Assembly (NCBI GenBank): GCA_012270795.1 | Contig: JAAXHO010000197.1 | Coordinates: 41,813 to 105,812, forward strand | Direction of reading: 5' to 3' | Length of the DNA stretch: 64,000 nt | From: Candidatus Poribacteria bacterium | Lineage (GTDB): Bacteria; Poribacteria; WGA-4E; WGA-3G | Part shown: positions 1 to 64,000 of the stretch, in pieces | Numbering within the stretch: the stretch's first letter is position 1 | How the letters are laid out: the number at the start of each line of letters is the position of its first letter | Translations under genes and position numbers: made by a program | The notes under the pieces: model-generated | What the model was told of the DNA's origin: nothing | What the model saw: the letters and a program-made list of their open reading frames with translations, nothing else | Databases searched by the model: none

Positions 1-215
1 AAAGAAGTTATTGCCTTTTCGTGCTCTCCTAACTGATGATAGATTTTTCCTAACTTTACATGTCCTGCTGGATCAATTGGATTGAGGGCTTGACCCATTT
101 CAAGTTTCATAGTCTCTCGTTTGAGTTCTCTTTGTTGCTGTTGTGCTTCATCAGGAGTGGAACAGCCGTATAGAAAACAAGATAAGAGGAGCAGCAAGAT
201 GATACGTTGTCTCAA
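1..215 (-). CDS. Partial CDS, 5' end only, running off the window start: putative lipoprotein with a TPR-like motif
   Basis: The minus-strand frame stays open from about nt 215 to nt 1. The translation LRQRIILLLLLSCFLYGCSTPDEAQQ... has a signal peptide plus a lipobox (LYGC), then a TPR-like LGKIYHQLGEHEKAI. The start codon is uncertain; TTG at 215 is possible. Confidence 0.35.
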   Translation of the reverse strand, partial: MRQRIILLLLLSCFLYGCSTPDEAQQQQRELKRETMKLEMGQALNPIDPAGHVKLGKIYHQLGEHEKAITS

Positions 216-260
216 CTTGTAAACTTCTAAACTATTTTCTAAACTATTTGGGGAGTACTG

Positions 261-1100
261 ATGATTATTGACACACATACGCATTTTTATGACCCGACGC
301 GCCCAAAAGGTGTGCCGTGGCCGAACCCTAATGATGAACTGCTTTACCGAAAAGTAATGCCAGACGACTACAAAAAACTTGCTGTACCTGAAGGTGTAAC
401 AGGAACCGTAGTCGTCGAAGCAAGCAAATGGGTTGAAGATAACCAGTGGATTCTTGACCTCGCTGCAAATGAACCCTTTATTGTCGGATTCGTCGGTAAC
501 TTAGCACCTAACGATGAAGATTTTGAAAAAAACCTAAAGCGGTTTTCTGCCAATCCGCTTTTCCGCGGCATACGTCTCGGTAGTGGCCACCTTCAGCAAA
601 TCGGAAATGTTAATTTCATCAAAAACATTGAGAAGTTAGCAGCAAAGGAACTAACCTTAGACCTACTCATCAATCCGGAAGCACTGAAACACGTGCCTGC
701 TCTGGTTGAACACACACCGACAATACGTGTTGTGATAAACCACGTCGCTGGCGTTCGCGTTGACGGTAAACCACCCGACGAGACGTGGGTTTCACGGATA
801 CAAGAAGCTGCACGTTATCCGAATGTCTATTGCAAGGTATCGGGTTTAGCAGAACACACGGGACAAAAACCCGCACCTGAAGACGTTGCATACTACACAC
901 CAACAATAGATGTTTTATGGAAGGCGTTTGGTGAAGATAGACTCATCTACGGAAGCAACTGGCCCGTATCGGAACGTTTCGCTCAATATAAGGTCGTGCA
1001 AAAGATTGTGAACGACTATTTCAGTGCAAAAGGCGATGATGCTAAGGCAAAGTTCTTCTCAAAAAACGCAACAGCAGCGTATCAGTTAAATGTAGCATAA
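261..1100 (+). CDS. Amidohydrolase-2 family metal-dependent hydrolase (TIM barrel; lactonase/decarboxylase-like)
   Basis: 279-aa ORF. The N-terminal IIDTHTHFYDP metal-binding motif and the overall pattern are typical of the PF04909 amidohydrolase-2 family. GGGGAG RBS sits upstream of the ATG. Confidence 0.75.
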   Translation: MIIDTHTHFYDPTRPKGVPWPNPNDELLYRKVMPDDYKKLAVPEGVTGTVVVEASKWVEDNQWILDLAANEPFIVGFVGNLAPNDEDFEKNLKRFSANPLFRGIRLGSGHLQQIGNVNFIKNIEKLAAKELTLDLLINPEALKHVPALVEHTPTIRVVINHVAGVRVDGKPPDETWVSRIQEAARYPNVYCKVSGLAEHTGQKPAPEDVAYYTPTIDVLWKAFGEDRLIYGSNWPVSERFAQYKVVQKIVNDYFSAKGDDAKAKFFSKNATAAYQLNVA

Positions 1101-1125
1101 ACTTTCCAGTTTGTGCATCTTCGGT

Positions 1126-1695
1126 TTAAGCCACCCATCGCATAAACTCACCTGCAGGTTTCCGTTTCGGTTCCTTAACTTCTGCGGGATAACCCGTATA
1201 GAAAAAACCGATGATGTATTCTTGCGATGAATCTATACCCAGCAACTTATAGGTCGGTTCTTCCATCGTGATTCTGCCAGTGCTCCACTGCATACCGATG
1301 CCTGCATCCCATGCCGCGAGTTGGACGTTCTGCATCGCACAACAGGTGGCTGCGTAATCTTCACGTTGCCGTTGTTCGTCACCATCTTGAATACAGGACA
1401 CAGCGATAATCGTTGGCTTAGACATAAACTTTTCATAAGCCAATTCACCGATTTTAGCAAGATTTCCTGCATCAACGTGGTCGGGTGTGTCCTCCATCTT
1501 GATTTCTCGGTATCGTTGTGCAAGAATCAGTTTTGTCTTTTCACCGATCACAGTAAACCGCCACGGTTCTGTTACATGATGGTTCGGTGCCCATATCCCG
1601 TAACTGAACACCTGTTCAATTACATCGTTCGGCACCGGTTCCTGTTTGAATTTGAAAACAGATCGTCTTGAAAGTATTGCGTCTTTTACGTCCAT
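1126..1695 (-). CDS. Nitroreductase family protein
   Basis: 189-aa ORF with the nitroreductase N-terminal signature (DAILSRRSVFKF...) and AAGGAGG RBS 7 nt upstream of the ATG. Its first ~70 nt plus upstream region are duplicated at 2854-2955. Confidence 0.8.
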   Translation of the reverse strand: MDVKDAILSRRSVFKFKQEPVPNDVIEQVFSYGIWAPNHHVTEPWRFTVIGEKTKLILAQRYREIKMEDTPDHVDAGNLAKIGELAYEKFMSKPTIIAVSCIQDGDEQRQREDYAATCCAMQNVQLAAWDAGIGMQWSTGRITMEEPTYKLLGIDSSQEYIIGFFYTGYPAEVKEPKRKPAGEFMRWVA

Positions 1696-1744
1696 AAAAT
1701 TCCTCCTTTTGAATTATAATTTATTAGGGCATTGGTTGCAAGGT

Positions 1745-1820
1745 ATTCAATCGCTCCAGCGGAGCAAGATGTTTATAGAAAAATGTCGTGGGCACTCTTC
1801 CGCTCCAGCGGAGCGAGATG
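1745..1820. repeat. REP doublet (two CGCTCCAGCGGAGCG hairpins ~35 nt apart), forward orientation
   Basis: cgctccagcggagc at ~1752 and ~1801. The same ~75-bp unit recurs at 2599-2664. Confidence 0.8.
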
Positions 1821-1856
1821 TTGATTGCTACTTGCTGCCTTCATAATAGCCGAACA

Positions 1857-2336
1857 TTATGTTTCTGAAACATTCTCATCAACACTCTCAAAAACGTATT
1901 TCTCATCGTAAGCAATATCAAAACGTTTCAATAACTCAAGATACTCCTCTCTAAATGTTCTATGAGAATGATGTTTTTCTTGGTTTCGGATGTATCTTGC
2001 AACATCTCCCAACTGAGAATGTGAATAGGTAAATGCACTAAATCCTTCTTGCCATTTAAACTGACCTACTACCCAACGTTTCTTGCTGATAAATTTTGTT
2101 GAACCCACCTTAATATCTCTTACTAAATCAGAAAGATTACAATCTGGTGTCATACCTATAAGGATATGAATGTGGTCGGACATAGAATTGATTTGTATGA
2201 TCTTCTGCTTTCTATTGGTAACAATGCCGGTAATATATTGGTGAAGTTCCTCTTTATGATGTTTTGGAATGAGGGACTGTCTACCCCTAACAGCGAATAC
2301 AATATGGATGTAGAGTTGGGTATATGTATTTGCCAT
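1857..2336 (-). CDS. REP-associated tyrosine transposase (RAYT), IS200/IS605 TnpA (Y1/HUH) family
   Basis: 159-aa ORF with HUH-type motifs (DHIHILI ... tyrosine region ARYIRNQEKHH). It is flanked by the REP palindromes that RAYTs typically accompany. Confidence 0.85.
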   Translation of the reverse strand: MANTYTQLYIHIVFAVRGRQSLIPKHHKEELHQYITGIVTNRKQKIIQINSMSDHIHILIGMTPDCNLSDLVRDIKVGSTKFISKKRWVVGQFKWQEGFSAFTYSHSQLGDVARYIRNQEKHHSHRTFREEYLELLKRFDIAYDEKYVFESVDENVSET

Positions 2337-2404
2337 AAGATTTCTCTTTCTTTAAAGTGCTAAAATCTCTTACATTTGAAGATCTTAATATCAACGTAGG
2401 TGTA

Positions 2405-2485
2405 AATTCACATACCGCTCCGCTGGAGCGGATGTCAACATCTTACCGTGTACTATAAACATACCGCTCCGCTGGAGCGGGGAAA
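2405..2485. repeat. REP doublet, inverted orientation
   Basis: ccgctccgctggagcgg at ~2415 and ~2464. The ~85-bp unit is repeated almost identically at 2765-2845. Confidence 0.8.
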
Positions 2486-2589
2486 CAGATGAATGTTTTC
2501 CTAATCTTCACTAAGTGCTTGATCTAAATTGAAGATTTTTCAATCACATCATATTGTTATTGAAAATCAATTCCCTTATAGTCAGTGTA

Positions 2590-2670
2590 TTCAATCTTTC
2601 GCTCCAGCGGAGCGAAATGTTTATAGAAAAATGTCGTGGGCACTCTTCCGCTCCAGCGGAGCGGTATGTG
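2590..2670. repeat. REP doublet, forward orientation (second copy of the 1745-1820 unit)
   Basis: tcgctccagcggagcgaaatgtttatagaaaaatgtcgtgggcactcttccgctccagcggagcgg. Confidence 0.8.
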
Positions 2671-2730
2671 CAAGAATTCTGAACGTGCTGTGCGGAGACA
2701 TCATATTGTTAGATAGCAACTTGCACCACA

Positions 2731-2985
2731 TTAGAAAATTGCAGATACCAACTTATGTGTGCAATTCACATACCGCTCCGCTGGAGCGGATGTCAACATC
2801 ATACCATGTGCTATAAACATACCGCTCCGCTGGAGCGGGAAAACAGATACATCCTTCGACACCGGTTCCTGTTTGAATTTGAAAACAGACCGTCTTGAAA
2901 GTATTGCGTCTTTTACGTCCATAAAATTCCTCCTTTTTGGATTATAATCTATTGAGTAGTTGGTTGTCGAATATCGTGTTTTCAC
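2731..2985 (-). pseudogene. Duplicated 5' fragment of the nitroreductase gene, fused to REP-derived sequence
   Basis: The ORF translation contains MDVKDAILSRRSVFKFKQEPV, identical to the N-terminus of the 1126-1695 nitroreductase, followed by unrelated read-through. The DNA at 2854-2955 duplicates 1627-1727. Confidence 0.6.
2765..2845. repeat. REP doublet, inverted orientation (second copy of the 2405-2485 unit)
   Basis: cataccgctccgctggagcggatgtcaacatc...ataccgctccgctggagcggg. Confidence 0.8.
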
Positions 2986-2991
2986 TATCCC

Positions 2992-3904
2992 TCAATTACA
3001 AGATTTAGACAAAAACTTATTAGGCATTTGCGAATCCTTTAAAATCACACCAGAGTTCTTTTGCGAAGCTGTTCTACACAAAACATGCCTCCTTAGACTC
3101 TTCTCTAATGCCGTTTTGTAAGGATTGGATAAATTCAATGCTATCTCTCTCGGTCTTCCAGAGAGAATTTCTTCACGCGTGAATTGTAAACGATTAGAGT
3201 ACGCAAGTTGTAAAAATAGCAATCCAAGATGATAAATGTCGGATCGATGATCAATTGGACCAAACTCATTAGGATCTAAAACTTCAGGTGGCAATAACCA
3301 CTGCGGTCTAGTGTTCGTAGCATCTACATCAGGAAGCAATTTTGAAACACCGAGGTCTCCCAATTTAAATTGAATGACATGAGCTTTTTGTGGAACCATT
3401 TCATCTTTTATAAAAGTGGAAAAAACATTTCCCTCATGAATGTCCTGATGCACGTAATTATTCAAATGGAGATAATGGACTGCTTGCAGAAGTTGTCTAG
3501 CTATCGGCATAAACCAACCCATACCATGAAAATCTGGTAAATCGAAAAGTACTGATATTGGCGCAGAACATCTTTCTGTTACAATGTAACAAGGTATATC
3601 GATATTCAAATGCATCATACACAAATGTAATATTAGGGTGTCTTAATTCCATCAGTCTATGAAATTCACCCTCTGCATTTTCCTTCAATTTATCGTAAGG
3701 ATAGACCGGTTTTAAAACTTTTACAGCAAGATCATTACCCCAATCATCTGAACAATTGTACACAACGCCAAAGTTTCCTTCATCTATCCGGGGACCAATT
3801 GTGTAAGTGTTACCTCCTGTAGCTAAACTTGTAATAGCCTCACCTGGAACAGGTTGTATACCACGTATCGTTGGTAAATTAACAATCTGATTGATGTTGT
3901 TCAT
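2992..3904 (-). pseudogene. Eukaryotic-type protein kinase-like gene, split by a frameshift near 3610-3625; the catalytic-loop motif is non-canonical
   Basis: The upstream ORF (3497-3904) has a Gly-rich loop (GNFGVVY), the LAVKVLK lysine motif, and HPNITFVYDAFEY. The downstream ORF (2992-3624) continues with IPCYIVTERCSAPISVLFD, HQDIHEGN (in place of HRDLKxxN), and DLGVSK (in place of DFG). The junction is explained by one extra base (gaatat[c]gatatacc). Confidence 0.55.
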
Positions 3905-3936
3905 AGGTTTCTAGGTTTTGCAATGTTTAATCTGTA

Positions 3937-4866
3937 CTACTTTGAACGAACTACAGCAATACTCCCATATCCGAATACTCCATTGATAACGTCTTGAACA
4001 CCTATACCGTGTAAGTTAGCACTCTGGATCTTATTTGACCGAGTGTCTATCCAGTACATCTTATCACTTTCCATATCCAGAGCAATATCATTTGGGTTAT
4101 TCAATCCATCGACTAGGTCTTGAACATTTGTACCGTCCAAATTCGCGCAACGGATTCTACCACTATCAAAGTTATATTCTGTCCAATAGATTTTACCATT
4201 TATCAGATCTAATGCTATACCATATGGGTAATCTCCAGTGGTGATAACATCTTGAATTTCTGTGCCATCCAAGTTGGCACGACGAATTTTTGCTGTATGT
4301 GGAGTTCCTTCTATCCATATCTCACCGAAACGTCTTCCTTTTGTTTCTGAGGTGCCCTCTGTCCAGTACATTTTACCTTCTTGCATATTCAAAGCAATAC
4401 TTCGTGGGGAGTTTAATCCGCTGATAAGGTCTTGAACATCTGTGCCATCCAAGTTGGCACAACAGATTTTATGTTTAAACAGTCCTCGCAGTCCTGGCGT
4501 CGTCCCTTGTATCCAGTACACTTTACTTGCTATTACATCTAAGGCAATATAGCGAGGGTAGTATAATCCGGTGATAACATTCCGGGCGTTTGGACCGTCT
4601 AAGTTAGCTCTTTGAATTTTACCAGTTACCGTCCAATAGATTTTATCGCGTTGCGTATCTAAGGCAATATCATACGGCCCATTCAATCCCATGTTTACGA
4701 TGGATTGAATGTTTAAATTTCGCAAGTTTGTGAGTTGAGCAGTATCTATTCTGCGAGGGGCCGTCCAATAGATGGTAGGCTGCGAGCCAACTTCGGACAC
4801 AACCTCAGAGGGACTCCATACGACAACTAATAAAAATAAAAACATGAAGGTTCTTCGTTTTTTCAT
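3937..4866 (-). CDS. Secreted YWTD (LDL-receptor class B) six-bladed beta-propeller protein
   Basis: N-terminal signal peptide. Six repeats of the type DKIYWTD/GKMYWTE/DKMYWID, spaced ~45 aa apart. Confidence 0.75.
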   Translation of the reverse strand: MKKRRTFMFLFLLVVVWSPSEVVSEVGSQPTIYWTAPRRIDTAQLTNLRNLNIQSIVNMGLNGPYDIALDTQRDKIYWTVTGKIQRANLDGPNARNVITGLYYPRYIALDVIASKVYWIQGTTPGLRGLFKHKICCANLDGTDVQDLISGLNSPRSIALNMQEGKMYWTEGTSETKGRRFGEIWIEGTPHTAKIRRANLDGTEIQDVITTGDYPYGIALDLINGKIYWTEYNFDSGRIRCANLDGTNVQDLVDGLNNPNDIALDMESDKMYWIDTRSNKIQSANLHGIGVQDVINGVFGYGSIAVVRSK

Positions 4867-5015
4867 AAATGAAAATTCCTTTAATTGAATCGTAGATGAT
4901 TAACTCTGAAAACAGAAATTCGCTGAGGGAACCAGTTATTTTGCATAAATTCTGTCATATTATAGTGTTGGGTCAGCAAGCCACCACAACAAAACGTGGG
5001 TATCCAATAACAGAT

Positions 5016-5195
5016 TCATTCGTTTTTCCCACGAAAAGCAGCCATAAACGATTCAGGCAATTCATCAAAATCTTCTGCAATCTTCACTTTACCTTTCCAC
5101 TGTCCACCACGGCGAGGTTTCTTGTCACCATTCTTTAAAGGTGTGGGCTTGGCAATAGGCATGCCCTTGCTATCAAATTTAATCTTTTTTTCCAT
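5016..5195 (-). CDS. Small DUF2281-like protein (antitoxin-like C-terminal motif)
   Basis: 59-aa internal-start ORF. Its C-terminal WKGKVKIAEDFDELPESF resembles the DUF2281 signature. It lies 50 nt downstream of the prepilin peptidase, and no partner toxin gene is evident. Confidence 0.4.
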   Translation of the reverse strand: MEKKIKFDSKGMPIAKPTPLKNGDKKPRRGGQWKGKVKIAEDFDELPESFMAAFRGKNE

Positions 5196-5247
5196 GACTT
5201 TCGTTTTTATAGAATTGTACAACATAAACATCAGAAATACAACACAT

Positions 5248-6054
5248 TTACCAACCAGCCAACTGCAAGTATTTCTCCCAGAGCGGGTCACCCCACAACA
5301 ACACAACCACTGCAGCACCAGCAAGAAAAGGTCCGTAAGGTATCGGACTTTGACGGTTTTTCCTACCCGTTGCGATAAGCAGCGTTCCGATAACAGCACC
5401 ACTGAAGGCAGATAACGCTATCACCATAGGCAGCGCGGGAAACGCACCGAGAAACAATCCGATGATCGCCATCAGTTTGACATCACCCATTCCCATTGCT
5501 TTTTTCCGCATAATCGCACTACCAATAGTCGCAATCAACCATAACCCCAATCCACCTGCTAAAAAACCGATGAGTCGCATCTTTAGATAATCTATACCTT
5601 TCTCCTGTTCGAGATAGGCGATTGCACATGTTATGCCCAACCCAAGTGCCAAACCAGTAAGACTGATAGAATTTGGAATAATAAGGTGTTGTGCGTCAAT
5701 AACAAAAATCGGTATCAGGACAGATACAAAGATGAGTGCATGCAGATATTCAAGTGTCCTTCCAAACTGCCAATACATCACGATGAACAGCAATGCTGTA
5801 ACCAATTCAACTATTGGATAGATGATAGATATTTTCGCATTGCAATACCGACACTTTCCACATAAGAGTAGAAAGCTCAAAAGTGGGATATTGTCATAAA
5901 ACTTTATAGATTGATGACATTCGGGGCAAAAGGAGCGGCGCGGGGAATAAATAGATAAATCTGAACGGGGGATGCGGTAGATACAGACATTGAGGAAGCT
6001 GCCGATTGCTAAACCTAACAGGAAAATGAGTACTTGTATCCAAATTTCGTCCAC
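5248..6054 (-). CDS. Prepilin leader peptidase (A24 family, PilD/GspO-like)
   Basis: The N-terminal Cys-rich Zn-binding region (CPECHQSIKFYDNIPLLSFLLLCGKCRYC) and a multi-TM body are characteristic of type IV prepilin peptidases. Confidence 0.85.
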   Translation of the reverse strand: MDEIWIQVLIFLLGLAIGSFLNVCIYRIPRSDLSIYSPRRSFCPECHQSIKFYDNIPLLSFLLLCGKCRYCNAKISIIYPIVELVTALLFIVMYWQFGRTLEYLHALIFVSVLIPIFVIDAQHLIIPNSISLTGLALGLGITCAIAYLEQEKGIDYLKMRLIGFLAGGLGLWLIATIGSAIMRKKAMGMGDVKLMAIIGLFLGAFPALPMVIALSAFSGAVIGTLLIATGRKNRQSPIPYGPFLAGAAVVVLLWGDPLWEKYLQLAGW

Positions 6055-6057
6055 AGA

Positions 6058-6465
6058 CTACCACCAATACTGTTCACTTTGCGTTGCATCTACATGGTAG
6101 ACTTTGCTAATTTCAGCGATTCCACCCAAAAGGTATTTTGCGGGTACGCGGGGATTATTCTTGGCAATTGCGACCTTATAGTTTTCTTGCATCAGAATAT
6201 AGTTTCCTCCCCAAGGCGTTTTTGGCACAGATTCCAGATAGGGACCACGCCACCCATCAACGCCAGGATCGTTGACAAGTTGATCAAAACTGGTGGGATA
6301 CGTTTGGGTGTTTCTGTGGTATTTCTTAATTGCTGTTGCTAAGATTTCAACGTCAACGTCTGCTTGGTTAACCTTACGATATTCAGACCAAGGCGGATAA
6401 GACAACACACCAATAGCGACCACCAGCACAACCAAAATGATAAGTTTAATTAATGTTTTTCCCAT
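6058..6465 (-). CDS. GspG-domain (T2SS pseudopilin-like) protein with a non-canonical N-terminus
   Basis: The C-terminal region DQLVNDPGVDGWRGPYL...PWGGNYILMQ matches the T2SS_G/GspG domain pattern (DPWGNPY). The N-terminus MGKTLIKLIILVV is hydrophobic but lacks the canonical G-F-T-L-I-E pattern. The start is chosen at an internal Met. Confidence 0.5.
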   Translation of the reverse strand: MGKTLIKLIILVVLVVAIGVLSYPPWSEYRKVNQADVDVEILATAIKKYHRNTQTYPTSFDQLVNDPGVDGWRGPYLESVPKTPWGGNYILMQENYKVAIAKNNPRVPAKYLLGGIAEISKVYHVDATQSEQYWW

Positions 6466-6546
6466 GTTGAAATTCAAATCAATATAATGTTTTAGGTTGG
6501 GTTGAGGGGACAAAACTCATAAATCAACGGCATCCAATACCCGACC

Positions 6547-7014
6547 TCACGGCGGAGTCAACCCTAAAAACTGGTACGGATCAAGACCTGCTTCCTTCAT
6601 TTCAACGATCTTTATATCTCTCGGAACATCAAACATAAACAATTCTCTATCTACCCCGCGTTCAAATCTTGCTTTTTTCTTAGTTCTGACTCGCATACAA
6701 TCATCCGGATGCCCCAACATACCAGATATCCGTATTCTACCGAACACATAGAATACCCGTTCAATAATTTCCGGTTCGTCATCCCATTCAATATAAATCA
6801 TACCTTTGATGATCGGATACATCTTGCCATCATCGCCTCCCCACGTCCAACCTTTGACTTCATACCCTTTTTTGAATAGTTCAATCTCAAGGCGTAGTAG
6901 GAGTTCTCTGTCTAACTTGAGCGGCCACACTTCAACTGCCCGGAAACCTTCCGGGATTTCAGGATAGGGACCGAAACCGTGTGGCGAAACAGGCACATTT
7001 GCATCCTTTTTCAC
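6547..7014 (-). CDS. Hypothetical protein, member of an uncharacterised 'GFGPYPEIPE' family (paralog at 38470-39237)
   Basis: It shares SPHGFGPYPEIPEGF, YPIIKGMIYIEWDD and GLDPYQFLGL blocks with the 38470-39237 product. The GTG start overlaps (GTGA) the stop of an upstream 43-aa TM peptide ORF (7012-7143). Confidence 0.6.
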   Translation of the reverse strand: MKKDANVPVSPHGFGPYPEIPEGFRAVEVWPLKLDRELLLRLEIELFKKGYEVKGWTWGGDDGKMYPIIKGMIYIEWDDEPEIIERVFYVFGRIRISGMLGHPDDCMRVRTKKKARFERGVDRELFMFDVPRDIKIVEMKEAGLDPYQFLGLTPP

Positions 7015-7267
7015 GGTAACTTTTTGCGGTGTGTGATTTTAAGGATAGGATTGCTGACATCGCGGAAACCACAACCGATACAAAACGCCAACATCCACCC
7101 TATTCCGAAATATACCCATTTATGTGTTTTGATAAACATACAACACTCCTGCTTTTGTTTAGTGCATTTTTTACCAATAGTTGTGTGTAATAAATGCTTA
7201 TACCAATTCTAAAAATATTGTCTTATTAAGGAATTCCATTGTTTTGCTGGTTGGGGTGCATCTCTTC

Positions 7268-7311
7268 GGTAGGAGCGACCTCCTGGTCGCGACCGGGAGG
7301 TCGCTCCTACC
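7268..7311. repeat. Palindromic repeat, 'GTAGGAGCGACC...GGTCGCTCCTAC' family
   Basis: ggtaggagcgacctcctggtcgcgaccgggaggtcgctcctacc. Related copies lie at 22463-22508 and 22806-22848, and a half-site at ~40198. Confidence 0.75.
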
Positions 7312-7369
7312 AGATCTCCGCAGCCAATAAGAAATTATATCTTAGAAATGGTATTATTTCATAAAGGTA

Positions 7370-8746
7370 TTATGCATCTGGACGAGAAATATCATATTTG
7401 TTCATTTTTTTATAGAGGTTGCTTCTCTCAACTTCCAACACTTCTGCAGTTCTTCGGATATTCCAATCATTCTCTTTCAAAGCAGCAAGAATACACTCCG
7501 CTTCAGCAGAATCAACCATAGTGCTCAACGGTGTGTTAGACTGATATGTGGGTGCAGCATCCGCTATTTGTGCTGCATCTTTGTCAAGTGGTAAAACTTC
7601 AGCAACGTCGGTTGGTAAGATGATCTCTCTATTTACCATAATCAGCAGGCGTTCAACAATGTTTTTTAGTTCTCGGATGTTGCCAGGCCATTGGTAAGAT
7701 TGGAAAGTGGGGTATGCTTCTGAGGCAAAAGTTTTCGGTGCAGAAGCCATATTCATTTGCAGCTGCTCTGCAAAGCATTTTACCAATATTGGGATATCCT
7801 CTATACGTTCACGCAGAGGTGGCACGTCAATAGGTACAATTTTGAGGCGATAATATAGGTCGTTTCGGAACTGTCCCCGCTCAATTTCTGCTGGTAGGTT
7901 TTTATTTGTTGCTGCGATTATGCGGACATCAACATTGCGTATCTGCTGACTTCCGAGTCTCTCTACCTCGCCATATTCCAGCACGCGCAAAACTTTTGCC
8001 TGTGCCTTTAGGCTCATATCCCCAATTTCATCAAGGAAGAGCGTGCCACCGTCTGCCAGTTCAAACCGTCCCTGCCGCATAGAATCTGCCCCTGTAAATG
8101 CGCCGCGTTCATGTCCAAAAAGTTCGCTTTCGACGAGTTCTTCAGGTAATGCTGCACAGTTCAACGGGATAAAGGGTTTATCTGCCCGTTTGCTATACTG
8201 ATGAATTGCATTTGCTACCAGTTGCTTTCCAGTGCCGTTCTCACCAGAAATCAACACACCGAGATTGCTTGTTGCGACCTGACGGATTTCTGCTCGGAGT
8301 TTGTTCACAACGGGGCTCTTACCGATCATTTCATCTTCAATGCCAATTTGTGATTTCAGGATCTCATTTTCTTTGGCTAACCGCGAGAGTTCCAAAAACG
8401 GTTCTATATTGGATAGGATTTTGTCCATACTCACCGGTTTCGTTACATATCGCTTCGCGCCGAGTTCCATCGTTTTTGCGGCGATTTCGATATCCTGTTG
8501 TGCGGACATCATCACCACATGCAGCATGGGATGTCGTACCAGCATTTTCTGCAACGTCTCAACCCCATCCATACCATTCTCCATCATAATATCCAACAGC
8601 ACGAGGTCAATGTCACGAGATGCACAAAGTTGCAACGCCTTTTCTCCACTCGCTGCAGTCAAGGTTTCATAACCTTTGAGACTTAATCCTTGGGAAAGCA
8701 TTTTTAGTATATTTTTTTCGTCATCTACAATGAGGATCGTATTCAT
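7370..8746 (-). CDS. Sigma-54-dependent response regulator (NtrC family: receiver + AAA+ + Fis-type HTH)
   Basis: Receiver-domain start MNTILIVDDE, Walker A GENGTGKQLVA, GAFTGA motif (ERGAFTGA), and a C-terminal HTH. Confidence 0.9.
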   Translation of the reverse strand: MNTILIVDDEKNILKMLSQGLSLKGYETLTAASGEKALQLCASRDIDLVLLDIMMENGMDGVETLQKMLVRHPMLHVVMMSAQQDIEIAAKTMELGAKRYVTKPVSMDKILSNIEPFLELSRLAKENEILKSQIGIEDEMIGKSPVVNKLRAEIRQVATSNLGVLISGENGTGKQLVANAIHQYSKRADKPFIPLNCAALPEELVESELFGHERGAFTGADSMRQGRFELADGGTLFLDEIGDMSLKAQAKVLRVLEYGEVERLGSQQIRNVDVRIIAATNKNLPAEIERGQFRNDLYYRLKIVPIDVPPLRERIEDIPILVKCFAEQLQMNMASAPKTFASEAYPTFQSYQWPGNIRELKNIVERLLIMVNREIILPTDVAEVLPLDKDAAQIADAAPTYQSNTPLSTMVDSAEAECILAALKENDWNIRRTAEVLEVERSNLYKKMNKYDISRPDA

Positions 8747-8803
8747 ATTTTTTGCCTCTATATTGGAAAAGTCATTTTTTATTTACTCACGCCGCTCAAG
8801 TTT

Positions 8804-10759
8804 CTATTCCTGCGGTGTTGATTTTGTCACCAGTGGTATCAGCGCAGGTTGTGTATCATTAAGGTATGAAATTTCATCAAAAGTAATACATATTTTTGTT
8901 CCAACTTTCAGTTCCGATTCTACCACTATTTCTCCGCCGTGAACGGTAATAATTCGACGGACAATTGCCATGCCGAGTCCAGTACCATAAGGCTTTGTAG
9001 TGTAGTCCGGGGTAAAAAGGTTCTTCTGTGTCTCTTCAGACATGCCGTGTCCAGTATCTTGAACTTCCAAAGAGATATACCTACCCTTATTAGATATGGT
9101 GTTGCTCTGATTTTGTTCGTCAGTATTGCTACTCACGTTTTTGTCAGATATTGGTGTCGCATAAGTCCGCAAGGTAAGTGTCCCTCCATCTGGCATAGCC
9201 TCAATTGCGTTCTTCACAATGTTGCCGACTGAGCGTTCCATCTGTTCACGATCTAAAGAAAGATGTGGCAAGTCACCTAACTGTTTTTCAACAGTTATCT
9301 TTTGCGTCTGCGATAATTTTATGTATAACTTTAAAACGACTTCTACGATATCATTCAGATTCACTGGCTGTCGGTCAGGAACGGGTAATCTTGCATATTG
9401 ATGGAACTCATCTATTAGTCCACGTATACGGTCGACTTCTTCAATAATTGTATCCGTGCATTCTTGAAATATACTATCAAAGACTTCGGTTTTATCTTTT
9501 GCAGCTTGCAAATTCTCAACAGACAGTCGTATCGGAAAGAGTGGGTTTTTGACTTCATGCGCGAGTTGCCGTGCGACATCCCGCCACACAGCGATCCTTT
9601 CCGCTGTTCTATGTTCCTCCAAACTTCGCATTAATGCCTGCGCCATTTTATTAAATCCCTCTGCAAGTTCACCGACCTCTCCCTTAGATCGAACGTCAAG
9701 TTGATACGTAAGATTACCTGCACCGATCTCACTCACACCTTTCTGAAGTTGTGCGATTGGTCGTGTGATGCGTCTACTGACAAGGTAACTGCTGATGTAT
9801 ACAAGGAAAGCACCAGCACCGACACTCAACAGAATAATCATCCGCATGCGATCTTGCCAGAGAATGCGATCATCATGAGAATAGGCAATAATCAACTCTA
9901 CAAAAGGTAGTTGTTTTCTTTCAAAAAAAGGAGTGCTCAGAATGTCTGTGCGAACAACTGTGTAAGTGGGACTGTGGCGGTCCTTCTCTGGTACTTCTGT
10001 AGATGGTTGTTGTGGAATATCCTCTAAAGAGACGACCAAATCCTCAACGGGTTTTCCAGCTGCCGTATAAACTGTCATCTGCTGTTCCCATTTATCTTTT
10101 AACTCTAATCTATTCCCGGCGATATTGTTCAAGGGTATCCATTCCTCCTGTTCGTCCTTTTTTCGCACGAGAAAAATTGGATGTTCCGCGGGTTGGCTCA
10201 GCGATTCGCCTTCTAACCATTTTTGTAACGATCTTCCCCCTGTAACAAAACCCCAATCCCACCACTGTGTCACTTCAACGACCAACTGTGGTTCCTCACC
10301 TAAATTGATTACCCGTTCGCGAATAGTGCCTTTTCCCTGCTTGAACGTTTCATCTGTTTCGGCATGTGCGATCTCATGAATTTTGTACCCGATGTGTTTT
10401 TCATCAATCCGATTGCTGAGTACCAAAATTCCCTCATCATTACCGCATTCAAAGACATCAAAATCTGTTGTGGGAATATCCCGGATCCCCCCTCGTTCAG
10501 CTGTTCGCATCGCATTGAATACACCACGGTCTTCACCTGTTGTTTGTACCTGGTTGCGAATAGATTCTACGAAGAGCCTGTACAAATTGGAAATTGTTGT
10601 TTTTCTTTCTTCGACATCTTTGTCCAATTGCTCACTAAAAGTACGGTCTATGAGAAGACTCGCAATCCCAAAGATAATTGCAAACATGATCAGGAACACA
10701 AAACCGTAGGTAAAGAAAATCTTGTTTTGGAGCCGAAGCGAGGATAACCAGTAGAACAT
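8804..10759 (-). CDS. Sensor histidine kinase (two TM segments with a periplasmic domain, HisKA, HATPase_c)
   Basis: H-box HEVKNPLFPI and G-boxes DTGHGMS...GTGLGMAIV. It lies immediately upstream of the NtrC-type regulator on the same strand. Confidence 0.85.
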   Translation of the reverse strand: MFYWLSSLRLQNKIFFTYGFVFLIMFAIIFGIASLLIDRTFSEQLDKDVEERKTTISNLYRLFVESIRNQVQTTGEDRGVFNAMRTAERGGIRDIPTTDFDVFECGNDEGILVLSNRIDEKHIGYKIHEIAHAETDETFKQGKGTIRERVINLGEEPQLVVEVTQWWDWGFVTGGRSLQKWLEGESLSQPAEHPIFLVRKKDEQEEWIPLNNIAGNRLELKDKWEQQMTVYTAAGKPVEDLVVSLEDIPQQPSTEVPEKDRHSPTYTVVRTDILSTPFFERKQLPFVELIIAYSHDDRILWQDRMRMIILLSVGAGAFLVYISSYLVSRRITRPIAQLQKGVSEIGAGNLTYQLDVRSKGEVGELAEGFNKMAQALMRSLEEHRTAERIAVWRDVARQLAHEVKNPLFPIRLSVENLQAAKDKTEVFDSIFQECTDTIIEEVDRIRGLIDEFHQYARLPVPDRQPVNLNDIVEVVLKLYIKLSQTQKITVEKQLGDLPHLSLDREQMERSVGNIVKNAIEAMPDGGTLTLRTYATPISDKNVSSNTDEQNQSNTISNKGRYISLEVQDTGHGMSEETQKNLFTPDYTTKPYGTGLGMAIVRRIITVHGGEIVVESELKVGTKICITFDEISYLNDTQPALIPLVTKSTPQE

Positions 10760-10792
10760 AATTTAAGCATATCTCATTTATTCAATTAGCAC

Positions 10793-12226
10793 TTAACGCC
10801 TTTGCATGCTGCGTGCAATTTCTTCAGTGCGTTTTTTATATCCTTCAACTGCTGATTGATGGTAGGTCAACTCTTCCGCAAGCGTCGGAACGCCGTCGGT
10901 AAGGTGTAGTTCCTGCAATCGACCTTTCACTGCAACCGTATCCATGAGAGTTCGCATCAATTGGCATACATTTCGAATATCACGTCGAGGTAGGGTTAGC
11001 GTCACATTCGGAATGCCATTTTCGGTAAAGTCTGCCTCAGTGCCACGATAAGATGCCGTTTGGCAATCGTTCAATGAGAGGCCTTCAAACGCTTCTAATT
11101 CATTACCTTCATTTGTCTTTGGAATTGTTAGGTCTGCCCCGAGGTCTTCCCAATGGATAAAGACAATTGCCTTTTCCTTTGGTCCAGCGAGAATTCCGTT
11201 GAGGATGGAGTGGCTACTTGTCGGACCTTTCGCAGCAATCACATTGGAACCGATGTTGCGATCCTGAATAGATTCGATATAAAGTTGCACAAACCACTCT
11301 CCAAGTCTGATGTTGTCTGCATAGTTATAGAAAACGATGCTACCGGCCCCGTAGTATTTCTCAACAGAGTCAAGCCATAATGCCAGATGGTATGCAGTGT
11401 TGTGGGGGTGTGCATAAGGCAGCTGAAAATTCTTATCTGCATGTTGGGCACCCTCAACCGCTGCGTTTACCCTATCTTTCGGTGTCTCTCCTGCACCTGC
11501 TGTCATCGCCAAAAAGAACAAACCGACAGGTGAAAAGGCAGAGAAGCGACCACCGACTCCTTCTGGGACTGGAAGAACACCATACAATTCAGATTCTTGA
11601 TGTAATTGATAGAGAAGGCTTTTTGATGTCAATCCGGTCGTTGCGATAATCTGTTTTCGCCAGTTTACAACTTCTTTCTGGAGTCTGTCTTTGATAATCA
11701 TTAGCGTTGCGAGCGTTTCACCTGTTTGCCCCGATTTGCTAACCACATTGAGAAGCGTTTTGTGAAGTAAGTTGCGAGACTTTAGCATCTCAAGTAGTGA
11801 TTTAAGCCGAATCGGATCAAAGGTATCCCCTGTAAAATAGACCTCTGGTGAACCACCTCTTTCAGAACTTGACAACAGGTTGTGATACGGATGATTAGCG
11901 ATTTCGTGAAACACGCGCGCGCTCAAATCGGAAGCACCGATGCCAACAGTCACAAGCACAGAGAAATCATCTCTCGCTTTAGTGGATAACTCAAGCACAT
12001 CTTGAATATGTTCTGTTTGGAGATGACTACGTGTCCACACCCGCAAATACTGTTTTAATAGGGACAGTGGAGCACCCTCCTCCTCCCTGAATAGCGTCTG
12101 GATTTCCTCCAAACGCGTATCAACCAAGGATTCTTTATCTTCTGACTCTGTTTCTGCGCAAACAAGCATTCTGAGTCTTATGCCGGAATCGTCTCCAAAC
12201 TCTATCTGTTTTACCGCTGAATTCAT
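10793..12226 (-). CDS. pgi: Glucose-6-phosphate isomerase
   Basis: The PGI signature VGGRFSAFSPVGL and the overall pattern are present. The start is moved to MNSAVKQ, which has a strong GGAGG RBS. The longer annotated ORF includes an unlikely leader. Confidence 0.8.
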   Translation of the reverse strand: MNSAVKQIEFGDDSGIRLRMLVCAETESEDKESLVDTRLEEIQTLFREEEGAPLSLLKQYLRVWTRSHLQTEHIQDVLELSTKARDDFSVLVTVGIGASDLSARVFHEIANHPYHNLLSSSERGGSPEVYFTGDTFDPIRLKSLLEMLKSRNLLHKTLLNVVSKSGQTGETLATLMIIKDRLQKEVVNWRKQIIATTGLTSKSLLYQLHQESELYGVLPVPEGVGGRFSAFSPVGLFFLAMTAGAGETPKDRVNAAVEGAQHADKNFQLPYAHPHNTAYHLALWLDSVEKYYGAGSIVFYNYADNIRLGEWFVQLYIESIQDRNIGSNVIAAKGPTSSHSILNGILAGPKEKAIVFIHWEDLGADLTIPKTNEGNELEAFEGLSLNDCQTASYRGTEADFTENGIPNVTLTLPRRDIRNVCQLMRTLMDTVAVKGRLQELHLTDGVPTLAEELTYHQSAVEGYKKRTEEIARSMQRR

Positions 12227-12245
12227 TATTTCCTCCAAATATTTA

Positions 12246-12623
12246 CTATTTTGTTCTTCCATATTTGTCATCAATACGGACAATGTCTTCCTCGTCAAAG
12301 TTACCAAAAGCGATTTCAAGTATCCTATAGTCTTTGTCTTCGCCAATAAGTTGATGTTTCGCACCTTGAGGAATAAAGACTGGTTCCATCGGATTAGGAT
12401 GTAGTATCTCATCTTCAAGCCGAATACACGCACCTTCGTCAAGAGGTATCCATAATTCACTACGATGATGATGGTATTGATAACTCAACTGTTCACCTGC
12501 GTGTACCTCCAATATCTTGACGGTTACTGGTTGGTTATGGACGTACTGCGTAAAACGCCCCCAAGGCTTTTCGGTTGTCAATATTTCTGCTAACACTTTG
12601 TTCGTGTCTTTTATAGAAGGCAT
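12246..12623 (-). CDS. Cupin-domain protein, mannose-6-phosphate isomerase type II-like
   Basis: EKPWGRF...VKILEVHAGEQLSYQYHHHRSELW matches the conserved cupin core of phosphomannose isomerase type II C-terminal domains. Confidence 0.65.
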   Translation of the reverse strand: MPSIKDTNKVLAEILTTEKPWGRFTQYVHNQPVTVKILEVHAGEQLSYQYHHHRSELWIPLDEGACIRLEDEILHPNPMEPVFIPQGAKHQLIGEDKDYRILEIAFGNFDEEDIVRIDDKYGRTK

Positions 12624-12713
12624 CTGTTCTCTGTGCGGGTCATCAACACCAGCGTTTTTTGCAATAGTTTAGCACACTTCAAGAGGTAAGACAAGCACAA
12701 AAACTACAACCTA

Positions 12714-12796
12714 TCTCATAAATCGTAGGAGGGGTTTCTAACCCCGATTTACCGGACATGAAACCCGTGAATTTGGACAAAATTACATTTATGAGA
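12714..12796. repeat. MITE-like 83-bp element with 10-bp terminal inverted repeats (TCTCATAAAT...ATTTATGAGA) and a GGAGGGGTTTCTAACCCCGATTT core
   Basis: Near-identical copy at 44078-44161. Confidence 0.8.
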
Positions 12797-12881
12797 TACG
12801 CTGTAAAAAAGAAGTGTAAGTTTTCGGCATGTGTGTTGTCTGAATAATGTCTCGTCGCAGGTTTTTGTTGCTTAATTTGAC

Positions 12882-13115
12882 TTGAAAAATATTAACGAAG
12901 GAGATACAATTATGGAAACGAACATCTTACGTCCTATTCTTGAATTAGTTCTCATTTTGATGTGTGCAACGCTTCTGATCGGTTTTTTCATTATGATTGA
13001 TTCAATACCGACAGGACAATCCCAACCAGACGACTCTATATCGGAAAAACAGGAACCCCCTTACTGTCCAAAATCAAATCTACCACCCCGTTGCCCGCGC
13101 GAGGCAGGAAACTGA
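12882..13115 (+). CDS. Small hypothetical membrane protein
   Basis: 77-aa ORF with one hydrophobic segment and a weak RBS (GAAGGAG). Low confidence. Confidence 0.25.
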   Translation: MKNINEGDTIMETNILRPILELVLILMCATLLIGFFIMIDSIPTGQSQPDDSISEKQEPPYCPKSNLPPRCPREAGN

Positions 13116-13129
13116 AGGAAGAATTTGAG

Positions 13130-13705
13130 ATGTTATTCTTGAGAAAACACACTTATTTGATACTCGGTTTGCTTGTTGGGTTGGTACTATCATTGGTAAT
13201 TCTTACACAACGCAAACAACCGCAGCAGGAAAGGAGGAACCAACACGTGGAACGGAAAAAACCTGCTCAGACTCCACATTCATCGCAAAATCAACGTGGG
13301 AAGACACGCGGAAACGTAGGGCACTCCCATTCACATAGTCACGAACGGAGAGAATGGCAACCTCTTCCACAAGAAGTCAGGAATCAACTTAAAGCGTTAC
13401 GACTTCAGTATAAAGATAAGGTGCTCAGAACAATTACATTTGAATCCAGGGACTTTGGGACATTTGACTATACGATGTATCCAGATGAGTTTAATGAAAA
13501 AGAATTGGAAATCTTATGTGGTGATATGGACCCTGAACAAGCAACTGACTATCTATTGTCAGTTGGTGTCTGTAGTCCTGCACTTCTTAAACGTTTGGAC
13601 TCCGTATCTGCCTTTCAATACTTAAAAGCGTTAGGTCATAGTCCTGAATCACGTGAATATACGGAACGTGTCATTGCAGAAAATCCTGGCACCGATTGCA
13701 CTTGA
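13130..13705 (+). CDS. Membrane-anchored protein, probably the N-terminal part of the following TPR protein (frameshift near 13695)
   Basis: TM anchor MLFLRKHTYLILGLLVGLVL, then a basic/His-rich linker. The 3' end reads ...RVIAENPG, and the overlapping +1 frame continues PIALEAKYYLADAL as in the next ORF. Confidence 0.45.
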   Translation: MLFLRKHTYLILGLLVGLVLSLVILTQRKQPQQERRNQHVERKKPAQTPHSSQNQRGKTRGNVGHSHSHSHERREWQPLPQEVRNQLKALRLQYKDKVLRTITFESRDFGTFDYTMYPDEFNEKELEILCGDMDPEQATDYLLSVGVCSPALLKRLDSVSAFQYLKALGHSPESREYTERVIAENPGTDCT

Positions 13706-14627
13706 AGCCAAGTATTACCTTGCTGACGCTCTGATTCCTTGGAGCAAAGAATCTTATTCTGAAAAAGCACAAGCGTATCGAGAGATACTTGAAATTGAAC
13801 CGAATTCAATAAACGCCTTATTATTATTATTATTAGGGTGTGTTTTGGTAAAAGATGACAAACCTGCTGAAGCAATTCCTTACTTAAAACGGGTAAATCG
13901 GCTGAATCCTGAGGCAGGATTTCTTACGTTAGGGGAGGCTTATGAAAAGTTAGGAGATGTAAAGACTGCATGGACATACTACAAAAAAGCACTATCATAT
14001 CAGTTTCCACCACAGACAAGATTTCTCAAGTTACATATTGAGCGTATTGAAGCGGGTAATCCGATTTATAAGCCAGTGGTATCTGCGCGTGGACCCGTTT
14101 TAATAGATATGCATGTGCATGAACACGGCAAGGAATCTCTTATGCCAAAGGAACATATACATCATACCGAAACGTTACCTGATGATCGTCCCTTATCAGA
14201 ACCTGATTCCATCAACCCATCGAATATCCGTGCTGAAAACAACGAAAAGCGTCGTGCTGCGGCGAAAGCAGCGCAACAAGATTACGATGATTTGCAAAAA
14301 CATCAAGAACGCACACAACAGGAACTTCAAAAGGAACTTAGCGATTTTCGGCAATGGACCGCAACGATTATGAATGCTGACTTTCCCATGAATACTAACA
14401 ACTTCCTCATGAAAGAGATGGAAGCACATCTTAAGGGGGGACAAGCACAGTTTGAACCAGAACGTATTATCCGTGCTTTTGAAACGATGGAACGTTACGG
14501 ACCGGCAGATGGGATCAAACATATCCAAAAAGTCGATCCAGAACTTGCAAGGCAAATACAAGGTCTTCTTTCAGAAAAACGCAATAATCACCAGAACCAA
14601 CCAAACCGGCACATTAACATCAAATAG
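13653..14627 (+). CDS. TPR-repeat protein
   Basis: TPR-like repeats (AQAYREILEIEPNS..., LGEAYEKLGDVKTAWTYYKKAL). It overlaps the previous ORF in another frame and is possibly one gene. Confidence 0.55.
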   Translation: MNIRNVSLQKILAPIALEAKYYLADALIPWSKESYSEKAQAYREILEIEPNSINALLLLLLGCVLVKDDKPAEAIPYLKRVNRLNPEAGFLTLGEAYEKLGDVKTAWTYYKKALSYQFPPQTRFLKLHIERIEAGNPIYKPVVSARGPVLIDMHVHEHGKESLMPKEHIHHTETLPDDRPLSEPDSINPSNIRAENNEKRRAAAKAAQQDYDDLQKHQERTQQELQKELSDFRQWTATIMNADFPMNTNNFLMKEMEAHLKGGQAQFEPERIIRAFETMERYGPADGIKHIQKVDPELARQIQGLLSEKRNNHQNQPNRHINIK

Positions 14628-15072
14628 CGGTTCTACCGCATCCCCAGGAGACACACATACCTTTACTTTTGAATCGAGCGAACCATATCAATCTGTGACT
14701 TGGCAGGTGAACAATCCATCAGATACAAGTGAGTATGGTACGACTGAGGAAATAGATCCTGGAGATGGAACTATGACAACGGCAACGTTTAGTTTTACGT
14801 ACCCGAGTGGTGTTTCTGGCAATTATATAATAACCGCGCGTGCACATCCAAGTTCGGGAAATGTTGTAGTTGAGCGTATGACGATCTCGGTCAGGGCACC
14901 GACACCAACATTGGTGGCGTGTGGTGGTGCGCCTTGGACCGGCTGTACAACCCGTGTGTCATCAAGCACTGCCCATCGCGCTACCTGTCCATCAGGACAT
15001 ACATATTGGACGTGTGGAAGTGCGGTGGATTGGCATACGGCGCAAAAGACACATGTTCTAAATGTGGGATAA
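14452..15072 (+). CDS. Hypothetical Cys-rich, Thr/Ser-rich secreted-type region; it may be a frameshifted C-terminal extension of the TPR gene
   Basis: The ORF overlaps the TPR gene's 3' end in another frame. Its C-terminal part has 6 Cys (VACGGAPWTGCTT...CPSGHTYWTCGS). No clear start codon or RBS. Confidence 0.3.
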   Translation: MNQNVLSVLLKRWNVTDRQMGSNISKKSIQNLQGKYKVFFQKNAIITRTNQTGTLTSNSGSTASPGDTHTFTFESSEPYQSVTWQVNNPSDTSEYGTTEEIDPGDGTMTTATFSFTYPSGVSGNYIITARAHPSSGNVVVERMTISVRAPTPTLVACGGAPWTGCTTRVSSSTAHRATCPSGHTYWTCGSAVDWHTAQKTHVLNVG

Positions 15073-15227
15073 GTTTCTATTGGTGCAATAATGGCAATGG
15101 TGGGTGTTTCCACAGCGGTCGTGAAGATACTTGGCATGCAGAGTAGAGGCATTTTGTAACAAATAACTCGTGAAAGGCAGGTATCTTTTTCCAGTACCTG
15201 TCTATTCTCAATTAGGAGAGATTCATC

Positions 15228-15707
15228 ATGAAAATAAAAACCTTCCTAATGGGTTTGCTGATCCCGTTACTCCTTACTGTACTGGTGCTGATATACATGC
15301 AGATCACACAGAAACCCGCACCTGCAACCGTCTTTCAGCACCAATCTGATGCATTAGAAAACATGAAGTCCTCAGAAATAGACACCGACCTTGTCAATAC
15401 AGGTGCAGAAAGTCTTGATGCATATTATCAGTTCGTTATTGACAACAACATCTTCCGTCCGCTCGGATGGAAACCTACCAAAAAACCACCGAATTATTCC
15501 CTCATCGGTACTGCTGTTTCTGAAAATACAGAAGAATCACAAGCGTTTATTGTGAATCGGCAGACAACCACATGCATACTGTCAAAGTTGGTGACACCAT
15601 CGGAGAAGCGTTAGTAAAAGTCATTGAAGCAAAACGTGTCCTATTGAATGCAGCAGGAAAAGAAATTGTCCTGCATGGTGGAAATATGCAGTTCTTGACG
15701 CGCTTTC
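15228..15707 (+). pseudogene. PilP/GspC-like pilus or secretion assembly protein, frameshifted near 15590
   Basis: N-terminal TM anchor. After the annotated stop, the adjacent frame continues HMHTVKVGDTIGEALVKVIEAKRVLLNAAGKEIVL, matching the conserved C-terminal motif of PilP/GspC-type proteins. Confidence 0.45.
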
Positions 15708-15861
15708 GTTAATGGTAAAACCTTCCATAGATGTATTCAGCATTGATTCACAGGAAACGATACAGCGAAAATAAAGAGATAACTCAGAAATTGAATGTTT
15801 CTGGACAATGCCAAAAAAAGTTTTGACAAAAATATTTTAATCTGATATTATAATTTTTTAA

Positions 15862-16290
15862 GTGTATTGTTACGATTATCCGCGCCCCTCAGTTACTGTT
15901 GATATTGTGCTGCTGTTGGATGTGTCTCAGAATCCGCAGGTTTTATTAATTCGTAGGAAGAATCCGCCTTTCAAAGACTGTTGGGCACTCCCGGGTGGAT
16001 TTTTGGATATGTCCGAAACGCTTGAGGAGAGCGCACGTCGCGAATTGCTTGAGGAAACGGGTATATCAGACGTACAGTTGACGCAGGTAGGCACATTTGG
16101 ACATCCCGACCGTGATCCACGCGGGCGTGTAATAACTATCGCTTTTGTCGGGATTGTGAGTTCTAAACAACAAAAAGCCGTAGCCGGTTCCGATGCCGCA
16201 GCCGTTGCATGGTTTTCAATATCAGATTTACCACAACTCGCCTTTGACCATGAACATATTATTCAAAACACATTAGCAGGATTAAAATGA
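15862..16290 (+). CDS. NUDIX hydrolase
   Basis: Nudix box GGFLDMSETLEESARRELLEETGI. Confidence 0.8.
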   Translation: MYCYDYPRPSVTVDIVLLLDVSQNPQVLLIRRKNPPFKDCWALPGGFLDMSETLEESARRELLEETGISDVQLTQVGTFGHPDRDPRGRVITIAFVGIVSSKQQKAVAGSDAAAVAWFSISDLPQLAFDHEHIIQNTLAGLK

Positions 16291-16619
16291 AACATTACAG
16301 GTTAACATTGAACCTAAAAGACGACCCAGAGTTAATTGAAAAATATAAAGCGTATCACAGGAACGCGTGGCAAGAAACATTGACTGGTCTGAAAGCTGTC
16401 GGTATTACGAAAATGAACATTTACCTTTTAGGCAGGCGTTTATTTATGGCGATGGAGACTGTTGACACATTTGATATAAAACGCGACTTTCCCCGCTATC
16501 TTGAACACCATCCGAAGTGCAAAGAATGGGACGAGTTAATGCGAACTTTTCAGGAACCTGTAGAAGACGCACAAACGGATGAATGGTGGGCATTGATGGA
16601 ACCAGTATTTGAATTATAA
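16287..16619 (+). CDS. L-rhamnose mutarotase-like (RhaM/DUF718 family) protein
   Basis: 110 aa with YKAYHRNAWQE...NIYLLGRRLFMAME...EWW, typical of rhamnose mutarotase. Its start overlaps the NUDIX stop by 4 nt. Confidence 0.7.
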   Translation: MKHYRLTLNLKDDPELIEKYKAYHRNAWQETLTGLKAVGITKMNIYLLGRRLFMAMETVDTFDIKRDFPRYLEHHPKCKEWDELMRTFQEPVEDAQTDEWWALMEPVFEL

Positions 16620-16657
16620 ATCTACAATTGAAACATTCCTGTATGTAATATAAAAAG

Positions 16658-17590
16658 TTGGATCGTATATTGGATAAAACAATGACTATTAGTTACGACT
16701 ACATCGCATTCAGTGGTAGACTTTCAGATAGTAAATGGACTCTTGGAATGAAAGCGATTCAAGGCGAAGTGCCTTTGGACATCGTCTTTCCGAGTTTGCA
16801 GTCCTCCACCGATCCTGATGATCAGGACATTATAGGGGTTTTAACGAAAGAAGGCACATCAAGAGAAAGTACGGATGTGATGGAGCTCTACCGTTATCTT
16901 CGCCAGTTAAACCCGAAATCCAATCAAGCATTTGGTTATAATGAAATCGCGATACGGAATATCCATTCCCGTCTTAACACACTGAAAGTTGATGAAGAAC
17001 TCCGTGTCCAAATCAGTTTTTCCGAGCGTAAAGAGAACTATATCCCATCTTCATATAACATCAAATTATTAGGTATTTTCCCGCTATCTCCTCCCGATAC
17101 ATCTGAACCGGTACCTGATACTCCCGAAGAAACCGAAATAGAGGTTGTTGAACCTGATGAGAATACACAAGATATGGCTGAGACTGAAGATGCCTCTGTT
17201 ATTCCTACAAGTTTCCCACCTACAGATCCAGAGGTGCCTGTCTATAAAACCACAAATACGTTGGAAAAACTTATCGTTTTTACACGTACACTGCAAACTG
17301 AGTTAGATGAGACGAAGCGGACGATTTCATCCATGGCAGAAAAAATTCATTTTTTGGAGAATGACAAAGTTCGCCACCAAGAACTTGAAAGTTTAGTCCA
17401 GTCTATCTATGATCGTCTCAACCATTTAGAGAATTTTGATAGGCGTATTGGTTCGCTTGAAAATGACCGCCTTCAACTCAGTCAATTAAAACAGACCTTA
17501 GCAAAATACTTCAAGACCTCCAATCGGCAAACCCAGGCATTGCTCAACGAGGTTAGTGTTGAAACAGAAGATTTCAACACAGATAGTTAA
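16658..17590 (+). CDS. Hypothetical protein with an acidic Pro-rich linker and a C-terminal coiled coil
   Basis: 310-aa ORF with no recognisable domain. The C-terminal heptad-like region is ELDETKRTISSMAEKIHFLENDK... Confidence 0.5.
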   Translation: MDRILDKTMTISYDYIAFSGRLSDSKWTLGMKAIQGEVPLDIVFPSLQSSTDPDDQDIIGVLTKEGTSRESTDVMELYRYLRQLNPKSNQAFGYNEIAIRNIHSRLNTLKVDEELRVQISFSERKENYIPSSYNIKLLGIFPLSPPDTSEPVPDTPEETEIEVVEPDENTQDMAETEDASVIPTSFPPTDPEVPVYKTTNTLEKLIVFTRTLQTELDETKRTISSMAEKIHFLENDKVRHQELESLVQSIYDRLNHLENFDRRIGSLENDRLQLSQLKQTLAKYFKTSNRQTQALLNEVSVETEDFNTDS

Positions 17591-17637
17591 ACCTTGATTA
17601 AATAAAACAAAAACCCTTTGGAAAGGATTGTCCCTTC

Positions 17638-18439
17638 ATGATGAAAATTGGTACGATGTCCTTGAATGTAAGAGGTACAACTGCAACCCAATTTGCACAG
17701 ATCGTGTATGACCTTGGCTTTGATGTTATTGAACTACATTATAGAGCGTTTGAATCTACTGATGTTAACTATTTGCGTGATTTGAAGAAGGATCTCATGC
17801 GGAAAGGGCTGCCTCTTAGGTTACATCGGTATCAGTAATAACTTCGGCAAACCTGTGGCAGAACATCCTGAACAGGTTGCCCTTACCAAAAAATGGATTG
17901 ACGTTGCTGCTTTTATGAGTTGTCCCATTGTCCGTGTTTTTGCAGCGAAGGTGCCTGCGGATTGTCAAGATGAGGAAACATTGTGGCAGCCGATGATTGA
18001 AGGTTTCAAGGAGGTCGCTGAATACGGTTATGAATCAGGTATTCTTGTCGGTCTGCAAAACCACAATCACGATAATATCACACGCGATGGCGATGCAGTT
18101 TTGCGCGCCTTGAATGAAACCGACCACCCCTATTTTACACACATTTTAGATACAGGACAATACGCTGGTTCACCCGGTGCAAGTGGCCAACAAAACGTAT
18201 CACATCCCGATTACGACTGCTACGCAAGTATTGAAAAGACTGCCCCTTATGCTGTATATGTTAGAACAAAGTTTTATGAGATTGATAGCGGGGTAGAAAA
18301 ATGGTTAGACTATCCAAGGGTTTTGGATATTTTGCGTGGCGTTGGTTACAATGGTTGCCTATCTGTGGTCTATGAAGGGAAATCCGACCCGATTGAATCC
18401 ATGCGTAAAGCGAGAAGTTATCTGGAAGCCTTACTGTAG
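17638..18439 (+). pseudogene. Sugar phosphate isomerase/epimerase (xylose-isomerase-like TIM barrel), frameshifted at ~17815
   Basis: ORF 17638-17838 ends ...KGLPLRLHRYQ*. Shifting one base gives GLPLGYIGISNNFGKPVAEHPEQVALTKKW, which is continuous with ORF 17855-18439. One extra base explains the split (ctctt[a]ggttac). Confidence 0.65.
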
Positions 18440-18568
18440 AAACAGCATAACGAAAACACCGTAGTGAATAATTATCATAATATATTGACACTTGCGCCAC
18501 ACGGTAAGTAGGTATCCTGACCTCACCGATGCTACGTGTCCAAATAATTCCAAATTCTACAATAAACC

Positions 18569-19345
18569 ATGAAATCTGTACACACATCTGTCCGCGATCA
18601 ATTTAGCCAACATGCGGATTATTATGCCCAGAGCAGCGTGCATGCAAAAGGACAAACCCTTCAAGTTATCCTTGACTTTGCAGCCCCAAAAGGCACGGAG
18701 AAGACTTTAGATATTGCCACAGGGACAGGTTTTACAGCGTTTGCACTCGCCCCCAAAGTTTCCGATGTCGTTGCCACAGACCTTACACCAGAGATGGTCG
18801 CGAAAGCATCTGAGTTAGCACGTGAACAAGGGCTAAATAACATCACATTTTCTGTTGCTGCTGCAGAGGCCTTACCGTTTTCAACTTCCTCGTTTGATTT
18901 AGTTACCTGCCGTCTGGCACCTCACCACTTTCAAGATGTCCCTGAGTTTTTAAGGGAGGTGTATCGTGTTTTACGCACAGATGGTAGTTTTTGTCTTGTA
19001 GATTCGGTCTCTCCAGAATCGGAGAAGTTAATTGCGTGGCAAAATCGTGTAGAAAAACTACGCGATGATTCGCATGTATTTGGGTATCCTCCCTCACAGT
19101 GGGATAAAATGATTGTGGATGCTGGATTTGAGATTGATGAGTCAGCACACACTCGGAATGCCCAGATGTCGTTTTTGTGGTGGGTGCGTCCACATAAGAA
19201 TCCACCGGAAGTGGTGCAGGAAATCCGAGATGCGTTCTCGGAGCTCTTACCTGATGACGCGAAAAAACATTATACAGTTGAACACAAGGGTAATGACTTC
19301 TATTTTTCTTGGCCGATGTATGCTGTCAAAGCAAAACGGTGTTAG
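18569..19345 (+). CDS. Class I SAM-dependent methyltransferase (Methyltransf_11-like)
   Basis: Motif I LDIATGTGFTAFALA, acidic motif II VVATDLTPEM, and motif IV region FDLVTC. Confidence 0.8.
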   Translation: MKSVHTSVRDQFSQHADYYAQSSVHAKGQTLQVILDFAAPKGTEKTLDIATGTGFTAFALAPKVSDVVATDLTPEMVAKASELAREQGLNNITFSVAAAEALPFSTSSFDLVTCRLAPHHFQDVPEFLREVYRVLRTDGSFCLVDSVSPESEKLIAWQNRVEKLRDDSHVFGYPPSQWDKMIVDAGFEIDESAHTRNAQMSFLWWVRPHKNPPEVVQEIRDAFSELLPDDAKKHYTVEHKGNDFYFSWPMYAVKAKRC

Positions 19346-19348
19346 GAG

Positions 19349-19392
19349 CGCGATGAATAACACCAAAATGTTATTCATCGCGCATTTTATTA
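19349..19392. terminator. Bidirectional Rho-independent terminator between convergent genes
   Basis: Stem gcgcgatgaataaca / tgttattcatcgcgc with loop ccaaaa, followed by ATTTTATT. Confidence 0.6.
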
Positions 19393-19403
19393 TGCAACGA
19401 ACC

Positions 19404-22364
19404 TTAGAAGGTTTGCGTCAAGCGGGCCATTGCTAATCTTCCGATTTCTGGTGTGCCGACAAATTGCTGATGTTTGTGATTCAGCAGGTTTTGTACTGTC
19501 AAAGAAAAACGCGGTTTTGGACCGAGCGGAATATCATATCCAGCACTTAAATCAATCGTGTAGTACGATTCGACTTCCCCGACATAAACGCCAGATTGGA
19601 CAGGGAATCCTTGCACAAAACGTGCCCGCAGACCAACACCTAATCCAAGATCGATGTTCGTATATTGAATGCTTGTCCCGAATTTATTCTTTGGTGCGTT
19701 GAGTGGAATGTCCGCCAGACCGTCTACATTTTCAAATAGGTCTTTGCTGACAAACGAATAATTTGCGCCGAGGCTCCAACTCGGTGTGAGGAAAAACGTG
19801 AAGTTCAGGTCTAATCCATTGAGTGAAATATCCCCGTAGTTTTGATAAGTAAGTAGAACTGCATTTGGATCCGAAGCTTGTTCTGGTGTTACCGTGCCAA
19901 GTGGTATATATGCTAAAGTTGTAATCAACTCATCGGCGGGTGTGCCGTTTCCATTTCCACCTTCTGCGGGGTTTTCGGGATTGGGAGTGTCAAATGTCAT
20001 GAGTGCCTGCTTAACACTTGCGTTCTGCGGTTCCTCTAATGCCGCTTCCAGCTGGTTTCCGATGTTTTCTTGTAATGAGTCTCTATCAAGAAACACATTA
20101 GGGGTTTTAACGAACAGTGGACCGAGGCAATCGTTGATTCTTGTGTGATAAACATCCGCCGAAAAAGCGAGTCTATTCAGAAGAATCCCTTTGTATCCGA
20201 TCTCATAAGTTTGGGTGATCGTGGGTTTAAGTGGATCTATATTATTCACAACTTCAACATCATCAAATCCCCCTGTCTTTAAATTAAGTGAACGTAGTAC
20301 GTTTTTTAGCCCAACAATTTGCTCTGGTAGGAGATTCGCGAAACCTGATGAGATATCTGCCGCCATAGATGCTGCCAATCCTGCTAGGACAGGTTCAGGT
20401 ATGCTCCCAAGGACTTGTGGAATCAAAACTTGAAGTTGTTCCGGTGGAATTGCTGCAATCGCTCCAGGGGTTTGAAGTTGGGGTGGTAATAACTGGGCGG
20501 TTTCCTCAGGTAGTCCTGCCACTATTGCTTGAATTTCCTCTGGTGACAATCCTGCGACGATTGACGGCAAGTTCTCAGCGGTAAATGTTTCATTGAGTCC
20601 ATCATCAAAGCTGCTTAGAATAACACTGCGTCCGACCCCCCACATGACATTGGTAAAAACTGGGTCATTGAGATGAATGAACGCGTCTGGTTCACGATTG
20701 TCCAAGTGGGCAAAAGGTGAACGGAACAGAGGTATTCCATTTTCCTTCTTGAAGGTGAAACCAGTTTCTGGCGAAACACCTTGTGCACGTAAATCAATGC
20801 CGACCGTAAATGGGTCAGGTCTGGACAGAATATCAAGGAATAGGTTTGATGTGCCTGGAGTATTGAAAGCACGGTTATAGGTGAGTCTGATGTTATGATC
20901 GTCGTTTGGTTGGAATGCAAGCGCGACTCTGGGGGACAGGTTCAGGTCTTCTAAACGATCATGATAATCTATTCGCCCTGCAGCAAGGAACTTCAACTGT
21001 GGAAGGATTTTGGTTTCAGACTGTAAATACGCACCTATTTCGTTAATGGTATCATTTTCTTCATTGATTCCATTTATCGTCTCTTTCGTATCCGGTCGCG
21101 TGAGCAATACATCTAAACCGTAAGTAAACCTTTGTATATCTCCAATTGCGTAGCTATGTTGTATTTGTCCTACGTATAGTTTGGAATTGTCAAAGGTTGG
21201 CATCCCGCTTCGCAAAACATACGTATCTCCAGCATCGCTGAGATTCAAGAATGCTTGTGCAAATAGGTCTTTATATATGAAACGTGCTTGTGCGTAGCCG
21301 TAATTCCAATTTTTTGCTTGCCCTGCACCGATTCCGGTCAATTCAATACCGGAGGCTTGTGTTAAACCACTAGCGAGTATCATGGTTATATCATCACTAG
21401 GACTATAGTCAACACGGAATTCGCCTCGTGCATGTGAGGTATCAAACAACGGTTCCAGTTCCCCTTCGATGTCCTCTGCTAAGCGTCCTTCTTCCCAATC
21501 ATTTCCTCGTGTATAATTGGCAGTGAGTTTATAGCCGATGGTATCATTGATAACACCTGCATGGCGAAGTGAACCTGTGAGTATGCTTCGTTCACCACCG
21601 CCAACACTGATAGTGGTGCCTTGCGAAGTAAACGGAGAACGGGTGAGAATGTGCATCACTCCGTTGGCACTGTTCGGACCGTATAACGCTGCACCAGGAC
21701 CTGAGACGACTTCAATTTGTTCAATATCTTCGCTGATGGTAGGAATAAGTGTATAAGCGTTTACACGCAGCGAAGGGACACTTGCAATGCGATTGTCTAC
21801 CAGTGACAGCAGGTTCCCCGAAAATACGTTGTTAAAACCTCTGACAACGACATACGATGTGCCGATTCCTGATGTCACAACATCTACAGCACGTAAAGAT
21901 TTTAGGTGTTCTGTAACACTCATCGCGACACGGTCTTGGATTTGTGAGTCATCAACGAGTGCCACGGATGCGGGGGCTTCAAGTACTTTCTCTTTCCGAC
22001 GCGATGCCGTGATGGAAACTTGGTCAAGTTCAATAATCTCTGTGGATAGTGAAATTGCTACAGACTTTGTTTCATCTGCAGTAAGTTGAATGTTTGTCAT
22101 CTGCTTTTCAGCATACCCTTGTGCAGATGCGGTAATTGTGTAACTTCCTGCGGCTAAATCAGCCAATTTGAGTATGCCGTTTGCGTCGCTAACCCCCCGT
22201 GTGGTATCCCCTGTTTGGGGTTTGACGATAACGATAACATTGTTGAGTTTATCTCCAGTTTGAGCGTCTGTAACTGTGATGTCTAACGTAGCGGCGATTG
22301 CTATATTCGAAACAGCGAATAAAAGAGCCAACAACGTTATACTAATTGGTCTCAATCGTTTCAT
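19404..22364 (-). CDS. TonB-dependent outer-membrane receptor with an N-terminal carboxypeptidase-regulatory-like domain
   Basis: Signal peptide, CarbopepD_reg-like N-domain, plug and barrel regions, and a C-terminal aromatic terminus (...LTQTF). Confidence 0.85.
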   Translation of the reverse strand: MKRLRPISITLLALLFAVSNIAIAATLDITVTDAQTGDKLNNVIVIVKPQTGDTTRGVSDANGILKLADLAAGSYTITASAQGYAEKQMTNIQLTADETKSVAISLSTEIIELDQVSITASRRKEKVLEAPASVALVDDSQIQDRVAMSVTEHLKSLRAVDVVTSGIGTSYVVVRGFNNVFSGNLLSLVDNRIASVPSLRVNAYTLIPTISEDIEQIEVVSGPGAALYGPNSANGVMHILTRSPFTSQGTTISVGGGERSILTGSLRHAGVINDTIGYKLTANYTRGNDWEEGRLAEDIEGELEPLFDTSHARGEFRVDYSPSDDITMILASGLTQASGIELTGIGAGQAKNWNYGYAQARFIYKDLFAQAFLNLSDAGDTYVLRSGMPTFDNSKLYVGQIQHSYAIGDIQRFTYGLDVLLTRPDTKETINGINEENDTINEIGAYLQSETKILPQLKFLAAGRIDYHDRLEDLNLSPRVALAFQPNDDHNIRLTYNRAFNTPGTSNLFLDILSRPDPFTVGIDLRAQGVSPETGFTFKKENGIPLFRSPFAHLDNREPDAFIHLNDPVFTNVMWGVGRSVILSSFDDGLNETFTAENLPSIVAGLSPEEIQAIVAGLPEETAQLLPPQLQTPGAIAAIPPEQLQVLIPQVLGSIPEPVLAGLAASMAADISSGFANLLPEQIVGLKNVLRSLNLKTGGFDDVEVVNNIDPLKPTITQTYEIGYKGILLNRLAFSADVYHTRINDCLGPLFVKTPNVFLDRDSLQENIGNQLEAALEEPQNASVKQALMTFDTPNPENPAEGGNGNGTPADELITTLAYIPLGTVTPEQASDPNAVLLTYQNYGDISLNGLDLNFTFFLTPSWSLGANYSFVSKDLFENVDGLADIPLNAPKNKFGTSIQYTNIDLGLGVGLRARFVQGFPVQSGVYVGEVESYYTIDLSAGYDIPLGPKPRFSLTVQNLLNHKHQQFVGTPEIGRLAMARLTQTF

Positions 22365-22462
22365 TATAGTATCTCCTTTATGTGATTATGCGGTTTAGCA
22401 TTTATGACATTAGGTAGCATTTGATGAATTATGGTGAATTATTGAAATAATTATACACCCTT

Positions 22463-22508
22463 CTGTAGGATCGATCTCCTGGTCGTGACAAGGAGATCGA
22501 TCCTACAA
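22463..22508. repeat. Palindromic repeat (GTAGGAtCGAtC variant of the 7268 family)
   Basis: ctgtaggatcgatctcctggtcgtgacaaggagatcgatcctacaa. Confidence 0.7.
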
Positions 22509-22694
22509 CTCAGTCAGTATGTTTGAAACACATAAATTAAGCGTTAGTATCACAAATTATGCAAAAAATGTCAAATATATTTTGATATTGTGTTTTCGTT
22601 GTCTGAATCATGATTTTCAGGATTTTTCAGAGCGGTAACATGTTCTAATTATTATTTCACTATATTAACCTAAGTTGCTACCTACTTTAGAATA

Positions 22695-22797
22695 CTCTTG
22701 TTGGAGGGGTTTCTAACCCCGATTTATGACAAAACGCATCAAAATTCGTTGTTTTTATGTTTTCTGTTATCAATCGGGGTTAGAAACCCCGATTTTC
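22695..22797. repeat. Inverted-repeat element with GGAGGGGTTTCTAACCCCGATTT core
   Basis: cttgttggaggggtttctaaccccgattt ... caatcggggttagaaaccccgatttt. Related elements lie at 26366-26438 and 33731-33808. Confidence 0.75.
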
Positions 22798-22805
22798 CCT
22801 ATCTT

Positions 22806-22848
22806 CTGTAGGAGCGACCTTTGGTCGCGACCAGAGGTCGCTCCTACC
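22806..22848. repeat. Palindromic repeat (GTAGGAGCGACC family)
   Basis: ctgtaggagcgacctttggtcgcgaccagaggtcgctcctacc. Confidence 0.75.
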
Positions 22849-22994
22849 TTAAGAAACCTATGTTAGATTATACGCTATATCGACAATTGAATGCCTCTGC
22901 CTCCATATCCGATTTTAGTTGCAATTCCTGTTCAGATGTGGTAAAATAATATGTGAATATACTCTGAACGCCTTGCTTGTAGGAGGAGAGGCGA

Positions 22995-23507
22995 GTGGAA
23001 GTCACCGTTCTGGTACTAAATGCAAGTTACGAAGCAATCAATGTTTGCAACCTTAGACGTGCCTTGAAGATGGTGTTCAAAGGCACTGCTCAGACAGAGG
23101 AAGTGTCTGATACGGAGATACAGTCACCATCAACTGCGGTCAAAGTTCCGCACGTGATCCGTTTGGTAAACTACGTTCATGTACCGCGTAGTGTTGTCAA
23201 GTTCTCACGTAAGAATGTCTTAGCGCGCGACAACCATACTTGTCAGTACTGTCATCGTGAACTCTCTGCATCCCTACTCACACTTGACCATGTTGTTCCC
23301 ATCTCAAAGGGAGGGAAAACGACATGGGATAATGTGGTAACCGCATGCAAACGATGCAATAACAAAAAGGGCAGTAGGATGCTTGATGAGACGCAGTTTA
23401 AGTTGAAACGTGTACCGAAAACGCCTTCAATTCTGACGTATTTGCAACTCAACCGTCATTTTAGAGGTTACCATCCGTCTTGGAAAAAATATCTTTATAT
23501 AAACTGA
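22995..23507 (+). CDS. HNH endonuclease family protein
   Basis: HNH motif CQYCHRELSASLLTLDHVVPISKGGKTTWDNVVTACKRCNNKKG. Confidence 0.8.
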   Translation: MEVTVLVLNASYEAINVCNLRRALKMVFKGTAQTEEVSDTEIQSPSTAVKVPHVIRLVNYVHVPRSVVKFSRKNVLARDNHTCQYCHRELSASLLTLDHVVPISKGGKTTWDNVVTACKRCNNKKGSRMLDETQFKLKRVPKTPSILTYLQLNRHFRGYHPSWKKYLYIN

Positions 23508-23621
23508 AACGGTAGCGTAACCGCTTTGTTCAATACACAACTAATGGCGGAAAGAGATGTCGTACCTTACGCTGCATTCGCAGCGAAGAAGGTAGCAACA
23601 ATATGAGTGTGTCTTGACGTT

Positions 23622-23984
23622 ATGTCCTATCAACCACATCCGGAAAGACTGAAAAAGTCATGGGAATTTCAAAGAACGTATAAAAAGGGGAAGAAGTACT
23701 GGGATGCCTACTTCGTAATCTATGTCTACAAAACACAACTGCGGCATACGCGTTTAGGAATTACAGTGAGTAAAAAAGTAGGTAATAGTGTTCAGAGAAA
23801 TCGTGTCAAGCGGCTCATACGTGAAGCGTTTCGCTCGCTCAAGTCAAACCTTTTACCCCACCGCGATATTGTAGTGGTAGGGAGACCTGCTGCCTGTGAT
23901 ATTTCAGGGCAGCAAGCGCAAGAAAGTTTTCAAAGATTGTTCCGTCGCGCATCAATCTTTGAAATCAGTAATACAAATAAATAA
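23622..23984 (+). CDS. rnpA: Ribonuclease P protein component
   Basis: RLGITVSKKVGNSVQRNRVKRLIREAFR matches the RnpA RNR motif. It lies in the conserved rnpA-yidD-yidC-jag-mnmE order. The start is chosen at an internal Met. Confidence 0.85.
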   Translation: MSYQPHPERLKKSWEFQRTYKKGKKYWDAYFVIYVYKTQLRHTRLGITVSKKVGNSVQRNRVKRLIREAFRSLKSNLLPHRDIVVVGRPAACDISGQQAQESFQRLFRRASIFEISNTNK

Positions 23985-24104
23985 TATAGTGGTCGGTTTG
24001 GATATCTGCCCTGTGAATGAAAAACTTTCAGCGTGGATTGTACCTTATAGGTTGATTGGAGCTGATAAAAACATCATCAAGTGCGCGACAACAATAAATA
24101 AAAA

Positions 24105-24314
24105 ATGAACCGCCTTATTCTTTACACAATCCGCGGCTATAGACGCTTTATCTCTCCACTTTTTCCACCAACTTGTCGCTTCTATCCGACCTGTTCACAA
24201 TATGCACAACAAGCTTTCGAAAAGTATGGTGTCTTCAAAGGTATCTGGTTGACTATAAAACGTTTGGTAAAATGCCATCCGTATCACCCCGGAGGGTTCG
24301 ATCCGCTTCAATAA
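24105..24314 (+). CDS. yidD: Membrane protein insertion efficiency factor YidD
   Basis: 69 aa with the YidD signature ([20 protein letters not shown]...[12 protein letters not shown]). Confidence 0.9.
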
Positions 24315-24402
24315 CAAACACAGAGTTGGTTTTTTACATTCGCTGTATAAAATAAATAGTAAATTTGAGCCAAAAATAGTAAAGAGGAGTACTTAAATTT
24401 AA

Positions 24403-26280
24403 ATGGGAGCACGTTATATTCTTGCACTCGTCCTGATGATTGCTGTAATGATCACATGGACCTTATTAGTCGGTGATCGTTTCGCACCAGAACAGGATGA
24501 ACCTCCGACATCTCAACAAACACCACAAGATGGAACACCAGATGAAAACATTGGTGATCAGGAAGAAGATCTCGATATCACCGAACCACCAAAAAATCCG
24601 CAGGACATTCCAGACGATACTGAGGATACTGACGAGGATATGGTGCATGTCAAAACGGACACCTACAACATCACTTTTAACGCAAAATTAGCCATCGCAA
24701 AAAAATGGGAATTGGTGGAAAAACGAAAAAATGATAATTTACGATTTCCAGACAGGTCTATCACTGCTAAAGACATCCCTTTTAACTTGATCCCTGAAAC
24801 AGCACTTAGGTGTCTCGCGCTAAGACTGGGAAATCAGAATTTACAAAACGAGTTAAAGCATCGCCGTGCTACCTGGGAAGCTGATAAAGAAAGCATAGAA
24901 CTTTCTGACACTAAACAGCAGGATACAATTACTTTCACGACAATAATTGATGAGAAATTGAAAGTTCAAAAAAGGTTGACTTTCTATAACAACAAGAGTT
25001 ACACAGTTGATCTGGACATGACTTTTGAAAACCTCACTGATGATTCTGAACCGATAAGTATCGGAGGAAATGATACCACCGCTGGTTACGAACTGCTGTG
25101 GGGACAGGGGATAAATGCTGACCTGCTTATACACGAAAAAGAATCCGGAAAACGCGGACGTTTCGATCCTAAAAAAGTAGGTGCCAAAACATACGTCGGC
25201 ACAGGAAAACCTAAAAAAGAGTTGAAAGACGATTTCGCAAACGTAACAGTACTCTGGGCAGGGTTAAGTAACCAATACTTCGGAGCATTTATTATTCCAG
25301 ACCCAGACCTTCAAGCAACATATAGACTGGAAAATCCTGAACCCAAAACGCCTCCAGATATATTCGTAACTGCACCTACCGAGACCGCTGTCCTGACAAT
25401 ACCCAATTTTCAACTTCCATCACAGAAAACACAAACGCATTCGTTTCGAATTTACGTTGGTCCTAAGGACGATACACTGCTGAAGAAAATCAACGCACCA
25501 AATAATAATCCTGCAAAACCTATCAATCTTTCCAAAGTCATTGATTTCGGTTTTTTCGGACCGGTGGCATGGGCAATGCTATGGTTAGTTAAAATGCTAC
25601 ACAATGTATTTGGGAACTACGGTATCTCAATCATTATTTTAACTGCGTTAGTAAAGGTAATCTCTTTTCCACTCACACGTAAAGCGCATGTTTCAATGAA
25701 AAAGATGCAGCAACTTCAACCGCAATTGCTTGAACTGAAAGAAAAATACCGAGATGATCCGCAAAAACTGAATAAAGCGACAATGCGGATATATAAAGAA
25801 AATAATGTAAACCCATTGAGCGGATGTATCCCTTGGCTTCCTCAGATACCCATTTTCTGGGCACTCTTTGCGCTGCTTGGAACTGCAGTTGAATTCCGTG
25901 GAGCACCATTCCTCTTTTGGATAAACGACTTGTCGGCACCAGATGTTCTGGTAGAACTTCCATTTACCATACCTTTGATCTTTTTAGAAATAGATGCTAT
26001 ACGGTTCTTACCGTTACTAAATGGTCTGACATCATGGTTACAACAAAAATTTGTGGGTGGCATGTCTGCCACACCACCGACATCTAATATGCAGACAAAA
26101 ATCATGCAGTTTTTGCCACTTATTTTTGTCTTGATGTTTTATAATTGGGCATCCGGTTTTGTGTTATACTGGTTATGTAATAACGTCTTTACTGTGGCTC
26201 AACAATTGATACAAACAAAATATTTTCATGATGGCGAAACCGTTATACAGGAAACTCCATCTAAGCGAAAACCGAAATAA
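24403..26280 (+). CDS. yidC: Membrane protein insertase YidC
   Basis: N-terminal TM segment, a large periplasmic domain, and a conserved C-terminal 5-TM core with a basic C-terminus. Confidence 0.9.
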   Translation: MGARYILALVLMIAVMITWTLLVGDRFAPEQDEPPTSQQTPQDGTPDENIGDQEEDLDITEPPKNPQDIPDDTEDTDEDMVHVKTDTYNITFNAKLAIAKKWELVEKRKNDNLRFPDRSITAKDIPFNLIPETALRCLALRLGNQNLQNELKHRRATWEADKESIELSDTKQQDTITFTTIIDEKLKVQKRLTFYNNKSYTVDLDMTFENLTDDSEPISIGGNDTTAGYELLWGQGINADLLIHEKESGKRGRFDPKKVGAKTYVGTGKPKKELKDDFANVTVLWAGLSNQYFGAFIIPDPDLQATYRLENPEPKTPPDIFVTAPTETAVLTIPNFQLPSQKTQTHSFRIYVGPKDDTLLKKINAPNNNPAKPINLSKVIDFGFFGPVAWAMLWLVKMLHNVFGNYGISIIILTALVKVISFPLTRKAHVSMKKMQQLQPQLLELKEKYRDDPQKLNKATMRIYKENNVNPLSGCIPWLPQIPIFWALFALLGTAVEFRGAPFLFWINDLSAPDVLVELPFTIPLIFLEIDAIRFLPLLNGLTSWLQQKFVGGMSATPPTSNMQTKIMQFLPLIFVLMFYNWASGFVLYWLCNNVFTVAQQLIQTKYFHDGETVIQETPSKRKPK

Positions 26281-26340
26281 GTTAAATACTGTCCTACTAT
26301 CATTTTTTCATTTACAAACATAATTCTTTCTAACAGACAA

Positions 26341-26478
26341 AGGAGCAGAGTCATTCAATTGTCACAAAGCATCATTGTTGGAGGGGTTTCTAACCCCGAT
26401 TTCTGCTGTTGTGTATCTCAAATCGGGGTTAGAAACCCCTCCAACAACAATGAAACCCGACAATTGGATGCCTCTGCA
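26341..26478. repeat. Nested MITE-like element: 19-bp terminal inverted repeats (GCAGAGtCATTCAATTGTC...GACAATTGgATGCCTCTGC) enclosing a 27-bp-armed hairpin with GGGGTTTCTAACCCC core
   Basis: The inner inverted repeat 26366-26438 is perfect (ttgttggaggggtttctaaccccgattt / aaatcggggttagaaacccctccaacaa). The outer inverted repeat recurs at 54552-54760. The element overlaps the annotated 5' end of jag. Confidence 0.75.
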
Positions 26479-27121
26479 AAAGGAGGGATGCCTCTTGCAA
26501 AACTATATTGAATCTGAAGCAGAAACTGTTGAAGAAGCAATCGAAATTGCTCTCACCGAACTTGATACAACCCGAGAACAAGTCAACATCATCATTATAA
26601 ATGAACCGACAAAAGGCATCCTGAGTTTTGGCGCGAAACCCGCAAAAGTACGCGCCACGTTAAAGGAAGATATAACAAATGCACCTGAAACTGTCCTGAA
26701 AGAAATACTCAAGCGAATCGGAATTGATGGTGAGATTGAATCCGACTTTAGTGATGGTAGTTTATACCTCAATATGGTTACCGACTCCCCAGCCCTTCTA
26801 ATCGGAAAACATGGGCAAACACTTGATGCTATTGAACGGATCCTCAATTGTATCATCAATAAAAATGCACTCGCTAAAAGAAAGGTTTTTGTTGATACTG
26901 AAGGTTACCGTGAACGCCGAGAGAATATGCTCGTTGACCTCGCTCATCAGGTAGCAGCAAAGGTTAGACGAACTAAGCAGGATGCTGTCCTTTCACCTAT
27001 GTCTGCTAAGGACCGCCGCATCATTCATATTACTTTACAACCGGACGATTCCGTTTCAACCTTCAGTCAAGGAGAAGGCGATATGCGCCGCGTTGTTGTT
27101 ACCAGACAAGACGATTATTGA
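26450..27121 (+). CDS. jag: Jag/KhpB-like RNA-binding protein (KH + R3H domains)
   Basis: C-terminal R3H (DRRIIHITLQPDDSVSTFSQGEGDMRRVVV) with a KH-like segment upstream. The N-terminus of the annotated ORF is encoded by the repeat element, so the true start is probably MKPDNW or MPLQKEG. Confidence 0.75.
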   Translation: MKPDNWMPLQKEGCLLQNYIESEAETVEEAIEIALTELDTTREQVNIIIINEPTKGILSFGAKPAKVRATLKEDITNAPETVLKEILKRIGIDGEIESDFSDGSLYLNMVTDSPALLIGKHGQTLDAIERILNCIINKNALAKRKVFVDTEGYRERRENMLVDLAHQVAAKVRRTKQDAVLSPMSAKDRRIIHITLQPDDSVSTFSQGEGDMRRVVVTRQDDY

Positions 27122-27218
27122 TCCAGATATTAGCACAACAGAGTCAAGTGTGAACGACATTACCGAATGATAATCCCATTTACCTCGTCCAGGACGTTCG
27201 TAGAACAGGAATTGCGAC

Positions 27219-28607
27219 ATGAAATATGAGGATACCATTGCCGCCATCGCAACACCGCGCGGTGAAGGGGGCATAGGGATCGTGCGTGTCAGCGGTTCGC
27301 TTGCAATTCCAATCGCTTGCCAACTGTTTCGCCCCTCACGCCCAGTTGAAACTGATAAACTCGCTACCCATACACTAACACACGGGCATATTATAGATAT
27401 ATCCGCATCCGATGAAGTCGTAGACGAAGTACTTCTCGGCATTATGCGTGCCCCACATACATACACCACTGAAGATATTGTCGAATTCAACTGCCACGGT
27501 GGTGTCGTTCCACTGACTAATGTACTCGACTTAGTAGTAAAGACAGGGGCAAGACTTGCCGAACCCGGTGAGTTTACCAAACGTGCCTTTCTCAACAGTA
27601 GACTTGACCTTGCACAAGCTGAAGCAGTTGCTGAACTCATCAGTTCCAAAACAGAACTCAGCAGCAAAATCGCAATTGATGCACTATCGGGTAAACTCTC
27701 AGAGACCGTTAATACTCTTAGTGATAGACTTGCAGATCTGCTTGCAGAAATTGAGGCATCCATTGACTTTCCAGACGAAGACCTTGACTTTATGAAGGTT
27801 GAAACACAACTTCACGCTACACGTGCTGTTCAAGCAGAATTAACATGTCTGTTAGAAACTGCAACGGAAGGACGAATTATCAAAGAGGGTGTCAATGTTG
27901 GCATTTTGGGTAAACCAAATGTCGGCAAATCAAGTCTGTTCAATGCACTGGTTACCACAACACGGGCAATTGTAACGGACATCCCAGGCACCACACGCGA
28001 CACAATTGAAGAGACAATAAACATCGGTGGAATCCCGATCAACCTTATTGATACAGCAGGCATCCGAAATACAGACGACATCGTTGAACAAGAGGGTGTT
28101 CAGAGAAGTAAAGATGTTCTCAATAAAGCAGAACTGCTGCTCCTCATGTTCGACGCATCCCAGCCCCTGAATGATTCAGATATTGAATTATTGCAGACTG
28201 CAACTTCTCACCGCGCAATCCTGGTTCTTAATAAGATTGATCTCACTACTATTGTCCAACCGGAGATTTTGTCCAACCACTGTCCTAAAACGTGTGTTGT
28301 TCAGACAGCAATTACAGAAGACATCGGTATTGATACACTGAAAACCACTATCCGTGAGGAGTTACTCGGTGGTGATTTCAGCATGGGGGAATCCCCGATT
28401 GTTACCAACACGCGTCATCAAGATGCCCTACGCCGCGCTCACGAAGCACTTGTGGAGGTGATTGCAAGTTTAGAAAACGAGATGCCACCAGACCTCGTTT
28501 CTGTTGACCTACGCATAAGTCTTGATGCTCTCGGTGACATCGTAGGCAAAACAACCACTGAGGATATACTGGATCGTATTTTCTCACAGTTCTGCATCGG
28601 CAAGTAA
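27219..28607 (+). CDS. mnmE: tRNA modification GTPase MnmE
   Basis: G-domain motifs (GKPNVGKSSL, DTAG) and the invariant C-terminal CIGK. Confidence 0.9.
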   Translation: MKYEDTIAAIATPRGEGGIGIVRVSGSLAIPIACQLFRPSRPVETDKLATHTLTHGHIIDISASDEVVDEVLLGIMRAPHTYTTEDIVEFNCHGGVVPLTNVLDLVVKTGARLAEPGEFTKRAFLNSRLDLAQAEAVAELISSKTELSSKIAIDALSGKLSETVNTLSDRLADLLAEIEASIDFPDEDLDFMKVETQLHATRAVQAELTCLLETATEGRIIKEGVNVGILGKPNVGKSSLFNALVTTTRAIVTDIPGTTRDTIEETINIGGIPINLIDTAGIRNTDDIVEQEGVQRSKDVLNKAELLLLMFDASQPLNDSDIELLQTATSHRAILVLNKIDLTTIVQPEILSNHCPKTCVVQTAITEDIGIDTLKTTIREELLGGDFSMGESPIVTNTRHQDALRRAHEALVEVIASLENEMPPDLVSVDLRISLDALGDIVGKTTTEDILDRIFSQFCIGK

Positions 28608-28974
28608 ACGCAATCTAAACACAATTCGTTCGTCACGTTCACATGTATGTTTTTCGTTAATGCAACCTTTCTTCACGCGCGGTGTAATTCAACATATTAC
28701 CAGATTATTTTGATTTCAATCTAATGATACGCGTGTGGAATTTATCGGGAAACCACATCTACTGACTGGAAAATAGGTTATATACCATATACCTTACTAT
28801 AAGATAAACACGAAAATTCATTTTCTTCTGGACAGACTTTGTTTTATGTGTTATTATGTTAGCAACTATTGAAGCGATATCAATGTTGCGTGGAATTTCT
28901 GCTCAACACCATAATTTAGGTTCGTGCCTAATTGATCGTACAAATACGCACAAATAAATATAAGGAGAGAATTA

Positions 28975-30114
28975 ATGATTAATTCTGTTTTTCACCGATA
29001 CACTCCCTGGCTGGCAGGATTCTGCGTGCTTTTGCTTCTGACAGTATCAATGCCTGTCCTTGCAGAAGGTGAAGGGGAAGCCAAACCAGACGAAAGCGAA
29101 GTCAAACAGGTCGTATGGGGAACGTCTATTGAGGAAGCAACCAAAATGTCCGTTGAAACGGGTAAACCGATTATGATGGACTTCTATACGGAGTGGTGAG
29201 GATGGTGTAAGCGGCTGGATGCCGACACATTCACCGATGAACGTATAGTTACTATTGCTGAGAAGTTCGTTCCAGTAAAGGTTAACCCTGAACTTAAAGA
29301 ACACCCCGAAAATGCTGAAGCGCAGAAAAAATACGGTGTTAGAGGGTTTCCCGCAATCCTATTCATCGCCCCCGATGGTGGTGTTATCAAAAATATCTCT
29401 GGTTACAAACCACCGGATCAATTCTTACCGGAAATGGAAGATGTTCTGAAAAAAGAGAAGGCATACCAAGAAGTATTGACAAAATTAAAGAAAATGCCTG
29501 ACGATCCGAAACTGAACAGTCAGATTGCCATTCTCTATTTGCAACGTCAACTACTTGAGAAAGCGATGCCAATCAGTGAGAAGATGCCTGATGATGTTGA
29601 TCTAAACCGTGCATTTGGTATCTACTATCTCGGCAAAAATCAAATGGAAAAAGCACTCAAAATCAGTGAGAAGATGCCTGATGATGTTGAGTTGAATACA
29701 GAATTTGCATTTGCATACCTGAAAACAGGGAAAATAAAAGAGGCACTCACGTACAGCGAGAAGGTCATGGCAAAAGACCCCGATAACGAATCGGGACAAC
29801 TGCCTAAATTGCACACCCAAATCGGTCTCGCTTATGCAATGCAACTTCAACGTAAACCTGGAGATGCAAATCTTGCCAAGAACGCTGTGAAGCACTTGAA
29901 AAAAGTGATTGACATGTATCCGAAAAGCGACGATTATGAACCTGCTCAATATTATCTGGGTGTTACATACATGCTCAATAAGCAATATGATAAAGCAACA
30001 GAAGTACTTGAGAAGTTAGCCAATCACGCTACTAACGAACAGATGAAACTCAGTGCAAATAATGTTCTGCAACGTCTGCAGCAGTTAACTACAGAAGACG
30101 AAACCGACAACTAA
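28975..30114 (+). CDS. Secreted thioredoxin-fold (Thioredoxin_7-like) + TPR-like repeat fusion with an in-frame TGA at the first CxxC position; candidate selenoprotein (UGWC)
   Basis: ORFs 28975-29199 and 29434-30114 are in the same frame, and the only intervening stop is TGA at 29197-29199. The context ...DFYTEW-TGA-GWCKRLD... matches the WCGWC active site of thioredoxin-like proteins. A hairpin lies 7-38 nt downstream (29204-29235; 4-bp GC upper stem, UGGAU loop). The C-terminal part has SEKMPDD-type repeats. Confidence 0.55.
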
Positions 30115-30857
30115 ACTTTTAAATTAGCAACTTCTGCGGGGGTAAGAAATCTATATTGCCCCTGCGGAAGATTGCCCAACCGCAACGTGCCGATACGTAT
30201 CCGTTTCAAACGGTTCACTCGGTGCCCCATCGCCTTAAACATCAGGCGTACCTGCCGTTTTTTCCCTTCATGTATAATTACCCTATATTTTGCTACTATT
30301 CCATATTTGTTTGTTTTCTTTTTAGTAAACATATTAAGAGCGTTTTTCACATCAAGTAGTTTTATGTTAGCAGGTGCTGTTTTCCCACCTGTTATTTCCA
30401 CACCGTTGCGTAGGCGTTCAAGTGAGCGTTTGTTCAAAACACCATTCACCCATGCAATATAGGTCTTATCTATTTCATGACTGGGATGCATCAACTGGTA
30501 AGCGAACTCTCCATCGTTGGTGAATAGTAAAAGACCTTCTGTCTCCAAATCTAAACGCCCCACTGGATAGATGGATTTAGGTAGGTCTGTTAGTAAGTCC
30601 ATCACGGTTGGTCGTCCGCGTTCATCATGACGGGTAGTTATATAACCTGCTGGCTTATTCAACATGAGATAGATACGTTCAGTAAGGGGTTCAACCTGTC
30701 TCCCTTCAAACCGAATGCAATCCTTTTCTACATCGATCGGGTATCCGGGAATGAGGATTGTTGTGCCGTTAACAGAGGCGTTTCCCTCACGAATGGCTCG
30801 CTTGATTGCGCGCCGCGATGCAATACCTGCGGAAGCGATATATTTTTCAAGACGCAC
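30111..30857 (-). CDS. rRNA pseudouridine synthase (RsuA/RluB family, S4 + PseudoU_synth_2)
   Basis: The N-terminal S4 domain MRLEKYIASAGIASRRAIKRAIREG..V and the catalytic region are present. Confidence 0.8.
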   Translation of the reverse strand: MRLEKYIASAGIASRRAIKRAIREGNASVNGTTILIPGYPIDVEKDCIRFEGRQVEPLTERIYLMLNKPAGYITTRHDERGRPTVMDLLTDLPKSIYPVGRLDLETEGLLLFTNDGEFAYQLMHPSHEIDKTYIAWVNGVLNKRSLERLRNGVEITGGKTAPANIKLLDVKNALNMFTKKKTNKYGIVAKYRVIIHEGKKRQVRLMFKAMGHRVNRLKRIRIGTLRLGNLPQGQYRFLTPAEVANLKV

Positions 30858-30876
30858 GACTGTTCACCATCCATAA

Positions 30877-31518
30877 CTACGATTCTATTTTCCAATTTCT
30901 TTCTATTGCTATTCTGCGGAGTTCACGATCAGGATTTACAGCGACTGGATTTCCGAACAATTCCAGTTTATAGACATCTGAGTGATGATTGCCATACGCA
31001 TAAGAGGCACTGAGATTGAACCCATGCGTTGCTGCGAGTTCTCTTGCCAGTGCTGCTTTGTTCTGTGCGTAAGGTCGCAAACCAACGCGGTTTCCGGTAA
31101 ATCTGCCGTTCGTCACCTCCAGTTCGTCCGCAACCATAATGTCGGTTTCAAAGTGATTATGAAAATGTTCAACAAGGATTGACAACGAACCAGACATCAG
31201 GATCACTGCACGTCCTGCATTGCGATGGGTGTGTATGAGTGTTGATATATGAGGAACAATGCTTGCCCGAAGTGAATTGACAAAGCAATCACGGGCAAGG
31301 TTACTAAGGTGGTTTTCCTCTAAACCGCGTAGGTGGACTTTGTTTGATTTTGCATCGGGAAAAGACCTAACCTTTAGATAATAGGAGGTCCACGCAAGCA
31401 AATTTGATATTGGAATTTCACCCTGTTTCAAAAGATGTTTGAGAAAAACTTTCTCTGAAGAACGACGTATGAGTGTTCCATCAAGATCGAAAATAGCACA
31501 TGTGTTTTTCATATTCAC
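30877..31518 (-). CDS. HAD-IB family hydrolase
   Basis: Motif I FDLDGTL. The HAD-IB-type cap and overall architecture are present. Confidence 0.7.
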   Translation of the reverse strand: MNMKNTCAIFDLDGTLIRRSSEKVFLKHLLKQGEIPISNLLAWTSYYLKVRSFPDAKSNKVHLRGLEENHLSNLARDCFVNSLRASIVPHISTLIHTHRNAGRAVILMSGSLSILVEHFHNHFETDIMVADELEVTNGRFTGNRVGLRPYAQNKAALARELAATHGFNLSASYAYGNHHSDVYKLELFGNPVAVNPDRELRRIAIERNWKIES

Positions 31519-31521
31519 TTC

Positions 31522-32298
31522 TTATCGTATAAACAATTTAAGGTTTGCCCATGTCGTAGCCAGTTTACCATTAGGAGTTACATCAAATAACACTCCTTGA
31601 TTCATATCCTGTTTGATTTCATCAGCGGAGAGGGCACGGTTGTAGATGGCTACCTCGTCTATATAACCTATTGCACCACCAAGGGGTGTTTGCGATTTAC
31701 CAATGCGGAAGACAGCATCAACGCTGGTGATGTTTCCAGCTGGGGCATCAATCTCAACATCTAATTCCCCACCAATATATTGACGAACCTTTTCACCATC
31801 ATAGGTGGAAGCGACATGATGCCATTGTTCCAATTCAGGTTTAATCGTTTGCATTCTGCGTGTTCCCTTATATCCAGCAATATCAATCCATGTTTCAATT
31901 TGCGGTGCATTTGTAAACTCAGCACTCCACTGAAGCACATAACCACCTTTGTTTCCTGGGGTTCTCCGCCCCATCAAGTTAGAATCACCTTGTGATTGTT
32001 TTGGGAAAAACCACGTTTGAATCGTTATTTCGCCAGTGATGTCAAGTTCGTCAACATCTTCAATTTCCACGTAATGTTCAGTACTTTCCAAATGAATGCA
32101 ACTCCCAATTTTTCCATCTTTAGACCATGTTGCCCCATTTAGGGTCGCTTCCAGCTTGCTTCCACTTGCATCTTTAGCAGTATCACCACTTCCTTCATCA
32201 AAAGGGAGATATAGTACAAGTGCTTTGTCATCTTTTATTGCCCAAGCATTGGCACTGAAGATAAGAACAAATATGAGAAAAGCCGTAATAAGTTCCAT
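31522..32298 (-). CDS. Secreted LamG/concanavalin-A-like lectin-fold protein
   Basis: The start is reassigned to MELITAFLIFVLIFSANAWA, a signal peptide with an AAGGAG RBS 7 nt upstream. The annotated TTG start at 32370 is unlikely. LamG-like motifs are LYLPFDEGSGDTAKDASG and DEVAIYNRALSADEI. Confidence 0.7.
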   Translation of the reverse strand: MELITAFLIFVLIFSANAWAIKDDKALVLYLPFDEGSGDTAKDASGSKLEATLNGATWSKDGKIGSCIHLESTEHYVEIEDVDELDITGEITIQTWFFPKQSQGDSNLMGRRTPGNKGGYVLQWSAEFTNAPQIETWIDIAGYKGTRRMQTIKPELEQWHHVASTYDGEKVRQYIGGELDVEIDAPAGNITSVDAVFRIGKSQTPLGGAIGYIDEVAIYNRALSADEIKQDMNQGVLFDVTPNGKLATTWANLKLFIR

Positions 32299-32362
32299 CT
32301 CTAACTCCTTTGTAGTAGTAAAATTATACGGATTGATAATAAACCTTGTATGTTTACATAAG

Positions 32363-32454
32363 ATGCACAAACTGGAAGTTTATGCTACATAAGGCGCACA
32401 ATCTAACAGATCATGCTACATAAGATGCACAAACTGAAAGTTTATGCTACATAA
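32363..32454. promoter_or_regulatory. Two copies of a conserved palindromic upstream element (CACAAACTGRAAGTTTRTGCTACATAAG), 65-155 nt upstream of the LamG gene
   Basis: atgcacaaactggaagtttatgctacataag at 32363-32393, again at 32424-32454, and a partial third copy between them. The same element lies ~85-90 nt upstream of the minus-strand genes starting at 46461 and 54346. Confidence 0.5.
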
Positions 32455-32517
32455 GTTCTGTAGTTGATTTTCCATATTAGAATTTTGAAATCTCAATTTC
32501 TTTCGCAGTAATAAACT

Positions 32518-32778
32518 CTAAAAGTGCAGGGGTACCTTCCTTTGTTTTTTAGATACCGCGCGCTGGATAGCAGGTATAATTTGGTCTGGTGTTTCAACGC
32601 GTTCGCTATAACCCCCGAATGCTTTAGCCATATCTGCGTAATTACCGGAGATGTCTGTACTGCGGTATTTTTCAGTTGATACGGGCATAATCGAAATCTC
32701 AATTGCCATGGAGAAGTTGTTAAAATGCACAGATCCTCCTGTCTTTAGGACCTTGGCGACCGCATCAACAACTTTCAT
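32518..32778 (-). pseudogene. Remnant encoding only the C-terminal ~85 aa of a thiamine-pyrophosphate-dependent enzyme (acetolactate-synthase-like)
   Basis: GGSVHFNNFSMAIEI...YADMAKAFGGYSERVETPDQIIPAIQRA resembles the C-terminal TPP-binding region. There is no upstream remainder, because the PhyH gene ends 10 nt away. Confidence 0.4.
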
Positions 32779-32787
32779 GAGTTTCTC

Positions 32788-33627
32788 CTAAGGATTGGTA
32801 GGACTTCCCGCGTCCATCACAAGCGGAAAATGATCACCCGCCAATTTGTCACCATCATTGACTGTGACAAATTGTTTCATCACATGATTGCCACTTGCAT
32901 CGTAAAGGGTCTCACTTGTCATATAATGGACGGCTATAGCACGACGAGGTTGACCACTGCTGTTAGCGTGTGAGCCGTGCCACGTCAATGAATGATGGAA
33001 ATGCACATAGCCTTTTGGCACTGGACATAACTCAACTTCTAACTCATGTTCTTCAAAGCGATTCGGCATAGAATAGATGTCCTTGACAGAATGGAGAAAG
33101 GCAATTTGATTGCCCCAGTGGTAGGACCCTGGTACCATCCGCATACATCCATTACTTTCGTCGACATCGTCTAATGCGACCCAAGCGGTGACTTGGCTGG
33201 TTTTCGGCGTAAGAATGGGCCAGTAGGGTGAATCTTGATGCCACATGTTCACGCCGCCTACTTCGGGTGGTTTGTATTGTATTTGGTCGTGCCACACACG
33301 CACCTCTGTAGCAGATGTGAGTTGCCCAATTTCCTCAACAATAATAGGGTTATGAACCAGTTTTTGATAGGCGGGACTTGCCTCCCAGATATTCACTATT
33401 TGCCAAACCGGTGTATCTTCTCTACCACCGAGATTTACAATGTGTACCGGTTGCGGAATACCCTCTTTTTTGTAATCATCTATGACACGTGCCAATTCTG
33501 ATCGTAATTCATCTACCTGTTCATCGTTCAAAACACGACTTCCAAGCAGAAAGCCCTTTTCAAGAAACGCCTGGATTTGGGCTTGGTTTAGCATATTTGT
33601 CTCCCATAGATTTTTTGTCTTACGCAT
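32788..33627 (-). CDS. Phytanoyl-CoA dioxygenase (PhyH) family Fe(II)/2-oxoglutarate oxygenase
   Basis: WHQDSPYWPI (HxD), a later His (VPGSYHWG), and PhyH-like overall length. Confidence 0.75.
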   Translation of the reverse strand: MRKTKNLWETNMLNQAQIQAFLEKGFLLGSRVLNDEQVDELRSELARVIDDYKKEGIPQPVHIVNLGGREDTPVWQIVNIWEASPAYQKLVHNPIIVEEIGQLTSATEVRVWHDQIQYKPPEVGGVNMWHQDSPYWPILTPKTSQVTAWVALDDVDESNGCMRMVPGSYHWGNQIAFLHSVKDIYSMPNRFEEHELEVELCPVPKGYVHFHHSLTWHGSHANSSGQPRRAIAVHYMTSETLYDASGNHVMKQFVTVNDGDKLAGDHFPLVMDAGSPTNP

Positions 33628-33730
33628 TATAGCATTTTTATTGGCTTATGTCAACGTATAGATTTGTGGGGGTGTGTAAAGATAAAAACCTTGCCATAGG
33701 TGTCAATTTAGGAGCTACTCTACCCTATTT

Positions 33731-33808
33731 CCCTCTTGTTGGCGGGGTTTCTACCCCGATAGCAGAGGGGAATGGCATAAAATCGGGGTTAGAAACCCCT
33801 CCAACAAG
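33731..33808. repeat. Inverted-repeat element of the GGGGTTTCTAACCCC family (degenerate left arm)
   Basis: cctcttgttggcggggtttctaccccgat...aaaatcggggttagaaacccctccaacaagag. Confidence 0.7.
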
Positions 33809-33886
33809 AGTTTCATTTCTTAAATTGATACCTATGGTAAAGATAAAAACCTTGCAGGTTGGAAAATTCATTGCTATAATATACAC

Positions 33887-34729
33887 ATGTCATTGTTTGA
33901 AGCGATTTTACTTGGTATTTTACAAGGTCTCACTGAATTTCTTCCCATTAGCAGTTCTGGGCACCTCGTCTTAGCGCAACAATTGCTCGGATTGAAAGAA
34001 ACTCTTTTATTTTTTGATGTGATGTTGCACGTTGGCACATTAGCTGCTGTGCTTGTTGCATATCGTCAGGCAATAGGAAGGTTAGTTGTTGGAGGGTTAT
34101 CATCGCTTGGGGAGATACGGTTCTATAAGAATCCGATGAGAGGTATCAACGAGTCGGTTGAACTCAGGTTTATTTGGTTAATACTGCTCGGTTCTATTCC
34201 GACTGGCATCATTGCTGTGCTGTTTAAGGAGCAGTTGGAGTCCTTCTTTGGTGAGGTAAAACTTGTTAGTATCATGCTCATTGTAACTGGTATCATCCTT
34301 CAATTGCCACGACTGAGAAAACAGGATGCCGATAGTCTTGGTACTGACCTAGATAAGATAAAATGGTGGCATGCGTCGCTTGTTGGTATTGCACAAGGTT
34401 GTGCTATTACACCGGGGATCTCGCGTTCTGGATCGACGATTTCCCTCGCGCTTTTTTTGGGTATTCCAGCTAAGACTGCAGCGGAATACTCTTTTCTTCT
34501 TTCAATTCCTGCGATTCTTGGGGCAGTCGTCCTCAAAATTAAAGACATTGGAGACACTGCTATACCTTTGTATATTTTAGCGGTTGGTATGTTTGCATCT
34601 TTTCTGGTTGGCTATATTGCTTTGCGTTTGCTGTTAGTGATGCTAAATCGTGGAAAATTCTCTGTGTTTACGTATTACTGTATTGCCTTAGGACTCGTGG
34701 CATTCCTTGTTTCCCTAAACATCAGATAG
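33887..34729 (+). CDS. uppP: Undecaprenyl-diphosphatase (UppP/BacA)
   Basis: The N-terminal motif ILQGLTEFLPISSSGHL and 8-TM topology are present. Confidence 0.9.
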   Translation: MSLFEAILLGILQGLTEFLPISSSGHLVLAQQLLGLKETLLFFDVMLHVGTLAAVLVAYRQAIGRLVVGGLSSLGEIRFYKNPMRGINESVELRFIWLILLGSIPTGIIAVLFKEQLESFFGEVKLVSIMLIVTGIILQLPRLRKQDADSLGTDLDKIKWWHASLVGIAQGCAITPGISRSGSTISLALFLGIPAKTAAEYSFLLSIPAILGAVVLKIKDIGDTAIPLYILAVGMFASFLVGYIALRLLLVMLNRGKFSVFTYYCIALGLVAFLVSLNIR

Positions 34730-34902
34730 AATGTGTATGGTCTCCAGTCCTGCACTTATTCTAAAACAACTTTATGTTTACTCAACGTGACTTCAGATAT
34801 AAAAATGGAACAGGTGAGCAGTGTTATCCCTAAACACCTTGTTTTTGAATGCTACATGTTCTGCACATTGTGAAAATACACACGTAGACAATATTCATAA
34901 AA

Positions 34903-34945
34903 AATGGCAGGTATCCAAAAAAGGAAACCTGCCTGTAAATAGAAT
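34903..34945 (-). terminator. Rho-independent terminator for the 34959-36033 gene
   Basis: On the minus strand: GGCAGGT-ttcctttttt ggat-ACCTGCC followed by ATTTTTT. Confidence 0.55.
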
Positions 34946-34958
34946 AAGAAAGTAGAGA

Positions 34959-36033
34959 TTATTTCTCGTCGCGTTGCAACTGCTTGATAACCGAGTCAGC
35001 AAAGTCACGATCCCAAAAGCGTGCAATGCTTTCTTTCACGATGGAGATTTCTTCTTGTGATGCTTTTGAGGATAACATCTTACGAACCGTTGAAACGACT
35101 TCGTTTTGCATGCGTTTTTGACGTGATTGTAACCACGCTTTTGACGCATCATCGGGGAAGTATTTATCAAATTCCTCTTGAGACAGCATCGGAACAAATA
35201 CCGTTTCAGGATATTCTTCATAAGTTTTTAGCCATAAGTCTGTCACTTGAGATACTAATAAAGAAGGTTCTTTTTGAACGGGAGACGTGGTTTGTTGTGG
35301 AGCAATAGGGGCTGCCTCCTGTTGCGGGGGAGTAATATCCTGCGATGTATCGGATTCCCGTTTATCCTCGTCTTTAGGGATATAAATAGGATTTCCCGCA
35401 TCGTCCTTTTCAAATCCTATCGGTTTGCCGTTTTCATCATATATCAGAATCGCACCTTTTGCTTCTTCTTCATAGAGACGCGCGGTGGCTTTGTTACGCA
35501 CCCTCTCTATAAAGTTGTTAAATCTTTCATCCATCCTTTTGACCTTCGCTTCATATTGTTGATGTTGTGCGCGCAACTCATCTATGCTCATTAAATCAGC
35601 TTTCGCTATCTCTTCTCTAACGCGCCGTTGCACCTCTGGAGGAAGCGAATTCAAATGATCCTCCATTGCATCAAGTTTTTCTTCAGCAGATAATTTACCA
35701 AATTCTTCTAAATGTTTTTCTAAATTCTTATCAAAATCAGCAATGTGTTTCATACGTTGAGCGTTTATTTTTCGGAATGCCGCAGTTTCTTTATCACTTT
35801 TCGCCTTAATTTCTTCCCAAATACGTTTCTCGCGTGCAGGTCTATCTGCTTCCCAGGCACGTATGTGTTGTTGCCATTCTTCAAATGTCCATTCTTCTAT
35901 CGGTTTCATGGGGCTCTTCGGAACATTCACTGAGACTTGCTTGCTATCACGATAATTTGTAATCAACAGACCTGCAGCAAGGATGCAGATCAATACAGAT
36001 ACGATTATCGCTATTTTGACACCTTTTTTCATG
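34959..36033 (-). CDS. Hypothetical membrane-anchored coiled-coil protein
   Basis: The start is reassigned to MKKGVKIAIIVSVLICILAAGL (signal anchor, AGGAG RBS 8 nt upstream). The body is highly charged and helical with no recognisable domain. Confidence 0.55.
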
Positions 36034-36397
36034 ATCAGTTCTCCTCTAAAATATTGGATACAGCAGGAAGTAAAACCCTGCTGTAAACGTTTGTCGGCTT
36101 CAAGATCTGCTTTATCCTCGTCAAGCGCACTAATATTTTTTAATATTGACTCAACGATTTGATTGGCATCCATTGCATCTGTTAAATCTTCCCACCATGT
36201 TTCCACCCCATCTCTATTCCATTTGCCACGCTTCTTCGCATCAACTTCATCTGGAATACCATTGATTTCTACACAACACTAAGGAATATCTGGAGAAAAT
36301 AAAAAATGTGTGTAAAGCATTCCTTTATGCACTAATTCTAAAACATCCTGATGTTTTACTCAATATGACTTCTTTCATCAAACATCAGTAACAATTG

Positions 36398-37897
36398 CTA
36401 CCAACGGGTATAGAGTAGCACCTCTGAGATGATGAGTTGAAGGACAAGCAAACCTGCAACCCAGAAAAAATCACGTTTGGAACGCGTTGTGAGGTATTTT
36501 GCAACGGGAATGACAAAAAACGGCACCATGAAAATCCAGATACGTTCCACCTCCATCGTGAACCAAGTTGAGAATGTGAAATAGAGTAGCGTTATTAGGA
36601 AACCGATGATAAAAGTATCCGACTTGTCATGACGTAATATCCAAGGTGTGCGGGTTGTTGCCTGTTCTGATGCTGGGACTGTTGTGTTTTGTTTCCATTC
36701 CTTGAATGTTTTTACAAGTTGACGCAGCCAGACAGTTGTTATTGGAATACCTACCCCCATCAAGAATGCAAAGAGATTCGCTATACTCAAATAAAAATAG
36801 AGATCAAGTCTATGGTAACCTGTTCCTCCCATACCCTGTTCATCTCTTTTAATAGATGCCCAAAGTGCTTCAAAGGGTTGGAAACCTGTGAGTATGAACA
36901 ATAGCACGTAGAATCCAACGAATCCGATAGAAGCATATAACAACATCTTTAGGTATTGCTTAAACCGGTATCTCTCTAATAATGCAATAACGCACAGAAA
37001 GACCCCAATTACCACCGTTGAATAGGTCATAAACATCCCGAGTGCAAGCGAAAGGCCTGTTAGGAGACTATAAGGACGAAATTTTGTCAATGCGGTTTCT
37101 GGATCAATTTCCTTGTGTCTTGCTTCGTAAAACAGGTAGAGACTGAGAATTGGAAACACGCTAAAAGGTCCGTCCATAGATGTCGTTGTAAACATGACAA
37201 AGTTTGGTGTGACAAGGAATAGCAGCAATGCGCAAAGCGCGACCTTCTGATCGTATAGACGTTCCGCGAGTTTATAGATAGGGACGATGACGAGTGTGGT
37301 GAAAAGAACTGATGCCAACGATGCGGATATAAGATTGTAACCAAATACTTTGCTGACAATCCATAGGAAGACAACACCTCCTGGCGGATGGGTGCGTGTA
37401 TGTCCAGTTAGCGTATCAAACAGATAAGGTTTGCTAAAATCACGCAAAAATGTACGGAGACCGATTTCCTCTAAACGGGGTACATCCTCGTAGTATTCCA
37501 ATCCTGATCGTGTGTAAGGATAGAAAAGTGTCAAAATCTGTTCATTTTCTATTTCGCGGAAACCATCAATTTGCGCGACGCTGATATTGATAGCAATGAA
37601 GCACACAAACGCAATCAATATCAACTTGCGGTAACTGATGTTGTTTGAATGGATATATCTATAGCAAAGAAAGAGGAAACCTATGCATATAACAAGGGCG
37701 GGAAGAATCCACAAACTCAGATTGACTTCAGGTATGGCATAGTATGGGACGAAGTCTCTGCGGTGCTTTACTGCCCCCAGCGAGAGACTTGCTTCGCGCA
37801 TAATGATTACCATTATCTTGTGGTATAACAAGAAAAACAGCGCGACTATAAAAACTTGCCCAATTATAGATCTGATTGCTTTTTGAAAGTATTGCAT
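36398..37897 (-). CDS. Polytopic membrane protein, putative GT-C family glycosyltransferase (PMT_2/ArnT-like)
   Basis: About 12 predicted TM segments. The first periplasmic loop carries DVPRLEEIGLRTF...THPPGGVVF, resembling the acidic loop and 'EKPPL'-type motif of GT39/GT83 enzymes. Confidence 0.5.
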   Translation of the reverse strand: MQYFQKAIRSIIGQVFIVALFFLLYHKIMVIIMREASLSLGAVKHRRDFVPYYAIPEVNLSLWILPALVICIGFLFLCYRYIHSNNISYRKLILIAFVCFIAINISVAQIDGFREIENEQILTLFYPYTRSGLEYYEDVPRLEEIGLRTFLRDFSKPYLFDTLTGHTRTHPPGGVVFLWIVSKVFGYNLISASLASVLFTTLVIVPIYKLAERLYDQKVALCALLLFLVTPNFVMFTTTSMDGPFSVFPILSLYLFYEARHKEIDPETALTKFRPYSLLTGLSLALGMFMTYSTVVIGVFLCVIALLERYRFKQYLKMLLYASIGFVGFYVLLFILTGFQPFEALWASIKRDEQGMGGTGYHRLDLYFYLSIANLFAFLMGVGIPITTVWLRQLVKTFKEWKQNTTVPASEQATTRTPWILRHDKSDTFIIGFLITLLYFTFSTWFTMEVERIWIFMVPFFVIPVAKYLTTRSKRDFFWVAGLLVLQLIISEVLLYTRW

Positions 37898-38027
37898 TAA
37901 CTTACGTCTATTGTAATTCCGGTCCTATATCCTTGACACAACGAAACCCAAAATCATATTAAGTATACATAGATTAAGTCAAAATCTCAAGGAAATTTTA
38001 GATATCAGACAAATTTTTTGAAAAAAG

Positions 38028-38062
38028 TTTGACACTCATAAAAATTTGTGATATAATACTTC
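38028..38062 (+). promoter_or_regulatory. Near-consensus sigma70 promoter (TTGACA-17 nt-TATAAT)
   Basis: ttgacactcataaaaatttgtgatataat. The nearest downstream plus-strand gene begins ~400 nt away at 38470. Only tiny ORFs (17 and 31 codons) lie in between. Confidence 0.5.
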
Positions 38063-38469
38063 AAGGAATGATGTAGATTGATAATGAAATCTGCGTCACC
38101 GTTTTTATACTGTTTTTCATACTTGGGGAGAAGATGAAATTGCTAACCAAAAAGAAACACACCCGTTATTTATCTGATCCAGAATTTTGTAAGTGCAATA
38201 CAGTCGCTCATTTTATTAACTATAGGTTAGTCCATACCCCCCCCGTTTGTTAATATTTCTAATTTGCTTTTACAGAAATTCGTGTTTGCAATATTTTCGT
38301 ACCCGCACTTTTCGTCGCGGGTTATTGTTGTTGCATTGAATAACATTCATCAATTACCCTACAAGATTTGATGCTGATATTGTGATGCAAGTTACTTCTT
38401 ATTCAATCCACTTATTATGGTCAGGATTGAAGACATGTTTAATTAGCATATTGATATAAGGATAAACAA

Positions 38470-39237
38470 ATGTATTGGGATGTTTTAGTTGATAAGTGGT
38501 TCATCCGGATTTTGATTTTTTGCATAATTTGTTCCATTGGAATTTTACTCTGGCAACAAAATGATATGGCAAAATTCAATAAAAAGATGGAAGCACATGA
38601 CGCATTCATTGCAAAATTAGAAAATGAAAAAAATGATACTAAGCAAATAACAGATCGAACTATCACAACTGGAGAAATAGAACATGACGAATGGAATGAA
38701 AATGAAGAATCAACATTCGTCAATGTGGATGTTGAAAAAGTACCCGACTTTGCGACAAAAATGATACAAGACGATGATACAACAGATACATCTTCGTTTA
38801 AAGTATCGACCCCTCAGGTAAGTGTTTCTCCTTACGGGTTTGGTCCCTATCCTGAGATCCCAGAGGACTATCCCGGATACCCATTTAACAATATGTCTGC
38901 AAACCATGAACTAATTGCACGTGTTAAAATAAAGTTGTGGAAACAAGGTATACGGAGTAGTGGTGGCATAATAAGAAACGGATTGGTCTATCCCATTATT
39001 CCTGGGAAGGTATATGTTGAATGGAAGGAGTTTACAAAACCAGATGGTACGGTGGTCAAAACCCCAACTCGAATTCTTGGGGACCCTGACGATTTACCAC
39101 GTAGTAACGAAAGTCTACTAGAAGAGGTAATACGGGAAATGAAAGGGATACCAAAAGTGATAGATCTTCCTTCTCACTTAGAAATTTTAAGCTTTGATGA
39201 GGGGATTGACCCGTATGACTTTTTAGATTTACAATAA
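38470..39237 (+). CDS. Hypothetical membrane-anchored protein of the 'GFGPYPEIPE' family (paralog of 6547-7014)
   Basis: An N-terminal TM anchor, then SPYGFGPYPEIPEDYPGY, YPIIPGKVYVEWKE and GIDPYDFLDL blocks shared with the 6547-7014 product. Confidence 0.6.
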   Translation: MYWDVLVDKWFIRILIFCIICSIGILLWQQNDMAKFNKKMEAHDAFIAKLENEKNDTKQITDRTITTGEIEHDEWNENEESTFVNVDVEKVPDFATKMIQDDDTTDTSSFKVSTPQVSVSPYGFGPYPEIPEDYPGYPFNNMSANHELIARVKIKLWKQGIRSSGGIIRNGLVYPIIPGKVYVEWKEFTKPDGTVVKTPTRILGDPDDLPRSNESLLEEVIREMKGIPKVIDLPSHLEILSFDEGIDPYDFLDLQ

Positions 39238-39250
39238 AGGAGATATTCAA

Positions 39251-40147
39251 ATGAAAAAATTAACCATTTTTCTAAATATTGCCCTAATCTTTGGTTTTAC
39301 CACAGTTGTATTTTCACTACGAGGACCAGAAAATAATCGGGCAAGCAACCGAGACACACATTCAAAAGCGACATTATTTTTTGCTGATCAAAATGGAAAT
39401 CTGGTTGTTGATCAACAAGGAAACACTATACCGTTTGCTGTCCATTATAATGGTGAGGATAGCGATCAGGTTTTATACTCTGGAAGTACAGTTATATCGC
39501 TTATGAATTTCAATGCCCCGAACTTTCATATTAATCTGGGTGTTATTTTAAAAGCAAGAAGCCAAGTTACTTGTACTACTCGAAACATTAACTGCGAAGG
39601 TAGGTTCGCTACCCAGGCAGGACTTTATCATAGTTGGGTAGACGATGACGATCAAGAAGAGTGGGAAAAAGGGGTAGATTACAATGGTCGTGTTGGGGAG
39701 AATGTAACTGAGGATAATAATGATGAAAATGATGGTTTGGCCTTGGCTAAGGTTGATACTAACAATGTAAAGTTTGATCTGTCAGCAGTAGAGAGTTGTG
39801 ATGCTCACAGTTGGATCTATGGTTGGGAACCTTTTCCTTTACCGGGAGCCGTGATAGCTTCCAATGATCCTCCTTCACCTTCTAATCCTAATGAAGGAAC
39901 CGTTTCTGGCAGTTGTGCTTCTGGCAGTTGTGCTTCTGGGGGAGGCAATATTGCAAACGCAGGAGATGAGCCAAACGGAAACAATGTCCAAAACATTGCC
40001 CAAAATGTCCAAAATGTCAATGAACCATCTCATGCTGCTCGATCATATGCCCCTATTAATAGAGAAAAAAATAAACCTGATGTTGATCTTAACCTGCCGA
40101 TTACTCCAGCTTTGCTGGATATTGTTTTTGAATCTCTTGCTGAATAA
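39251..40147 (+). CDS. Secreted hypothetical protein with low-complexity GSCASGSCASGGG and Asn/Asp-rich regions
   Basis: Signal peptide MKKLTIFLNIALIFGFTTVVFS. No recognisable domain. Confidence 0.5.
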   Translation: MKKLTIFLNIALIFGFTTVVFSLRGPENNRASNRDTHSKATLFFADQNGNLVVDQQGNTIPFAVHYNGEDSDQVLYSGSTVISLMNFNAPNFHINLGVILKARSQVTCTTRNINCEGRFATQAGLYHSWVDDDDQEEWEKGVDYNGRVGENVTEDNNDENDGLALAKVDTNNVKFDLSAVESCDAHSWIYGWEPFPLPGAVIASNDPPSPSNPNEGTVSGSCASGSCASGGGNIANAGDEPNGNNVQNIAQNVQNVNEPSHAARSYAPINREKNKPDVDLNLPITPALLDIVFESLAE

Positions 40148-40381
40148 AGTTGGTTATACCAACTCTAAGATATTATGGTTCATTCTTGAGGGAGAATTTG
40201 TAGGAGCGACTTTGAATCAACACCAAATGCGCTTTTGGTAATTGGCAGTTCGGGACTAAGAAGGTTGTACATACAGTGGTGTCTTCCAATTATATTCGAC
40301 ACAACAAAATTTCAGTAATGGAATTTTGTTTTTTAGAATTGGTATTTCTACAACATTGCTTAAGATTGTGTATAAACCCTA

Positions 40382-41371
40382 ATGAAAAAGAGTTTTACTA
40401 TATATCTTACCATTGGTGCCCTCTTTTACTGCATCATACTACTGACTTTCTGGATACGGATTCAGGGTGTACATAGACTACCCGCAGGGCAGTTTACTGA
40501 AAACGATGCCTATCTTTATCACTGGCACGCAAACATTATAGCGAAACACGGCGTGTTGCCTGCAAAGGATATGCACCGTTGGTTACCTAATGGAAGAGAT
40601 AACGGGTTACTTCTTTCGCTCTATTCCTACGCTATCGCTTACATACATAAAGCGGTGGCGTGGGCATTTCCAAAACTCACAATTAATCACATCCAACTTT
40701 ACCTCCCCGTATTCTGTTTTACCTTAGGACTTGGTGTGCTGTTTGTCTTTCTCACTCGCGTTCACGGACTGCTCTTTGCAACTGTCGTAGGTGTGCTATT
40801 GGCAACGCTACCCGGCAGCATTGAACGCAGTGCTGCAGGTTTTGGCGACAGAGACGCATGGTGCTGGATGTTCGGCATACTTGCTGTTATCAGTTACCTA
40901 TGGAAAGAGGTTATGCAGCCAGGTCGACGCAGGTTTGTTGCAACAATCCTTTCTGGATTCATCGTTTTTTTGGGTGGACTTTCCTGGGAAGCATTCGGAC
41001 TCTTTGTGCTGATAATACTCTGTATTGAGATATGGAAATTCTGTACCAACGAAACTGAACAGCACTTAAAAGAGTATCTAATATGGATACTCATGTTTGT
41101 TCCATTGCTCTACCTTTTAGCTCCCGCTTATCGTCGCGGTTACAGTTACTGGACGCACCTCGCTGTCTTAGTGCTCTTGCCACCCCTTGTGGTTTTCACA
41201 ATACGCGGAGCAAGGTATCTACTGCTTACTTATGTTGAGTTTCTGCAACCACATGCTCGAAAACTTGCATGGGGACTTACACTCGGTGCCATTGTATTAG
41301 GTATCGGTTATTTTTTTCCCAATCCAGCACGTTTGAAACAACCGTCTTCGCGCTTAAAGAGAGTCGACTGA
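40382..41371 (+). CDS. STT3/AglB/PglB-like oligosaccharyltransferase, N-terminal membrane half
   Basis: TM1 is followed by ENDAYLYHWHANII...LPAKDMHRWLPNGRD, which resembles the first external-loop motif of STT3/AglB. A DxD-like GFGDRD follows, with ~8 TM segments. The stop overlaps the next start (TGATG). Confidence 0.5.
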   Translation: MKKSFTIYLTIGALFYCIILLTFWIRIQGVHRLPAGQFTENDAYLYHWHANIIAKHGVLPAKDMHRWLPNGRDNGLLLSLYSYAIAYIHKAVAWAFPKLTINHIQLYLPVFCFTLGLGVLFVFLTRVHGLLFATVVGVLLATLPGSIERSAAGFGDRDAWCWMFGILAVISYLWKEVMQPGRRRFVATILSGFIVFLGGLSWEAFGLFVLIILCIEIWKFCTNETEQHLKEYLIWILMFVPLLYLLAPAYRRGYSYWTHLAVLVLLPPLVVFTIRGARYLLLTYVEFLQPHARKLAWGLTLGAIVLGIGYFFPNPARLKQPSSRLKRVD

Positions 41372-42774
41372 TGAAAGACATGACAGAACTCGTTGATCCA
41401 CATTATGGATATTGGACAGGGAGATATGGAACTGTTTTTATCTTAGGTAGCTTCGGTTTGATAATCACAAGTCTCCATCTTTGGAAACGGAATGGATTAC
41501 CTCTTGCTCTCGCGCTTTCTTTATTTTCCGCAACAACCTTTTTCCGATGGCAAATCAGCGGATGGATAGGAGAAAATACGTGCAACACGCTGTTTTTGAT
41601 TTCATTCGGATTCGCCGTTGGCTGTTTTGCCATTGCATCATTCCGAAAAGATACAGAGAAAAGTGAATTGGTAACGCTTGCTATACTTGCTTGGTTTCTC
41701 TTATGGGTAGCACTCTCGCGGGGAGGAAAACGCTATGACTTTTTTATTGGTCTTCCACTTGCTTACGGCACTGCATGGATCCTCTCTGTTTCACCTGGCT
41801 ACATCTTACAAAAACTTAAAAATGCAAAAATTCTGTATCCCCATGTTAACGAACAATGGGTTACGATTTGCTTTGCAATTATTGTGTTAATTCCAGTTTT
41901 CTTTTGGAATCCTCTCGGTGGTCATGCAAATCGGGCAATTGCAGCTGCAGCAACCTGGCGCAACCCTACCCCTGGTGAAGGAACACCACTTAGCAAAACT
42001 TATGAATGGATGAAAAATACACTACCGCAAGACACTGTGGTCGCTGCAAACTGGAGTTACGGAAGCCAACTTAATGTTTTCGGAGGAGTCAAAACTATTA
42101 CAGATCAGGACACTTTCCTCCCACATTGGATTCATCTCTATTATAGACACGTCTACTGCGCGCAATCTGAGCGCGAAGCATTAGAATTTCTTAAAACTCA
42201 CGGTGTAACACACCTCATGCTCAGAGAATGGGGAATAGTAAATCGTGCATATACCTATTCTTATATCGGCAGTGATGAAAAAGGCGATAAGAGATTCGGG
42301 TTCACACCTCTTGTTAAGGACAGGAACAAACAGCTCACAAGTCCAAAAAATATTCGATTTCGTTTTCAATATATAAGTACAGTGGGAATAGAGGTTAAAA
42401 ACCCGCCTGATCCCTACTTAAATGCGCGTCTAAAAACAGGAGCTGTCGCACGACTTCCTTATGTAATGTTCAAAGGTACTAAACGCCATGTTCCTCAATT
42501 ACCTAGCTATAGAAACCCACACGGTGGTGTAATTCTCTATTACGATCAAAATGGAACTTTGGAAAAAGCATATCATATTTCCAGTCGTGGTTGGAAATGT
42601 CTTGCTGTGCAGCTCTATTTTCTCGGTGAGATGTCTGATACGTTTGTTCCTGTCTACCCCGAAGAAGAAAATAATACAACCTCTGTCAAAGTTTGGAAAA
42701 TTAACTATCCATCTGATATAGAAGCAAATCCTAAATATCTTGTGACAGAACCCGAAACCTCTCATGAAAAATGA
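41371..42774 (+). CDS. STT3/AglB/PglB-like oligosaccharyltransferase, C-terminal half (TM segments + periplasmic domain) with divergent motifs
   Basis: About 6 TM segments, then a soluble domain. SVSP lies in a loop (compare SVSE/TIxE), and ANWSYGSQL lies where WWDYG is expected. The gene is translationally coupled to the previous ORF. Confidence 0.5.
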   Translation: MKDMTELVDPHYGYWTGRYGTVFILGSFGLIITSLHLWKRNGLPLALALSLFSATTFFRWQISGWIGENTCNTLFLISFGFAVGCFAIASFRKDTEKSELVTLAILAWFLLWVALSRGGKRYDFFIGLPLAYGTAWILSVSPGYILQKLKNAKILYPHVNEQWVTICFAIIVLIPVFFWNPLGGHANRAIAAAATWRNPTPGEGTPLSKTYEWMKNTLPQDTVVAANWSYGSQLNVFGGVKTITDQDTFLPHWIHLYYRHVYCAQSEREALEFLKTHGVTHLMLREWGIVNRAYTYSYIGSDEKGDKRFGFTPLVKDRNKQLTSPKNIRFRFQYISTVGIEVKNPPDPYLNARLKTGAVARLPYVMFKGTKRHVPQLPSYRNPHGGVILYYDQNGTLEKAYHISSRGWKCLAVQLYFLGEMSDTFVPVYPEEENNTTSVKVWKINYPSDIEANPKYLVTEPETSHEK

Positions 42775-43525
42775 AACCATTGAAGTCTCTATCGTCATGC
42801 CGTGTCTCAACGAAGAAGAAACACTTGGCATATGTATTGAAAAGGCACAATCCACCCTCAAATCTTTAGGGTATTCAGGTGAAGTTGTCATCGCTGATAA
42901 CGGTTCCATTGATAACTCCGTTGAAATTGCCAAACGTCTCGGTGCACGCGTTGTGCATCAACAGACACGAGGTTACGGTGCAGCTTATCTTGCTGGTTTT
43001 GCTGCTGCACAGGGGCAATACATCATCATGGGAGACTCCGATGATACATACGACTTCACAGATTTAGAACGATTCATAACACCCCTTCAAAATGGATATA
43101 ACCTCGTTATCGGCAATCGGTTTAAAGGTAAGATTTTACCGGGTGCTATGCCGTGGGCAAGACGTTATATCGGCAACCCAATACTTTCTGGAATGCTGCG
43201 CTTGTTATTTGGTACATATATATCAGATTCACACTGCGGGATGCGATCATTTACTACCGATGCATACAAACGGATGGACTTAAAAACAACAGGCATGGAA
43301 TTCGCCTCTGAAATGGTTATCAAAGCAGTCCAGTCTGAGTTGAAAATACTTGAAATTCCAATCACCTATCACCCCCGTGGCGGCGAGTCAAAACTTAATG
43401 CGATTCGGGACGCATGGCGACATATCCTGTTTATGATAAAATATAAACTCTCCAACCAGACAACACATGATAAAAAATCAGCAACTTCCACAGATCCCAA
43501 AAAAAACAATGGATCGCTTCCTTGA
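42764..43525 (+). CDS. Family 2 glycosyltransferase (polyprenyl-phosphate sugar synthase, DPM1/GtrB-like)
   Basis: VSIVMPCLNEE...ADNGSIDNS...GDSDDTY (DxD) and the overall GT2 pattern are present. Its start overlaps the previous stop. Confidence 0.8.
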   Translation: MKNETIEVSIVMPCLNEEETLGICIEKAQSTLKSLGYSGEVVIADNGSIDNSVEIAKRLGARVVHQQTRGYGAAYLAGFAAAQGQYIIMGDSDDTYDFTDLERFITPLQNGYNLVIGNRFKGKILPGAMPWARRYIGNPILSGMLRLLFGTYISDSHCGMRSFTTDAYKRMDLKTTGMEFASEMVIKAVQSELKILEIPITYHPRGGESKLNAIRDAWRHILFMIKYKLSNQTTHDKKSATSTDPKKNNGSLP

Positions 43526-44045
43526 ATACCTACGGTTTACCAAAGCGAAAAAACACATTCCAAAAGGAGCATATCTCTTAGATGTTGGGACAGGAGATGG
43601 ATCGTTTTTACGTTTTCTCAACGGACACATTTTATCAGGGGTTGGTATAGACCCACTTATCACAACTACCATACATTCTAAGGATTGGACGCTTCAACCA
43701 GGCACTTTCCCTCAGGATTTTCACACTGAAGGACGTTTTGATGTCATAACTCTCCTCGCTGTCGTTGAACATATTCCCGATGACGAACTGCATCAGGTAG
43801 TGGACACCTGCTGGAATCACTTAAAACCTGGGGGACGCGTTATTATCACCGTACCCCATCCGTTTGTAGATAAGATCTTAGATGTTTTGAAGTTTTTGAA
43901 AATTATTAAGGGACTTTCTCTTGAGGAACATCACGGATTCAATCCTGAAGTCTTGCCAGATGTCTTTTGTCGGTGGAAATTGATTAAAAAAGAACGTTGG
44001 GAACTCGGATGTAATTACTTATTCATATTTGAAACAGATCTTTAA
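43509..44045 (+). CDS. Class I SAM-dependent methyltransferase
   Basis: Motif I LDVGTGDGSF, motif II region VGIDPL, and VITLLAVVEHIPDDEL. Start chosen at MDRFLEY. Confidence 0.65.
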   Translation: MDRFLEYLRFTKAKKHIPKGAYLLDVGTGDGSFLRFLNGHILSGVGIDPLITTTIHSKDWTLQPGTFPQDFHTEGRFDVITLLAVVEHIPDDELHQVVDTCWNHLKPGGRVIITVPHPFVDKILDVLKFLKIIKGLSLEEHHGFNPEVLPDVFCRWKLIKKERWELGCNYLFIFETDL

Positions 44046-44077
44046 TTTTGACTATAGTTGGATAGTTTTTTTACCTA

Positions 44078-44161
44078 TCTCATAAATGGTAGGAGGGGTT
44101 TGTAACCCCGATTTACCAGACACGCGACACGGTGAATTCGGACAAAATCGTATTTATGAGA
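44078..44161. repeat. MITE-like element, second copy of the 12714-12796 family
   Basis: tctcataaatggtaggaggggtttgtaaccccgatttacc...atttatgaga. Confidence 0.8.
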
Positions 44162-44207
44162 TACCTTGTAACCTAATTTTTGTTGCATAATACATACAAT
44201 CACAGTC

Positions 44208-45320
44208 TCACATTTCAGATGCTTGCAAATCCTGTGCAGCTTCTAATAACGCATTCGCCAAAAACTCTGGATTTACTTCGTCTTTACCCCGGAAGGTGCG
44301 CACCCGTTCACCGTTGACTTTTAGGACAGCCAGTTCTTTGCCGCCGAGATGGATACCGAGTTTTGCGTTGCGTGTTTCACCTGGACCGTTGACTTCACAT
44401 CCCATCACTGCTATATCCATGTTTATACCGTGTTTATCTAAAAGTGTTTCTGCGGCAGCGACGATGTTTTCATAATTTGCCTCAGGGTCACCACGTCCAC
44501 AGAAGGGACAAGAGATGACATTTAATATATTTTCTGCCATACCGAGTGCCCGCAGCAGTTCCTTTGCAGTCAGGACCTCTTCAACGGGGTCGCCTGTGAT
44601 AGAGATGCGGAGGGTGTCTCCGATTCCATCTAACAAGAGTGTGCCGATGCCGAGGGTGGACTTGACATGTGCGCGGCGCGGTGTGCCTGCTTCGGTTACG
44701 CCGAGGTGTAAGGGATAACGCACTTTCTCGGAAAGTAATCTGTTCGCCTTTATCATACGTAGTGGGTCGCTGGATTTGACGGAGATTGCGATGTCGGTAA
44801 AATCGTGTTCTTCACAGATTTTGACATGCCGCATGGCACTTTCTACTAATGCTTCTGCTGTGGGTGAGGGGTATTTATCTAATAGGTCTTTTTCAAGTGA
44901 ACCTTCGTTGACACCAATACGAATGGGGATATTTGCGGCTTTCGCAGCGGACAACACTTGTGCAATCCGTTCTTCGTTGCCGATGTTCCCCGGATTGATG
45001 CGAACCTTTGCGACACCTGCATCTACTGCATCCAGCGCGAATCTGTAGTTGAAGTGGATGTCGGCAACAATTGGGACAGGTGAGCGTTTCACGATTTGAC
45101 TAAGTGCTTTTGCGTCCTTTTCATCTGGTACAGCCACTCGTACGATTTGTGCACCTGCTTCTGTACACCGTTCAACTTGTGCTAATGTAGCGTCAATGTC
45201 GTGCGTTAGAGTAGTAGTCATCGTCTGGATGGAAATAGGATTTCCACCACCAATTGGCACGTTTCCTACATGTATGGTTCGGGTAGGTTTCCGATTATTT
45301 ATTTGAATAAGTTCTTTCAT
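44208..45320 (-). CDS. ispG: 4-hydroxy-3-methylbut-2-en-1-yl diphosphate synthase (flavodoxin)
   Basis: The IspG/GcpE pattern includes the C-terminal Fe-S Cys motif CPFCGR...C. Confidence 0.9.
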   Translation of the reverse strand: MKELIQINNRKPTRTIHVGNVPIGGGNPISIQTMTTTLTHDIDATLAQVERCTEAGAQIVRVAVPDEKDAKALSQIVKRSPVPIVADIHFNYRFALDAVDAGVAKVRINPGNIGNEERIAQVLSAAKAANIPIRIGVNEGSLEKDLLDKYPSPTAEALVESAMRHVKICEEHDFTDIAISVKSSDPLRMIKANRLLSEKVRYPLHLGVTEAGTPRRAHVKSTLGIGTLLLDGIGDTLRISITGDPVEEVLTAKELLRALGMAENILNVISCPFCGRGDPEANYENIVAAAETLLDKHGINMDIAVMGCEVNGPGETRNAKLGIHLGGKELAVLKVNGERVRTFRGKDEVNPEFLANALLEAAQDLQASEM

Positions 45321-45360
45321 GATTAGTATGGCTTTCAGTTTTAGGAGTTAATTTTTCGTT

Positions 45361-46461
45361 TTAAACAAGAGACGTGAGTACCTCAATGAAACGTTCGTTC
45401 TGATTCGGTGTGCCGATGGTAACCCTGATTGCATTTGGGTATCCGTAATCTTTCATTTCTCGAACGATTACACCTTTTTCTATCATAGCTTCAACCAGCT
45501 TTGCACCAGATTGATTTACAAAAAACATAATGAAGTTTCCTTCAGATTTTATATATCGTAACCCTAATTTGTCAAAAGCGTTGTAAAGAAAGGATTTGCC
45601 TATTTCATTGAGTTCTTTACTTTTTTCAACAAAATCAGTATCTTTTAGAGCTGCGCGTGCTGCTGCTTGTGCGACTGCGTTGCAGTTGAATGGTTGCCGA
45701 ACAGCGTCCATTGTAGAGATTATTGAAGTGGGTGCAATGCCATAACCGATACGCAATCCCGCAAGACCGTAGATTTTAGAAAAAGTACGTGTGATAATGA
45801 AGTTGCGTTCTTCCATCACATAAGGCAGTGTCTGCGAATAATCAGGGTGTGTAACATATTCGTAATATGCCTCATCAAAGATGACTAAGACATTTTCTGG
45901 TACCATTGCCATAAATTGTGCAGTTTCAGCTGCAGTCACCATTGTTCCTGTAGGGTTATTTGGATTTGCAATAAAGATAACTTTTGTCTTATCTGTGATG
46001 GCTGTTGCCATTGATGATAGGTGGTGTATGTCGTTTTGCATCGGCACGACAACGGGAGTAGCACCCGCAATTTTTGCAACAAGACCATAGACGACAAATG
46101 CTCCTTCCGAATAAATGACCTCGTCCCCTGGGCCGAGGTAAGTATCACCGACGAGTGTCAACACTTCGTTAGAACCGTTAGTTAAAATCAGATGGTCTTC
46201 GGTTACATCAAGATGTTTTGCTAAATCTGCTTTGAGATAATAGGCACTCCCATCGGGATAAAGATTTACTTTCGTGGCACTCTCTTTTATTGCCAGCAAG
46301 GCTAATGGGGAAGCACCGAGTGGATTTTCGTTTGATGCCAATTTGATTATATTAGAGATGCCGAGTTCGCGTTGGACCTCTTCAATGGGTTTTCCGCCTT
46401 TATATGCCTTAATGGTTTCAATACCGGGTCTGGGGATGAGTCTTTTCTTTGTTGTTTTCAC
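45361..46461 (-). CDS. hisC: Histidinol-phosphate aminotransferase
   Basis: KLASNENPLGASP, the PLP-lysine region (FSKIYGLAGLRIGY), and class II aminotransferase length. Confidence 0.85.
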   Translation of the reverse strand: MKTTKKRLIPRPGIETIKAYKGGKPIEEVQRELGISNIIKLASNENPLGASPLALLAIKESATKVNLYPDGSAYYLKADLAKHLDVTEDHLILTNGSNEVLTLVGDTYLGPGDEVIYSEGAFVVYGLVAKIAGATPVVVPMQNDIHHLSSMATAITDKTKVIFIANPNNPTGTMVTAAETAQFMAMVPENVLVIFDEAYYEYVTHPDYSQTLPYVMEERNFIITRTFSKIYGLAGLRIGYGIAPTSIISTMDAVRQPFNCNAVAQAAARAALKDTDFVEKSKELNEIGKSFLYNAFDKLGLRYIKSEGNFIMFFVNQSGAKLVEAMIEKGVIVREMKDYGYPNAIRVTIGTPNQNERFIEVLTSLV

Positions 46462-46548
46462 TGGTTTCCTAATCTAAATATTTGTATTGTCATACCATTT
46501 CTATAAATTATTGTCTTATTGAATGGTTGTTATCGTAGTCATTCTTTA

Positions 46549-46608
46549 GGACACAAACTGAAAGTTTGTGCTACAAAAAAGAGACATTATCATTTAGAAA
46601 TGGTATCA
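46549..46608. promoter_or_regulatory. Conserved upstream element (perfect palindrome CACAAACTGAAAGTTTGTG + ...CATTTCTAAA box), ~90 nt upstream of hisC
   Basis: ggacacaaactgaaagtttgtgctacaaaaaagagacattatcatttagaaatggtatcag. The same composite recurs at 54431-54492 and in part at 32363-32454. Confidence 0.5.
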
Positions 46609-46711
46609 GTTTTGTCTTTATTTTGGAGTTATCCTATCTCCGTATTATAGTGTAGCATAGATTGTGTTTTGTTTCATTGAAAAATACAAATTTGGGTGTA
46701 AAGTTTTGGTT

Positions 46712-46938
46712 ACTTGTCTGAACCAGGATTTGCCAAATCAACGGTATGAATGCCTTTTGGCATTCCCCGGGATTTACAGATTACCAGGATTGCCGCATCA
46801 ACGTTTTTTTGATAAGCATTTATGTTAACTTTCGAATGGCAATCTAATGCACCATACTCCAATCCCGGGGAATGCCAAAAGGCATTCATACCGTTGATTT
46901 GAAAATCTGGTAATCCTGCAAATCCTGGTTCAGACAAG
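46712..46938. repeat. Large composite palindrome (~227 bp) with perfect 21-bp terminal inverted repeats (CTTGTCTGAACCAGGATTTGC) and nested inner palindromes
   Basis: The inner module caacggtatgaatgccttttggcattccccggg is present in both arms in opposite orientation. The element lies 100-325 nt downstream of the 3' end of the WD40 gene. Confidence 0.75.
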
Positions 46939-47036
46939 TGAAAATACTATAGACATACGAGAAAAAAGATGGCAAACAAAAGTCATATCAATGTTTCTAT
47001 AAAAACTTTACACACCCTACAAATTTGAAACGGCAA

Positions 47037-50000
47037 TTACTTTGTGTCAGATTCAGGGGGCGGCCCATTGAGTGCATTTGAAACCAAGACGAGATCGGCA
47101 AGATCAACAATTCCATCTTTATTTACATCTGCGCTGTTATCTTTACCGACCTGTCCAAGACGGGATGCAACGAATTCAAGGTCTGCAGCATCTAACTGCC
47201 AGTCGCGGTTTGCATCTTCTGGGATACGTGGTGGTTCAACGATCCATGCACGATCAGCAATCGGGCGCGAATTTTTACCGTCTCTGTGTGTAAGAACAGC
47301 ATCTGTTAGTGTCAAAGTTACGTCAGTGCGTATTAGTACTTCAAAAGTGACGGTAGCGATTGTGCCATTGTCTATGGTGGAATTGGCAGTCGCGTTGCCT
47401 GTGAGTGTGATGGAATTTTCTGCTACGACTGGGGGTGGAGTTTTCCAGTTTCTTGATTTTTGGTTGCCTTCGGTGTTAGGAATATATCGGAGTGCTGTTG
47501 CATCATACTTCAACTTGAATTGGTATCCTGTGACATTTTGCCCATCGGTCATGTTAATGTTAAAGGTCAATTGTTTGCCTGTGGGTGGAGATTGGACAGA
47601 GAGAGGGGTGATGTTTAGGCGCGTGTCAGGTTTTGATTTCATTTGCCATAAAAGCACAGTGCCGTCTGTGCTACCACTCACAAGCGTTGTGCCGTCCGGT
47701 GAAAACGCAAGCGAGGTGACCGGAAGTGTATGGTTGGTTGGGATGGTCCGACTTTCTCCCGTTTCTACATCCCAAATTTTAATAATCCAATTGTAATTTG
47801 ATAGAACTATAGCTGCGAGTGTGGTGCCATCCGGTGAAAACATCATAGAGTTTGGTTTTATTGAGCTGACTTTGAAGGTCGATTTAAGTTTACTAGTACT
47901 TGTTTCCCGAAGTTTGATGGAGGCTTCACTGTAGTGGGCGAATGTATTCCCATCAGGTGAGAATGCAACTGAGGGCACTGAATGGGTATTCTCTGTAAAT
48001 GCAGCGAATTGTTCACCAGTTTTTATATGCCATAATCGGATCGTCATATCGGGTTTTTCAACATCCTGATTTGGTCTACTTATACCTGCAAGTGTATTGC
48101 CATCCGGCGAGAATGTGGTGGAAGTAATATACCCTGTGGGGACCCAGAGAGTTGCTTTATGTTCTCCAGTATGCGTCCTTAACAGTGGCATTGAAGGACC
48201 TCTTGAACTGGCAAAAGTTTCACCATCCGGAGCAAACGCTAAAGCATGCACATTTTTTGAACTAAAGATTCGTTTGTGTTGTTGGGTTTGGATATTCCAT
48301 AAGAAAGTCCCCTCACGCCAACTGTTACTTGCCAGTGTTCGGTTGTCTGGTAAAAACAAAACGGACGAAATAGGGGATTCATGACCTTTGAGTATTCCTT
48401 TGTGTTGTCGGTTTTGCAGATCCCATAACTGAATTGTCCTATCGTGGACATATTCATCTTCACTTGCGGTAGCAAGGATGGTATTATCCGGGGAAACAGC
48501 AACAGAAGTGACTGCTGTAGTATGTCCTTTAAGGATAAGGCGTGTTTCTCTGGTTTTCACGTCCCATAAACGTATTTCCCCGCGAATACCTGCACTTGCA
48601 AGGGTTTTTCCATCAGGTGAAAACGCGACCGAATAAAGCATTTCTGTGTGTCCTTCTAATGTCGCTATGATATTGCCCGTATCTGCATCCCAGAGGCGAA
48701 CGGTTTTGTCAAGGCTTACGCTCGCAAGGGTTTGCCCATCATTAGAGAACTCCATACCAACACGGGCACCTCCCTTATAGTATGATGTCGTAGCCCCATT
48801 ATCCGCAAACCTTACGGAAGCAACCGGGGCTGTGTGTCCTATGAGTTTATTTTGTAGTTCTTCAGTGTGTGCGTTCAATATTTGAATTGCCTTTGCGTCC
48901 TCGTTCCGTCCTAACATTACAGTGGCGCGTCGTGTACCATCCGGTGAATTAATGTAGTTGGAACCAGGCATTGAGTATAACCAACGCCATTTCTTATCAA
49001 GTGTTTTGGAATCTCTATCAATGGATTTTAGATATTTGCCAGTGTGCGGATCCCATACCATTATGATTTCGTAAGATGACCCCGAGTTTTCATTCCGACT
49101 CCTCGCAGCAAGCGTTCTGCCGTCTGGTGAAAATGCTATGGCTTTGATTCTTGCCTCGTTATTGAGGATCTTTAGCAATTCGCCTGTATGCGGATTCCAC
49201 AAGCGCATGGTGCGATCATAACTACCACTCGCAAGGAGATCGCCATAAGGAGAAATGGCTATACACGTAACAGGTTTCGTATGTCCTGCTAATAGAGCAA
49301 GTTCCTTACCAGTGGTCGCGTCATAAATCCAAATACCTGCAGAACCGCCTACCATGATCCACTTGTTATCTGGGGAAAACATTATATCATTGACAGTTCC
49401 TTTTCCTAATCGAGCTTTTGCCTCTTTCGGCAGCGAAAATTGGGTGTGATCTGCTGCAGCGTCCGACCATGGCGGTGCAACAACGGAACCCCTCACAACG
49501 ATAGGACTAGCGAGGCTGCCATCCCCCTTTTCAAGCCGTACTCTCGGTAGGTTGAGGGTTGAAGGTTTCGTTGCAATGACTTCAAACGTAACACTTGCAA
49601 GCGTGCCATCGCCATTGCTGGGTTCTGCAGTAGTTTTTGATACAAGTTTCACACGATTTGGATACACGTCTTTGGTGGAAAAAGATGCATCTGTGGAAAG
49701 ATAATCCCCTTTTTCACTTGAAACATAGCGGAGGGCAGTGGTATCAAAATCCATCGTGACCTGATATCCTTTAACGTTCTTTGCACCAACAACATTAACG
49801 TTTAATTTGAGCTTTTCACCTAGGGCAGGGGATTGAATTGGAGAGGGTGATATACGAACAATGGCATTCGTATCAACAAAAGGTGTTGCGTCCCAGAAAA
49901 TGACAGTGCCATCAAGACTGCTGCTAATGAGGGTTTCATCAGTAGTGGAGAATATCAGTGAAATTATTTCGGCTGTGTGCCCAACTAAAGTATCTCTGTG

Positions 50001-50159
50001 ATATCCAGTTGCTGTATTCCACAGTCGAATGGTACGATCCTTACTTCCACTTGCAAGTGTTTTGCCATCAGTAGAAAATGCTAACACACTGATGCTAGCT
50101 GAAACTCTTTGTGTCCGATGCCGAAAATTGATGTGTAAGTGCCCGTTTTTAAATTCCAT
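47037..50159 (-). CDS. Giant WD40-repeat protein with two cohesin-like beta-sandwich modules and a C-terminal dockerin; probably the C-terminal ~1040 aa of a longer frameshifted gene
   Basis: Many WD repeats (GHT..V.S.AFSPDG..LAS.S.D.T..LW). Two ~130-aa modules (…GYQVTMDFDTTALRYVSSEKGDYLS…, …GYQFKLKYDATALRYIP…) are homologous to one in the 51734 gene. The C-terminal DANRDWQLDAADLEFV...DVNKDGIVDLADLVLV is dockerin type I-like. Confidence 0.75.
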   Translation of the reverse strand: MEFKNGHLHINFRHRTQRVSASISVLAFSTDGKTLASGSKDRTIRLWNTATGYHRDTLVGHTAEIISLIFSTTDETLISSSLDGTVIFWDATPFVDTNAIVRISPSPIQSPALGEKLKLNVNVVGAKNVKGYQVTMDFDTTALRYVSSEKGDYLSTDASFSTKDVYPNRVKLVSKTTAEPSNGDGTLASVTFEVIATKPSTLNLPRVRLEKGDGSLASPIVVRGSVVAPPWSDAAADHTQFSLPKEAKARLGKGTVNDIMFSPDNKWIMVGGSAGIWIYDATTGKELALLAGHTKPVTCIAISPYGDLLASGSYDRTMRLWNPHTGELLKILNNEARIKAIAFSPDGRTLAARSRNENSGSSYEIIMVWDPHTGKYLKSIDRDSKTLDKKWRWLYSMPGSNYINSPDGTRRATVMLGRNEDAKAIQILNAHTEELQNKLIGHTAPVASVRFADNGATTSYYKGGARVGMEFSNDGQTLASVSLDKTVRLWDADTGNIIATLEGHTEMLYSVAFSPDGKTLASAGIRGEIRLWDVKTRETRLILKGHTTAVTSVAVSPDNTILATASEDEYVHDRTIQLWDLQNRQHKGILKGHESPISSVLFLPDNRTLASNSWREGTFLWNIQTQQHKRIFSSKNVHALAFAPDGETFASSRGPSMPLLRTHTGEHKATLWVPTGYITSTTFSPDGNTLAGISRPNQDVEKPDMTIRLWHIKTGEQFAAFTENTHSVPSVAFSPDGNTFAHYSEASIKLRETSTSKLKSTFKVSSIKPNSMMFSPDGTTLAAIVLSNYNWIIKIWDVETGESRTIPTNHTLPVTSLAFSPDGTTLVSGSTDGTVLLWQMKSKPDTRLNITPLSVQSPPTGKQLTFNINMTDGQNVTGYQFKLKYDATALRYIPNTEGNQKSRNWKTPPPVVAENSITLTGNATANSTIDNGTIATVTFEVLIRTDVTLTLTDAVLTHRDGKNSRPIADRAWIVEPPRIPEDANRDWQLDAADLEFVASRLGQVGKDNSADVNKDGIVDLADLVLVSNALNGPPPESDTK

Positions 50160-51737
50160 AGGTGGACTTTACCATAGTTGGTTCCGCTTGCAAGCATTGA
50201 GTTGTCTGGTGAGAATGCTAATACTTCTGTGAATCTATCTTTTTTGGAAATGGTTGCTTTATGTTGTGCAGTAACAGTGTCCCACAACTGAATGCTAGAG
50301 TCCCTACCCATCGTAGCAAGCATGCTACCATCTTCAGAGAATACCATCAAGGTAACAGGGTCTGTATGCTTTTTCAGGATTGCTTTTTGTTTACCTGTCT
50401 GTGTATCCCACAATTCCACTGCACCATCCCTTTTGCCCAAGGCAAGTATTGTTTCATCTGGCGACAATGTTCTTGAATAGGCACTCCTTGTTGAAATAAC
50501 TTCATCAACGGTTAGTGTGCCTTCTTTTAGAAGTGTCCCTGTGCGCGCATCCCACAATAGATGTTCTTTCGCACTTTTGCTTGAGAACGTTACTCCATCT
50601 TGTGAAAAGGCAATAGAGGTAATTTCTTCTGTATGTTCAGTAAGACTTGCTTTCTGTTTGAAAGTATCAACATCCCACAACTGTATTTCTCTATTTCCTG
50701 TTGTTGTAAGTGTCTTGTTATCTGGAGACAGTGCTATAAGCGGCATGTATAGTGTATGAAAAAGTGTGCTTTTATATTGGTCTGTTTGTGCATCCCAGAA
50801 CCGAATTGTCCCGTCAGCACTGCCAGATGTAAGTACACCTCTGTCTGGTGAAAATGTTAAAGTGGTAATACTTTCAGTATGTCCAGCAAGTGTTTCCAAT
50901 AGTGTACCTGTTTTTGGGTTCCATAGTCGTATTGTATTGTCCCATCCGCCACTGGCAAGTATTACACCATTTGGAGAGAATGCGACTGCATTGATACTTC
51001 TGGTATGTTCTGTGAGTGTCTCTAATAGTTTACCTGTTTTTGGGTTCCACAGGTGAATTGTATTGTCCCATCCACCACTGGCAAGTATTGCTCCATCTGG
51101 TAAGAATGCGACTGCAGAAATTGGTTTTTTATTCCCAGTGAGGATTCCCTTGCTACTTCCTGACGGAACGTCCCACAATCGAATTGTTCCGTCTGTATTT
51201 CCACGTGCCAGCATCTTTCCATCCGGCGAATACGCAAGAGCATTGCGATTGCCATTGTGTTCTGTAATCTTATTTTTCCGTTTGAGTGTATCCGCATCCC
51301 ACAACTGAATGTGATGACCTACGATTGCTATTGTTTTGCCATCTGGCGAAAACGTTACTGTACTCATATTTCCTGTGAGAGTGGTTTTATGTTTCCCAGT
51401 TTTAGGATTCCATAGTCGGACTGTTCTATCATAACTTGCACTTGCAAGAGTCTCACCATCTGGTGAAAACGCAACTGCCGTTACTGGCTGCGTGTGTCCT
51501 GTTAATGAAGAAAAGTTCTTCCCATGTATGTGCATCATATAACCATGTCCCGATATAAGTTCCTACTGCAAGCAGTTTACCATCAGGCGAATACGCCATA
51601 TCAGTGATCTGTCCTCTACCGATACGCGCGATGGCATTTTCAGGGAGTGCCCATTGAGACGAATCTTCAGCAAAACCATTTGATAAACAGACAAAAGATA
51701 ACAGCAATGTGGCAAATAGAACACTTATAGTTTTCAT
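50081..51737 (-). pseudogene. N-terminal part (signal peptide + WD40 repeats) of the same giant WD40 gene, broken by single-base frameshifts at ~51527 and ~50100-50125
   Basis: ORF 51453-51737 (signal peptide ...LYDAHTWEEL...) and ORF 50081-51538 (MMHIHGKNFSSLTGHTQ...) join as ...LYDAHTGKNFSSLTGHTQPV if one T is removed (aca[t]ggg). ORF 50081-51538 ends ...GIGHKEFQLASVC*, while the overlapping frame gives HRTQRVSASISVLAFSTDGK, which is the start of ORF 47037-50159. Confidence 0.6.
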
Positions 51738-54346
51738 TTTTTCGTCGTTTCACTACTATTGACTGTGGCACGCAAACGTTTTCCCTCTTTGTCTGAGAGA
51801 ATTAAGTTAGCGATATTCAAGGGTAGTGGTTTATCAGTGACAACCTCATACGTTACGGTTGCAAGTGTGCCGTTCCCGTTACCTACTCCTGTGATTGCAG
51901 TAGATACAAGTGTCACCTGATTTTTCTCAACAATAGGTTTCGCAAAGAATGCGTCTTCGGACAAATAGTCGCCCTTGTTGCTGGAAATGTATCGGAGTGC
52001 ACTTGCATCATATTGAACAGTTATATGATAACCAGCAACATTTTCACCACCCTCAATTTCAATATTAAACGTCAAATGTTTTCCAATTGTTGGAGATGCT
52101 ACCGACGAAGGTGTTATTTTTGCGATCACGTTTTCGTCAACAATCGGAATTGGCTTCCATAACACAACTGTTTGATCATAACCTGCACTTGCAAGCATGT
52201 TGCCATCTCCGGTAAACGCTAACGAAGTGATACGCCGACTGTGCCCTTTTAAAGTTGCTTTGTGTTGCCGGAAACCGACATCCCACACCTCAATTTGGTA
52301 CCCACTGGTACTTGCAAGGAGTGTGCCATCTGGCGAAAACGCTAACGCGTTCACATCACCCCACGAACTTTCTTTAGGCATCAAACTATTTTCACCTGTT
52401 GCGGTATCCCACAATTGAACTGTACTATCCCTTTCACCACCCCCACTTGCAAGGAGTGTACCATCTGGCGAAAACGCTAAGGCGGTTACACGCGAAGTAT
52501 GCCCTATATACGTGGTTTTTAGCTTTTTTGTGCGCGTGTCCCACAGATCAATTGTAGCGTTTCCTTTGCTACCACTGGTCGCGAGAGTTTCTCCATCTGG
52601 CGAAAACGCAAAGGCAGAAACACCATACGGGTGATCTTTAAGGATGCTGTCGTATTTTTTTGTCTTTATATTCCACAATTGAATCCCTCGTATGTTCGTA
52701 TAGCGGAAAGAATTTACACTGGCGAGTGTTAAACCGTCATAAGAGAAAACTACTGCATTTACTGGAGAGACTCCATCAGCTGAATCCGGTTGTTCCTTAA
52801 GTGTCTCAAGGTGTAGGTTGGTTTTTGTACTCCATAATCGCACCGTTCCATCCTTGCTGGCACTTGCGATCATTTTTCCATCAGTTGAGAACGCTATGTC
52901 ATTGATGGCGGCTGAATGTCCTTTAAGACTTGCGCGGTATTTGCCTGTGTTTCCATCAAATAACCAGATTCTGGCATCTCCGATTCCGCATGCCAGCATG
53001 CCGTCCCCATTGGAGGCAACAAAGGCGGGTTGATAGGCTTGTCCGAAGTTACTTCTATATGGTATTGTCCCTGTCTCTTTTCCTGTAGAGATATTCCATA
53101 ACAGAATTACTTGTCCATAATCGCGCGGGTCTTTATCAAGTCTACTACTCATCATTGCAAATGTTTGACCATCAGGTGAGAAGCGAAGTGTGTTTACATT
53201 AGCATTGATAGCAAGTGTTGCAACTTTGTTTCCTCTAATTGTTTCCCAGAGTTGAATGCTGCCCTTTTCTTGATTTTCTTGAGCTGCAAGTATTCTGCCA
53301 TCCGCTGACAACGCTGTAGGAAAGAAACGTCCATCGGTATCGGTAAGAATAGTGGTGCGTTGTCGTCCGGTGCGCGTATCCCATATCTGAATTTCTGGGG
53401 AATTCTCTAAACGGCAAATTAGTATTTCGCTATTTTGTGAAAACGATTCATAAGTTGAAGTTTGATTCAGATCGCTTTCAAGAATAGCAAGTTCCTTCCG
53501 GGTGGCTGCATCCCACAAAACTGTTTTGTTTTGATCTTTACTTACGAAACGCGTCCCGTTGGGTGACAAGTGCAAGCTGCGGTAGGTGTCCTTTAAGTCA
53601 ATTCGCTTGCCTTCTCCGGTTTCTGTATTCCAAGAACGGTAAGTTCCATCTGTGCTGCTACTTATGAGTGTGATGTTGTCTGGAGCATAGACGAGTCGGG
53701 TGATCCATCCTGTATCGGTTACAGGAATTGTCTTAATGGATTTTCCAGTGATAACATCCCAAATCTGGACTGTGCCATCTGTAGATATTTTGGGTTGAGA
53801 TTCAACTAAATCTGACCAGCGGGTGGCTAAACCGCCGCTACCACGTCGCTCCGATGGGACCTTCCCACTTGCACCTGTTGCAAGTTTTTTACTGTCTGGT
53901 GAAAATGCTAAGACATTGGTATTACCTAAATGCCCCGTAAGTGTCGCACGATGTTCAAAAGTATGAGCATCCCACAATCGGACTGTCTTATCAAGGCTAC
54001 CGCTTGCGATGGTTTTTCCATCTGGTGAAAACATTACAGAAGTGATTGAGTCCGTATGTCCAGTAAGTAAAGCGAGTTCGTCCCCTGTGTGTGCATCGTG
54101 AATCCAAATTCCGATTATTGGACTAACAACAGCAAGCCGCGTGCCATCCGGTGAAAATACGAAATTAGGTTCTACTTGTCTATCACCGCGATACACTACT
54201 TGTCTATCACCACCATAACTGATACGCATTTTTGCACCTTCAGGCAATGCCCGAAGAGGTGGTGATGGACCGCTACCGAAAACTATCGGTAGCAATGTTA
54301 TTGAGATCATCAATAGAGATAGGGTAAAAAATGTTAACTTTTTCAT
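51734..54346 (-). CDS. Secreted WD40-repeat protein with a C-terminal cohesin-like module
   Basis: Signal peptide, ~14+ WD repeats, and a C-terminal module ...NVAGYHITVQYDASALRYISSNKGDYLS...GNGNGTLATVTYEVV... homologous to those in 47037-50159. Confidence 0.8.
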   Translation of the reverse strand: MKKLTFFTLSLLMISITLLPIVFGSGPSPPLRALPEGAKMRISYGGDRQVVYRGDRQVEPNFVFSPDGTRLAVVSPIIGIWIHDAHTGDELALLTGHTDSITSVMFSPDGKTIASGSLDKTVRLWDAHTFEHRATLTGHLGNTNVLAFSPDSKKLATGASGKVPSERRGSGGLATRWSDLVESQPKISTDGTVQIWDVITGKSIKTIPVTDTGWITRLVYAPDNITLISSSTDGTYRSWNTETGEGKRIDLKDTYRSLHLSPNGTRFVSKDQNKTVLWDAATRKELAILESDLNQTSTYESFSQNSEILICRLENSPEIQIWDTRTGRQRTTILTDTDGRFFPTALSADGRILAAQENQEKGSIQLWETIRGNKVATLAINANVNTLRFSPDGQTFAMMSSRLDKDPRDYGQVILLWNISTGKETGTIPYRSNFGQAYQPAFVASNGDGMLACGIGDARIWLFDGNTGKYRASLKGHSAAINDIAFSTDGKMIASASKDGTVRLWSTKTNLHLETLKEQPDSADGVSPVNAVVFSYDGLTLASVNSFRYTNIRGIQLWNIKTKKYDSILKDHPYGVSAFAFSPDGETLATSGSKGNATIDLWDTRTKKLKTTYIGHTSRVTALAFSPDGTLLASGGGERDSTVQLWDTATGENSLMPKESSWGDVNALAFSPDGTLLASTSGYQIEVWDVGFRQHKATLKGHSRRITSLAFTGDGNMLASAGYDQTVVLWKPIPIVDENVIAKITPSSVASPTIGKHLTFNIEIEGGENVAGYHITVQYDASALRYISSNKGDYLSEDAFFAKPIVEKNQVTLVSTAITGVGNGNGTLATVTYEVVTDKPLPLNIANLILSDKEGKRLRATVNSSETTKK

Positions 54347-54430
54347 TAGAATATCCGAGGGTATTGGTTAAATAATACCATTTCTATTAAATTTTCTCTC
54401 ATTACCGGCTGTTAGAAATGAAACGTAGAA

Positions 54431-54492
54431 CTGCACAAACTGGAAGTTTATGCTACAAAAAAGAGGCATTTTCTATTAGAAATGATATAATG
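54431..54492. promoter_or_regulatory. Conserved upstream element (CACAAACTGGAAGTTTATG palindrome + CATTTCTAAT box), ~85 nt upstream of the WD40 gene at 54346
   Basis: ctgcacaaactggaagtttatgctacaaaaaagaggcattttctattagaaatgatataatg. Compare 46549-46608. Confidence 0.5.
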
Positions 54493-54551
54493 ATGTATGA
54501 ATTAATTGTAGCATAGTTTCAGCATTTTTTCATTGTAAATTATATCGTGAG

Positions 54552-54760
54552 CAGAGGCATTCAATTGTCAGAATGTACTCTTGCGGAATCTCGAATTTCG
54601 CAGAAGACGCAGAAAAGACTGCTGCATCATGATCTTTTGCTAAGAAAAACAATTATCCTTATCAAGACGTTTTCTTGTGGTATCTTTTCCGTGCATTCCG
54701 TGAAATCCGCAATTCTGAACCCAAGTCCGCAAAACCCGACAATTGAATGCCTCTGATCCT
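54552..54760. repeat. MITE-like element with 19-bp terminal inverted repeats (GCAGAGGCATTCAATTGTC), same TIR family as 26341-26478
   Basis: gagcagaggcattcaattgtcag ... cccgacaattgaatgcctctgatcc. The 69-codon ORF 54547-54756 lies wholly inside it and is probably not a gene. Confidence 0.7.
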
Positions 54761-54912
54761 AAAGTTATTTACTGTTGACAGAAAAATGGTTTTTGTGTAT
54801 AATCGTCTATAATACTTAGGGTTTTACAATCATGGGGGTTAAGACATTCCATGCTTGTAGTAATATAATTTTTGGCACGTATATTAAGAAAGTGTGAAAA
54901 GGAGAAAATTAC

Positions 54913-55581
54913 GTGAATAGGATACCTATTATATTTGTTGTTATTATGGTTGTACTTATAGGGTTTAGTGCTTTTGCAGGAACTACACAAGATTTAGGAA
55001 AATGGGAAAAGGGTGAATTGCTCCTTGAAAACTACAGTTTTGAAGATGGTTTAGCAGCGTGGAACTTAGAAGACGGGACGTGTTGTGAGAGAGGGGGACA
55101 GTATACGTGGGAGATTGATGATGACAATTCGCAACATGGAGAACAATGTCTTAAGGTTGTTGGTCTCATAGCGACTGGGACGGCTTGGCATGCGAAGATT
55201 ACACAACAGTCTGTTTCAATGAAAAGCGGGGGGATGTATACCATAATTTTTTGGTCGCGCGCTGAAGAACCGCGCGATGTGAATATAAATATTCAACTAC
55301 AGATGGATCCTTGGACAACCTTTCATGGTCAAGGTAAAACCTTTAATTTAACGACAGACTGGGTAGAATATTCATTCACTTTTACTGCAAACACAGATGT
55401 TGACAAGCAGATGTGGGTCGGTTTAGCGATCGCACAATCGGATGTTGATTTCTGGCTTGATAACTTCCGTTACTTTGAAGGTGAACCGGAAGATGATATG
55501 ACGCTTGAAGAGGTGCTGCCTGTTGATGCCAAAGAAAAGTTAGCAACGCAATGGGCATCTGTGAAGTCGGGTCGTTTCTAA
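54913..55581 (+). CDS. Secreted carbohydrate-binding-module-like protein (CBM4/9-type jelly roll)
   Basis: Signal peptide, then ENYSFEDGLAAWNLEDG...WHAKITQQSVSMKSGGMYTIIFWSRAEEP...FWLDNFRY, resembling CBM_4_9 domains. Confidence 0.55.
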   Translation: MNRIPIIFVVIMVVLIGFSAFAGTTQDLGKWEKGELLLENYSFEDGLAAWNLEDGTCCERGGQYTWEIDDDNSQHGEQCLKVVGLIATGTAWHAKITQQSVSMKSGGMYTIIFWSRAEEPRDVNINIQLQMDPWTTFHGQGKTFNLTTDWVEYSFTFTANTDVDKQMWVGLAIAQSDVDFWLDNFRYFEGEPEDDMTLEEVLPVDAKEKLATQWASVKSGRF

Positions 55582-55648
55582 ACATTTGTGGTAATATACG
55601 GCACGTTGGCTCGACCGTGTCGTATTACCACCTAAAACATTTTCGGCA

Positions 55649-56287
55649 TTACTCAATAATGACTCTTCTAAACGTTAACGATACACGCCGTCCCCGTTGA
55701 TATTTTTTCCCATCCCAAAGATCTGATTTTCTCGGTGCAATACCGTGCAACCACTCATATCTCGCTTCACCACTTAGAACAACAAGACTCCTTGGTGCCA
55801 GCCAGGCTGGTATCTTTTGCGTCTTATCATCTTTGTTTGTGAAATCCATGATACAACCCGAACCTAAACTCAAAGAAACAATCGTGTCCTTGAAACATGG
55901 CTCACAATCAATGTGTCCTGCTATGCCTTGCCCTGGTTTATATTCATTGATGATAACTTGATCCGCTGTTTCAGGCATGTGACCATCTTCGCGTAATTCT
56001 ACGCTTAACTTTTCCAACCAATCTGGTAAATCACCAATAAGCATATCACGGTTCACTTTCCGCGCTTTGTAATCATACTTAAAACCGTAATGCTGAACTC
56101 TACGTTTTAGGTCATCAAGCCACGTTTGTTCGTCAATTTTCGCCATTAACCGATTATGTTGATATTCGGTTATATAGTCTGATATATACTTTAATCCCTT
56201 GATTACATCACGCGCTTTTTGATTCTGTGGAATAAGTTGTGGTTTAGGAGTTTGTTGTTCTATTGTTGAAAATAGTTCTAATTGCAT
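55649..56287 (-). CDS. AlkB-family Fe(II)/2-oxoglutarate dioxygenase (ALKBH-like), copy 1
   Basis: IINEYKPGQGIAGHIDCE (HxD), IVSLSLGSGCIMDF, LVVLSGEARYEWLHGI (His), and RVSLTFRRV (Arg pair) align with the E. coli AlkB core (INRYAPGAKLSLHQDKDE / IVSVSLGLP / ESRLFYHGI / RYNLTFRQ). A 60% identical paralog lies at 57766-58401. Confidence 0.8.
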   Translation of the reverse strand: MQLELFSTIEQQTPKPQLIPQNQKARDVIKGLKYISDYITEYQHNRLMAKIDEQTWLDDLKRRVQHYGFKYDYKARKVNRDMLIGDLPDWLEKLSVELREDGHMPETADQVIINEYKPGQGIAGHIDCEPCFKDTIVSLSLGSGCIMDFTNKDDKTQKIPAWLAPRSLVVLSGEARYEWLHGIAPRKSDLWDGKKYQRGRRVSLTFRRVIIE

Positions 56288-56311
56288 GGTTGATACTCCA
56301 TTGAATACTTA

Positions 56312-57236
56312 TTAATCGGAATTGTTCTTAAAAGAAAAGTTGTTAAAACTGTCGTAGGATACTATGGTAAAATGCATTTCTCCTAATATAGTTTCATACC
56401 TCAAACGTTCCTTTTTAGTAGAATCTTGGTCAGAAAAACCTGATAGAGCAAATATAGAATTAGGTCTAATTACCCAGGACTTGAGATAACACCAGTTTTC
56501 TTGAAATTCTGTACGAACGGGATTTTGATATACGAAACAAATCTTATACTTTTCGTACTCATTTACAACACGATTGATAACTCCGATCAGACTGTCCAAC
56601 TTCTCGTTGTCGTCAAATGTATGACTCGCAAGAATATAGCAAAAGTTCAATATAATTAACGCATTATTAGGATTCCCTATTTCAACACGTTCTAAATAAG
56701 GAGGTAATTGTACAAAGTCCGTTAAGAAGTGTTCTTTCTCAAAGAATGGTCGATGAGTGTCTTGGAACAATCCATTTCGATTGATATCCTTTGCTTTTTT
56801 TAGCATTGCTTCAGACCTATCTATACCTATATAAGTGATGTTCGTGTGACTTGAAGTTGCCCAAAATGCAATGCCTGAAGTCAACGGACCACAACCAAAG
56901 TCAATAAATACAATTTTTTCCTTCATATATGGTAAGAGATGTTTTGTATAAATATGATAACTGCTGTATAGGTGCATAGGCATATAATAAACACAATAGA
57001 GTAGAACCTTATCTTCTGTCTGGAGATAGCCCATTAAATTGTTCATCAAAATCCGTTCTGCCACGGTCCAAAATTGTGTTTCTATGGTAACCCTCGTTTC
57101 TACTCCTAACAACATCTTTCCATGCTTGAGTCGGGGGGTGATTATTAAATGGATTTATAATTAATTCTTCAAACAGATTCTTTAGGTCTTCACTTGGCCG
57201 ATAATGATTAACATTAAAACGTTGTATATAAGACAT
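56312..57236 (-). pseudogene. Class I SAM-dependent methyltransferase of unknown specificity, apparently frameshifted (ORFs 57009-57236 and 56312-57115 overlap in different frames)
   Basis: Motif I IVFIDFGCGPLTSG, with acidic residue YIGIDRSEAM. The N-terminal 75-codon ORF overlaps the body ORF by ~105 nt in another frame, consistent with one indel. Confidence 0.55.
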
Positions 57237-57332
57237 GTTTTGGTATTTATTTTGACTTGCAACCTTATTTTGACTTGCAAAAGGAGATGCTTATAGCACA
57301 GAATTGATGTTACACAGTGATAAATGATCGAA

Positions 57333-57743
57333 TCATAGTTCTGCTGATAACATTTCGGTAACCAGAGTAGTTAAACTTACGCCTTTTTGCTCTGCCCGTT
57401 GCAAAAGCTGGATGTGGATGTGTTCAGGAATTTGTTGAGCCCAGTCTCCATTGAATACATCGGCAGAACCAGGTTGAGGGATTTTGTCACCGAACTCTTT
57501 CGCTGTTTCTATCCAGCAAAACATAGCGTCTTTTCCATTCTCGATCGTTTCTTCAATCGTGTCTCCATCAGACATACACCCTGGTAAATCGGGGAATTCG
57601 ATTAAGTAACCTCCACCTTCCTCTGAGGGCAATACACTCATAAGAAATGGATATCTCGGTAGATCGGGAAATTCGATTAAATAGTCTCTATCTTCCTCTG
57701 AGGGCAATACACTCATAAGAAATGGATATTTTAATTCGTTCAT
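57333..57743 (-). CDS. HicB-family (UPF0150) protein with a C-terminal ribbon-helix-helix domain; carries an in-frame 75-bp tandem duplication at the N-terminus
   Basis: YLIEFPDLPGCMSDGDTIEETIENGKDAMFCWIE...KIPQP matches the HicB N-domain, and ...IHIQLLQRAEQKGVSLTTLVTEMLS is RHH-like. YPFLMSVLPSEE(DRD/GGG)YLIEFPDLP is encoded twice by a 75-bp direct repeat (~57600-57750). No hicA is visible. Confidence 0.65.
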   Translation of the reverse strand: MNELKYPFLMSVLPSEEDRDYLIEFPDLPRYPFLMSVLPSEEGGGYLIEFPDLPGCMSDGDTIEETIENGKDAMFCWIETAKEFGDKIPQPGSADVFNGDWAQQIPEHIHIQLLQRAEQKGVSLTTLVTEMLSAEL

Positions 57744-57765
57744 GATTCATTTCCTGATTATCTAT

Positions 57766-58401
57766 TTATACCAACCTTCTGAAGCTGAGGGATATGCGTC
57801 GTTGGCGTGGATATTTGCGTCCTTCCCACATATCCGATTTTCTGGAGGGTATCCCGTGCATCCATCTGTTTTTTGCGTCTGCAGTTAAGACAGTCAAACT
57901 TCTTGGTGCTAACCAGATTGGGACTTTCCTTGTTTTATCTTTTACACTTGTCAAATCCATCACACAACTTGAGTTTAAACTCAAAATAGCAATGGTGTCC
58001 ATGAAACATGCTTCTTTATCGGTATGGTCTCCGATGCCTTGTCCGGGTTCATATTCACTCACAAGCACCTGATTTGCGATTTTTGGCATGTGGCCATCTT
58101 TATTCAATTTCATACAAAGCCTGTTCACCCATTCTGGGAATGTAGCAATCGGCTTTTTCTGCTCTGCTTGTTGGTCGTTGAAGTTGTAACTTTGACCGTA
58201 ATGTTGAACACGGCGTTGATAAAAAGTACTCCATTGTTGTTTGTCTATATGATTTATCAACCAATCATGTTGTACTTCAGTGAGATAATCAGCAATGTAT
58301 TTTAGGCCGCGGACGGTCTCAGCAGCCTGTTGATTCGTCGGCAACGGTTGAGGTTGTGCAAATTTATTATCTAAGAGAGGAAACAGGGATATTTGTTCCA
58401 T
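57766..58401 (-). CDS. AlkB-family Fe(II)/2-oxoglutarate dioxygenase (ALKBH-like), copy 2
   Basis: LVSEYEPGQGIGDHTDKE (HxD), ILSLNSSCVMDL, LTVLTADAKNRWMHGI, and RISLSFRRL. Collinear with copy 1. Confidence 0.8.
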   Translation of the reverse strand: MEQISLFPLLDNKFAQPQPLPTNQQAAETVRGLKYIADYLTEVQHDWLINHIDKQQWSTFYQRRVQHYGQSYNFNDQQAEQKKPIATFPEWVNRLCMKLNKDGHMPKIANQVLVSEYEPGQGIGDHTDKEACFMDTIAILSLNSSCVMDLTSVKDKTRKVPIWLAPRSLTVLTADAKNRWMHGIPSRKSDMWEGRKYPRQRRISLSFRRLV

Positions 58402-58409
58402 AGGGCATC

Positions 58410-59657
58410 TTATTCTGTGCTTAACTCTGGCTTCACTTCCAGTTGACTATGATAAACCAATAGAATTGCCACTGCGATGCAAGTGCCAACAATACCTACA
58501 GGGTAAAAGTTTCCGGCTGTATCTACTAACCATCCGAGCAATGGTGCAAGGATGACTGTTGCTAAAGATTTCGATTGTCCTTCTATGGATAAAATTGTCG
58601 CACTCATCTCAGGTGAAGACTGGGCATTGAAACGACTAATCAAACCGGGTCTCCAAAAATTCTGAAGTATTGCTAAAATGACGAAAAGTGCAATTATTGC
58701 AGGATGCCAGTTAAAATAAAAAGCTGGAATCAGCAAGACAAAAAGTAATAAATTTGTCCACCACATCACCTGTGCTGCACCTTCATCACCCCCTCGCCAA
58801 TCAGAAACCCTGTGGGAATTCCGAGATGCAAATGATGATAAAAAATAGAGTGGAAAATAGATAACCAAAACGAGAAACGCAGTGCGTTTTGAATCATCAA
58901 TTGTTAGTAGAATTGGCAAGGCAATTGCAGCTTTTTCAAGTACCGGTTGTAGATAATCCTTACTTGCTTTATACATTCCCTCAAAACCCATTCCCTCAAA
59001 AACTAAACGACGTAAAGCGGGAAATTGCACGGATTGTTTGACTGCATCCCAGAACAAGGTTGCGACGGCTTTGAGTGAAAATTCGCTCTGTCTATCACCA
59101 TCCAGCTCCTGCGGATACCCGAAGAAATTAATGATGTTTATCAGGTATGGAATGATGGAATACCAGAAAATAGCAGTATAATTGCCAAGGAAAAATACTA
59201 ATGCCCCTGCAATGAGGACAGAAACCGCAGACCCCATCTGTGACCATGATCGTGTAAAACCATATATTTTTGTCTTCTCATCTGATCTTCCCTGCAGACG
59301 TAACCAGTCAAAAATCATCGCCTTGTGTGTTCCAGTTCGAAACGCATCGCCTAAACCAAAGAAGAACATAGCACCAAAAAGCATTAGGAGCGAATTGCTG
59401 AGTGCAAATGTCGCGAAAGAGGCAATATAGGCACAAAACGAAAATATCATGGCGCGCCGTCGACCGTAAAGATCTGCTACAGCACCAGAAGGAATTTCAA
59501 AGATATTTGTACATATTTCTCTAAAACCGAAAAGGAGACCGATTTGGAAAAACGATAAACCTTTCCCAAGGAATGCTAATACAATAAACGGGTCGTAGTA
59601 GCGTTGATTTTTTAGGAATCCGTAGAGTGAAAAACGGAAGAGCATTGGAATGCGCAT
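58410..59657 (-). CDS. MFS transporter
   Basis: 12 predicted TM segments and MFS motif A (GAVADLYGRRRAM). Confidence 0.8.
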   Translation of the reverse strand: MRIPMLFRFSLYGFLKNQRYYDPFIVLAFLGKGLSFFQIGLLFGFREICTNIFEIPSGAVADLYGRRRAMIFSFCAYIASFATFALSNSLLMLFGAMFFFGLGDAFRTGTHKAMIFDWLRLQGRSDEKTKIYGFTRSWSQMGSAVSVLIAGALVFFLGNYTAIFWYSIIPYLINIINFFGYPQELDGDRQSEFSLKAVATLFWDAVKQSVQFPALRRLVFEGMGFEGMYKASKDYLQPVLEKAAIALPILLTIDDSKRTAFLVLVIYFPLYFLSSFASRNSHRVSDWRGGDEGAAQVMWWTNLLLFVLLIPAFYFNWHPAIIALFVILAILQNFWRPGLISRFNAQSSPEMSATILSIEGQSKSLATVILAPLLGWLVDTAGNFYPVGIVGTCIAVAILLVYHSQLEVKPELSTE

Positions 59658-59674
59658 GGGTTATATATGTTCCC

Positions 59675-60172
59675 TCACTGTTTCTCCCAGATTTGTACGT
59701 TGTGTCGTGGTAAATCAAAAGGATATTCACCGTATTCAAGCGTAGGTATACCGTTATCATCAACTGTGACAACAACGTGGAGTTGATGTGGTGAAACGCT
59801 TGTATCCACGCGTTCAAGGAATTGCCATTGATCGCCATCAGCAGTTGTGATTCTTATCTTTGTCCAAAGGATACCTTCTCCATCTGTGTATGTGCCATTG
59901 GATATCTGTTCAGTGTGCGGTGGGTCAGCGGGTAAGGTAAAACTTTCGCCGATTGTAGAAGTTGAATTTTCGTGTGTATGTGATACTAATACCCATGTTC
60001 CTGGGACAGGCACCTCAATACCATTCTGATCAACGGGCCATACATGGTCGCGATCCGTCATTGGTGTTGCTGTATGTGTATCTAATACCTGTGGTATTCG
60101 TTCACAACTGAATATACCGAAAGCTAAGACAGCAATAACAAATATAAGATTGAGTTTTGAAATTGTTTTCAT
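59675..60172 (-). CDS. Hypothetical lipoprotein
   Basis: Signal peptide with lipobox (LAFGIFSC). No recognisable domain. Confidence 0.5.
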   Translation of the reverse strand: MKTISKLNLIFVIAVLAFGIFSCERIPQVLDTHTATPMTDRDHVWPVDQNGIEVPVPGTWVLVSHTHENSTSTIGESFTLPADPPHTEQISNGTYTDGEGILWTKIRITTADGDQWQFLERVDTSVSPHQLHVVVTVDDNGIPTLEYGEYPFDLPRHNVQIWEKQ

Positions 60173-60238
60173 AAGTTACGTAAAATTCCTTGTTTTAAAA
60201 TAATTGTAGAGGTTGGTAGGATATGTCCGTTAGAGAAT

Positions 60239-60487
60239 TTATATACTTGCTGGAGAAATTTCATTGGTGTAAACAACCATTTGTGCTTTTTCTCTATCTG
60301 CTGCATACGCAAGACATGCTTGGATGTCAGTTTCGGTTAAATAGGGAAAATCATCAAGAATTTCATCTACTGTCATGCCCGAAGCAAGATAGTCTAAGAC
60401 ATCGTAAACAGTAATTCGCATTCCCCGAATACAAGGTTTTCCCCCTCGTTTCCCGGGTTCAATGGTTATAATGTCTTGGTAATTCAT
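60239..60487 (-). CDS. DUF433-domain protein (antitoxin-like), orphan
   Basis: IEPGKRGGKPCIRGMRITVYDVLDYLASGMTVDEILDDFPYLTETDIQACLAYAA matches the DUF433 signature. No adjacent DUF5615/PIN-like partner is visible. Confidence 0.7.
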   Translation of the reverse strand: MNYQDIITIEPGKRGGKPCIRGMRITVYDVLDYLASGMTVDEILDDFPYLTETDIQACLAYAADREKAQMVVYTNEISPASI

Positions 60488-60655
60488 CTAAAGAACCTCC
60501 CAAGTAGGTTTTGCAATTCAAGGTTTAGTATTGTAGGTTGGGTTGTGCAAGTTCAATCCAAACTTACGTTATATTATACCACAACTATTGTGATATGTAA
60601 AATTTATTTTATCACTCGTTTAGGCAGACTATATCCCCCGATCACAAATTAGTAT

Positions 60656-61021
60656 TTAGCCGACAGTCTTATCCTTTCGTTGATGAATGATAACCCGATT
60701 TCCATCAGGGTCTTCAACAACAGCAAAATAACAGACAGGGGATTCATCCAAAGATGATTGAAGTTTAATTCCTGCTTGTTCTAATTCTTCCACAGCAGCT
60801 TTTGCATCCTCAACAGCAAATGCGACCATTCCACCACCGGGTTGGGTAAAAAAATCGCCTTCACCTAACGCCAACGTTCCTGGACTTATTTGAAATTCTG
60901 CCCATTTTCCTTCATGTGCTAAACCTGCCAGTGGAACACCAAGCACATCACGATAAAAGACAAGGGATTTTTGCATATCACTCACAGCAAAGAAAGTGAA
61001 GTCAATACCTAATACATTCAT
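60656..61021 (-). CDS. VOC-family (glyoxalase/bleomycin-resistance fold) protein
   Basis: 121 aa with the paired beta-alpha-beta-beta-beta pattern (FFAVSDMQKSLVFYRDVLG...). Confidence 0.7.
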   Translation of the reverse strand: MNVLGIDFTFFAVSDMQKSLVFYRDVLGVPLAGLAHEGKWAEFQISPGTLALGEGDFFTQPGGGMVAFAVEDAKAAVEELEQAGIKLQSSLDESPVCYFAVVEDPDGNRVIIHQRKDKTVG

Positions 61022-61057
61022 GGTTACCTCCTCCTCAATACTGACCTAAAAGATAGG

Positions 61058-62032
61058 TTAAGCGGCAAGGGTTCTAATTGGATATTCAGGTAGGTTGGAT
61101 TCTGGTGGTGTCCAGAAAGCATGCCAATCAGTAGCTTGATTTCGACCGATATAAAGCGTCTTTCCGATAACTGCCCAAGCAGTTCCATCGGAAGCAAACG
61201 CAATAAAACCCGTGCTAATCCTGTCTGGGGATTCGGCAAGTTGATCGTTGAGTTGCGTCCATGTTGCACCGCCATTATCGGATCGGCAAAACCAAGCACC
61301 ACCGCCCCTCGGTCCTCTTTGTACTGTGGCGATCATTAGGTCTGGATTTGTAGGGTCTATTGCAATAGCAGTACCGTAGCGAACTGGCAATCCTTCAATC
61401 CGGTTTACCCACGAGTTACCCCGGTCGTTGCTGACATAGACACCGTTAGCAGTATTTGCATAAACCTTATTATCGTCAGCGGGACATGTAGCAACCTGAT
61501 GGACATCTTTATTGAGGTCTGGCGTGACGGGTTCCCACGAAACGCCTTCATCGGGTGAACGCATGATACTCCCAACATGAATATCTGCGTAACAATAACC
61601 GTCTTTAGTTTTAGCTAAAGTCCGTACAGCTGGTGGGCCTCCCCATGGCGTATACCAATCTTTTCGGCATTCAAGATCATCAAAAGTTTGAACACGTTCA
61701 GCGGGGCCTTCCTCTCCAACGAGGCGATAGACATAAGCCCCTTCATCCGTTCCGATCAGTAGTGTCAACGGATCCTCGCGAATAAATAGCAGAGAAGCGA
61801 TTGGGTCCTCAATCCCAGTTGGAATTCGCTTCTCACCGTTCTCCGACAAGATAAGAAGCGTTCCATCTGAAAGCGCAACCGCTACAGACTGCGTTCCTGG
61901 CATTGAAATCAATGTACCGTAGTTATCACTAATTTCATGATTTTGATTGTCAGTTACTTTATACATCTCAATAGGTTCACCATCTCCATTATCTTCAATG
62001 GAATAGATAGCATTGTAAGTGGCAAAAAACAT
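61058..62032 (-). CDS. BNR/Asp-box repeat beta-propeller protein (sialidase/Ycf48-like fold)
   Basis: Multiple S-x-D-x-G-x-T/S-W boxes (SNDRGNSW, SDNGGATW, SPDEGVSW). Confidence 0.65.
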   Translation of the reverse strand: MFFATYNAIYSIEDNGDGEPIEMYKVTDNQNHEISDNYGTLISMPGTQSVAVALSDGTLLILSENGEKRIPTGIEDPIASLLFIREDPLTLLIGTDEGAYVYRLVGEEGPAERVQTFDDLECRKDWYTPWGGPPAVRTLAKTKDGYCYADIHVGSIMRSPDEGVSWEPVTPDLNKDVHQVATCPADDNKVYANTANGVYVSNDRGNSWVNRIEGLPVRYGTAIAIDPTNPDLMIATVQRGPRGGGAWFCRSDNGGATWTQLNDQLAESPDRISTGFIAFASDGTAWAVIGKTLYIGRNQATDWHAFWTPPESNLPEYPIRTLAA

Positions 62033-62071
62033 TATGTAATCTCCTTTGTTGTGTAACAGGTGTACTATTTA

Positions 62072-62530
62072 TTAACCTGATTTGTCTTCATCTGAGTTAA
62101 TCCATTTATCGGCAACGCGGTAGTGTTTCAGCAGGTCACCAGATTTATAAGTTTCTATCTTATCCGGTATAATCTCGTCTTCGGTTACAGCAATCTGCCA
62201 TGGATCAATTTCTATCTTCTTGTCGTCTGCAATTTTTGTTGGGTCTACAAAATAGATATAAATAATCTCGTCTGGTTGAAACAGATCAGGATTTTCAAAG
62301 CAAATGGTTCGGTTTGTGATATCTATATTTGAGACTCCTGGTGGTCTTGCTGCACAAGCCATCGCAAAGAGAAAGTCGGGTGTAAGATAGATCGCTTCCA
62401 AAGCTTCTTCTGGCGGCCTCCCCGGCGGTGCCTGAGCCTTATGTTCCTCAATTTTGAAAAAGATTGCTTGCTTCCGTGATATAGATACATTGTTTGTTTC
62501 TCCAAGACTTTCGTAACAAAAGGTGGGCAC
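62072..62530 (-). CDS. Hypothetical protein
   Basis: 152-aa ORF with no recognisable domain. The start is uncertain. Confidence 0.35.
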   Translation of the reverse strand: MPTFCYESLGETNNVSISRKQAIFFKIEEHKAQAPPGRPPEEALEAIYLTPDFLFAMACAARPPGVSNIDITNRTICFENPDLFQPDEIIYIYFVDPTKIADDKKIEIDPWQIAVTEDEIIPDKIETYKSGDLLKHYRVADKWINSDEDKSG

Positions 62531-62805
62531 GCTTTGACAGCGCGCTAGAAACTCTGAATTCTACTGAAAATTACACTGATTTTTGTCATACCAACTTAAA
62601 AATCGTGAAAATTGTGTAAGTCCTATTAATGATATTGTTTGACAATCAACAGAAACTTTTCCTAATCTTTACCTAATTCAACCTCAACACCGTTCGGATT
62701 CAGAACTGTGATTGTCCTTAGTGACATCATGAAGCGGTAAATCACTCTCTAATAGTATATATTCTATACAAAGGATATGAACACCATTCTTTTCTGCAAT
62801 ATCCT

Positions 62806-63462
62806 TCAATTTATTTTAACAATAATGCATTTATATGAATTAAGGCCTGTTACCTCTGTTATTTTTATTCTTATTTTCCCCTTGAAGTAAGGCGAGATTT
62901 CAACGGGATTCTGAAATGTAATGTCTGTTTTTTCGTCACAAGGATTTACAATTGCTATACCTGTTGTTCGTTGCCCGTTGTTCGTTAAAGATGCCTTTTT
63001 TGGTATTTCAAGCGTTACGGTCTTTCCGGCATTGTAAGAACACGGACCGGTATAGTCAAACATATTATCTACGTTCAATATATGTACAAAAATTGTGGAG
63101 AGAATAGATACCAACAAAAATGTACTGATAAGCCACATAAAAAAACGATCATGGATTTCGAGTCTATAGAGAAAAATAAAATAAAGAACACAAAAAGAAA
63201 GGTTAAAAATCATCAATCTGCAACTATGATACCACTCTAAATACAGATATTTCATCGCGCTAAAAGTAGCGCATTTTTGAAGGTATGTGAGCTCGCCACT
63301 TAGAAATGACACAATCACACTCAATATGCCCCCAACACACGAAATTACAAATATATATTTAATCACTCCAATCCACGCATTCTTTTCCTTTTCCATTATC
63401 TTCACCTTTGCCGCGATATTCACCCCATTTGCCGAGGCAACTGTCCCTCGTTCAAAAATCAA
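62806..63462 (-). CDS. Hypothetical membrane protein in an AT-rich segment
   Basis: 218-aa ORF with 3-4 hydrophobic segments. The local base composition is distinctly AT-richer than the rest of the window. Confidence 0.35.
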   Translation of the reverse strand: MIFERGTVASANGVNIAAKVKIMEKEKNAWIGVIKYIFVISCVGGILSVIVSFLSGELTYLQKCATFSAMKYLYLEWYHSCRLMIFNLSFCVLYFIFLYRLEIHDRFFMWLISTFLLVSILSTIFVHILNVDNMFDYTGPCSYNAGKTVTLEIPKKASLTNNGQRTTGIAIVNPCDEKTDITFQNPVEISPYFKGKIRIKITEVTGLNSYKCIIVKIN

Positions 63463-63691
63463 TTCCTGATTGCTGGCAAGTTTAAGCGGTCGAATGATCC
63501 AATCGTTACCCAGATTCAGGACAATTAACTGTTAACCGTTTTGCATCAGAATTGATAGCGGTTTGTAATGCATCGGTTGCATCTTCTAGATCAAATTTCC
63601 ACAAGGTGGTATTTGCCTTGACCTTTTTCCTGACTGAACGTCTGTCAGGGCTCCAAGATTTTTCATCGTTTCTGCTCAGTAAGGACAGATT

Positions 63692-63919
63692 TTATTTGAA
63701 AACTGCAACTTTAACGAATCGTTTTGTAGCGAGATTTTCCGGTGAACGTTTAATGTATTCAATTTGATCCAATGTCCGTGCAGTCATATATCTCTCACCA
63801 CAATGAGGACAACAGATTACAGGTACATCTTCAATAACCAGTAGCGATTCTCCTTTTCCGTAACTACGAGTAAGGTAGCGTTGACGCGCTCCATCTTTTC
63901 CACACACATCGCAAATCAT
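63692..63919 (-). CDS. YgiT-type zinc-finger protein (MqsA-like N-terminal domain)
   Basis: MICDVCGKDG...VICCPHCGERYMTARTLDQIE shows two CxxC pairs with YgiT-type spacing. The start is chosen at MICDVCG. Confidence 0.55.
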   Translation of the reverse strand: MICDVCGKDGARQRYLTRSYGKGESLLVIEDVPVICCPHCGERYMTARTLDQIEYIKRSPENLATKRFVKVAVFK

Positions 63920-64000
63920 GGTTTGACTCCTTATGTATTTATTTAACATAAAATGTATTATTTAACATAAACGGTAATAATAACCAATTTCCTGCTGAAA

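What the first reader, a model, noticed from the sequence alone, without database searches (positions are those of the whole stretch)
1620..2990. RAYT transposase with alternating-orientation REP doublets inserted at the nitroreductase promoter, flanked by a ~100-bp duplication that recreates a promoter-plus-5'-fragment copy
The 159-aa HUH/Y1 transposase is a REP-associated tyrosine transposase. Eight copies of the 15-nt imperfect palindrome CGCTCCAGCGGAGCG form four doublets (forward, inverted, forward, inverted). There are two distinct ~80-bp doublet units, each present twice, as in REP-RAYT (BIME-like) systems. The cassette is bounded by near-identical direct repeats 1627-1727 and 2854-2955, which include the nitroreductase RBS and first 23 codons. 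A truncated pseudo-start of the nitroreductase (MDVKDAILSRRSVFKFKQEPV...) therefore now reads into REP sequence. A target duplication of about 100 bp is much longer than classical transposition footprints. It points to a replication- or recombination-based REP proliferation event that can be reconstructed exactly from this locus.
Basis: seen in the sequence. Interest (0 to 1): 0.55.

Follow-up and report, generated by a model that had tools for sequence, protein, structure and literature searches.

The report
Poribacterial REP–transposase locus with recombination scar
A long-resident, single-copy hairpin-repeat transposase locus in a sponge-associated Poribacteria genome carries a 120-bp repeat of its neighbour gene's start, which is most likely a scar of allele swapping by recombination and not a transposition footprint.

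Summary
A 159-aa HUH/Y1 transposase (1857-2336, minus strand) sits among eight copies of the hairpin CGCTCCAGCGGAGCG, arranged as four doublets. About 119 bp, covering the nitroreductase promoter, ribosome-binding site and first 25 codons, occurs on both sides.

The REP-transposase reading holds, with a correction. By sequence the protein is IS200-like (TnpAY1 subclass 1.2), not a classical RAYT. By behaviour it is RAYT-like: it keeps one syntenic place in five relatives, it diverges in step with its neighbours, and its REP doublets lie scattered and extragenic in Poribacteria chromosomes, 117 of 120 sites without the gene.

The "insertion with a 100-bp target duplication" reading is not supported. 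The REP-promoter junction on the nitroreductase side is the ancestral one, minus about 30 nt. The far copy is collinear with a kinase-nitroreductase allele found without the transposase. The two copies differ unevenly (3 of 88 nt against 8 of 33). A REP-free relative carries an analogous stub, and another relative has a different stub abutting a REP.

Best explanation: alternative alleles of a variable locus were stacked by homology-anchored plus illegitimate recombination. This is a new variant of a known kind, of moderate interest.

The parts
1126..1695 (-). Intact nitroreductase gene (189 aa). It is the conserved right-hand anchor of the variable locus.
   Evidence: Pfam Nitroreductase 93 bits. 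Orthologues are 88-93% identical in ten related loci.
1621..1738 (-). DR1, the functional copy. It holds the -35 TTGCAA (1736-1741), the -10 TATAAT (1713-1718), the RBS and codons 1-25 of the nitroreductase.
   Evidence: The TTGCAA-N17-TATAAT element is conserved in most of the related loci aligned.
1742..1825 (+). REP doublet A, with hairpins at 1752-1766 and 1801-1815. It lies downstream of the transposase gene. Its outer flank joins the promoter through the ancestral junction, minus about 30 nt.
1857..2336 (-). HUH/Y1 transposase, 159 aa, TnpAY1 subclass 1.2 type. It carries DHIH, WQ and YIRNQEKHH motifs and is intact.
   Evidence: Motifs compared with Table 1 of PMC6006769.
2405..2490 (-). 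REP doublet B, with hairpins at 2416-2430 and 2465-2479. It lies upstream of the transposase gene and is inverted relative to A.
2491..2586 (.). Spacer between the full unit and the gene-less unit. It is conserved in L003.
2587..2848 (.). Gene-less inverted pair of doublets. It consists of A' (hairpins 2600, 2649), a 93-nt core, and B' (hairpins 2774, 2823). It is REPIN-like and folds into one long hairpin.
   Evidence: -70.6 kcal/mol, z = -11. Collinear with L003.
2848..2966 (-). DR2, a dead stub of another allele. It holds a promoter-like TCGACA-N18-TATAAT, the RBS and 25 nitroreductase codons (P22S, N23K), broken about 10 nt before the first hairpin of B'. The 63-aa stub ORF runs 2731-2922.
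2992..3904 (-). Ser/Thr kinase gene, frameshifted here. Together with DR2 it is collinear with the kinase-nitroreductase allele of L138.
   Evidence: Intact in L138 (293 aa) and L147 (294 aa).
2999..5188 (-). Cargo block of antitoxin, truncated VapC, YWTD-repeat protein and kinase. It is 89.8% identical to L147, whereas the flanks are 77-81% identical, so it was probably imported by recombination.

Best explanation
**The element.** The locus is a REPtron. It is a single-copy, vertically inherited HUH/Y1 transposase gene of the IS200-like TnpAY1 subclass 1.2, bracketed by inverted doublets of a 7-bp-stem, 3-nt-loop hairpin with a 3' ATGT tag. A gene-less inverted pair of doublets lies next to it.

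By analogy with TnpA of IS200/IS605 and TnpAREP, the enzyme is expected to bind these hairpins in single-stranded DNA and to cut and join beside them. That would spread doublets and inverted doublet pairs through extragenic DNA while the gene itself stays put. This activity is inferred, not shown.

**The 119-bp repeat.** It is not a target duplication. The stretch between the prepilin peptidase gene and the nitroreductase gene is a variable locus with alternative contents. These are the REPtron, a YWTD or FGE-sulfatase gene plus kinase, or TPR plus SMC. All of them end in the same promoter-RBS-nitroreductase anchor.

In this lineage a kinase-type allele and a REPtron-type allele became stacked. 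One end recombined by homology. The other end, which shared too little homology (RBS plus 25 codons), was joined illegitimately beside a REP hairpin. The kinase allele's promoter, RBS and first 25 codons were left as a dead stub (DR2) on the far side of the REPtron.
For: **Element identity**
- Pfam and NCBIfam place the protein in the Y1/IS200 family. The subclass 1.2 motifs are present.
- The same gene sits next to the nitroreductase in L003, L004, L136, L137 and L142.
- It is 86-91% identical to those orthologues, in line with neighbouring genes at 83-87%.
- A 79%-identical orthologue keeps one fixed context in the 10 places shown; 24 contigs carrying it were read.
- The doublet-gene-inverted-doublet layout recurs in L022 and L052, and REPs flank the gene in L006-L015.
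- The REP pattern occurs in at least 120 stretches of Poribacteria and Acidobacteriota genomes. Of these, 117 have no Y1 gene.
- Only 19 of 154 REP cores lie inside long ORFs, although such ORFs cover 80% of the bases.
- Stem pairs covary across 90 distinct copies. The hairpins fold well.

**Scar, not target duplication**
- The window's REP A-promoter junction aligns with those of L142 and L003 with one clean gap of about 30 nt.
- The kinase-through-DR2 stretch is one collinear match to L138, which has no transposase and a single copy of the segment.
- L136 and L138 encode the identical nitroreductase protein (13 differences in 570 nt) but differ strongly upstream of the RBS. Both allele types therefore coexist in one species, and the allele boundary lies at the RBS.
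- DR1 and DR2 differ at 3 of 88 nt from the RBS to codon 25, but at 8 of 33 nt in the promoter part (p = 0.0013).
- L142 has a different stub (RBS plus about 20 codons) abutting a REP, with the ancestral junction on the other side.
- L147/L148 have a stub (promoter plus RBS, ending in the start codon) in front of a TPR-SMC cassette, with no REP at all.
- The cargo block is 89.8% identical to L147, against 77-81% for the flanks.
Against: - No parental allele from the window's own lineage was found. The scan for the REP A-promoter junction gave nothing.
- DR1 and DR2 share bases not seen in other genomes (ATACTT, TCTGTT, CCGGTG). This fits partners from the same population, but it equally fits an intragenomic duplication or gene conversion.
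- Both REP-associated stubs (window and L142) break at or within about 10 nt of a hairpin. This hints that REP or the transposase may take part in the illegitimate join.
- For L142 the proposed partner allele, with the nitroreductase directly after the peptidase gene, has not been seen.
- Dispersal of this REP in the window's own genome is unproven. There are 0 copies outside the locus in about 72 kb.
- Enzyme activity is inferred only.
Confidence: 0.65

Rival explanations
1. The whole REP-transposase cassette (about 1.1 kb) was inserted at the nitroreductase promoter by a replication- or transposase-linked event that duplicated about 119 bp of target.
For: - The repeats directly abut both ends of the cassette.
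- An empty site with one copy exists (L138).
- Both cassette ends lie about 10 nt outside an outermost hairpin.
Against: - The right junction is the ancestral REP A-promoter junction shared with L142 and L003, minus about 30 nt.
- The gene is at this same locus in five relatives, four of them (L003, L004, L136, L137) without any duplication.
- Divergence between the copies is uneven.
- L142's duplication does not abut REP A.
- A REP-free cassette has an analogous stub.
- No other REP cluster in 120 loci is flanked by duplicated unique host DNA. The flanking repeats found there are repeat elements themselves.
Confidence: 0.06
2. There was one older duplication in the common ancestor of the window and L142. 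One route would be a tandem duplication whose join point lay at a REP. Lineage-specific deletions followed, and gene conversion kept the coding parts of the two copies alike.
For: - The window and L142 are each other's closest relatives in the data, and only they have REP-abutting nitroreductase stubs.
- In both, the copies are 96-97% identical from the RBS onwards and carry lineage-specific shared bases.
- The L142 break shows a CCG microhomology compatible with a deletion.
Against: - It needs two deletions plus gene conversion in both lineages.
- The kinase-promoter contiguity in the window matches L138 without a scar, which a tandem duplication followed by deletion would not produce by chance.
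- The L147 stub shows that stacking also happens without REPs.
Confidence: 0.15
3. Allele stacking occurred as in the best explanation, but the illegitimate join was catalysed by the Y1 transposase itself. It would cut beside a REP hairpin and ligate that end to single-stranded nitroreductase DNA in a D-loop or at a replication fork.
For: - Both REP-associated stubs end at a hairpin. The window stub ends about 10 nt 5' of the first hairpin of B'. The L142 stub ends exactly at the foot of a hairpin.
- Related enzymes cut at fixed short distances from hairpins (PMC8266576).
Against: - There are only two cases, and the distances differ.
- Hairpins and their margins fill a large share of the DNA available for a join, so proximity can be chance.
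- The L147 stub formed without any REP.
- No shared cleavage motif is visible at the breaks.
Confidence: 0.1
4. The structure is a metagenome assembly chimera of two coexisting haplotypes.
For: - Both allele types do coexist in a related population (L136 and L138).
- The two copies share exact runs of 45 and 30 nt.
Against: - The DR2-B' junction is not a shared k-mer, so graph traversal cannot create it.
- The two copies are 9% different.
- The index lists the stub ORF on 5 contigs. The transposase and the YWTD protein each occur in NCBI and ENA records with a longest contig of 197 kb.
- An unrelated assembly (LXNJ01000747.1) has an analogous structure.
Confidence: 0.02
5. It is an ordinary autonomous IS200/IS605 insertion sequence whose ends carry double hairpins.
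For: - NCBIfam IS200 model is above its cut-off.
- The best solved relatives are ISDra2 and IS608 TnpA.
- Different Poribacteria lineages hold the gene at different loci.
Against: - The gene has one syntenic place and diverges with its neighbours.
- The hairpin doublets are scattered without the gene.
- The end hairpins are inverted relative to each other, as in REPtrons.
- There is no tnpB next to the transposase in the window.
Confidence: 0.03

Closest known systems
E. coli REPtron: TnpAREP (RAYT group 2, TnpAY1 subclass 2.2) with REP/BIME (PMC3333891, PMC3479197, PMC8266576)
   Same: A single-copy Y1 HUH gene is bracketed by inverted hairpin repeats that also occur dispersed in extragenic DNA. 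Gene-less inverted repeat units lie next to the gene.
   Different: - The protein is not of class 2. It has Y---Q--HH instead of Y---NP, the NCBIfam RAYT model scores below its cut-off, and E. coli TnpAREP does not appear among the PDB hits.
- The hairpin is short (7 bp) and has no 5' GT[AG]G tag. It has a conserved 3' ATGT instead.
- The basic unit is a direct doublet with a 49-50 nt period, not a single REP.
- The host is Poribacteria.
REPIN-RAYT systems of Pseudomonas (PMC3116915, PMC5581495)
   Same: Inverted repeat pairs act as the dispersed, non-autonomous unit. The gene is vertically inherited and behaves like a housekeeping gene.
   Different: - Here the inverted pair is made of two doublets, giving four hairpins.
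- Copy number appears low.
TnpAY1 subclass 1.2 (Quentin et al. 2018, PMC6006769). [quoted passage not shown] 2017 (PMC5581495); that equation is my inference.
   Same: The DH[IV]H, WQ and YIKNQKEHH-type motifs, a length of about 150 aa with a C-terminal tail, low copy number and non-IS behaviour all match.
   Different: That paper lists subclass 1.2 as having no REPs and as largely confined to Cyanobacteria and Bacteroidetes. Here, members in Poribacteria are flanked by REP doublets that are also dispersed.
IS200/IS605 insertion sequences (IS608, ISDra2)
   Same: These hold the closest solved structures and profile matches. They also share hairpin-guided chemistry on single-stranded DNA and the absence of target duplication.
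   Different: The gene is not multicopy and has no tnpB. The end hairpins are inverted relative to each other. The hairpins spread without the gene.
Homology-facilitated illegitimate recombination during uptake of foreign DNA (described for Acinetobacter and Streptococcus pneumoniae; cited from my own knowledge, not checked in the paper library)
   Same: One end is anchored by homology. The other end is joined at little or no microhomology (A in the window, CCG in L142). The result is stacked or replaced segments with short leftover stubs.
   Different: It is not demonstrated here. Which molecule was donor and which recipient is unknown, and no uptake or competence data exist for Poribacteria.

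Membership tests
REP/RAYT system (REPtron) | HUH/Y1 transposase with an HUH motif and a catalytic Tyr | tested here: met
   Pfam Y1_Tnp 92 bits. H55-I-H57 and Y115 are read from the sequence.
REP/RAYT system (REPtron) | Gene bracketed by hairpin repeats in inverted orientation | tested here: met
   Doublet A (++) and doublet B (--) flank the gene. The same layout occurs in L022 and L052, and REPs flank the gene in L003 and L006-L015.
REP/RAYT system (REPtron) | The same repeats dispersed in extragenic DNA without the gene | tested here: inconclusive
   Met in related genomes: at least 120 stretches, 117 without a Y1 gene, and REP cores depleted from ORFs. Not shown for the source genome: 0 copies outside the locus in about 72 kb.
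REP/RAYT system (REPtron) | Single copy, vertical inheritance, housekeeping-like behaviour | tested here: met
   Same synteny in 5 relatives, and divergence equal to that of the neighbours. An orthologue keeps one context in the 10 places shown. Copy number per whole genome was not counted.
REP/RAYT system (REPtron) | Class 2 RAYT sequence signature (Y---NP; NCBIfam REP_Tyr_transpos) | tested here: not met
   30.4 bits against a cut-off of 80. The Y motif is YIRNQEKHH. E. coli TnpAREP is absent from the PDB hits.
REP/RAYT system (REPtron) | Canonical REP with a 5' GT[AG]G tag at the foot of the hairpin | tested here: not met
   Among the REP copies collected with the ATGT anchor, the bases just 5' of the stem vary and show no GT[AG]G.
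REP/RAYT system (REPtron) | The enzyme binds and cleaves its REP in single-stranded DNA | not testable with these tools
   Needs biochemistry.
TnpAY1 subclass 1.2 | Motifs DH[IV]H, WQ and Y---Q--HH; about 148 aa; low copy number | tested here: met
   DHIH, WQ and YIRNQEKHH are present in a 159-aa protein, compared with Table 1 of PMC6006769.
IS200/IS605 insertion sequence | TnpA of the IS200 type | tested here: met
   NCBIfam NF033573 at 69.5 bits against a cut-off of 55. ISDra2 TnpA matches at 3e-7.
IS200/IS605 insertion sequence | The element moves as a unit, giving several near-identical copies in different contexts | tested here: not met
   The exact protein occurs in one context only. Orthologues are syntenic. 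The hairpins spread without the gene. The test is indirect because no whole genome was scanned for the gene.
Target-site duplication made by insertion | Both junctions created by the insertion event | tested here: not met
   The REP A-promoter junction is ancestral. It is shared with L142 and L003 apart from a gap of about 30 nt.
Target-site duplication made by insertion | The two copies start identical, so their divergence should be even along the repeat | tested here: not met
   3 of 88 differences against 8 of 33, Fisher p = 0.0013.
Target-site duplication made by insertion | Seen at other insertions of the same element | tested here: not met
   L003, L004, L136 and L137 have no duplication. 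In 120 REP loci no duplicated unique host DNA was found.

The most novel reading that the evidence does not exclude
The subclass 1.2 Y1 enzyme joins REP-bounded DNA ends to exposed single-stranded DNA of the neighbouring gene. It thereby carries the whole REPtron, and sometimes adjacent host DNA, into transposase-free alleles of the same locus in other strains. This would be a homology-guided, hairpin-catalysed way for a 'domesticated' transposase locus to re-colonise a population. The two different REP-abutting nitroreductase stubs, in the window and in L142, would be its footprints.
Probability: 0.1. Interest if true: 0.7.

Novelty: new variant of a known kind. Interest (0 to 1): 0.4.

Why it matters
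REP-transposase systems are best known from Proteobacteria, and how they spread is still open (PMC8266576). Three points follow from this locus.

- **An IS200-like subclass with REPs.** TnpAY1 subclass 1.2 was reported to lack REPs. In Poribacteria it has its own hairpin family with an unusual direct-doublet architecture. The same hairpin plus tag also occurs in Acidobacteriota.
- **Presence/absence within a species.** The locus gives a clear natural example of such a gene being present or absent at one variable locus within a species. Stacked alleles there preserve the recombination joints.
- **A caution for interpretation.** Long direct repeats around a mobile-looking cassette can be recombination scars rather than transposition footprints.

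Tried and rejected
1. **Recurrent flanking duplications.** I tested whether long flanking duplications recur around REP clusters in the 120 related loci. The flanking repeats found (L030, L035, L054, L078, L119 and others) are tandem or interspersed repeat elements, not duplicated host genes.
2. **A degenerate REP relic next to the antitoxin/VapC remnant (window 4866-4978).** Such a relic would have meant a precise insertion of the cargo block into the array. The local alignment score equals that of shuffled sequence, so I rejected it.
3. **The gene-less unit as a simple deletion derivative of the full unit.** Similarity of its core to the gene flanks is weak (40 and 98 of 1000 shuffles reach the score). 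I call it only "gene-less inverted pair".
4. **Metagenome scan for the exact REP A-promoter junction.** No hit.
5. **L143 from the second metagenome scan.** It is an unrelated chance match.
6. **Rfam.** No family reaches its threshold in 1500-3100.
7. **Promoter scan.** Promoter-like hits are no more frequent than in shuffles. The promoter assignment therefore rests on conservation across genomes, not on the scan.
8. **My earlier idea that the symmetric cassette ends (about 10 nt from a hairpin) mark transposase cuts.** It was weakened once the REP A side proved to be the ancestral junction.
Full report
**Observation**

The features are in the sequence as described. On the minus strand lie the nitroreductase gene (1126-1695) and a 159-aa ORF (1857-2336) that matches Pfam Y1_Tnp at 92 bits. 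The 15-mer CGCTCCAGCGGAGCG occurs eight times at up to 2 mismatches, against 0 expected. All eight lie in 1750-2840, and there is none elsewhere in the 64-kb window or in 8 kb beyond its left end.

The eight copies form four doublets with a 49-nt period.
- A: hairpins at 1752 and 1801, forward orientation.
- B: hairpins at 2416 and 2465, inverted.
- A': hairpins at 2600 and 2649, forward.
- B': hairpins at 2774 and 2823, inverted.

A and A' are 94% identical, and B and B' are 95% identical. Direct repeats at 1621-1738 and 2848-2966 are 91% identical over 119 nt. The stub ORF starting at 2922 reads into REP B'.

The window is part of ENA ERZ23495086 scaffold_38, which is 126 kb long. The index lists the exact stub protein on five contigs, which may or may not be independent assemblies. 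The transposase and the upstream YWTD protein each also occur in NCBI and ENA records whose longest contig is 197 kb.

**The protein**

NCBIfam places the protein in IS200/IS605 TnpA (69.5 bits, cut-off 55) and not in the RAYT model (30.4 bits, cut-off 80). The nearest solved structures are ISDra2 and IS608 TnpA. E. coli TnpAREP is not among the hits.

Its motifs are D54-H-I-H57, W95-Q96 and Y115-IRNQ-EK-HH. These match TnpAY1 subclass 1.2 of Quentin et al. That subclass is described as IS200-related but low-copy, not IS-like, reported "REP: no", and found mainly in Cyanobacteria and Bacteroidetes (PMC6006769). Bertels et al. describe a "RAYT-like IS200 Group 3" with no duplicates and abundant flanking 16-mers (PMC5581495). 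Equating the two groups is my inference.

**The repeats**

A single REP folds as a 7-bp stem with a 3-nt loop (-8.1 kcal/mol, z = -5.3). The gene-less unit 2587-2850 folds as one long hairpin (-70.6 kcal/mol, z = -11).

I collected 90 distinct copies from all loci, anchored only on TCCAGCGGA plus ATGT. Part of the set comes from a scan that fixed the full core, which forces pairing in those copies. The four outer stem positions behave as follows.
- Pairs 1-3 stay paired in 97-99% of copies, with swaps among G-C, A-T, T-A and C-G.
- Pair 4 stays paired in 77% of copies, using three different Watson-Crick pairs.
- The next position out is paired in only 29%.

There is no GT[AG]G tag. A 3' ATGT is conserved instead.

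Most hits are in Candidatus Poribacteria MAGs, with several sites per chromosome (for example 7 in OZ244829.1). Others are in Pyrinomonadaceae and Blastocatellia.
- Only L022 and L052 (70-72% identical orthologues, each in a doublet-gene-inverted-doublet layout) and L036 (a 32% relative, not adjacent) hold a Y1 gene.
- REP cores lie inside long ORFs in 19 of 154 cases, although such ORFs cover 80% of the bases.
- In Poribacteria the dispersed units are direct doublets and compact ++-- quadruplets. In Acidobacteriota they are +- pairs.
- Homologues annotated with N-terminal extensions read through the upstream REP, giving "SAPAERYV".

**Inheritance**

Orthologues at 86-91% identity sit next to the nitroreductase in L003, L004/L005, L136, L137 and L142. 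The neighbouring proteins are 83-87% identical (amidohydrolase, AAA ATPase, proteasome subunit, sigma-54 regulator), so the gene has diverged with its surroundings. A 79% orthologue occupies one fixed context in the 10 places shown; 24 contigs carrying it were read. The window's array, from the inner hairpin of B' through A', B, the gene and A to the nitroreductase, is collinear with L003 at 81%. This layout is therefore old.

**The locus is variable**

Close nitroreductase orthologues have different upstream contents.

| Locus | Content upstream of the nitroreductase |
|---|---|
| L003, L004, L136, L137, L142 | REPtron |
| L138 | FGE-sulfatase plus intact kinase |
| L140 | FGE-sulfatase |
| L139, L144, L145 | TPR/SMC |
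| L147, L148 | YWTD, kinase, TPR, SMC |

L136 and L138 encode the identical nitroreductase protein (13 differences in 570 nt) but differ strongly upstream of the RBS. Transposase-bearing and transposase-free alleles therefore coexist in one species, and the allele boundary lies at the RBS.

**The duplication**

Seven observations bear on its origin.

1. L138 is an empty site. Window 3905-2848 (kinase through DR2) is one collinear match to L138. Window 1744-1 matches the continuation. L138 has the roughly 120-bp segment once.
2. The junction between REP A and the promoter in the window aligns with those of L142 and L003 with one clean gap of about 30 nt, between short AAT repeats. It is inherited, not made by an insertion.
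3. DR1 and DR2 differ at 3 of 88 nt from the RBS to codon 25, but at 8 of 33 nt in the promoter part (p = 0.0013). This is the pattern seen between alternative alleles.
4. L142 is the closest relative (LXNJ01000747.1, found with a lineage-specific 20-mer). It has a different stub of RBS plus about 20 codons, joined at a CCG microhomology to the foot of a REP hairpin upstream of a frameshifted transposase gene. Its upstream sequence is unrelated, and the ancestral junction is kept on the nitroreductase side.
5. L147/L148 carry a kinase followed by the promoter and RBS, cut off in the start codon. TPR-SMC follows, then a second promoter-RBS-nitroreductase, with no REP anywhere.
6. The cargo block (window 5188-2999) is 89.8% identical to L147, while the flanks are 77-81% identical. 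This indicates import by recombination.
7. L003, L004, L136 and L137 have no second copy.

**Mechanism**

*Shown:* the anatomy, the synteny, the dispersal of the repeats in relatives, the coexistence of allele types, the ancestral right junction and the collinear left context.

*Inferred:* the enzyme acts on the hairpins in single-stranded DNA as its IS200/IS605 and TnpAREP relatives do.

*Also inferred:* the stub arose when a kinase-type and a REPtron-type allele were combined. One side recombined by homology. The other side was joined illegitimately, because the remaining homology (74-88 nt) was too short for a second homologous exchange. That reasoning would also explain why all stubs are short. 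Which molecule was donor and which recipient cannot be told.

The breaks in the window (about 10 nt before a hairpin) and in L142 (at a hairpin foot) leave room for a role of the hairpins or the enzyme in the join. With two cases, and a REP-free counter-example in L147, this is only a possibility.

**Rivals**

- A long target duplication is contradicted by points 2, 3, 5 and 7.
- One older duplication followed by deletions and gene conversion remains possible. The window and L142 are sisters, and each genome's two copies share lineage-specific bases.
- An assembly chimera is unlikely. The DR2-B' joint is not a shared k-mer, and a separate assembly (L142) has an analogous structure.
- An autonomous IS is contradicted by the synteny and by the gene-free spread of the hairpins.

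**Comparison and novelty**

The system works like a REPtron, or REPIN-RAYT system. It fails two sequence-level criteria of classical RAYT systems, namely the class 2 protein signature and the GT[AG]G tag. It fits TnpAY1 subclass 1.2, for which REPs had not been reported. The new aspects are the direct-doublet unit, the four-hairpin inverted pair, the ATGT tag and the host phyla. No paper in the searched library links Poribacteria with RAYTs. The duplication itself has an ordinary explanation.

**Limits**

- The REP copy number and the gene copy number in the source genome are unknown.
- No parental alleles from this lineage were recovered.

Noticed in passing
window 12728-12750, 22703-22725 (with an inverted partner at 22752-22790), 26380-26402 / 26420-26442, 33780-33802 (partner near 33736), 44092-44114: A second, unrelated palindromic repeat, GGAGGGGTTTCTAACCCCGATTT (hairpin GGGGTT-TCTA-AACCCC), is dispersed through the window, often as inverted pairs with arms up to 58 nt. 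It looks REPIN-like and is far more frequent here than the REP flanking the Y1 gene. Its cognate transposase, if any, is not in the window.
   Followed up: partly
window 32355-32455, 46541-46606, 54423-54488: A third small palindromic element, GCACAAACTGGAAGTTTATGC, occurs three times in tandem (31-nt period) at 32.4 kb. Single copies lie at both ends of the repeat-rich 47.6-54.1 kb region.
   Followed up: no
window 2992-3904 (-): The Ser/Thr kinase gene is split into two overlapping ORFs (135 and 210 aa), which indicates a frameshift. Orthologues are intact in L138 (293 aa) and L147 (294 aa).
   Followed up: partly
window ~4955-5195 (-): A 59-aa antitoxin-like ORF is followed by only the first ~19 codons of a PIN/VapC-like toxin (MNLLLDTHVLLWWLADPTL*). 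The same remnant precedes the REP array in L136 and L004.
   Followed up: partly
L003 4401-4557: A ~157-bp element with terminal inverted repeats ATGA(A/G)GATTAA is inserted in the loop of a REP hairpin (CCGCTCCAG | insert | GCGGAGCGG). It is a small MITE that targets, or is tolerated in, the REP loop.
   Followed up: no
L020, L024, L028, L029, L033, L036, L042, L110, L116, L117, L124, L125 and others (Pyrinomonadaceae, Blastocatellia): The same REP core plus ATGT tag occurs in Acidobacteriota MAGs, mostly as inverted pairs 42-55 nt apart. So the hairpin family is shared across phyla. The associated transposase there was not identified.
   Followed up: no
L035 3373-3651, L078 3140-3420, L119 2560-3060 (all from OZ244829.1): REPs alternate with a ~110-nt repeat that contains a strong hairpin (GTGTTGCTTGCTG...CAAGTAACAC), giving a BIME-like composite array. 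The nature of this repeat is unknown.
   Followed up: no
L142 11839-12330: The transposase orthologue in the closest relative is frameshifted, with the N-terminal 45 codons in another frame. This is either a pseudogene or an assembly error.
   Followed up: partly
window 47676-54155: There are about 21 diverged copies of a ~46-nt motif with spacings near 120-135 nt. This looks like internal repeats of a very large beta-propeller/WD40-like repeat protein gene.
   Followed up: no
window 2941-2970 (-): The promoter copy in the stub has changed its -35 from TTGCAA to TCGACA, with an 18-nt spacer (11 of 12 matches to consensus). It points through the REP array towards the transposase gene. Whether it is active is unknown.
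   Followed up: no

What the first reader, a model, noticed from the sequence alone, without database searches (positions are those of the whole stretch)
6547..39237. Two paralogues of an uncharacterised 'GFGPYPEIPE' protein family, each embedded in a surface-structure locus
The products of 6547-7014 and 38470-39237 share three conserved blocks (SP(H/Y)GFGPYPEIPE(G/D)(F/Y), YPII.G..Y(I/V)EW, G(L/I)DPY(Q/D)FL(G/D)L) but are otherwise diverged. One sits beside the prepilin peptidase/GspG-like genes under an NtrC-type regulator and is translationally coupled to a 43-aa TM peptide. The other sits in the glycosylation locus and has its own TM anchor. I do not recognise the family. Its repeated co-localisation with envelope machinery suggests a periplasmic accessory function.
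Basis: seen in the sequence. Interest (0 to 1): 0.5.

Follow-up and report, generated by a model that had tools for sequence, protein, structure and literature searches.

The report
Poribacteria-only membrane-tethered domain with exported partner
The two genes are real paralogues of a large, undescribed protein family found only in the sponge-symbiont phylum Poribacteria: a membrane-anchored periplasmic domain with no known relatives, usually co-encoded with a fast-evolving secreted partner rather than tied to the pilus or glycosylation genes beside it here.

Summary

The family is large: 547 clusters at 50% identity. All 80 best genomic loci come from Poribacteria-type MAGs, with several copies per genome.

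The canonical member has a very short N-terminus, one TM helix, an acidic disordered spacer of conserved length (median 86 aa) and a 140-aa C-terminal alpha/beta domain.

The conserved neighbour is not envelope machinery. It is a tightly coupled downstream gene for a signal-peptide protein that evolves much faster (58% of copies against 9% of controls). In the window this is 39251-40147.

- **Copy 2** is an intact cassette.
- **Copy 1** is a decayed solo copy. Its "TM peptide" is the family's own anchor, cut off by a stop/frameshift; the spacer and partner are gone.

Pseudopilin, prepilin-peptidase and PMT_2 genes occur near none of 82 other loci.

The function is inferred: an inner-membrane tether that docks or holds its exported partner, or a constant envelope ligand.

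The parts
38470..39237 (+). Copy 2: intact canonical family member (255 aa). The TM anchor is about aa 10-28 (38497-38553), the polar/acidic spacer aa 29-116 (38554-38817) and the C-terminal domain aa 117-255 (38818-39234).
   Evidence: The ORF is. The N-terminal anchor HMM scores E=2.6e-15 and the domain HMM E=1.2e-48. It is 55-57% identical to Poribacteria members L086 and L070.
39238..39250 (+). 13-nt intergenic junction. The TAA stop of copy 2 is followed directly by AGGAG, then 8 nt, then the ATG of the partner gene.
   Evidence: Sequence read. The same -11..+38 nt spacing occurs in 61 of 105 family genes.
39251..40147 (+). Partner gene: a 298-aa exported protein. It has a signal peptide MKKLTIFLNIALIFGFTTVVFS, then LRGPENNRASNRD, a beta-rich core and a low-complexity G/S/N tail. 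It belongs to the fast-evolving partner family.
   Evidence: It is 37% identical (E=2e-35) to the partner in the syntenic Poribacteria locus L086 and lies in the 40-member single-linkage partner cluster. The partner HMM scores E=2.6e-46 and this is its only hit in the window. No Pfam hit. The AF2 model was unusable, pLDDT 35.
6547..7014 (-). Copy 1: the C-terminal domain only (155 aa from GTG 7014, or 149 aa from GTG 6996). It has no TM anchor, no spacer and no partner gene downstream. It groups with the '...GLTPP' subfamily.
   Evidence: best relatives 44-52% identical and 240-255 aa long. Domain HMM E=2.9e-46. AF2 model pLDDT 87, pTM 0.76.
7011..7139 (-). 42-aa ORF (MFIKTHKWVYFGIGWMLAFCIGCGF...) with AGGAG 6 nt upstream. 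It is the severed N-terminal TM anchor of copy 1. Its TGA overlaps the GTG of the domain ORF, which is in a different frame.
   Evidence: It ranks second of 661 window ORFs against the family N-terminal HMM, E=0.01, directly after copy 2. Sequence. The stop/overlap is identical in 4 independent assemblies.
7268..7311 (.). REP-like palindrome (16-bp perfect stem) between the sigma54-activator gene and copy 1. It is a likely transcript boundary.
   Evidence: There are 3 copies in the window against 0.11 expected. The RNA fold is -46.8 kcal/mol, z=-7.5.
38029..38057 (+). Perfect sigma70-type consensus promoter (TTGACA-17-TATAAT with TG), about 410 nt upstream of copy 2. It is a candidate cassette promoter, unproven.
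   Evidence: 12 of 12 matches. No Rfam family in the leader.

Best explanation
**What is shown.** Both ORFs belong to a large, previously undescribed family that appears restricted to Poribacteria. Members are bitopic envelope proteins with:
- about 8 cytoplasmic residues and one TM helix;
- an acidic, disordered spacer of conserved length (about 86 aa);
- a 140-aa C-terminal alpha/beta domain (VSPHGFGPYPxxP ... YPIIKG..YVxW ... GHPDD ... GIDPYxFL) with no sequence or fold relative.

The usual unit of inheritance is a two-gene operon. The family gene is followed within a few nucleotides by a gene for a Sec-exported protein that evolves much faster.

**What is inferred.** The family protein is an inner-membrane tether. 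Its C-terminal domain, held out in the periplasm on the spacer, docks or holds the co-expressed exported partner. It may do so through one of the partner's few conserved motifs, such as the C-terminal [IV]P[WF]. The logic would resemble a private membrane-anchored chaperone or receptor (Lif-lipase, LptC-LptA). The high copy number and rapid divergence point to a variable envelope or surface repertoire in these sponge symbionts.

**In this window.**
- Copy 2 plus 39251-40147 is an intact cassette.
- Copy 1 is a decayed solo copy. Its anchor is severed by a stop/frameshift, and the spacer and partner are lost. It is therefore probably no longer exported.
- Its position beside pseudopilin and prepilin-peptidase genes is incidental.
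For: **Family and distribution**
- Homology between the two copies: E=1e-21.
- 62 close clusters and 547 representatives at 50% identity, 464 of them at E<=1e-10.
- 195 confirmed genomic stretches. The best 80 come from 43 assemblies: 73 are named Poribacteria and 7 are 'uncultured bacterium' MAGs, with up to 6 loci per genome.
- The window's GcpE is 91% identical to that of a Poribacteria MAG.

**Architecture and fold**
- Architecture from alignment A1. The spacer has a median of 86 aa, IQR 82-90, and is rich in E/T/A/D/K/Q.
- Extracytoplasmic location: the domain also occurs C-terminal to signal peptides in fusions with CarboxypepD_reg plus C-type lectin, TPR/YfiO-like, and TPR plus Redoxin.

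**Partner**
- 61 of 105 unique family genes are followed at -11..+38 nt by an ORF with a hydrophobic N-terminus, against 40 of 452 control ORFs. Fisher p=2e-26.
- Partners form one loose family.
- Cassette co-inheritance: Mantel Pearson r=0.69, with 3 of 2000 permutations reaching it. The partner diverges much faster (mean normalised similarity 0.066 against 0.385).
- In the syntenic pair window/L086, the family gene is 55% identical, the partner 37% and the adjacent STT3-like gene 75-77%.

**Copy 1 decay**.
Against: - No binding, localisation or expression data exist. The docking role is inference from gene order and architecture.
- About 40% of family genes have no adjacent partner, and the three fusion architectures checked also lack one. 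The domain can therefore work, or at least persist, without a dedicated partner.
- The domain is far more conserved than the partner, and among distant pairs their divergences do not correlate (Spearman 0.05). This fits a constant ligand better than a co-evolving specific interface.
- The partner structure could not be modelled (pLDDT 35).
- The AlphaFold database could not be searched, so fold novelty is tested only against PDB and BFVD.
- Copy 1 keeps every conserved motif and an open frame, so it may be recently decayed or still functional.
Confidence: 0.5

Rival explanations
1. Partner-independent envelope anchor. The C-terminal domain binds a constant envelope component (peptidoglycan, an outer-membrane or S-layer component). 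The protein would then be an inner-membrane-to-wall strut, or in fusions a C-terminal targeting module. The downstream exported gene is merely co-transcribed.
For: - The domain is highly conserved while partners are hypervariable.
- About 40% of copies are solo.
- In secreted lectin, TPR and redoxin fusions the domain is almost always at the extreme C-terminus, and these have no partner gene.
- The spacer length is tightly conserved (IQR 82-90 aa) without sequence conservation, as expected for a distance ruler.
Against: - The 58% against 9% enrichment of a tightly coupled exported-protein gene and cassette co-inheritance need another explanation.
Confidence: 0.25
2. One reading: a periplasmic accessory factor of the neighbouring envelope machinery. 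That machinery is the pseudopilin / type II-type IV system for copy 1 and protein or lipid glycosylation for copy 2.
For: - Adjacency in the window.
- For the copy-2 subfamily only, an STT3-like gene lies within 6 kb in 3 other loci. In L086 it is directly downstream of the partner.
- A chimeric ORF (P0094) joins a copy-2-like domain to the STT3-like periplasmic domain, 85% identical to the window gene.
Against: - Homologues of the prepilin peptidase, the GspG-like gene and PMT_2 occur near 0 of 82 other family loci.
- Neighbourhoods are otherwise diverse: ABC/DUF6785, a 584-aa ORF, transposases and housekeeping genes.
- In a close relative, the family genes next to GcpE lack the glycosylation genes (L077).
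- Copy 1 is a truncated copy without an export signal.
Confidence: 0.08
3. Polymorphic effector-immunity cassette. The exported partner is a toxin or effector, and the membrane-tethered domain is a periplasmic immunity protein. Tandem arrays would be orphan immunity or effector remnants.
For: - Tandem arrays hold full-length family genes next to truncated partner fragments (L002: 73-aa and 47-aa remnants plus one 480-aa partner).
- There are many solo copies.
- Evolution is rapid and transposases are frequent neighbours.
Against: - Partners carry no toxin or trafficking domain (Pfam scan of 48 partners; PADLOC).
- The putative immunity gene is the more conserved of the two and lies upstream, the opposite of typical systems (from general knowledge of CDI, Rhs and T6SS loci).
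- No secretion-system genes recur nearby.
Confidence: 0.08
4. Copy 1 is not decayed but is a functional split version. The 42-aa membrane peptide and the 149-155-aa domain would be made from overlapping, translationally coupled ORFs, or rejoined by a frameshift at the A-run.
For: - The GTGA overlap, and a Shine-Dalgarno sequence before the peptide ORF.
- The arrangement is identical in 4 independent assemblies, with one non-synonymous SNP.
- All family-invariant residues are retained and there is no internal stop.
Against: - The four assemblies are one near-identical population, so they give no evidence of selection.
- As encoded, the domain has no export signal, whereas every other architecture places it outside the cytoplasm.
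- The spacer (median 86 aa elsewhere) and the partner are missing.
Confidence: 0.15

Closest known systems
Lipase-specific foldase Lif (LipH/LimA; Pfam Lipase_chap) with its lipase. This is an analogy recalled from general knowledge, not a database hit.
   Same: It is a bitopic inner-membrane protein with an N-terminal TM anchor, a flexible linker and a periplasmic C-terminal domain. It is encoded in a tight operon with the Sec-exported client it holds.
   Different: - No sequence or fold similarity. The predicted fold here is alpha/beta, and there is no Pfam hit.
- The gene order is reversed.
- The client has no lipase or other known domain.
- There are many paralogous cassettes per genome and many solo copies.
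LptC-LptA (recalled analogy)
   Same: A TM-anchored periplasmic protein is followed immediately by the gene for a signal-peptide protein that docks onto it.
   Different: - LptC and LptA share a beta-jellyroll fold, are single-copy and conserved, and have no long disordered spacer.
- Here the two genes are unrelated to each other and to Lpt proteins.
Periplasm-spanning tethers TonB / TolA / FtsN (recalled analogy)
   Same: They have a very short cytoplasmic N-terminus, a single TM helix, a long low-complexity spacer and a small C-terminal globular domain.
   Different: - No TonB_C, TolA_C or SPOR homology.
- The spacer is acidic and Thr/Ala-rich rather than Pro-rich.
- No ExbBD or TolQR genes recur nearby.
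Polymorphic toxin-immunity arrays
   Same: Tandem arrays, orphan copies, truncated second genes and fast evolution.
   Different: - No toxin, trafficking or immunity family was detected.
- The conservation pattern and gene order are opposite to the typical case.

Membership tests
Any curated protein family (Pfam-A, NCBIfam, PHROGs, PADLOC) | A profile HMM match at or near the curated threshold | tested here: not met
   Copy 1 has 0 Pfam hits at E<=1. Copy 2 has only TM or low-complexity noise at 11 bits against cut-offs of 27-30. The NCBIfam and PHROG hits are noise and PADLOC gives none. Precomputed Pfam is '-' for all 62 relatives.
Any solved structure or fold (PDB, BFVD) | Significant sequence-profile or structural similarity | tested here: not met
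   - The profile against PDB gives a best hit of E=0.0013, 22 bits, to Old Yellow Enzyme. I judge this spurious, because OYE is a TIM barrel and the fold searches give it no support.
- Foldseek against PDB: best E=2.8.
- BFVD: best E=1.4.
- AFDB was not searchable.
Lif-type membrane-anchored foldase | N-terminal TM anchor, linker and periplasmic domain | tested here: met
   Alignment A1 and the spacer statistics. Met by copy 2 but not by copy 1.
Lif-type membrane-anchored foldase | Homology to the Lipase_chap domain, and an adjacent lipase client | tested here: not met
   No Pfam hit for the family or for 48 partners.
Type II secretion / type IV pilus component (pseudopilin or accessory) | A prepilin leader (G/FTLIE-type N-terminus), or conserved linkage to GspG, prepilin peptidase or other T2SS/T4P genes | tested here: not met
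   The family N-terminus is MxRDIxxxKW-TM. There are 0 of 82 other loci with homologues of the window's GspG-like gene or peptidase A24.
TonB / TolA / FtsN-type tether | A C-terminal TonB_C, TolA_C or SPOR domain, and a cognate motor or divisome context | tested here: not met
   No Pfam or fold match. No recurring ExbBD or TolQR neighbours.
Membrane-bound anti-sigma factor | A cytoplasmic N-terminal anti-sigma domain before the TM, and an adjacent ECF sigma gene | tested here: not met
   Only about 8 residues precede the TM helix. No sigma-factor cluster appears among the recurrent neighbours.
sigma54-dependent operon under the adjacent NtrC-type activator | A -24 GG / -12 GC promoter upstream of the gene | tested here: not met
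   No match of at least 8 of 12 positions, with GG and GC at the correct spacing, within about 385 nt upstream of copy 1 or 570 nt upstream of copy 2. Good matches exist in only 2-3 other loci: L003 12/12, L059 11/12. An activator gene lies immediately upstream in about 6 other loci, so regulation of some paralogues remains possible.
Polymorphic toxin-immunity pair | A recognisable toxin or trafficking domain in one gene, and a cognate variable immunity gene downstream | tested here: not met
   No domain in the partners and no PADLOC hit. The conserved gene lies upstream.
Partner as a small outer-membrane beta-barrel (C-terminal aromatic beta-signal) | A C-terminal F or W with alternating hydrophobic residues, 8 or more amphipathic strands, and an OMP family match | tested here: inconclusive
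   14 of 56 partners end in [IV]P[WF]. No OMP Pfam family matches, the sequences are very polar, and the AF2 model is unusable.

The most novel reading that the evidence does not exclude
A phylum-specific envelope system. Dozens to hundreds of paralogous 'tether + hypervariable exported ligand' cassettes give Poribacteria a variable periplasmic or surface repertoire. The conserved new-fold domain would recognise a short conserved motif on otherwise fast-diverging partners, for example the C-terminal [IV]P[WF]. The repertoire could mediate recognition by, or evasion of, the sponge host or phages.
Probability: 0.2. Interest if true: 0.75.

Novelty: categorically new. Interest (0 to 1): 0.5.

Why it matters
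Poribacteria are abundant, uncultivated sponge symbionts, and little of their lineage-specific gene content has been explained. This work defines three things:
- a new domain, with no sequence or structural relative in the libraries searched;
- its true genomic partner;
- its expansion: at least 547 clusters at 50% identity, several copies per genome, and faster evolution than the neighbouring genes.

Membrane-tethered proteins paired with rapidly diversifying exported proteins are typical of host, phage or kin interfaces. The cassette is therefore a concrete, testable candidate for symbiosis-related envelope variation.

For annotation it corrects two tempting errors. It removes the link to the adjacent pilus, secretion and glycosylation genes, and it shows that the 42-aa 'TM peptide' is a gene fragment rather than a new small protein.

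Tried and rejected
1. **Profile libraries.** Pfam, NCBIfam, PHROGs and PADLOC gave nothing.
2. **PDB profile search.** The only hit was a 22-bit match to Old Yellow Enzyme, rejected as spurious.
5. **Partner similarity.** Direct BLAST between the window partner and the L002 partner found nothing. The relationship appears only through intermediates and an HMM.
6. **sigma54 control.** No promoter lies upstream of either window copy. Enrichment across loci is weak: 2 strong sites against about 0.4 expected.
7. **Extra copies.** A search for additional copies or a partner remnant near copy 1 found none.
8. **Co-evolution beyond co-inheritance.** There is no signal among distant pairs.
9. **RNA element.** Rfam finds nothing in the long leader of copy 2 or anywhere else in the window.
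10. **Literature.** No description of the family, and the sample identifiers returned nothing relevant.
11. **Partner as an outer-membrane barrel.** Considered and left inconclusive.
Full report
**1. Observation**

ORFs 6547-7014(-) (155 aa) and 38470-39237(+) (255 aa) exist as described. They align at 36% identity over 146 residues, E=1e-21, and contain the three quoted blocks. A domain HMM finds only these two copies in the 64-kb window.

The neighbours are also as stated:
- Beside copy 1: peptidase A24, a T2SSG-like pseudopilin, a receiver/sigma54-activator/HTH_8 regulator and a HAMP histidine kinase.
- Around copy 2: PMT_2, STT3-like, GT2, methyltransferase and BacA.

**2. The family**

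Neither protein matches any Pfam, NCBIfam, PHROG or PADLOC model.

- A word-indexed search found 62 unnamed relatives. One is labelled a hypothetical protein of Candidatus Poribacteria.
- An exhaustive HMM search with a domain-only alignment found 547 representatives at 50% identity, 464 of them at E<=1e-10.
- A scan of one genome per GTDB species found 195 confirmed stretches. The 80 best loci come from 43 assemblies: 73 loci are named Poribacteria and 7 are 'uncultured bacterium' MAGs. One chromosome holds up to six separate loci.

The window itself is poribacterial. Its GcpE is 91% identical, and a neighbouring gene 81% identical, to those of Poribacteria MAG jk18xAbins.19. No paper in the held library describes the family.

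**3. Architecture**

The canonical member is 240-255 aa. It has about 8 N-terminal residues (MxRDIxxxKW), one TM helix, a spacer and a 140-aa C-terminal domain.

The spacer has no sequence conservation, but its length is tightly conserved (median 86 aa, IQR 82-90). It is rich in E, T, A, D, K and Q.

The domain carries nearly invariant Gly, Pro and aromatic positions (VSPxGFGPYPxxP, YPxIxG..YVxW, GHPDD, GIDPYxFL) and only a few invariant polar residues (Ser, Glu, Arg). That pattern looks structural or binding rather than catalytic.

Rare variants place the same domain at the C-terminus of proteins that start with a signal peptide. They carry CarboxypepD_reg plus C-type lectin, YfiO-like TPR (with or without WD40), or TPR plus Redoxin modules. 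The domain therefore works outside the cytoplasm.

**4. Fold**

With a 63-sequence alignment, AlphaFold2 gives a confident model (pLDDT 87, pTM 0.76). It has an extended Pro/aromatic N-terminal segment, then helix, four strands, helix, strand and short C-terminal helices.

It has no neighbour in the libraries I could search:
- Foldseek against PDB: best E=2.8.
- BFVD: best E=1.4.
- The PDB profile search gave only a 22-bit match to Old Yellow Enzyme, which I regard as spurious.

The AlphaFold database library was unavailable, so the claim of a new fold is limited to solved structures and viral models.

**5. The real conserved neighbour**

Across 105 unique family genes in the fetched loci, 61 are followed at -11 to +38 nt (mode 10-13 nt, six with ATGA-type overlaps) by an ATG ORF with a hydrophobic, signal-peptide-like N-terminus. 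For 44 of them the ORF is at least 140 aa. Among 452 control ORFs of at least 200 aa in the same loci, the rate is 8.8% (Fisher p=2e-26).

These downstream proteins form one loose family. 40 of 64 fall in a single BLAST-linked cluster, and they can be aligned. They have no Pfam domain.

Their conserved features are few:
- the signal peptide;
- short motifs such as LRGPxxGRxxNRD or (D/E)xKKA(N/T) just after it;
- D-x-D-W-[WF] in the core;
- in 14 of 56 of them a C-terminal [IV]P[WF], including members of BLAST-unlinked clusters;
- in some, C-terminal CxxC and repeated beta-rich extensions.

Window ORF 39251-40147 is such a partner. It starts 13 nt after copy 2, behind an AGGAG. It is 37% identical (E=2e-35) to the partner in the syntenic locus L086, and it is the only window hit of a partner HMM (E=2.6e-46).

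The cassettes are inherited as units. The Mantel Pearson r is 0.69, reached by 3 of 2000 permutations. The partner diverges far faster, with mean normalised similarity 0.066 against 0.385. Among distant pairs the two divergences are uncorrelated.

In the window/L086 orthologous pair, the family gene is 55% identical, the partner 37% and the adjacent STT3-like gene 75-77%. Both cassette genes therefore evolve faster than their surroundings.

Tandem arrays occur. L002 has four family genes, one 480-aa partner and two truncated partner remnants.

About 40% of family genes are solo. The fusion variants also lack a partner.

**6. Context census**

Within +-6 kb of 82 other loci, the counts are:

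| Window gene | Other loci with a homologue |
|---|---|
| Prepilin peptidase | 0 |
| GspG-like gene | 0 |
| PMT_2 | 0 |
| GT2 | 1 |
| STT3-like gene | 3 |

In L086 the STT3-like gene lies directly downstream of the partner. In L025 and L078 it lies a few kb upstream in other arrangements.

The recurrent neighbours reflect orthologous positions of different paralogues. They are a DUF6785/ABC pair (11 loci), a 584-aa ORF (10 loci) and a sigma54 activator immediately upstream on the same strand in about 6 other loci.

A -24/-12 scan finds no element upstream of either window copy, and only two strong sites across all family upstream regions against about 0.4 expected. In the window, a 16-bp-stem REP-like palindrome (three copies in the window; -46.8 kcal/mol, z=-7.5) lies between the activator gene and copy 1.

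Co-localisation with pilus, secretion or glycosylation machinery is therefore not a family property. A link to the STT3-like gene is possible for the copy-2 subfamily only.

**7. Anatomy of copy 1**

Its closest relatives are 240-255-aa proteins. Copy 1 has only the domain.

The 42-aa ORF just upstream (7011-7139) has a good Shine-Dalgarno sequence. It matches an HMM of the family's N-terminal anchor, ranking second of 661 window ORFs (E=0.01), directly behind copy 2. Its TGA overlaps the GTG of the domain ORF in another frame, at an A-rich tract.

So the anchor and the domain of one ancestral gene are now separate. The roughly 86-aa spacer is deleted, and there is no partner gene.

The same arrangement appears in four independent assemblies, which differ by one SNP. 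It is not an assembly error, but those assemblies represent one population and say nothing about selection.

As encoded, the domain lacks any export signal. I therefore read copy 1 as a decaying solo copy, and I estimate about 0.15 probability that it still functions as a split or frameshift-rejoined protein.

**8. Mechanism**

*Shown:* paralogy; family size and lineage restriction; the anchor-spacer-domain architecture; extracytoplasmic placement; the absence of known relatives; the tightly coupled exported partner; the relative evolutionary rates.

*Inferred:* the protein is an inner-membrane tether. Its domain is held out in the periplasm on a spacer of fixed length, where it docks or holds the co-expressed exported partner, perhaps through one of the partner's few conserved motifs.

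The main rival is that the domain binds a constant envelope component and does not need the partner. Three observations favour that rival: the solo copies, the fusions, and the contrast between a conserved domain and a variable partner.

I rate the alternatives as follows:

| Reading | Probability |
|---|---|
| Tether plus partner (includes the possibility of an additional constant ligand) | ~0.5 |
| Partner-independent anchor | ~0.25 |
| Accessory to the neighbouring machinery | ~0.08 |
| Effector-immunity pair | ~0.08 |
| Enzyme acting on the partner | ~0.05 |

**9. Comparison with known systems**

In logic it resembles three known kinds, all recalled from general knowledge:
- membrane-anchored private chaperones such as Lif with its lipase;
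- LptC-LptA;
- periplasm-spanning tethers such as TonB, TolA and FtsN.

It is a member of none. Every homology-based defining feature that I tested failed.

**10. Verdict**

This is a real, non-artefactual finding. It is an undescribed lineage-specific domain family with an apparently new fold, and I identify a conserved two-gene cassette here.

Interest is moderate (0.5). The family is large, fast-evolving and specific to an ecologically important uncultivated symbiont phylum. Its function remains inferred, however, and lineage-specific orphan families are common.

Noticed in passing
window 40382-42774 (+): The STT3-like oligosaccharyltransferase is split into two overlapping ORFs (329 aa and 501 aa). 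Related Poribacteria loci have a single ORF: 805 aa in L086 (75-77% identical), 806 aa in L078 and 714 aa in L025. This is a frameshift, pseudogene or local error around 41269-41371.
   Followed up: partly
window 38029-38098 (+): A perfect sigma70 consensus promoter (TTGACA-17-TATAAT with an extended -10 TG) is followed immediately by an 11-bp hairpin plus T-run, about 410 nt upstream of copy 2. The long leader has no Rfam match.
   Followed up: partly
window 7268-7311, 22464-22507, 22807-22848: A REP-like palindromic element (stem GGTAGGAGCGACCTCC) occurs three times against 0.11 matches expected by chance. The copy at 7268-7311 folds at -46.8 kcal/mol (z=-7.5).
   Followed up: partly
window 47829-54146 (-): Nine sigma54-like -24/-12 matches (TGGCA..N..CTTGCA) cluster inside three large repeat-containing ORFs (47037-54346). 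At least the first two are homologous to WD40-repeat proteins in other loci. They look like recurring codon strings of the repeats, not promoters.
   Followed up: no
window 1857-2336 (-): An IS200-like Y1 transposase gene. IS605-family TnpB and other transposase genes also lie next to family genes in several Poribacteria loci (L003, L005).
   Followed up: no
P0094; loci L095-L097: This is a chimeric 481-aa ORF seen in three assemblies. It joins a partner-type signal peptide, a copy-2-like domain and the periplasmic C-terminal domain of the STT3-like protein (85% identical to window 41269-42774). It suggests a rearrangement-prone locus.
   Followed up: partly
window 6058-6513 (-): The GspG-like pseudopilin has an atypical leader and N-terminus (MGKTLIKLIILVV...). 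Lys replaces both the usual Phe at +1 and Glu at +5 of the G/FTLIE motif.
   Followed up: no
partner genes in loci L028, L042, L064, L065, L068, L073, L075-L078, L081, L083, L085, L087: Partner proteins from BLAST-unlinked clusters share an extreme C-terminal [IV]P[WF] (occasionally followed by 1-2 residues) and an internal D-x-D-W-[WF] motif. These are possible docking or sorting signals.
   Followed up: partly
L070 1817-6480; L067: Tandem duplication of a three-gene unit (sigma54 activator, family gene, partner). The second copy keeps only a 121-aa activator fragment and a truncated partner.
   Followed up: no

Follow-up and report, generated by a model that had tools for sequence, protein, structure and literature searches.

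The short hairpin that recurs in a 64,000-nt stretch of DNA from a Candidatus Poribacteria bacterium (the window, that is, the whole stretch that we analysed) is very probably the core of a REP that belongs to a RAYT system found across Candidatus Poribacteria and that is also carried as a module inside three MITE families. A sequence-only reading had made the hairpin a MITE core; this did not hold, as the REP sequence is tied to a RAYT tyrosine transposase, which it flanks. Our assignment uses the defining features of REP/RAYT systems given in PMC5581495, PMC3733652 and PMC3116915 and draws on what we observed directly, namely the anatomy of the REP, covariation in its stem, an extragenic bias, adjacency to RAYT genes at six loci, target-site duplications around the MITEs and one empty site. 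The REP/RAYT system is a known kind of element; we found no description of one for Poribacteria in the literature. The features of the window are as follows (strand in brackets where one was assigned).

12731, 22706, 22776 (-), 26383, 26425 (-), 33785 (-), 44095: GGGGTTTCTAACCCC cores, at most one mismatch
12705-12805 (+): type a MITE, TA-CAACCTATCTCATAAAT...ATTTATGAGATACGCTG-TA, 97 bp plus TA flanks
22666-22797 (+): type d MITE, a shortened, palindromised copy; left end TAACCTAAGTTGCTAC at 22666-22681
22808-22847: REPIN, second REP family, same head, GTAGGAGCGACC...GGTCGCTCCTAC
22882-22900 (-): lone type c end (GCAGAGGCATTCAATTGTC), no partner
26337-26345: left target-site duplication copy, 9 bp, ACAAAGGAG; empty sites carry GACAAAAGGAG once
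26346-26476 (+): type c MITE, 131 bp, carrying a REPIN, ends CAGAG(T/G)CATTCAATTGTC; between yidC and jag
26375-26447: REPIN, two inverted REPs (TTGTTGGAGGGGTTTCTAACCCCGATTT) with heads outward and exact complementary arms
26477-26485: right target-site duplication copy, 9 bp, CAAAAGGAG; jag Shine-Dalgarno site
33695-33836: palindromic element around the next REPIN, outer arms CATAGGTGTCAATTTAGG / CTTAAATTGATACCTATG
33733-33811: REPIN, left unit degenerate (GGCGGGGTTTCTA-CCCCGAT), right unit intact
~44069-44170, including TA flanks (+): second type a MITE, left outer end degenerate
54552-54755 (+): type c MITE, 204 bp; interior differs and lacks a REP; target-site duplication not recognisable

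Anatomy and population of the REP

With at most one mismatch allowed, GGGGTTTCTAACCCC matches the window seven times, against none expected from 100 shuffles; an eighth copy, at 33744-33757, is degenerate and has lost 1 nt. The core hairpin is therefore repeated, as had been claimed, but at eight copies in five intergenic loci (about one copy per 8 kb) rather than at about ten positions. The REP unit of ~28 nt, TTGT[A/G/T]GGA-GGGGTT-NNN-AACCCC-GATTT, consists of a GT[A/G/T]GGA head, a hairpin with a 6-bp stem and a 3-nt loop, and a GATT(T) tail; in the window the head is GTAG in both type a copies and GTTG in the others, and the unit is found alone, in inverted pairs and as the cargo of three MITE families. 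An Rfam search of the window gave no match.

Long-armed inverted repeats had been placed at 22695-22797, 26366-26438 and 33731-33808; they are present, with revised boundaries, and we read them as REPIN doublets. As single-stranded DNA, 26372-26448 folds at -32.6 kcal/mol (z = -11.4), 22694-22797 at -25.7 kcal/mol (z = -7.5) and 33731-33811 at -27 kcal/mol (z = -7.8). In the REPIN at 26375-26447, 17 nt separate the GATTT/AAATC tails and 27 nt separate the 15-nt hairpin cores; this is also the dominant geometry of the ~26 inverted doublets of other Poribacteria, where the cores are exactly 27 nt apart in 32 of the 52 paired copies. A clean empty site for a bare REPIN was sought, and none was obtained.

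As the idea of a repeat family implies, the unit is multi-copy outside the window and far from single-copy: a species-level scan (one genome per species) with a 19-mer of the REP matched at least 105 Poribacteria genome loci, and among the matches listed all were from Candidatus or uncultured Poribacteria except two titled 'uncultured bacterium'. Across 213 copies, conservation is limited to TTGTNGGA, the hairpin and GATTT, and many solitary copies have unrelated flanks. The head is GT-N-GGA throughout with a variable third base; counts from 8-mers give ~53 GTAG, ~93 GTGG and ~48 GTTG, so GTAG is a minority.

Compensatory changes preserve the 6-bp stem. Among 57 distinct units selected solely on their head and tail, 88% of the stem cells pair, compared with 74% in shuffles (0 of 500 as high) and 32-53% with the partners slid; changes on both sides of the stem account for 31 cells, where 7.2 are expected, and the compensatory variants include GGGCTT/AAGCCC, GTGGTT/AACCAC and GAGGTT/AACCTC. 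The copies are also strongly extragenic: only 32 of the 213 (15%) lie deep within ORFs of at least 200 aa, although such ORFs make up 76% of the sequence. Their intergenic contexts are divergent, tandem and convergent alike, and occasional copies are in frame within genes. Some copies form direct tandem arrays (loci L065 and L032) with periods of 40, 44 and 68 nt; a CRISPR array was rejected on account of these periods and of inter-unit sequence that is repeated rather than unique.

RAYT genes and their REP flanks

An ORF in L032 (4091-4564) scores 124 bits on NCBIfam NF047646 (REP_Tyr_transpos, REP-associated tyrosine transposase; cutoff 80) and also matches Pfam Y1_Tnp. A REP doublet lies 23 bp upstream of this RAYT gene; 25 bp downstream there is a run of four tandem REPs and one inverted partner. 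The window-type REP is present on both RAYT flanks in six loci (L032, L106, L107, L193, L194 and L195); L032 was reached via the repeat and so is not an independent sample, whereas the other five, which were fetched by RAYT protein identity alone with the repeat not used, are independent. L106 and L193 share a conserved gene neighbourhood, as do L107, L194 and L195 with one another. The motifs MPDHxH and Y..NPVRKG are invariant in 16 RAYT homologues, and the homologue clusters are mostly on one contig.

More distant homologues, L108 (60% identity) and L109 (55%), have flanks with different GTAGG-headed REPs; the REP at L109 is related to the second family in the window, which, in addition to the REPIN at 22808-22847, has copies at 7269-7310, ~22465-22506 and 40200. 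The 64-kb window contains no RAYT of the REP-flanked clade: its sole Y1 transposase (1857-2336) matches an IS200 model, and its flanking palindrome is a different one. The link for the source genome is thus through REP homology only, which suggests that this genome carries such a RAYT elsewhere.

By analogy with known systems, a RAYT-class tyrosine (HUH/Y1) transposase, chromosomal and typically single-copy, would recognise the folded single-stranded REP hairpin, cut at the REP head and scatter REPs singly and as inverted doublets (REPINs), with no duplication of the target site; alternative processing would give rise to multi-unit arrays. We infer that REP movement is catalysed by the RAYT.

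MITE families that carry the REP

The carriers with terminal inverted repeats had been called MITEs, and this was borne out by target-site duplications and, for one of them, by an empty site in relatives; types a, c and d are genuine MITEs, each a family of its own. Type a elements had been placed at 12714-12796 and 44078-44161; the TCTCATAAAT ends are found at both, but the elements extend further out. Their inverted ends are 18-20 nt, CAAC(C/G)TATCTCATAAAT, and each carries one REP, at 12723-12750 (head GTAGGA) and at 44087-44114 (GTAGGAGGGGTTTGTAACCCCGATTT). The two copies are 88% identical over the first 59 nt (12709-12767 vs 44073-44131). Flanking TA, that is, TA-CAACCTATCTCATAAAT...GCTG-TA, occurs in most of the complete type a copies compared, and tandem copies at L029 share a single TA; judged by the TA alone, type a may be IS630/mariner-like. 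An internal motif, ATGAAACCCGnnAATTnGGA, is common to types a and c.

Type c elements have inverted ends (CAGAGNCATTCAATTGTC) of 18-19 nt with no ORF between them. Allowing at most three mismatches, we found GCAGAGGCATTCAATTGTC at 22882 (-), 26345, 26459 (-), 54551 and 54738 (-), against 0.02 expected, in agreement with the earlier proposal that the element recurs at 54552 and as a lone end near 22882. The proposed element at 26341-26478 likewise has its terminal inverted repeats and a nested REPIN, although its limits are 26346-26476. Type c copies come from 16 genome-derived sources (the window included) and many sponge-metagenome contigs; those of L090, from another species, are 88% identical to the element at 26346-26476. 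Duplications of 9 bp surround copies in L027, L070, L061 and the window. Insertion polymorphism, which had been put forward as a check, is seen directly: the yidC-jag spacer lacks the element in three close relatives whose Jag proteins are 94-96% identical, and the target sequence is present on both sides of the element in the window and once in the empty sites.

The nesting of REP within MITE had been taken to indicate ongoing activity. In all 13 of the REP-bearing type c copies compared, from many species, the REP lies 11 nt inside the left end; given this constant offset, the nesting looks like an inherited composite architecture rather than a recent one and is weak evidence for such activity. 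The search for an autonomous partner that the sequence-only reading had suggested found no inverted pair of type c ends 0.7-4 kb apart enclosing a transposase in 105 genome and 79 metagenome loci, a limited and biased set.

The jag gene had been thought to bear an insertion in its 5' end and hence a repeat-encoded N-terminus. The called start, ATG 26450 (223 aa), does lie inside the element; however, the insertion is not in coding sequence but 10 bp upstream of TTG 26495, where it duplicated the Shine-Dalgarno site. Among those listed, the Jag homologues in Poribacteria are mostly 207-208 aa and alignable from TTG 26495, and the four closest are 208, 208, 208 and 210 aa. The gene is intact: read from TTG 26495 it encodes 208 aa, and the call of 223 aa is an artefact whose 15 extra residues are a false N-terminus. 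A single type c move put the MITE and its REPIN on the ribosome-binding site of jag and left the gene intact.

The repeat that had been started at 22695 begins at 22666, and its TAACCTAAGTTGCTAC end is a fourth kind of terminal repeat; it holds one REP at 22698-22725 and a second, inverted and without a head, at 22771-22795. The type d reading is based on an alignment with 11 full 160-bp copies from other genomes, the ends of which bear ~3-bp duplications. Direct repeats of 19 bp (GTAAAGATAAAAACCTTGC; 33676-33694 and 33837-33855) flank the palindromic element at 33695-33836. Its outer-arm motif AAGTTGACACCTAT adjoins REPs at 67 sites from 29 sources and is also located upstream of bacA in a relative (L196).

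Three unrelated MITE families with different duplications (a, TA; c, 9 bp; d, ~3 bp) hold the REP as a fixed module. Presumably, DDE transposases act in trans to move the MITEs; if so, this movement provides a second, hitch-hiking route for the spread of the REP. We offer more tentatively, as a possibility somewhat short of an even chance, that an ancient, phylum-wide REPIN-RAYT system co-diversified with its host, that its REP was captured by at least three DDE-type MITE families, and that it has spread by two independent chemistries, single-strand HUH and cut-and-paste DDE transposition.

Alternative explanations and related systems

If the hairpin were instead the core of an active, mutually nesting MITE family, served by a DDE transposase that matches the GCAGAGGCATTCAATTGTC or TCTCATAAAT ends, the true MITE nature of the carriers, with their duplications and one empty site, and the motif ATGAAACCCGnnAATTnGGA shared by types a and c would follow naturally. 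We consider this unlikely: the core also occurs solitarily, in doublets and in arrays without carrier ends, it flanks RAYT genes, and the same core is found in three carrier families that differ in their ends and duplication lengths. The fixed type c offset, the modest similarity between the window's type a copies and the lack of an autonomous element with these ends in the 105 genome and 79 metagenome loci also argue against it.

A selected host signal (for instance a terminator acting in both directions, a stem that stabilises mRNA or a protein-binding site) that is spread by recombination, with incidental RAYT neighbours, would account for the intergenic location, the GATTT(T) after the hairpin and the compensatory changes in the stem, and host roles of this sort have been ascribed to REPs (PMC3733652). 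However, the stem is just 6 bp, the T-run is broken by GA, and the REPs occur at divergent, tandem and convergent sites alike; moreover, REPs lie on either side of the RAYT in five independently fetched loci, compared with about one copy per 8 kb in the window, and the type of REP shifts with the RAYT clade. This explanation is therefore quite improbable, although a host role for the REP is compatible with RAYT-driven spread. We give hardly any credence to a tiny mobile repeat like the Nostoc SDRs, spread by a transposase-free process of unknown nature; such a repeat resembles the REP in size, in being embedded in MITEs and in having occasional in-frame copies in genes, but a dedicated RAYT flanked by the REP unit exists and the organism is not a cyanobacterium. 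The Nostoc SDRs described by Elhai and colleagues in 2008 are reportedly repeats of 21-27 nt that are also found inside mini-transposons and ORFs.

The preferred reading, a RAYT-linked REP, matches the GTAG-tagged REP/REPIN-RAYT systems of E. coli and Pseudomonas (RAYT groups 2 and 3) in its short palindrome with a conserved unpaired 5' head, its inverted doublets that fold into long hairpins, its many extragenic copies, its HUH/Y1 transposase gene with matching REP flanks, the co-variation of REP type with RAYT and the location of the RAYT in conserved neighbourhoods. It differs in its host, the uncultivated phylum Poribacteria, in a head (GT[A/G/T]GGA) that is not strictly GTAG and a stem of just 6 bp, in direct tandem rather than classical alternating arrays, and in being a fixed module in three target-site-duplicating MITE families. 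BIMEs and the Pseudomonas composites of REPs and stem-loops (PMC3733652) are likewise mosaics of REPs with short motifs in intergenic hot spots, but several motifs that accompany the REPs here are genuine MITE ends that have target-site duplications. The carriers resemble other bacterial MITEs (IS630-like with TA, or 9-bp duplicators) in their terminal inverted repeats, target-site duplication, length of 80-200 bp, noncoding interior and insertion polymorphism between close relatives; unlike those, their parent IS was not found in the loci searched, and the interior is mostly a REP or REPIN of another transposition system. The Nostoc punctiforme SDRs also have units of <30 nt inside mini-transposons and occasionally ORFs, but belong to another phylum; going by their description, the dedicated RAYT sets the present system apart.

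Most work on REPIN-RAYT systems, as models for sequence populations that persist in genomes over long periods, has been done in Proteobacteria; a well-populated one in Poribacteria, uncultivated sponge symbionts, widens the range of these systems. One REP fixed in three unrelated MITE families is unusual and may be a route of REP spread; if the two-chemistry reading is true, it documents a non-autonomous element hitch-hiking on others. The REPs are also natural strain-typing markers for sponge symbionts, and such elements explain a class of annotation errors, among them the 15-residue false N-terminus of Jag and the REP-encoded tails with which some RAYT proteins are annotated.

Anatomy and distribution of the repeat unit

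The hairpin repeat family is real and well-defined; the best explanation is a Poribacteria REP/REPIN-RAYT system in which the REP is also carried by three families of MITEs (types a, c and d). We use REP for a unit of ~28 nt with a GT[A/G/T]GGA head, a hairpin core (6-bp stem, 3-nt loop) and a GATT(T) tail, REPIN for an inverted REP doublet, RAYT for a REP-associated tyrosine (HUH/Y1) transposase, and L-numbers for other DNA loci compared with the window. The 15-nt hairpin, GGGGTTTCTAACCCC, is found in seven window copies with at most one mismatch (none expected by chance), and an eighth copy has a one-base deletion:

33744-33757, eighth hairpin copy

The window has five copies of the 19-nt end GCAGAGGCATTCAATTGTC (0.02 expected), and the TCTCATAAAT ends are present where the sequence-only reading had placed them; the elements that it delimited are real, but four needed wider limits. 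All five REP-bearing sites in the window are intergenic. Scanning the window against Rfam and for tRNAs gave no match, and a full-text literature search with the core sequence found no paper.

The repeat is not single-copy: a species-level scan (one genome per species, probe GGGGTTTNTAACCCCGATT) identified at least 105 loci elsewhere. Of the loci listed, two carry the title 'uncultured bacterium' and all the others Candidatus or uncultured Poribacteria. A cyanobacterial origin of the window and identification of the repeat as a Nostoc small dispersed repeat (SDR) were dropped in view of these listed matches. Comparison of 213 copies, drawn from the scan loci and from the window, shows conservation over TTGT[A/G/T]GGA, the hairpin and GATT(T) only; beyond the unit, many solitary copies have unrelated flanking sequence. 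Only 32 of the 213 lie deep in ORFs of at least 200 codons, which make up 76% of the sequence.

We then gathered units by head and tail only, leaving the stem free to vary; in the resulting set of 57 distinct sequences, pairing holds at 88% of stem positions vs 74% in shuffled controls (88% was reached in 0 of 500), pairing falls to 32-53% when the partners are slid, and two-sided changes fill 31 cells vs 7.2 expected. The stem variants include GGGCTT/AAGCCC, GTGGTT/AACCAC, GAGGTT/AACCTC and GCGCTT/AAGCGC. Inverted doublets number ~26, with exactly 27 nt between cores in 32 of their 52 members; folded as ssDNA, the doublet region 26372-26448 reaches -32.6 kcal/mol (z about -11). In view of array geometry and hairpin strength, we rejected CRISPR and terminator readings.

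Some REP copies lie within apparent coding regions in a constant frame (..VGGVSNPDS..; L017 ~3029 and L075 ~913, also L041, L047, L105 and L080); in two species, a short-chain dehydrogenase has five residues (VSNPD) that its paralogues lack, and this insertion corresponds to the REP. REP-containing units also form direct tandem arrays, in L065 (4180-5320; periods of 44 and 68 nt), L029 (~970-1270; 101 nt, type a MITEs sharing TA) and L032 (4590-4785; 40 nt).

The window also holds a second REPIN family that has the same head as the main REP:

7269-7310, 22465-22506, 22808-22847 and ~40200, second REPIN family, GTAGGAG head (GTAGGAGCGACC...GGTCGCTCCTAC)

Upstream of the conserved HNH-rnpA-yidC-jag-mnmE block, synteny is broken at 22365-22995, a repeat hot spot; the counterparts in relatives (L111 806-1168, L112 743-1222 and L113 572-1072) each contain a different GTAG-headed REPIN.

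Association of the REP with a RAYT

No RAYT of the relevant clade is encoded in the 64-kb window, which does encode another Y1 transposase:

1857-2336, minus strand, Y1 transposase gene (NCBIfam IS200, 69.5 bits)
1751-1828, 2405-2490, 2599-2669 and 2763-2848, doublets of CCGCTCCAGCGGAGCGG and GATGTTTATAG around this gene

We rejected this protein as the mobiliser of the REP: it fits the IS200 model, not the RAYT model, and its flanks carry a different palindrome, CCGCTCCAGCGGAGCGG. The block that contains its gene (1621-2937) lies between two 90-bp direct repeats (1621-1710 = 2848-2937, 97%), which are duplications of the 5' end of the nitroreductase gene. In L045, a homologue with 68% identity has another hairpin but the same ATGTTTATAG tail. 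Clustering of the ORFs that adjoin the main repeat in the 105 listed loci yielded no transposase, only common Poribacteria paralogue families.

Used as a probe, the window Y1 transposase located a weakly related ORF in L032 (4091-4564) that scores 124 bits on NCBIfam NF047646 (REP-associated tyrosine transposase; cutoff 80). A core doublet is located 23 bp upstream of this ORF, and four tandem cores with an inverted partner are located just downstream. Because L032 itself came from the repeat search, further homologues were fetched by protein identity alone. In L106 (82% identical), L193 (73%), L107 (71%) and L194 and L195 (both 69%), the gene is flanked on both sides by the same REP or by its compensatory variant, GGGCTT/AAGCCC; in L108 (60%) and L109 (55%) the flanking palindromes are different ones with a GTAGG head, and the one at L109 is related to the second window family (7269-7310, 22808-22847). 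L106 and L193 share one gene neighborhood, and L107, L194 and L195 share another; most homologue clusters are confined to one contig. Across 16 homologues, neither the HUH motif (MPDHxH) nor the tyrosine motif (Y..NPVRKG) varies; a search of solved structures with the RAYT sequence gave weak matches to IS200/ISDra2 TnpA and nothing else. Some annotated RAYT homologues (P0007, P0018) have REP-encoded C-terminal tails (..SGLKTPPT..).

The features seen here are among those used in the literature to define REP/REPIN-RAYT systems (PMC5581495, PMC3733652, PMC3116915). Association, together with analogy to the characterised E. coli and Pseudomonas systems, suggests that the RAYT moves the REP. A literature search of incomplete coverage found no paper joining Poribacteria with RAYT, REPIN or REP.

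MITEs that carry the REP

The most distinctive point is the occurrence of the REP as a fixed module within unrelated MITEs. The carriers are separate elements:

Type a MITE: TA, CAACCTATCTCATAAAT...ATTTATGAGATACGCTG, TA; a single TA is shared between the tandem copies of L029
Type c MITE: ends CAGAGNCATTCAATTGTC; target duplications of 9 bp (window, L027, L061 and L070)
Type d MITE: ends TAACCYAAGTTGCYAC, ~160 bp, ~3-bp duplication; defined from eleven other genomes
33676-33694 and 33837-33855, 19-bp direct repeats GTAAAGATAAAAACCTTGC on either side of a 142-bp palindromic element that encloses the 33.7-kb REPIN

The window type d copy (22666-22797) is a truncated, palindromised derivative. 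In bacA relatives, the spacer that corresponds to the 33.7-kb REPIN is a repeat hot spot whose content differs from genome to genome, and it offers no clean empty site for a bare REPIN. The GTAAAGATAAAAACCTTGC repeats are longer than a usual target-site duplication, and a related sequence, GTGTAAAGTTTTTGGCAT, recurs beside REPs in other genomes.

The sequence-only reading took elements nested within elements as a sign of ongoing activity. In type c, the REP head starts exactly 11 nt after the left end in every one of the 13 REP-bearing copies compared, which represent many species; past this offset the interior varies (one REP, a REPIN or a REP of the second family), and the window copy at 54552-54755 has no REP. 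Because the offset is constant across species, type c fits an inherited composite element with a remodelled interior; repeated recent insertions do not fit. Over their first 59 nt, the two window type a copies are 88% identical. Activity is thus represented by one lineage-specific insertion, at jag, but there is no strong sign of current bursts. The partner transposase with matching ends that the same reading suggested looking for was not found: the 105 genome loci searched contain no autonomous IS with type a, b, c or d ends, 79 metagenome loci contain none with a type c end, and the three candidate long end pairs have a sulfatase, a TPR protein and other, unrelated genes between them, not a transposase.

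The insertion at jag is polymorphic between close relatives. In three of them (Jag 94-96% identical), the yidC-jag spacer reads ...GACAAAAGGAGGGGTGCCACTTG and the element is absent; in the window it reads ...ACAAAGGAG, the 131-bp element, CAAAAGGAGGGATGCCTCTTG. Comparison of the empty site with the window sequence indicates that insertion gave a second copy of the Shine-Dalgarno site and that jag stayed intact. The annotated Jag N-terminus is, as first proposed, repeat-encoded, but it is false, and the jag coding sequence itself was not entered: the source assembly calls a 223-aa protein from an ATG within the MITE, with a false 15-residue N-terminus (window 26450-26494), and most of the Poribacteria Jag homologues listed have 207-208 aa and align from TTG 26495. 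A 126-kb scaffold from a sponge-associated metagenome (ENA ERZ23495086) encodes the window YidC.

Other repeats in the window

Further repeats are present:

46734-46901, perfect 41-nt inverted repeat CAAATCAACGGTATGAATGCCTTTTGGCATTCCCCGGGATT, 86-nt spacer
32355-32455, 46541-46606 and 54423-54488, three tandem 31-nt units with a small palindrome, CACAAACTGNAAGTTTNTGC, plus two dispersed related copies
47037-54346, minus strand, three large ORFs of WD40-like repeats

A motif related to CAAATCAACGGTATGAATGCCTTTTGGCATTCCCCGGGATT is found inside a type c MITE of L014, and dispersed copies related to the CACAAACTGNAAGTTTNTGC units are located upstream of other genes. The WD40-like ORFs are the source of most direct-repeat families reported by the repeat finder, and WD40-repeat ORFs are among the largest paralogue clusters in other Poribacteria loci.
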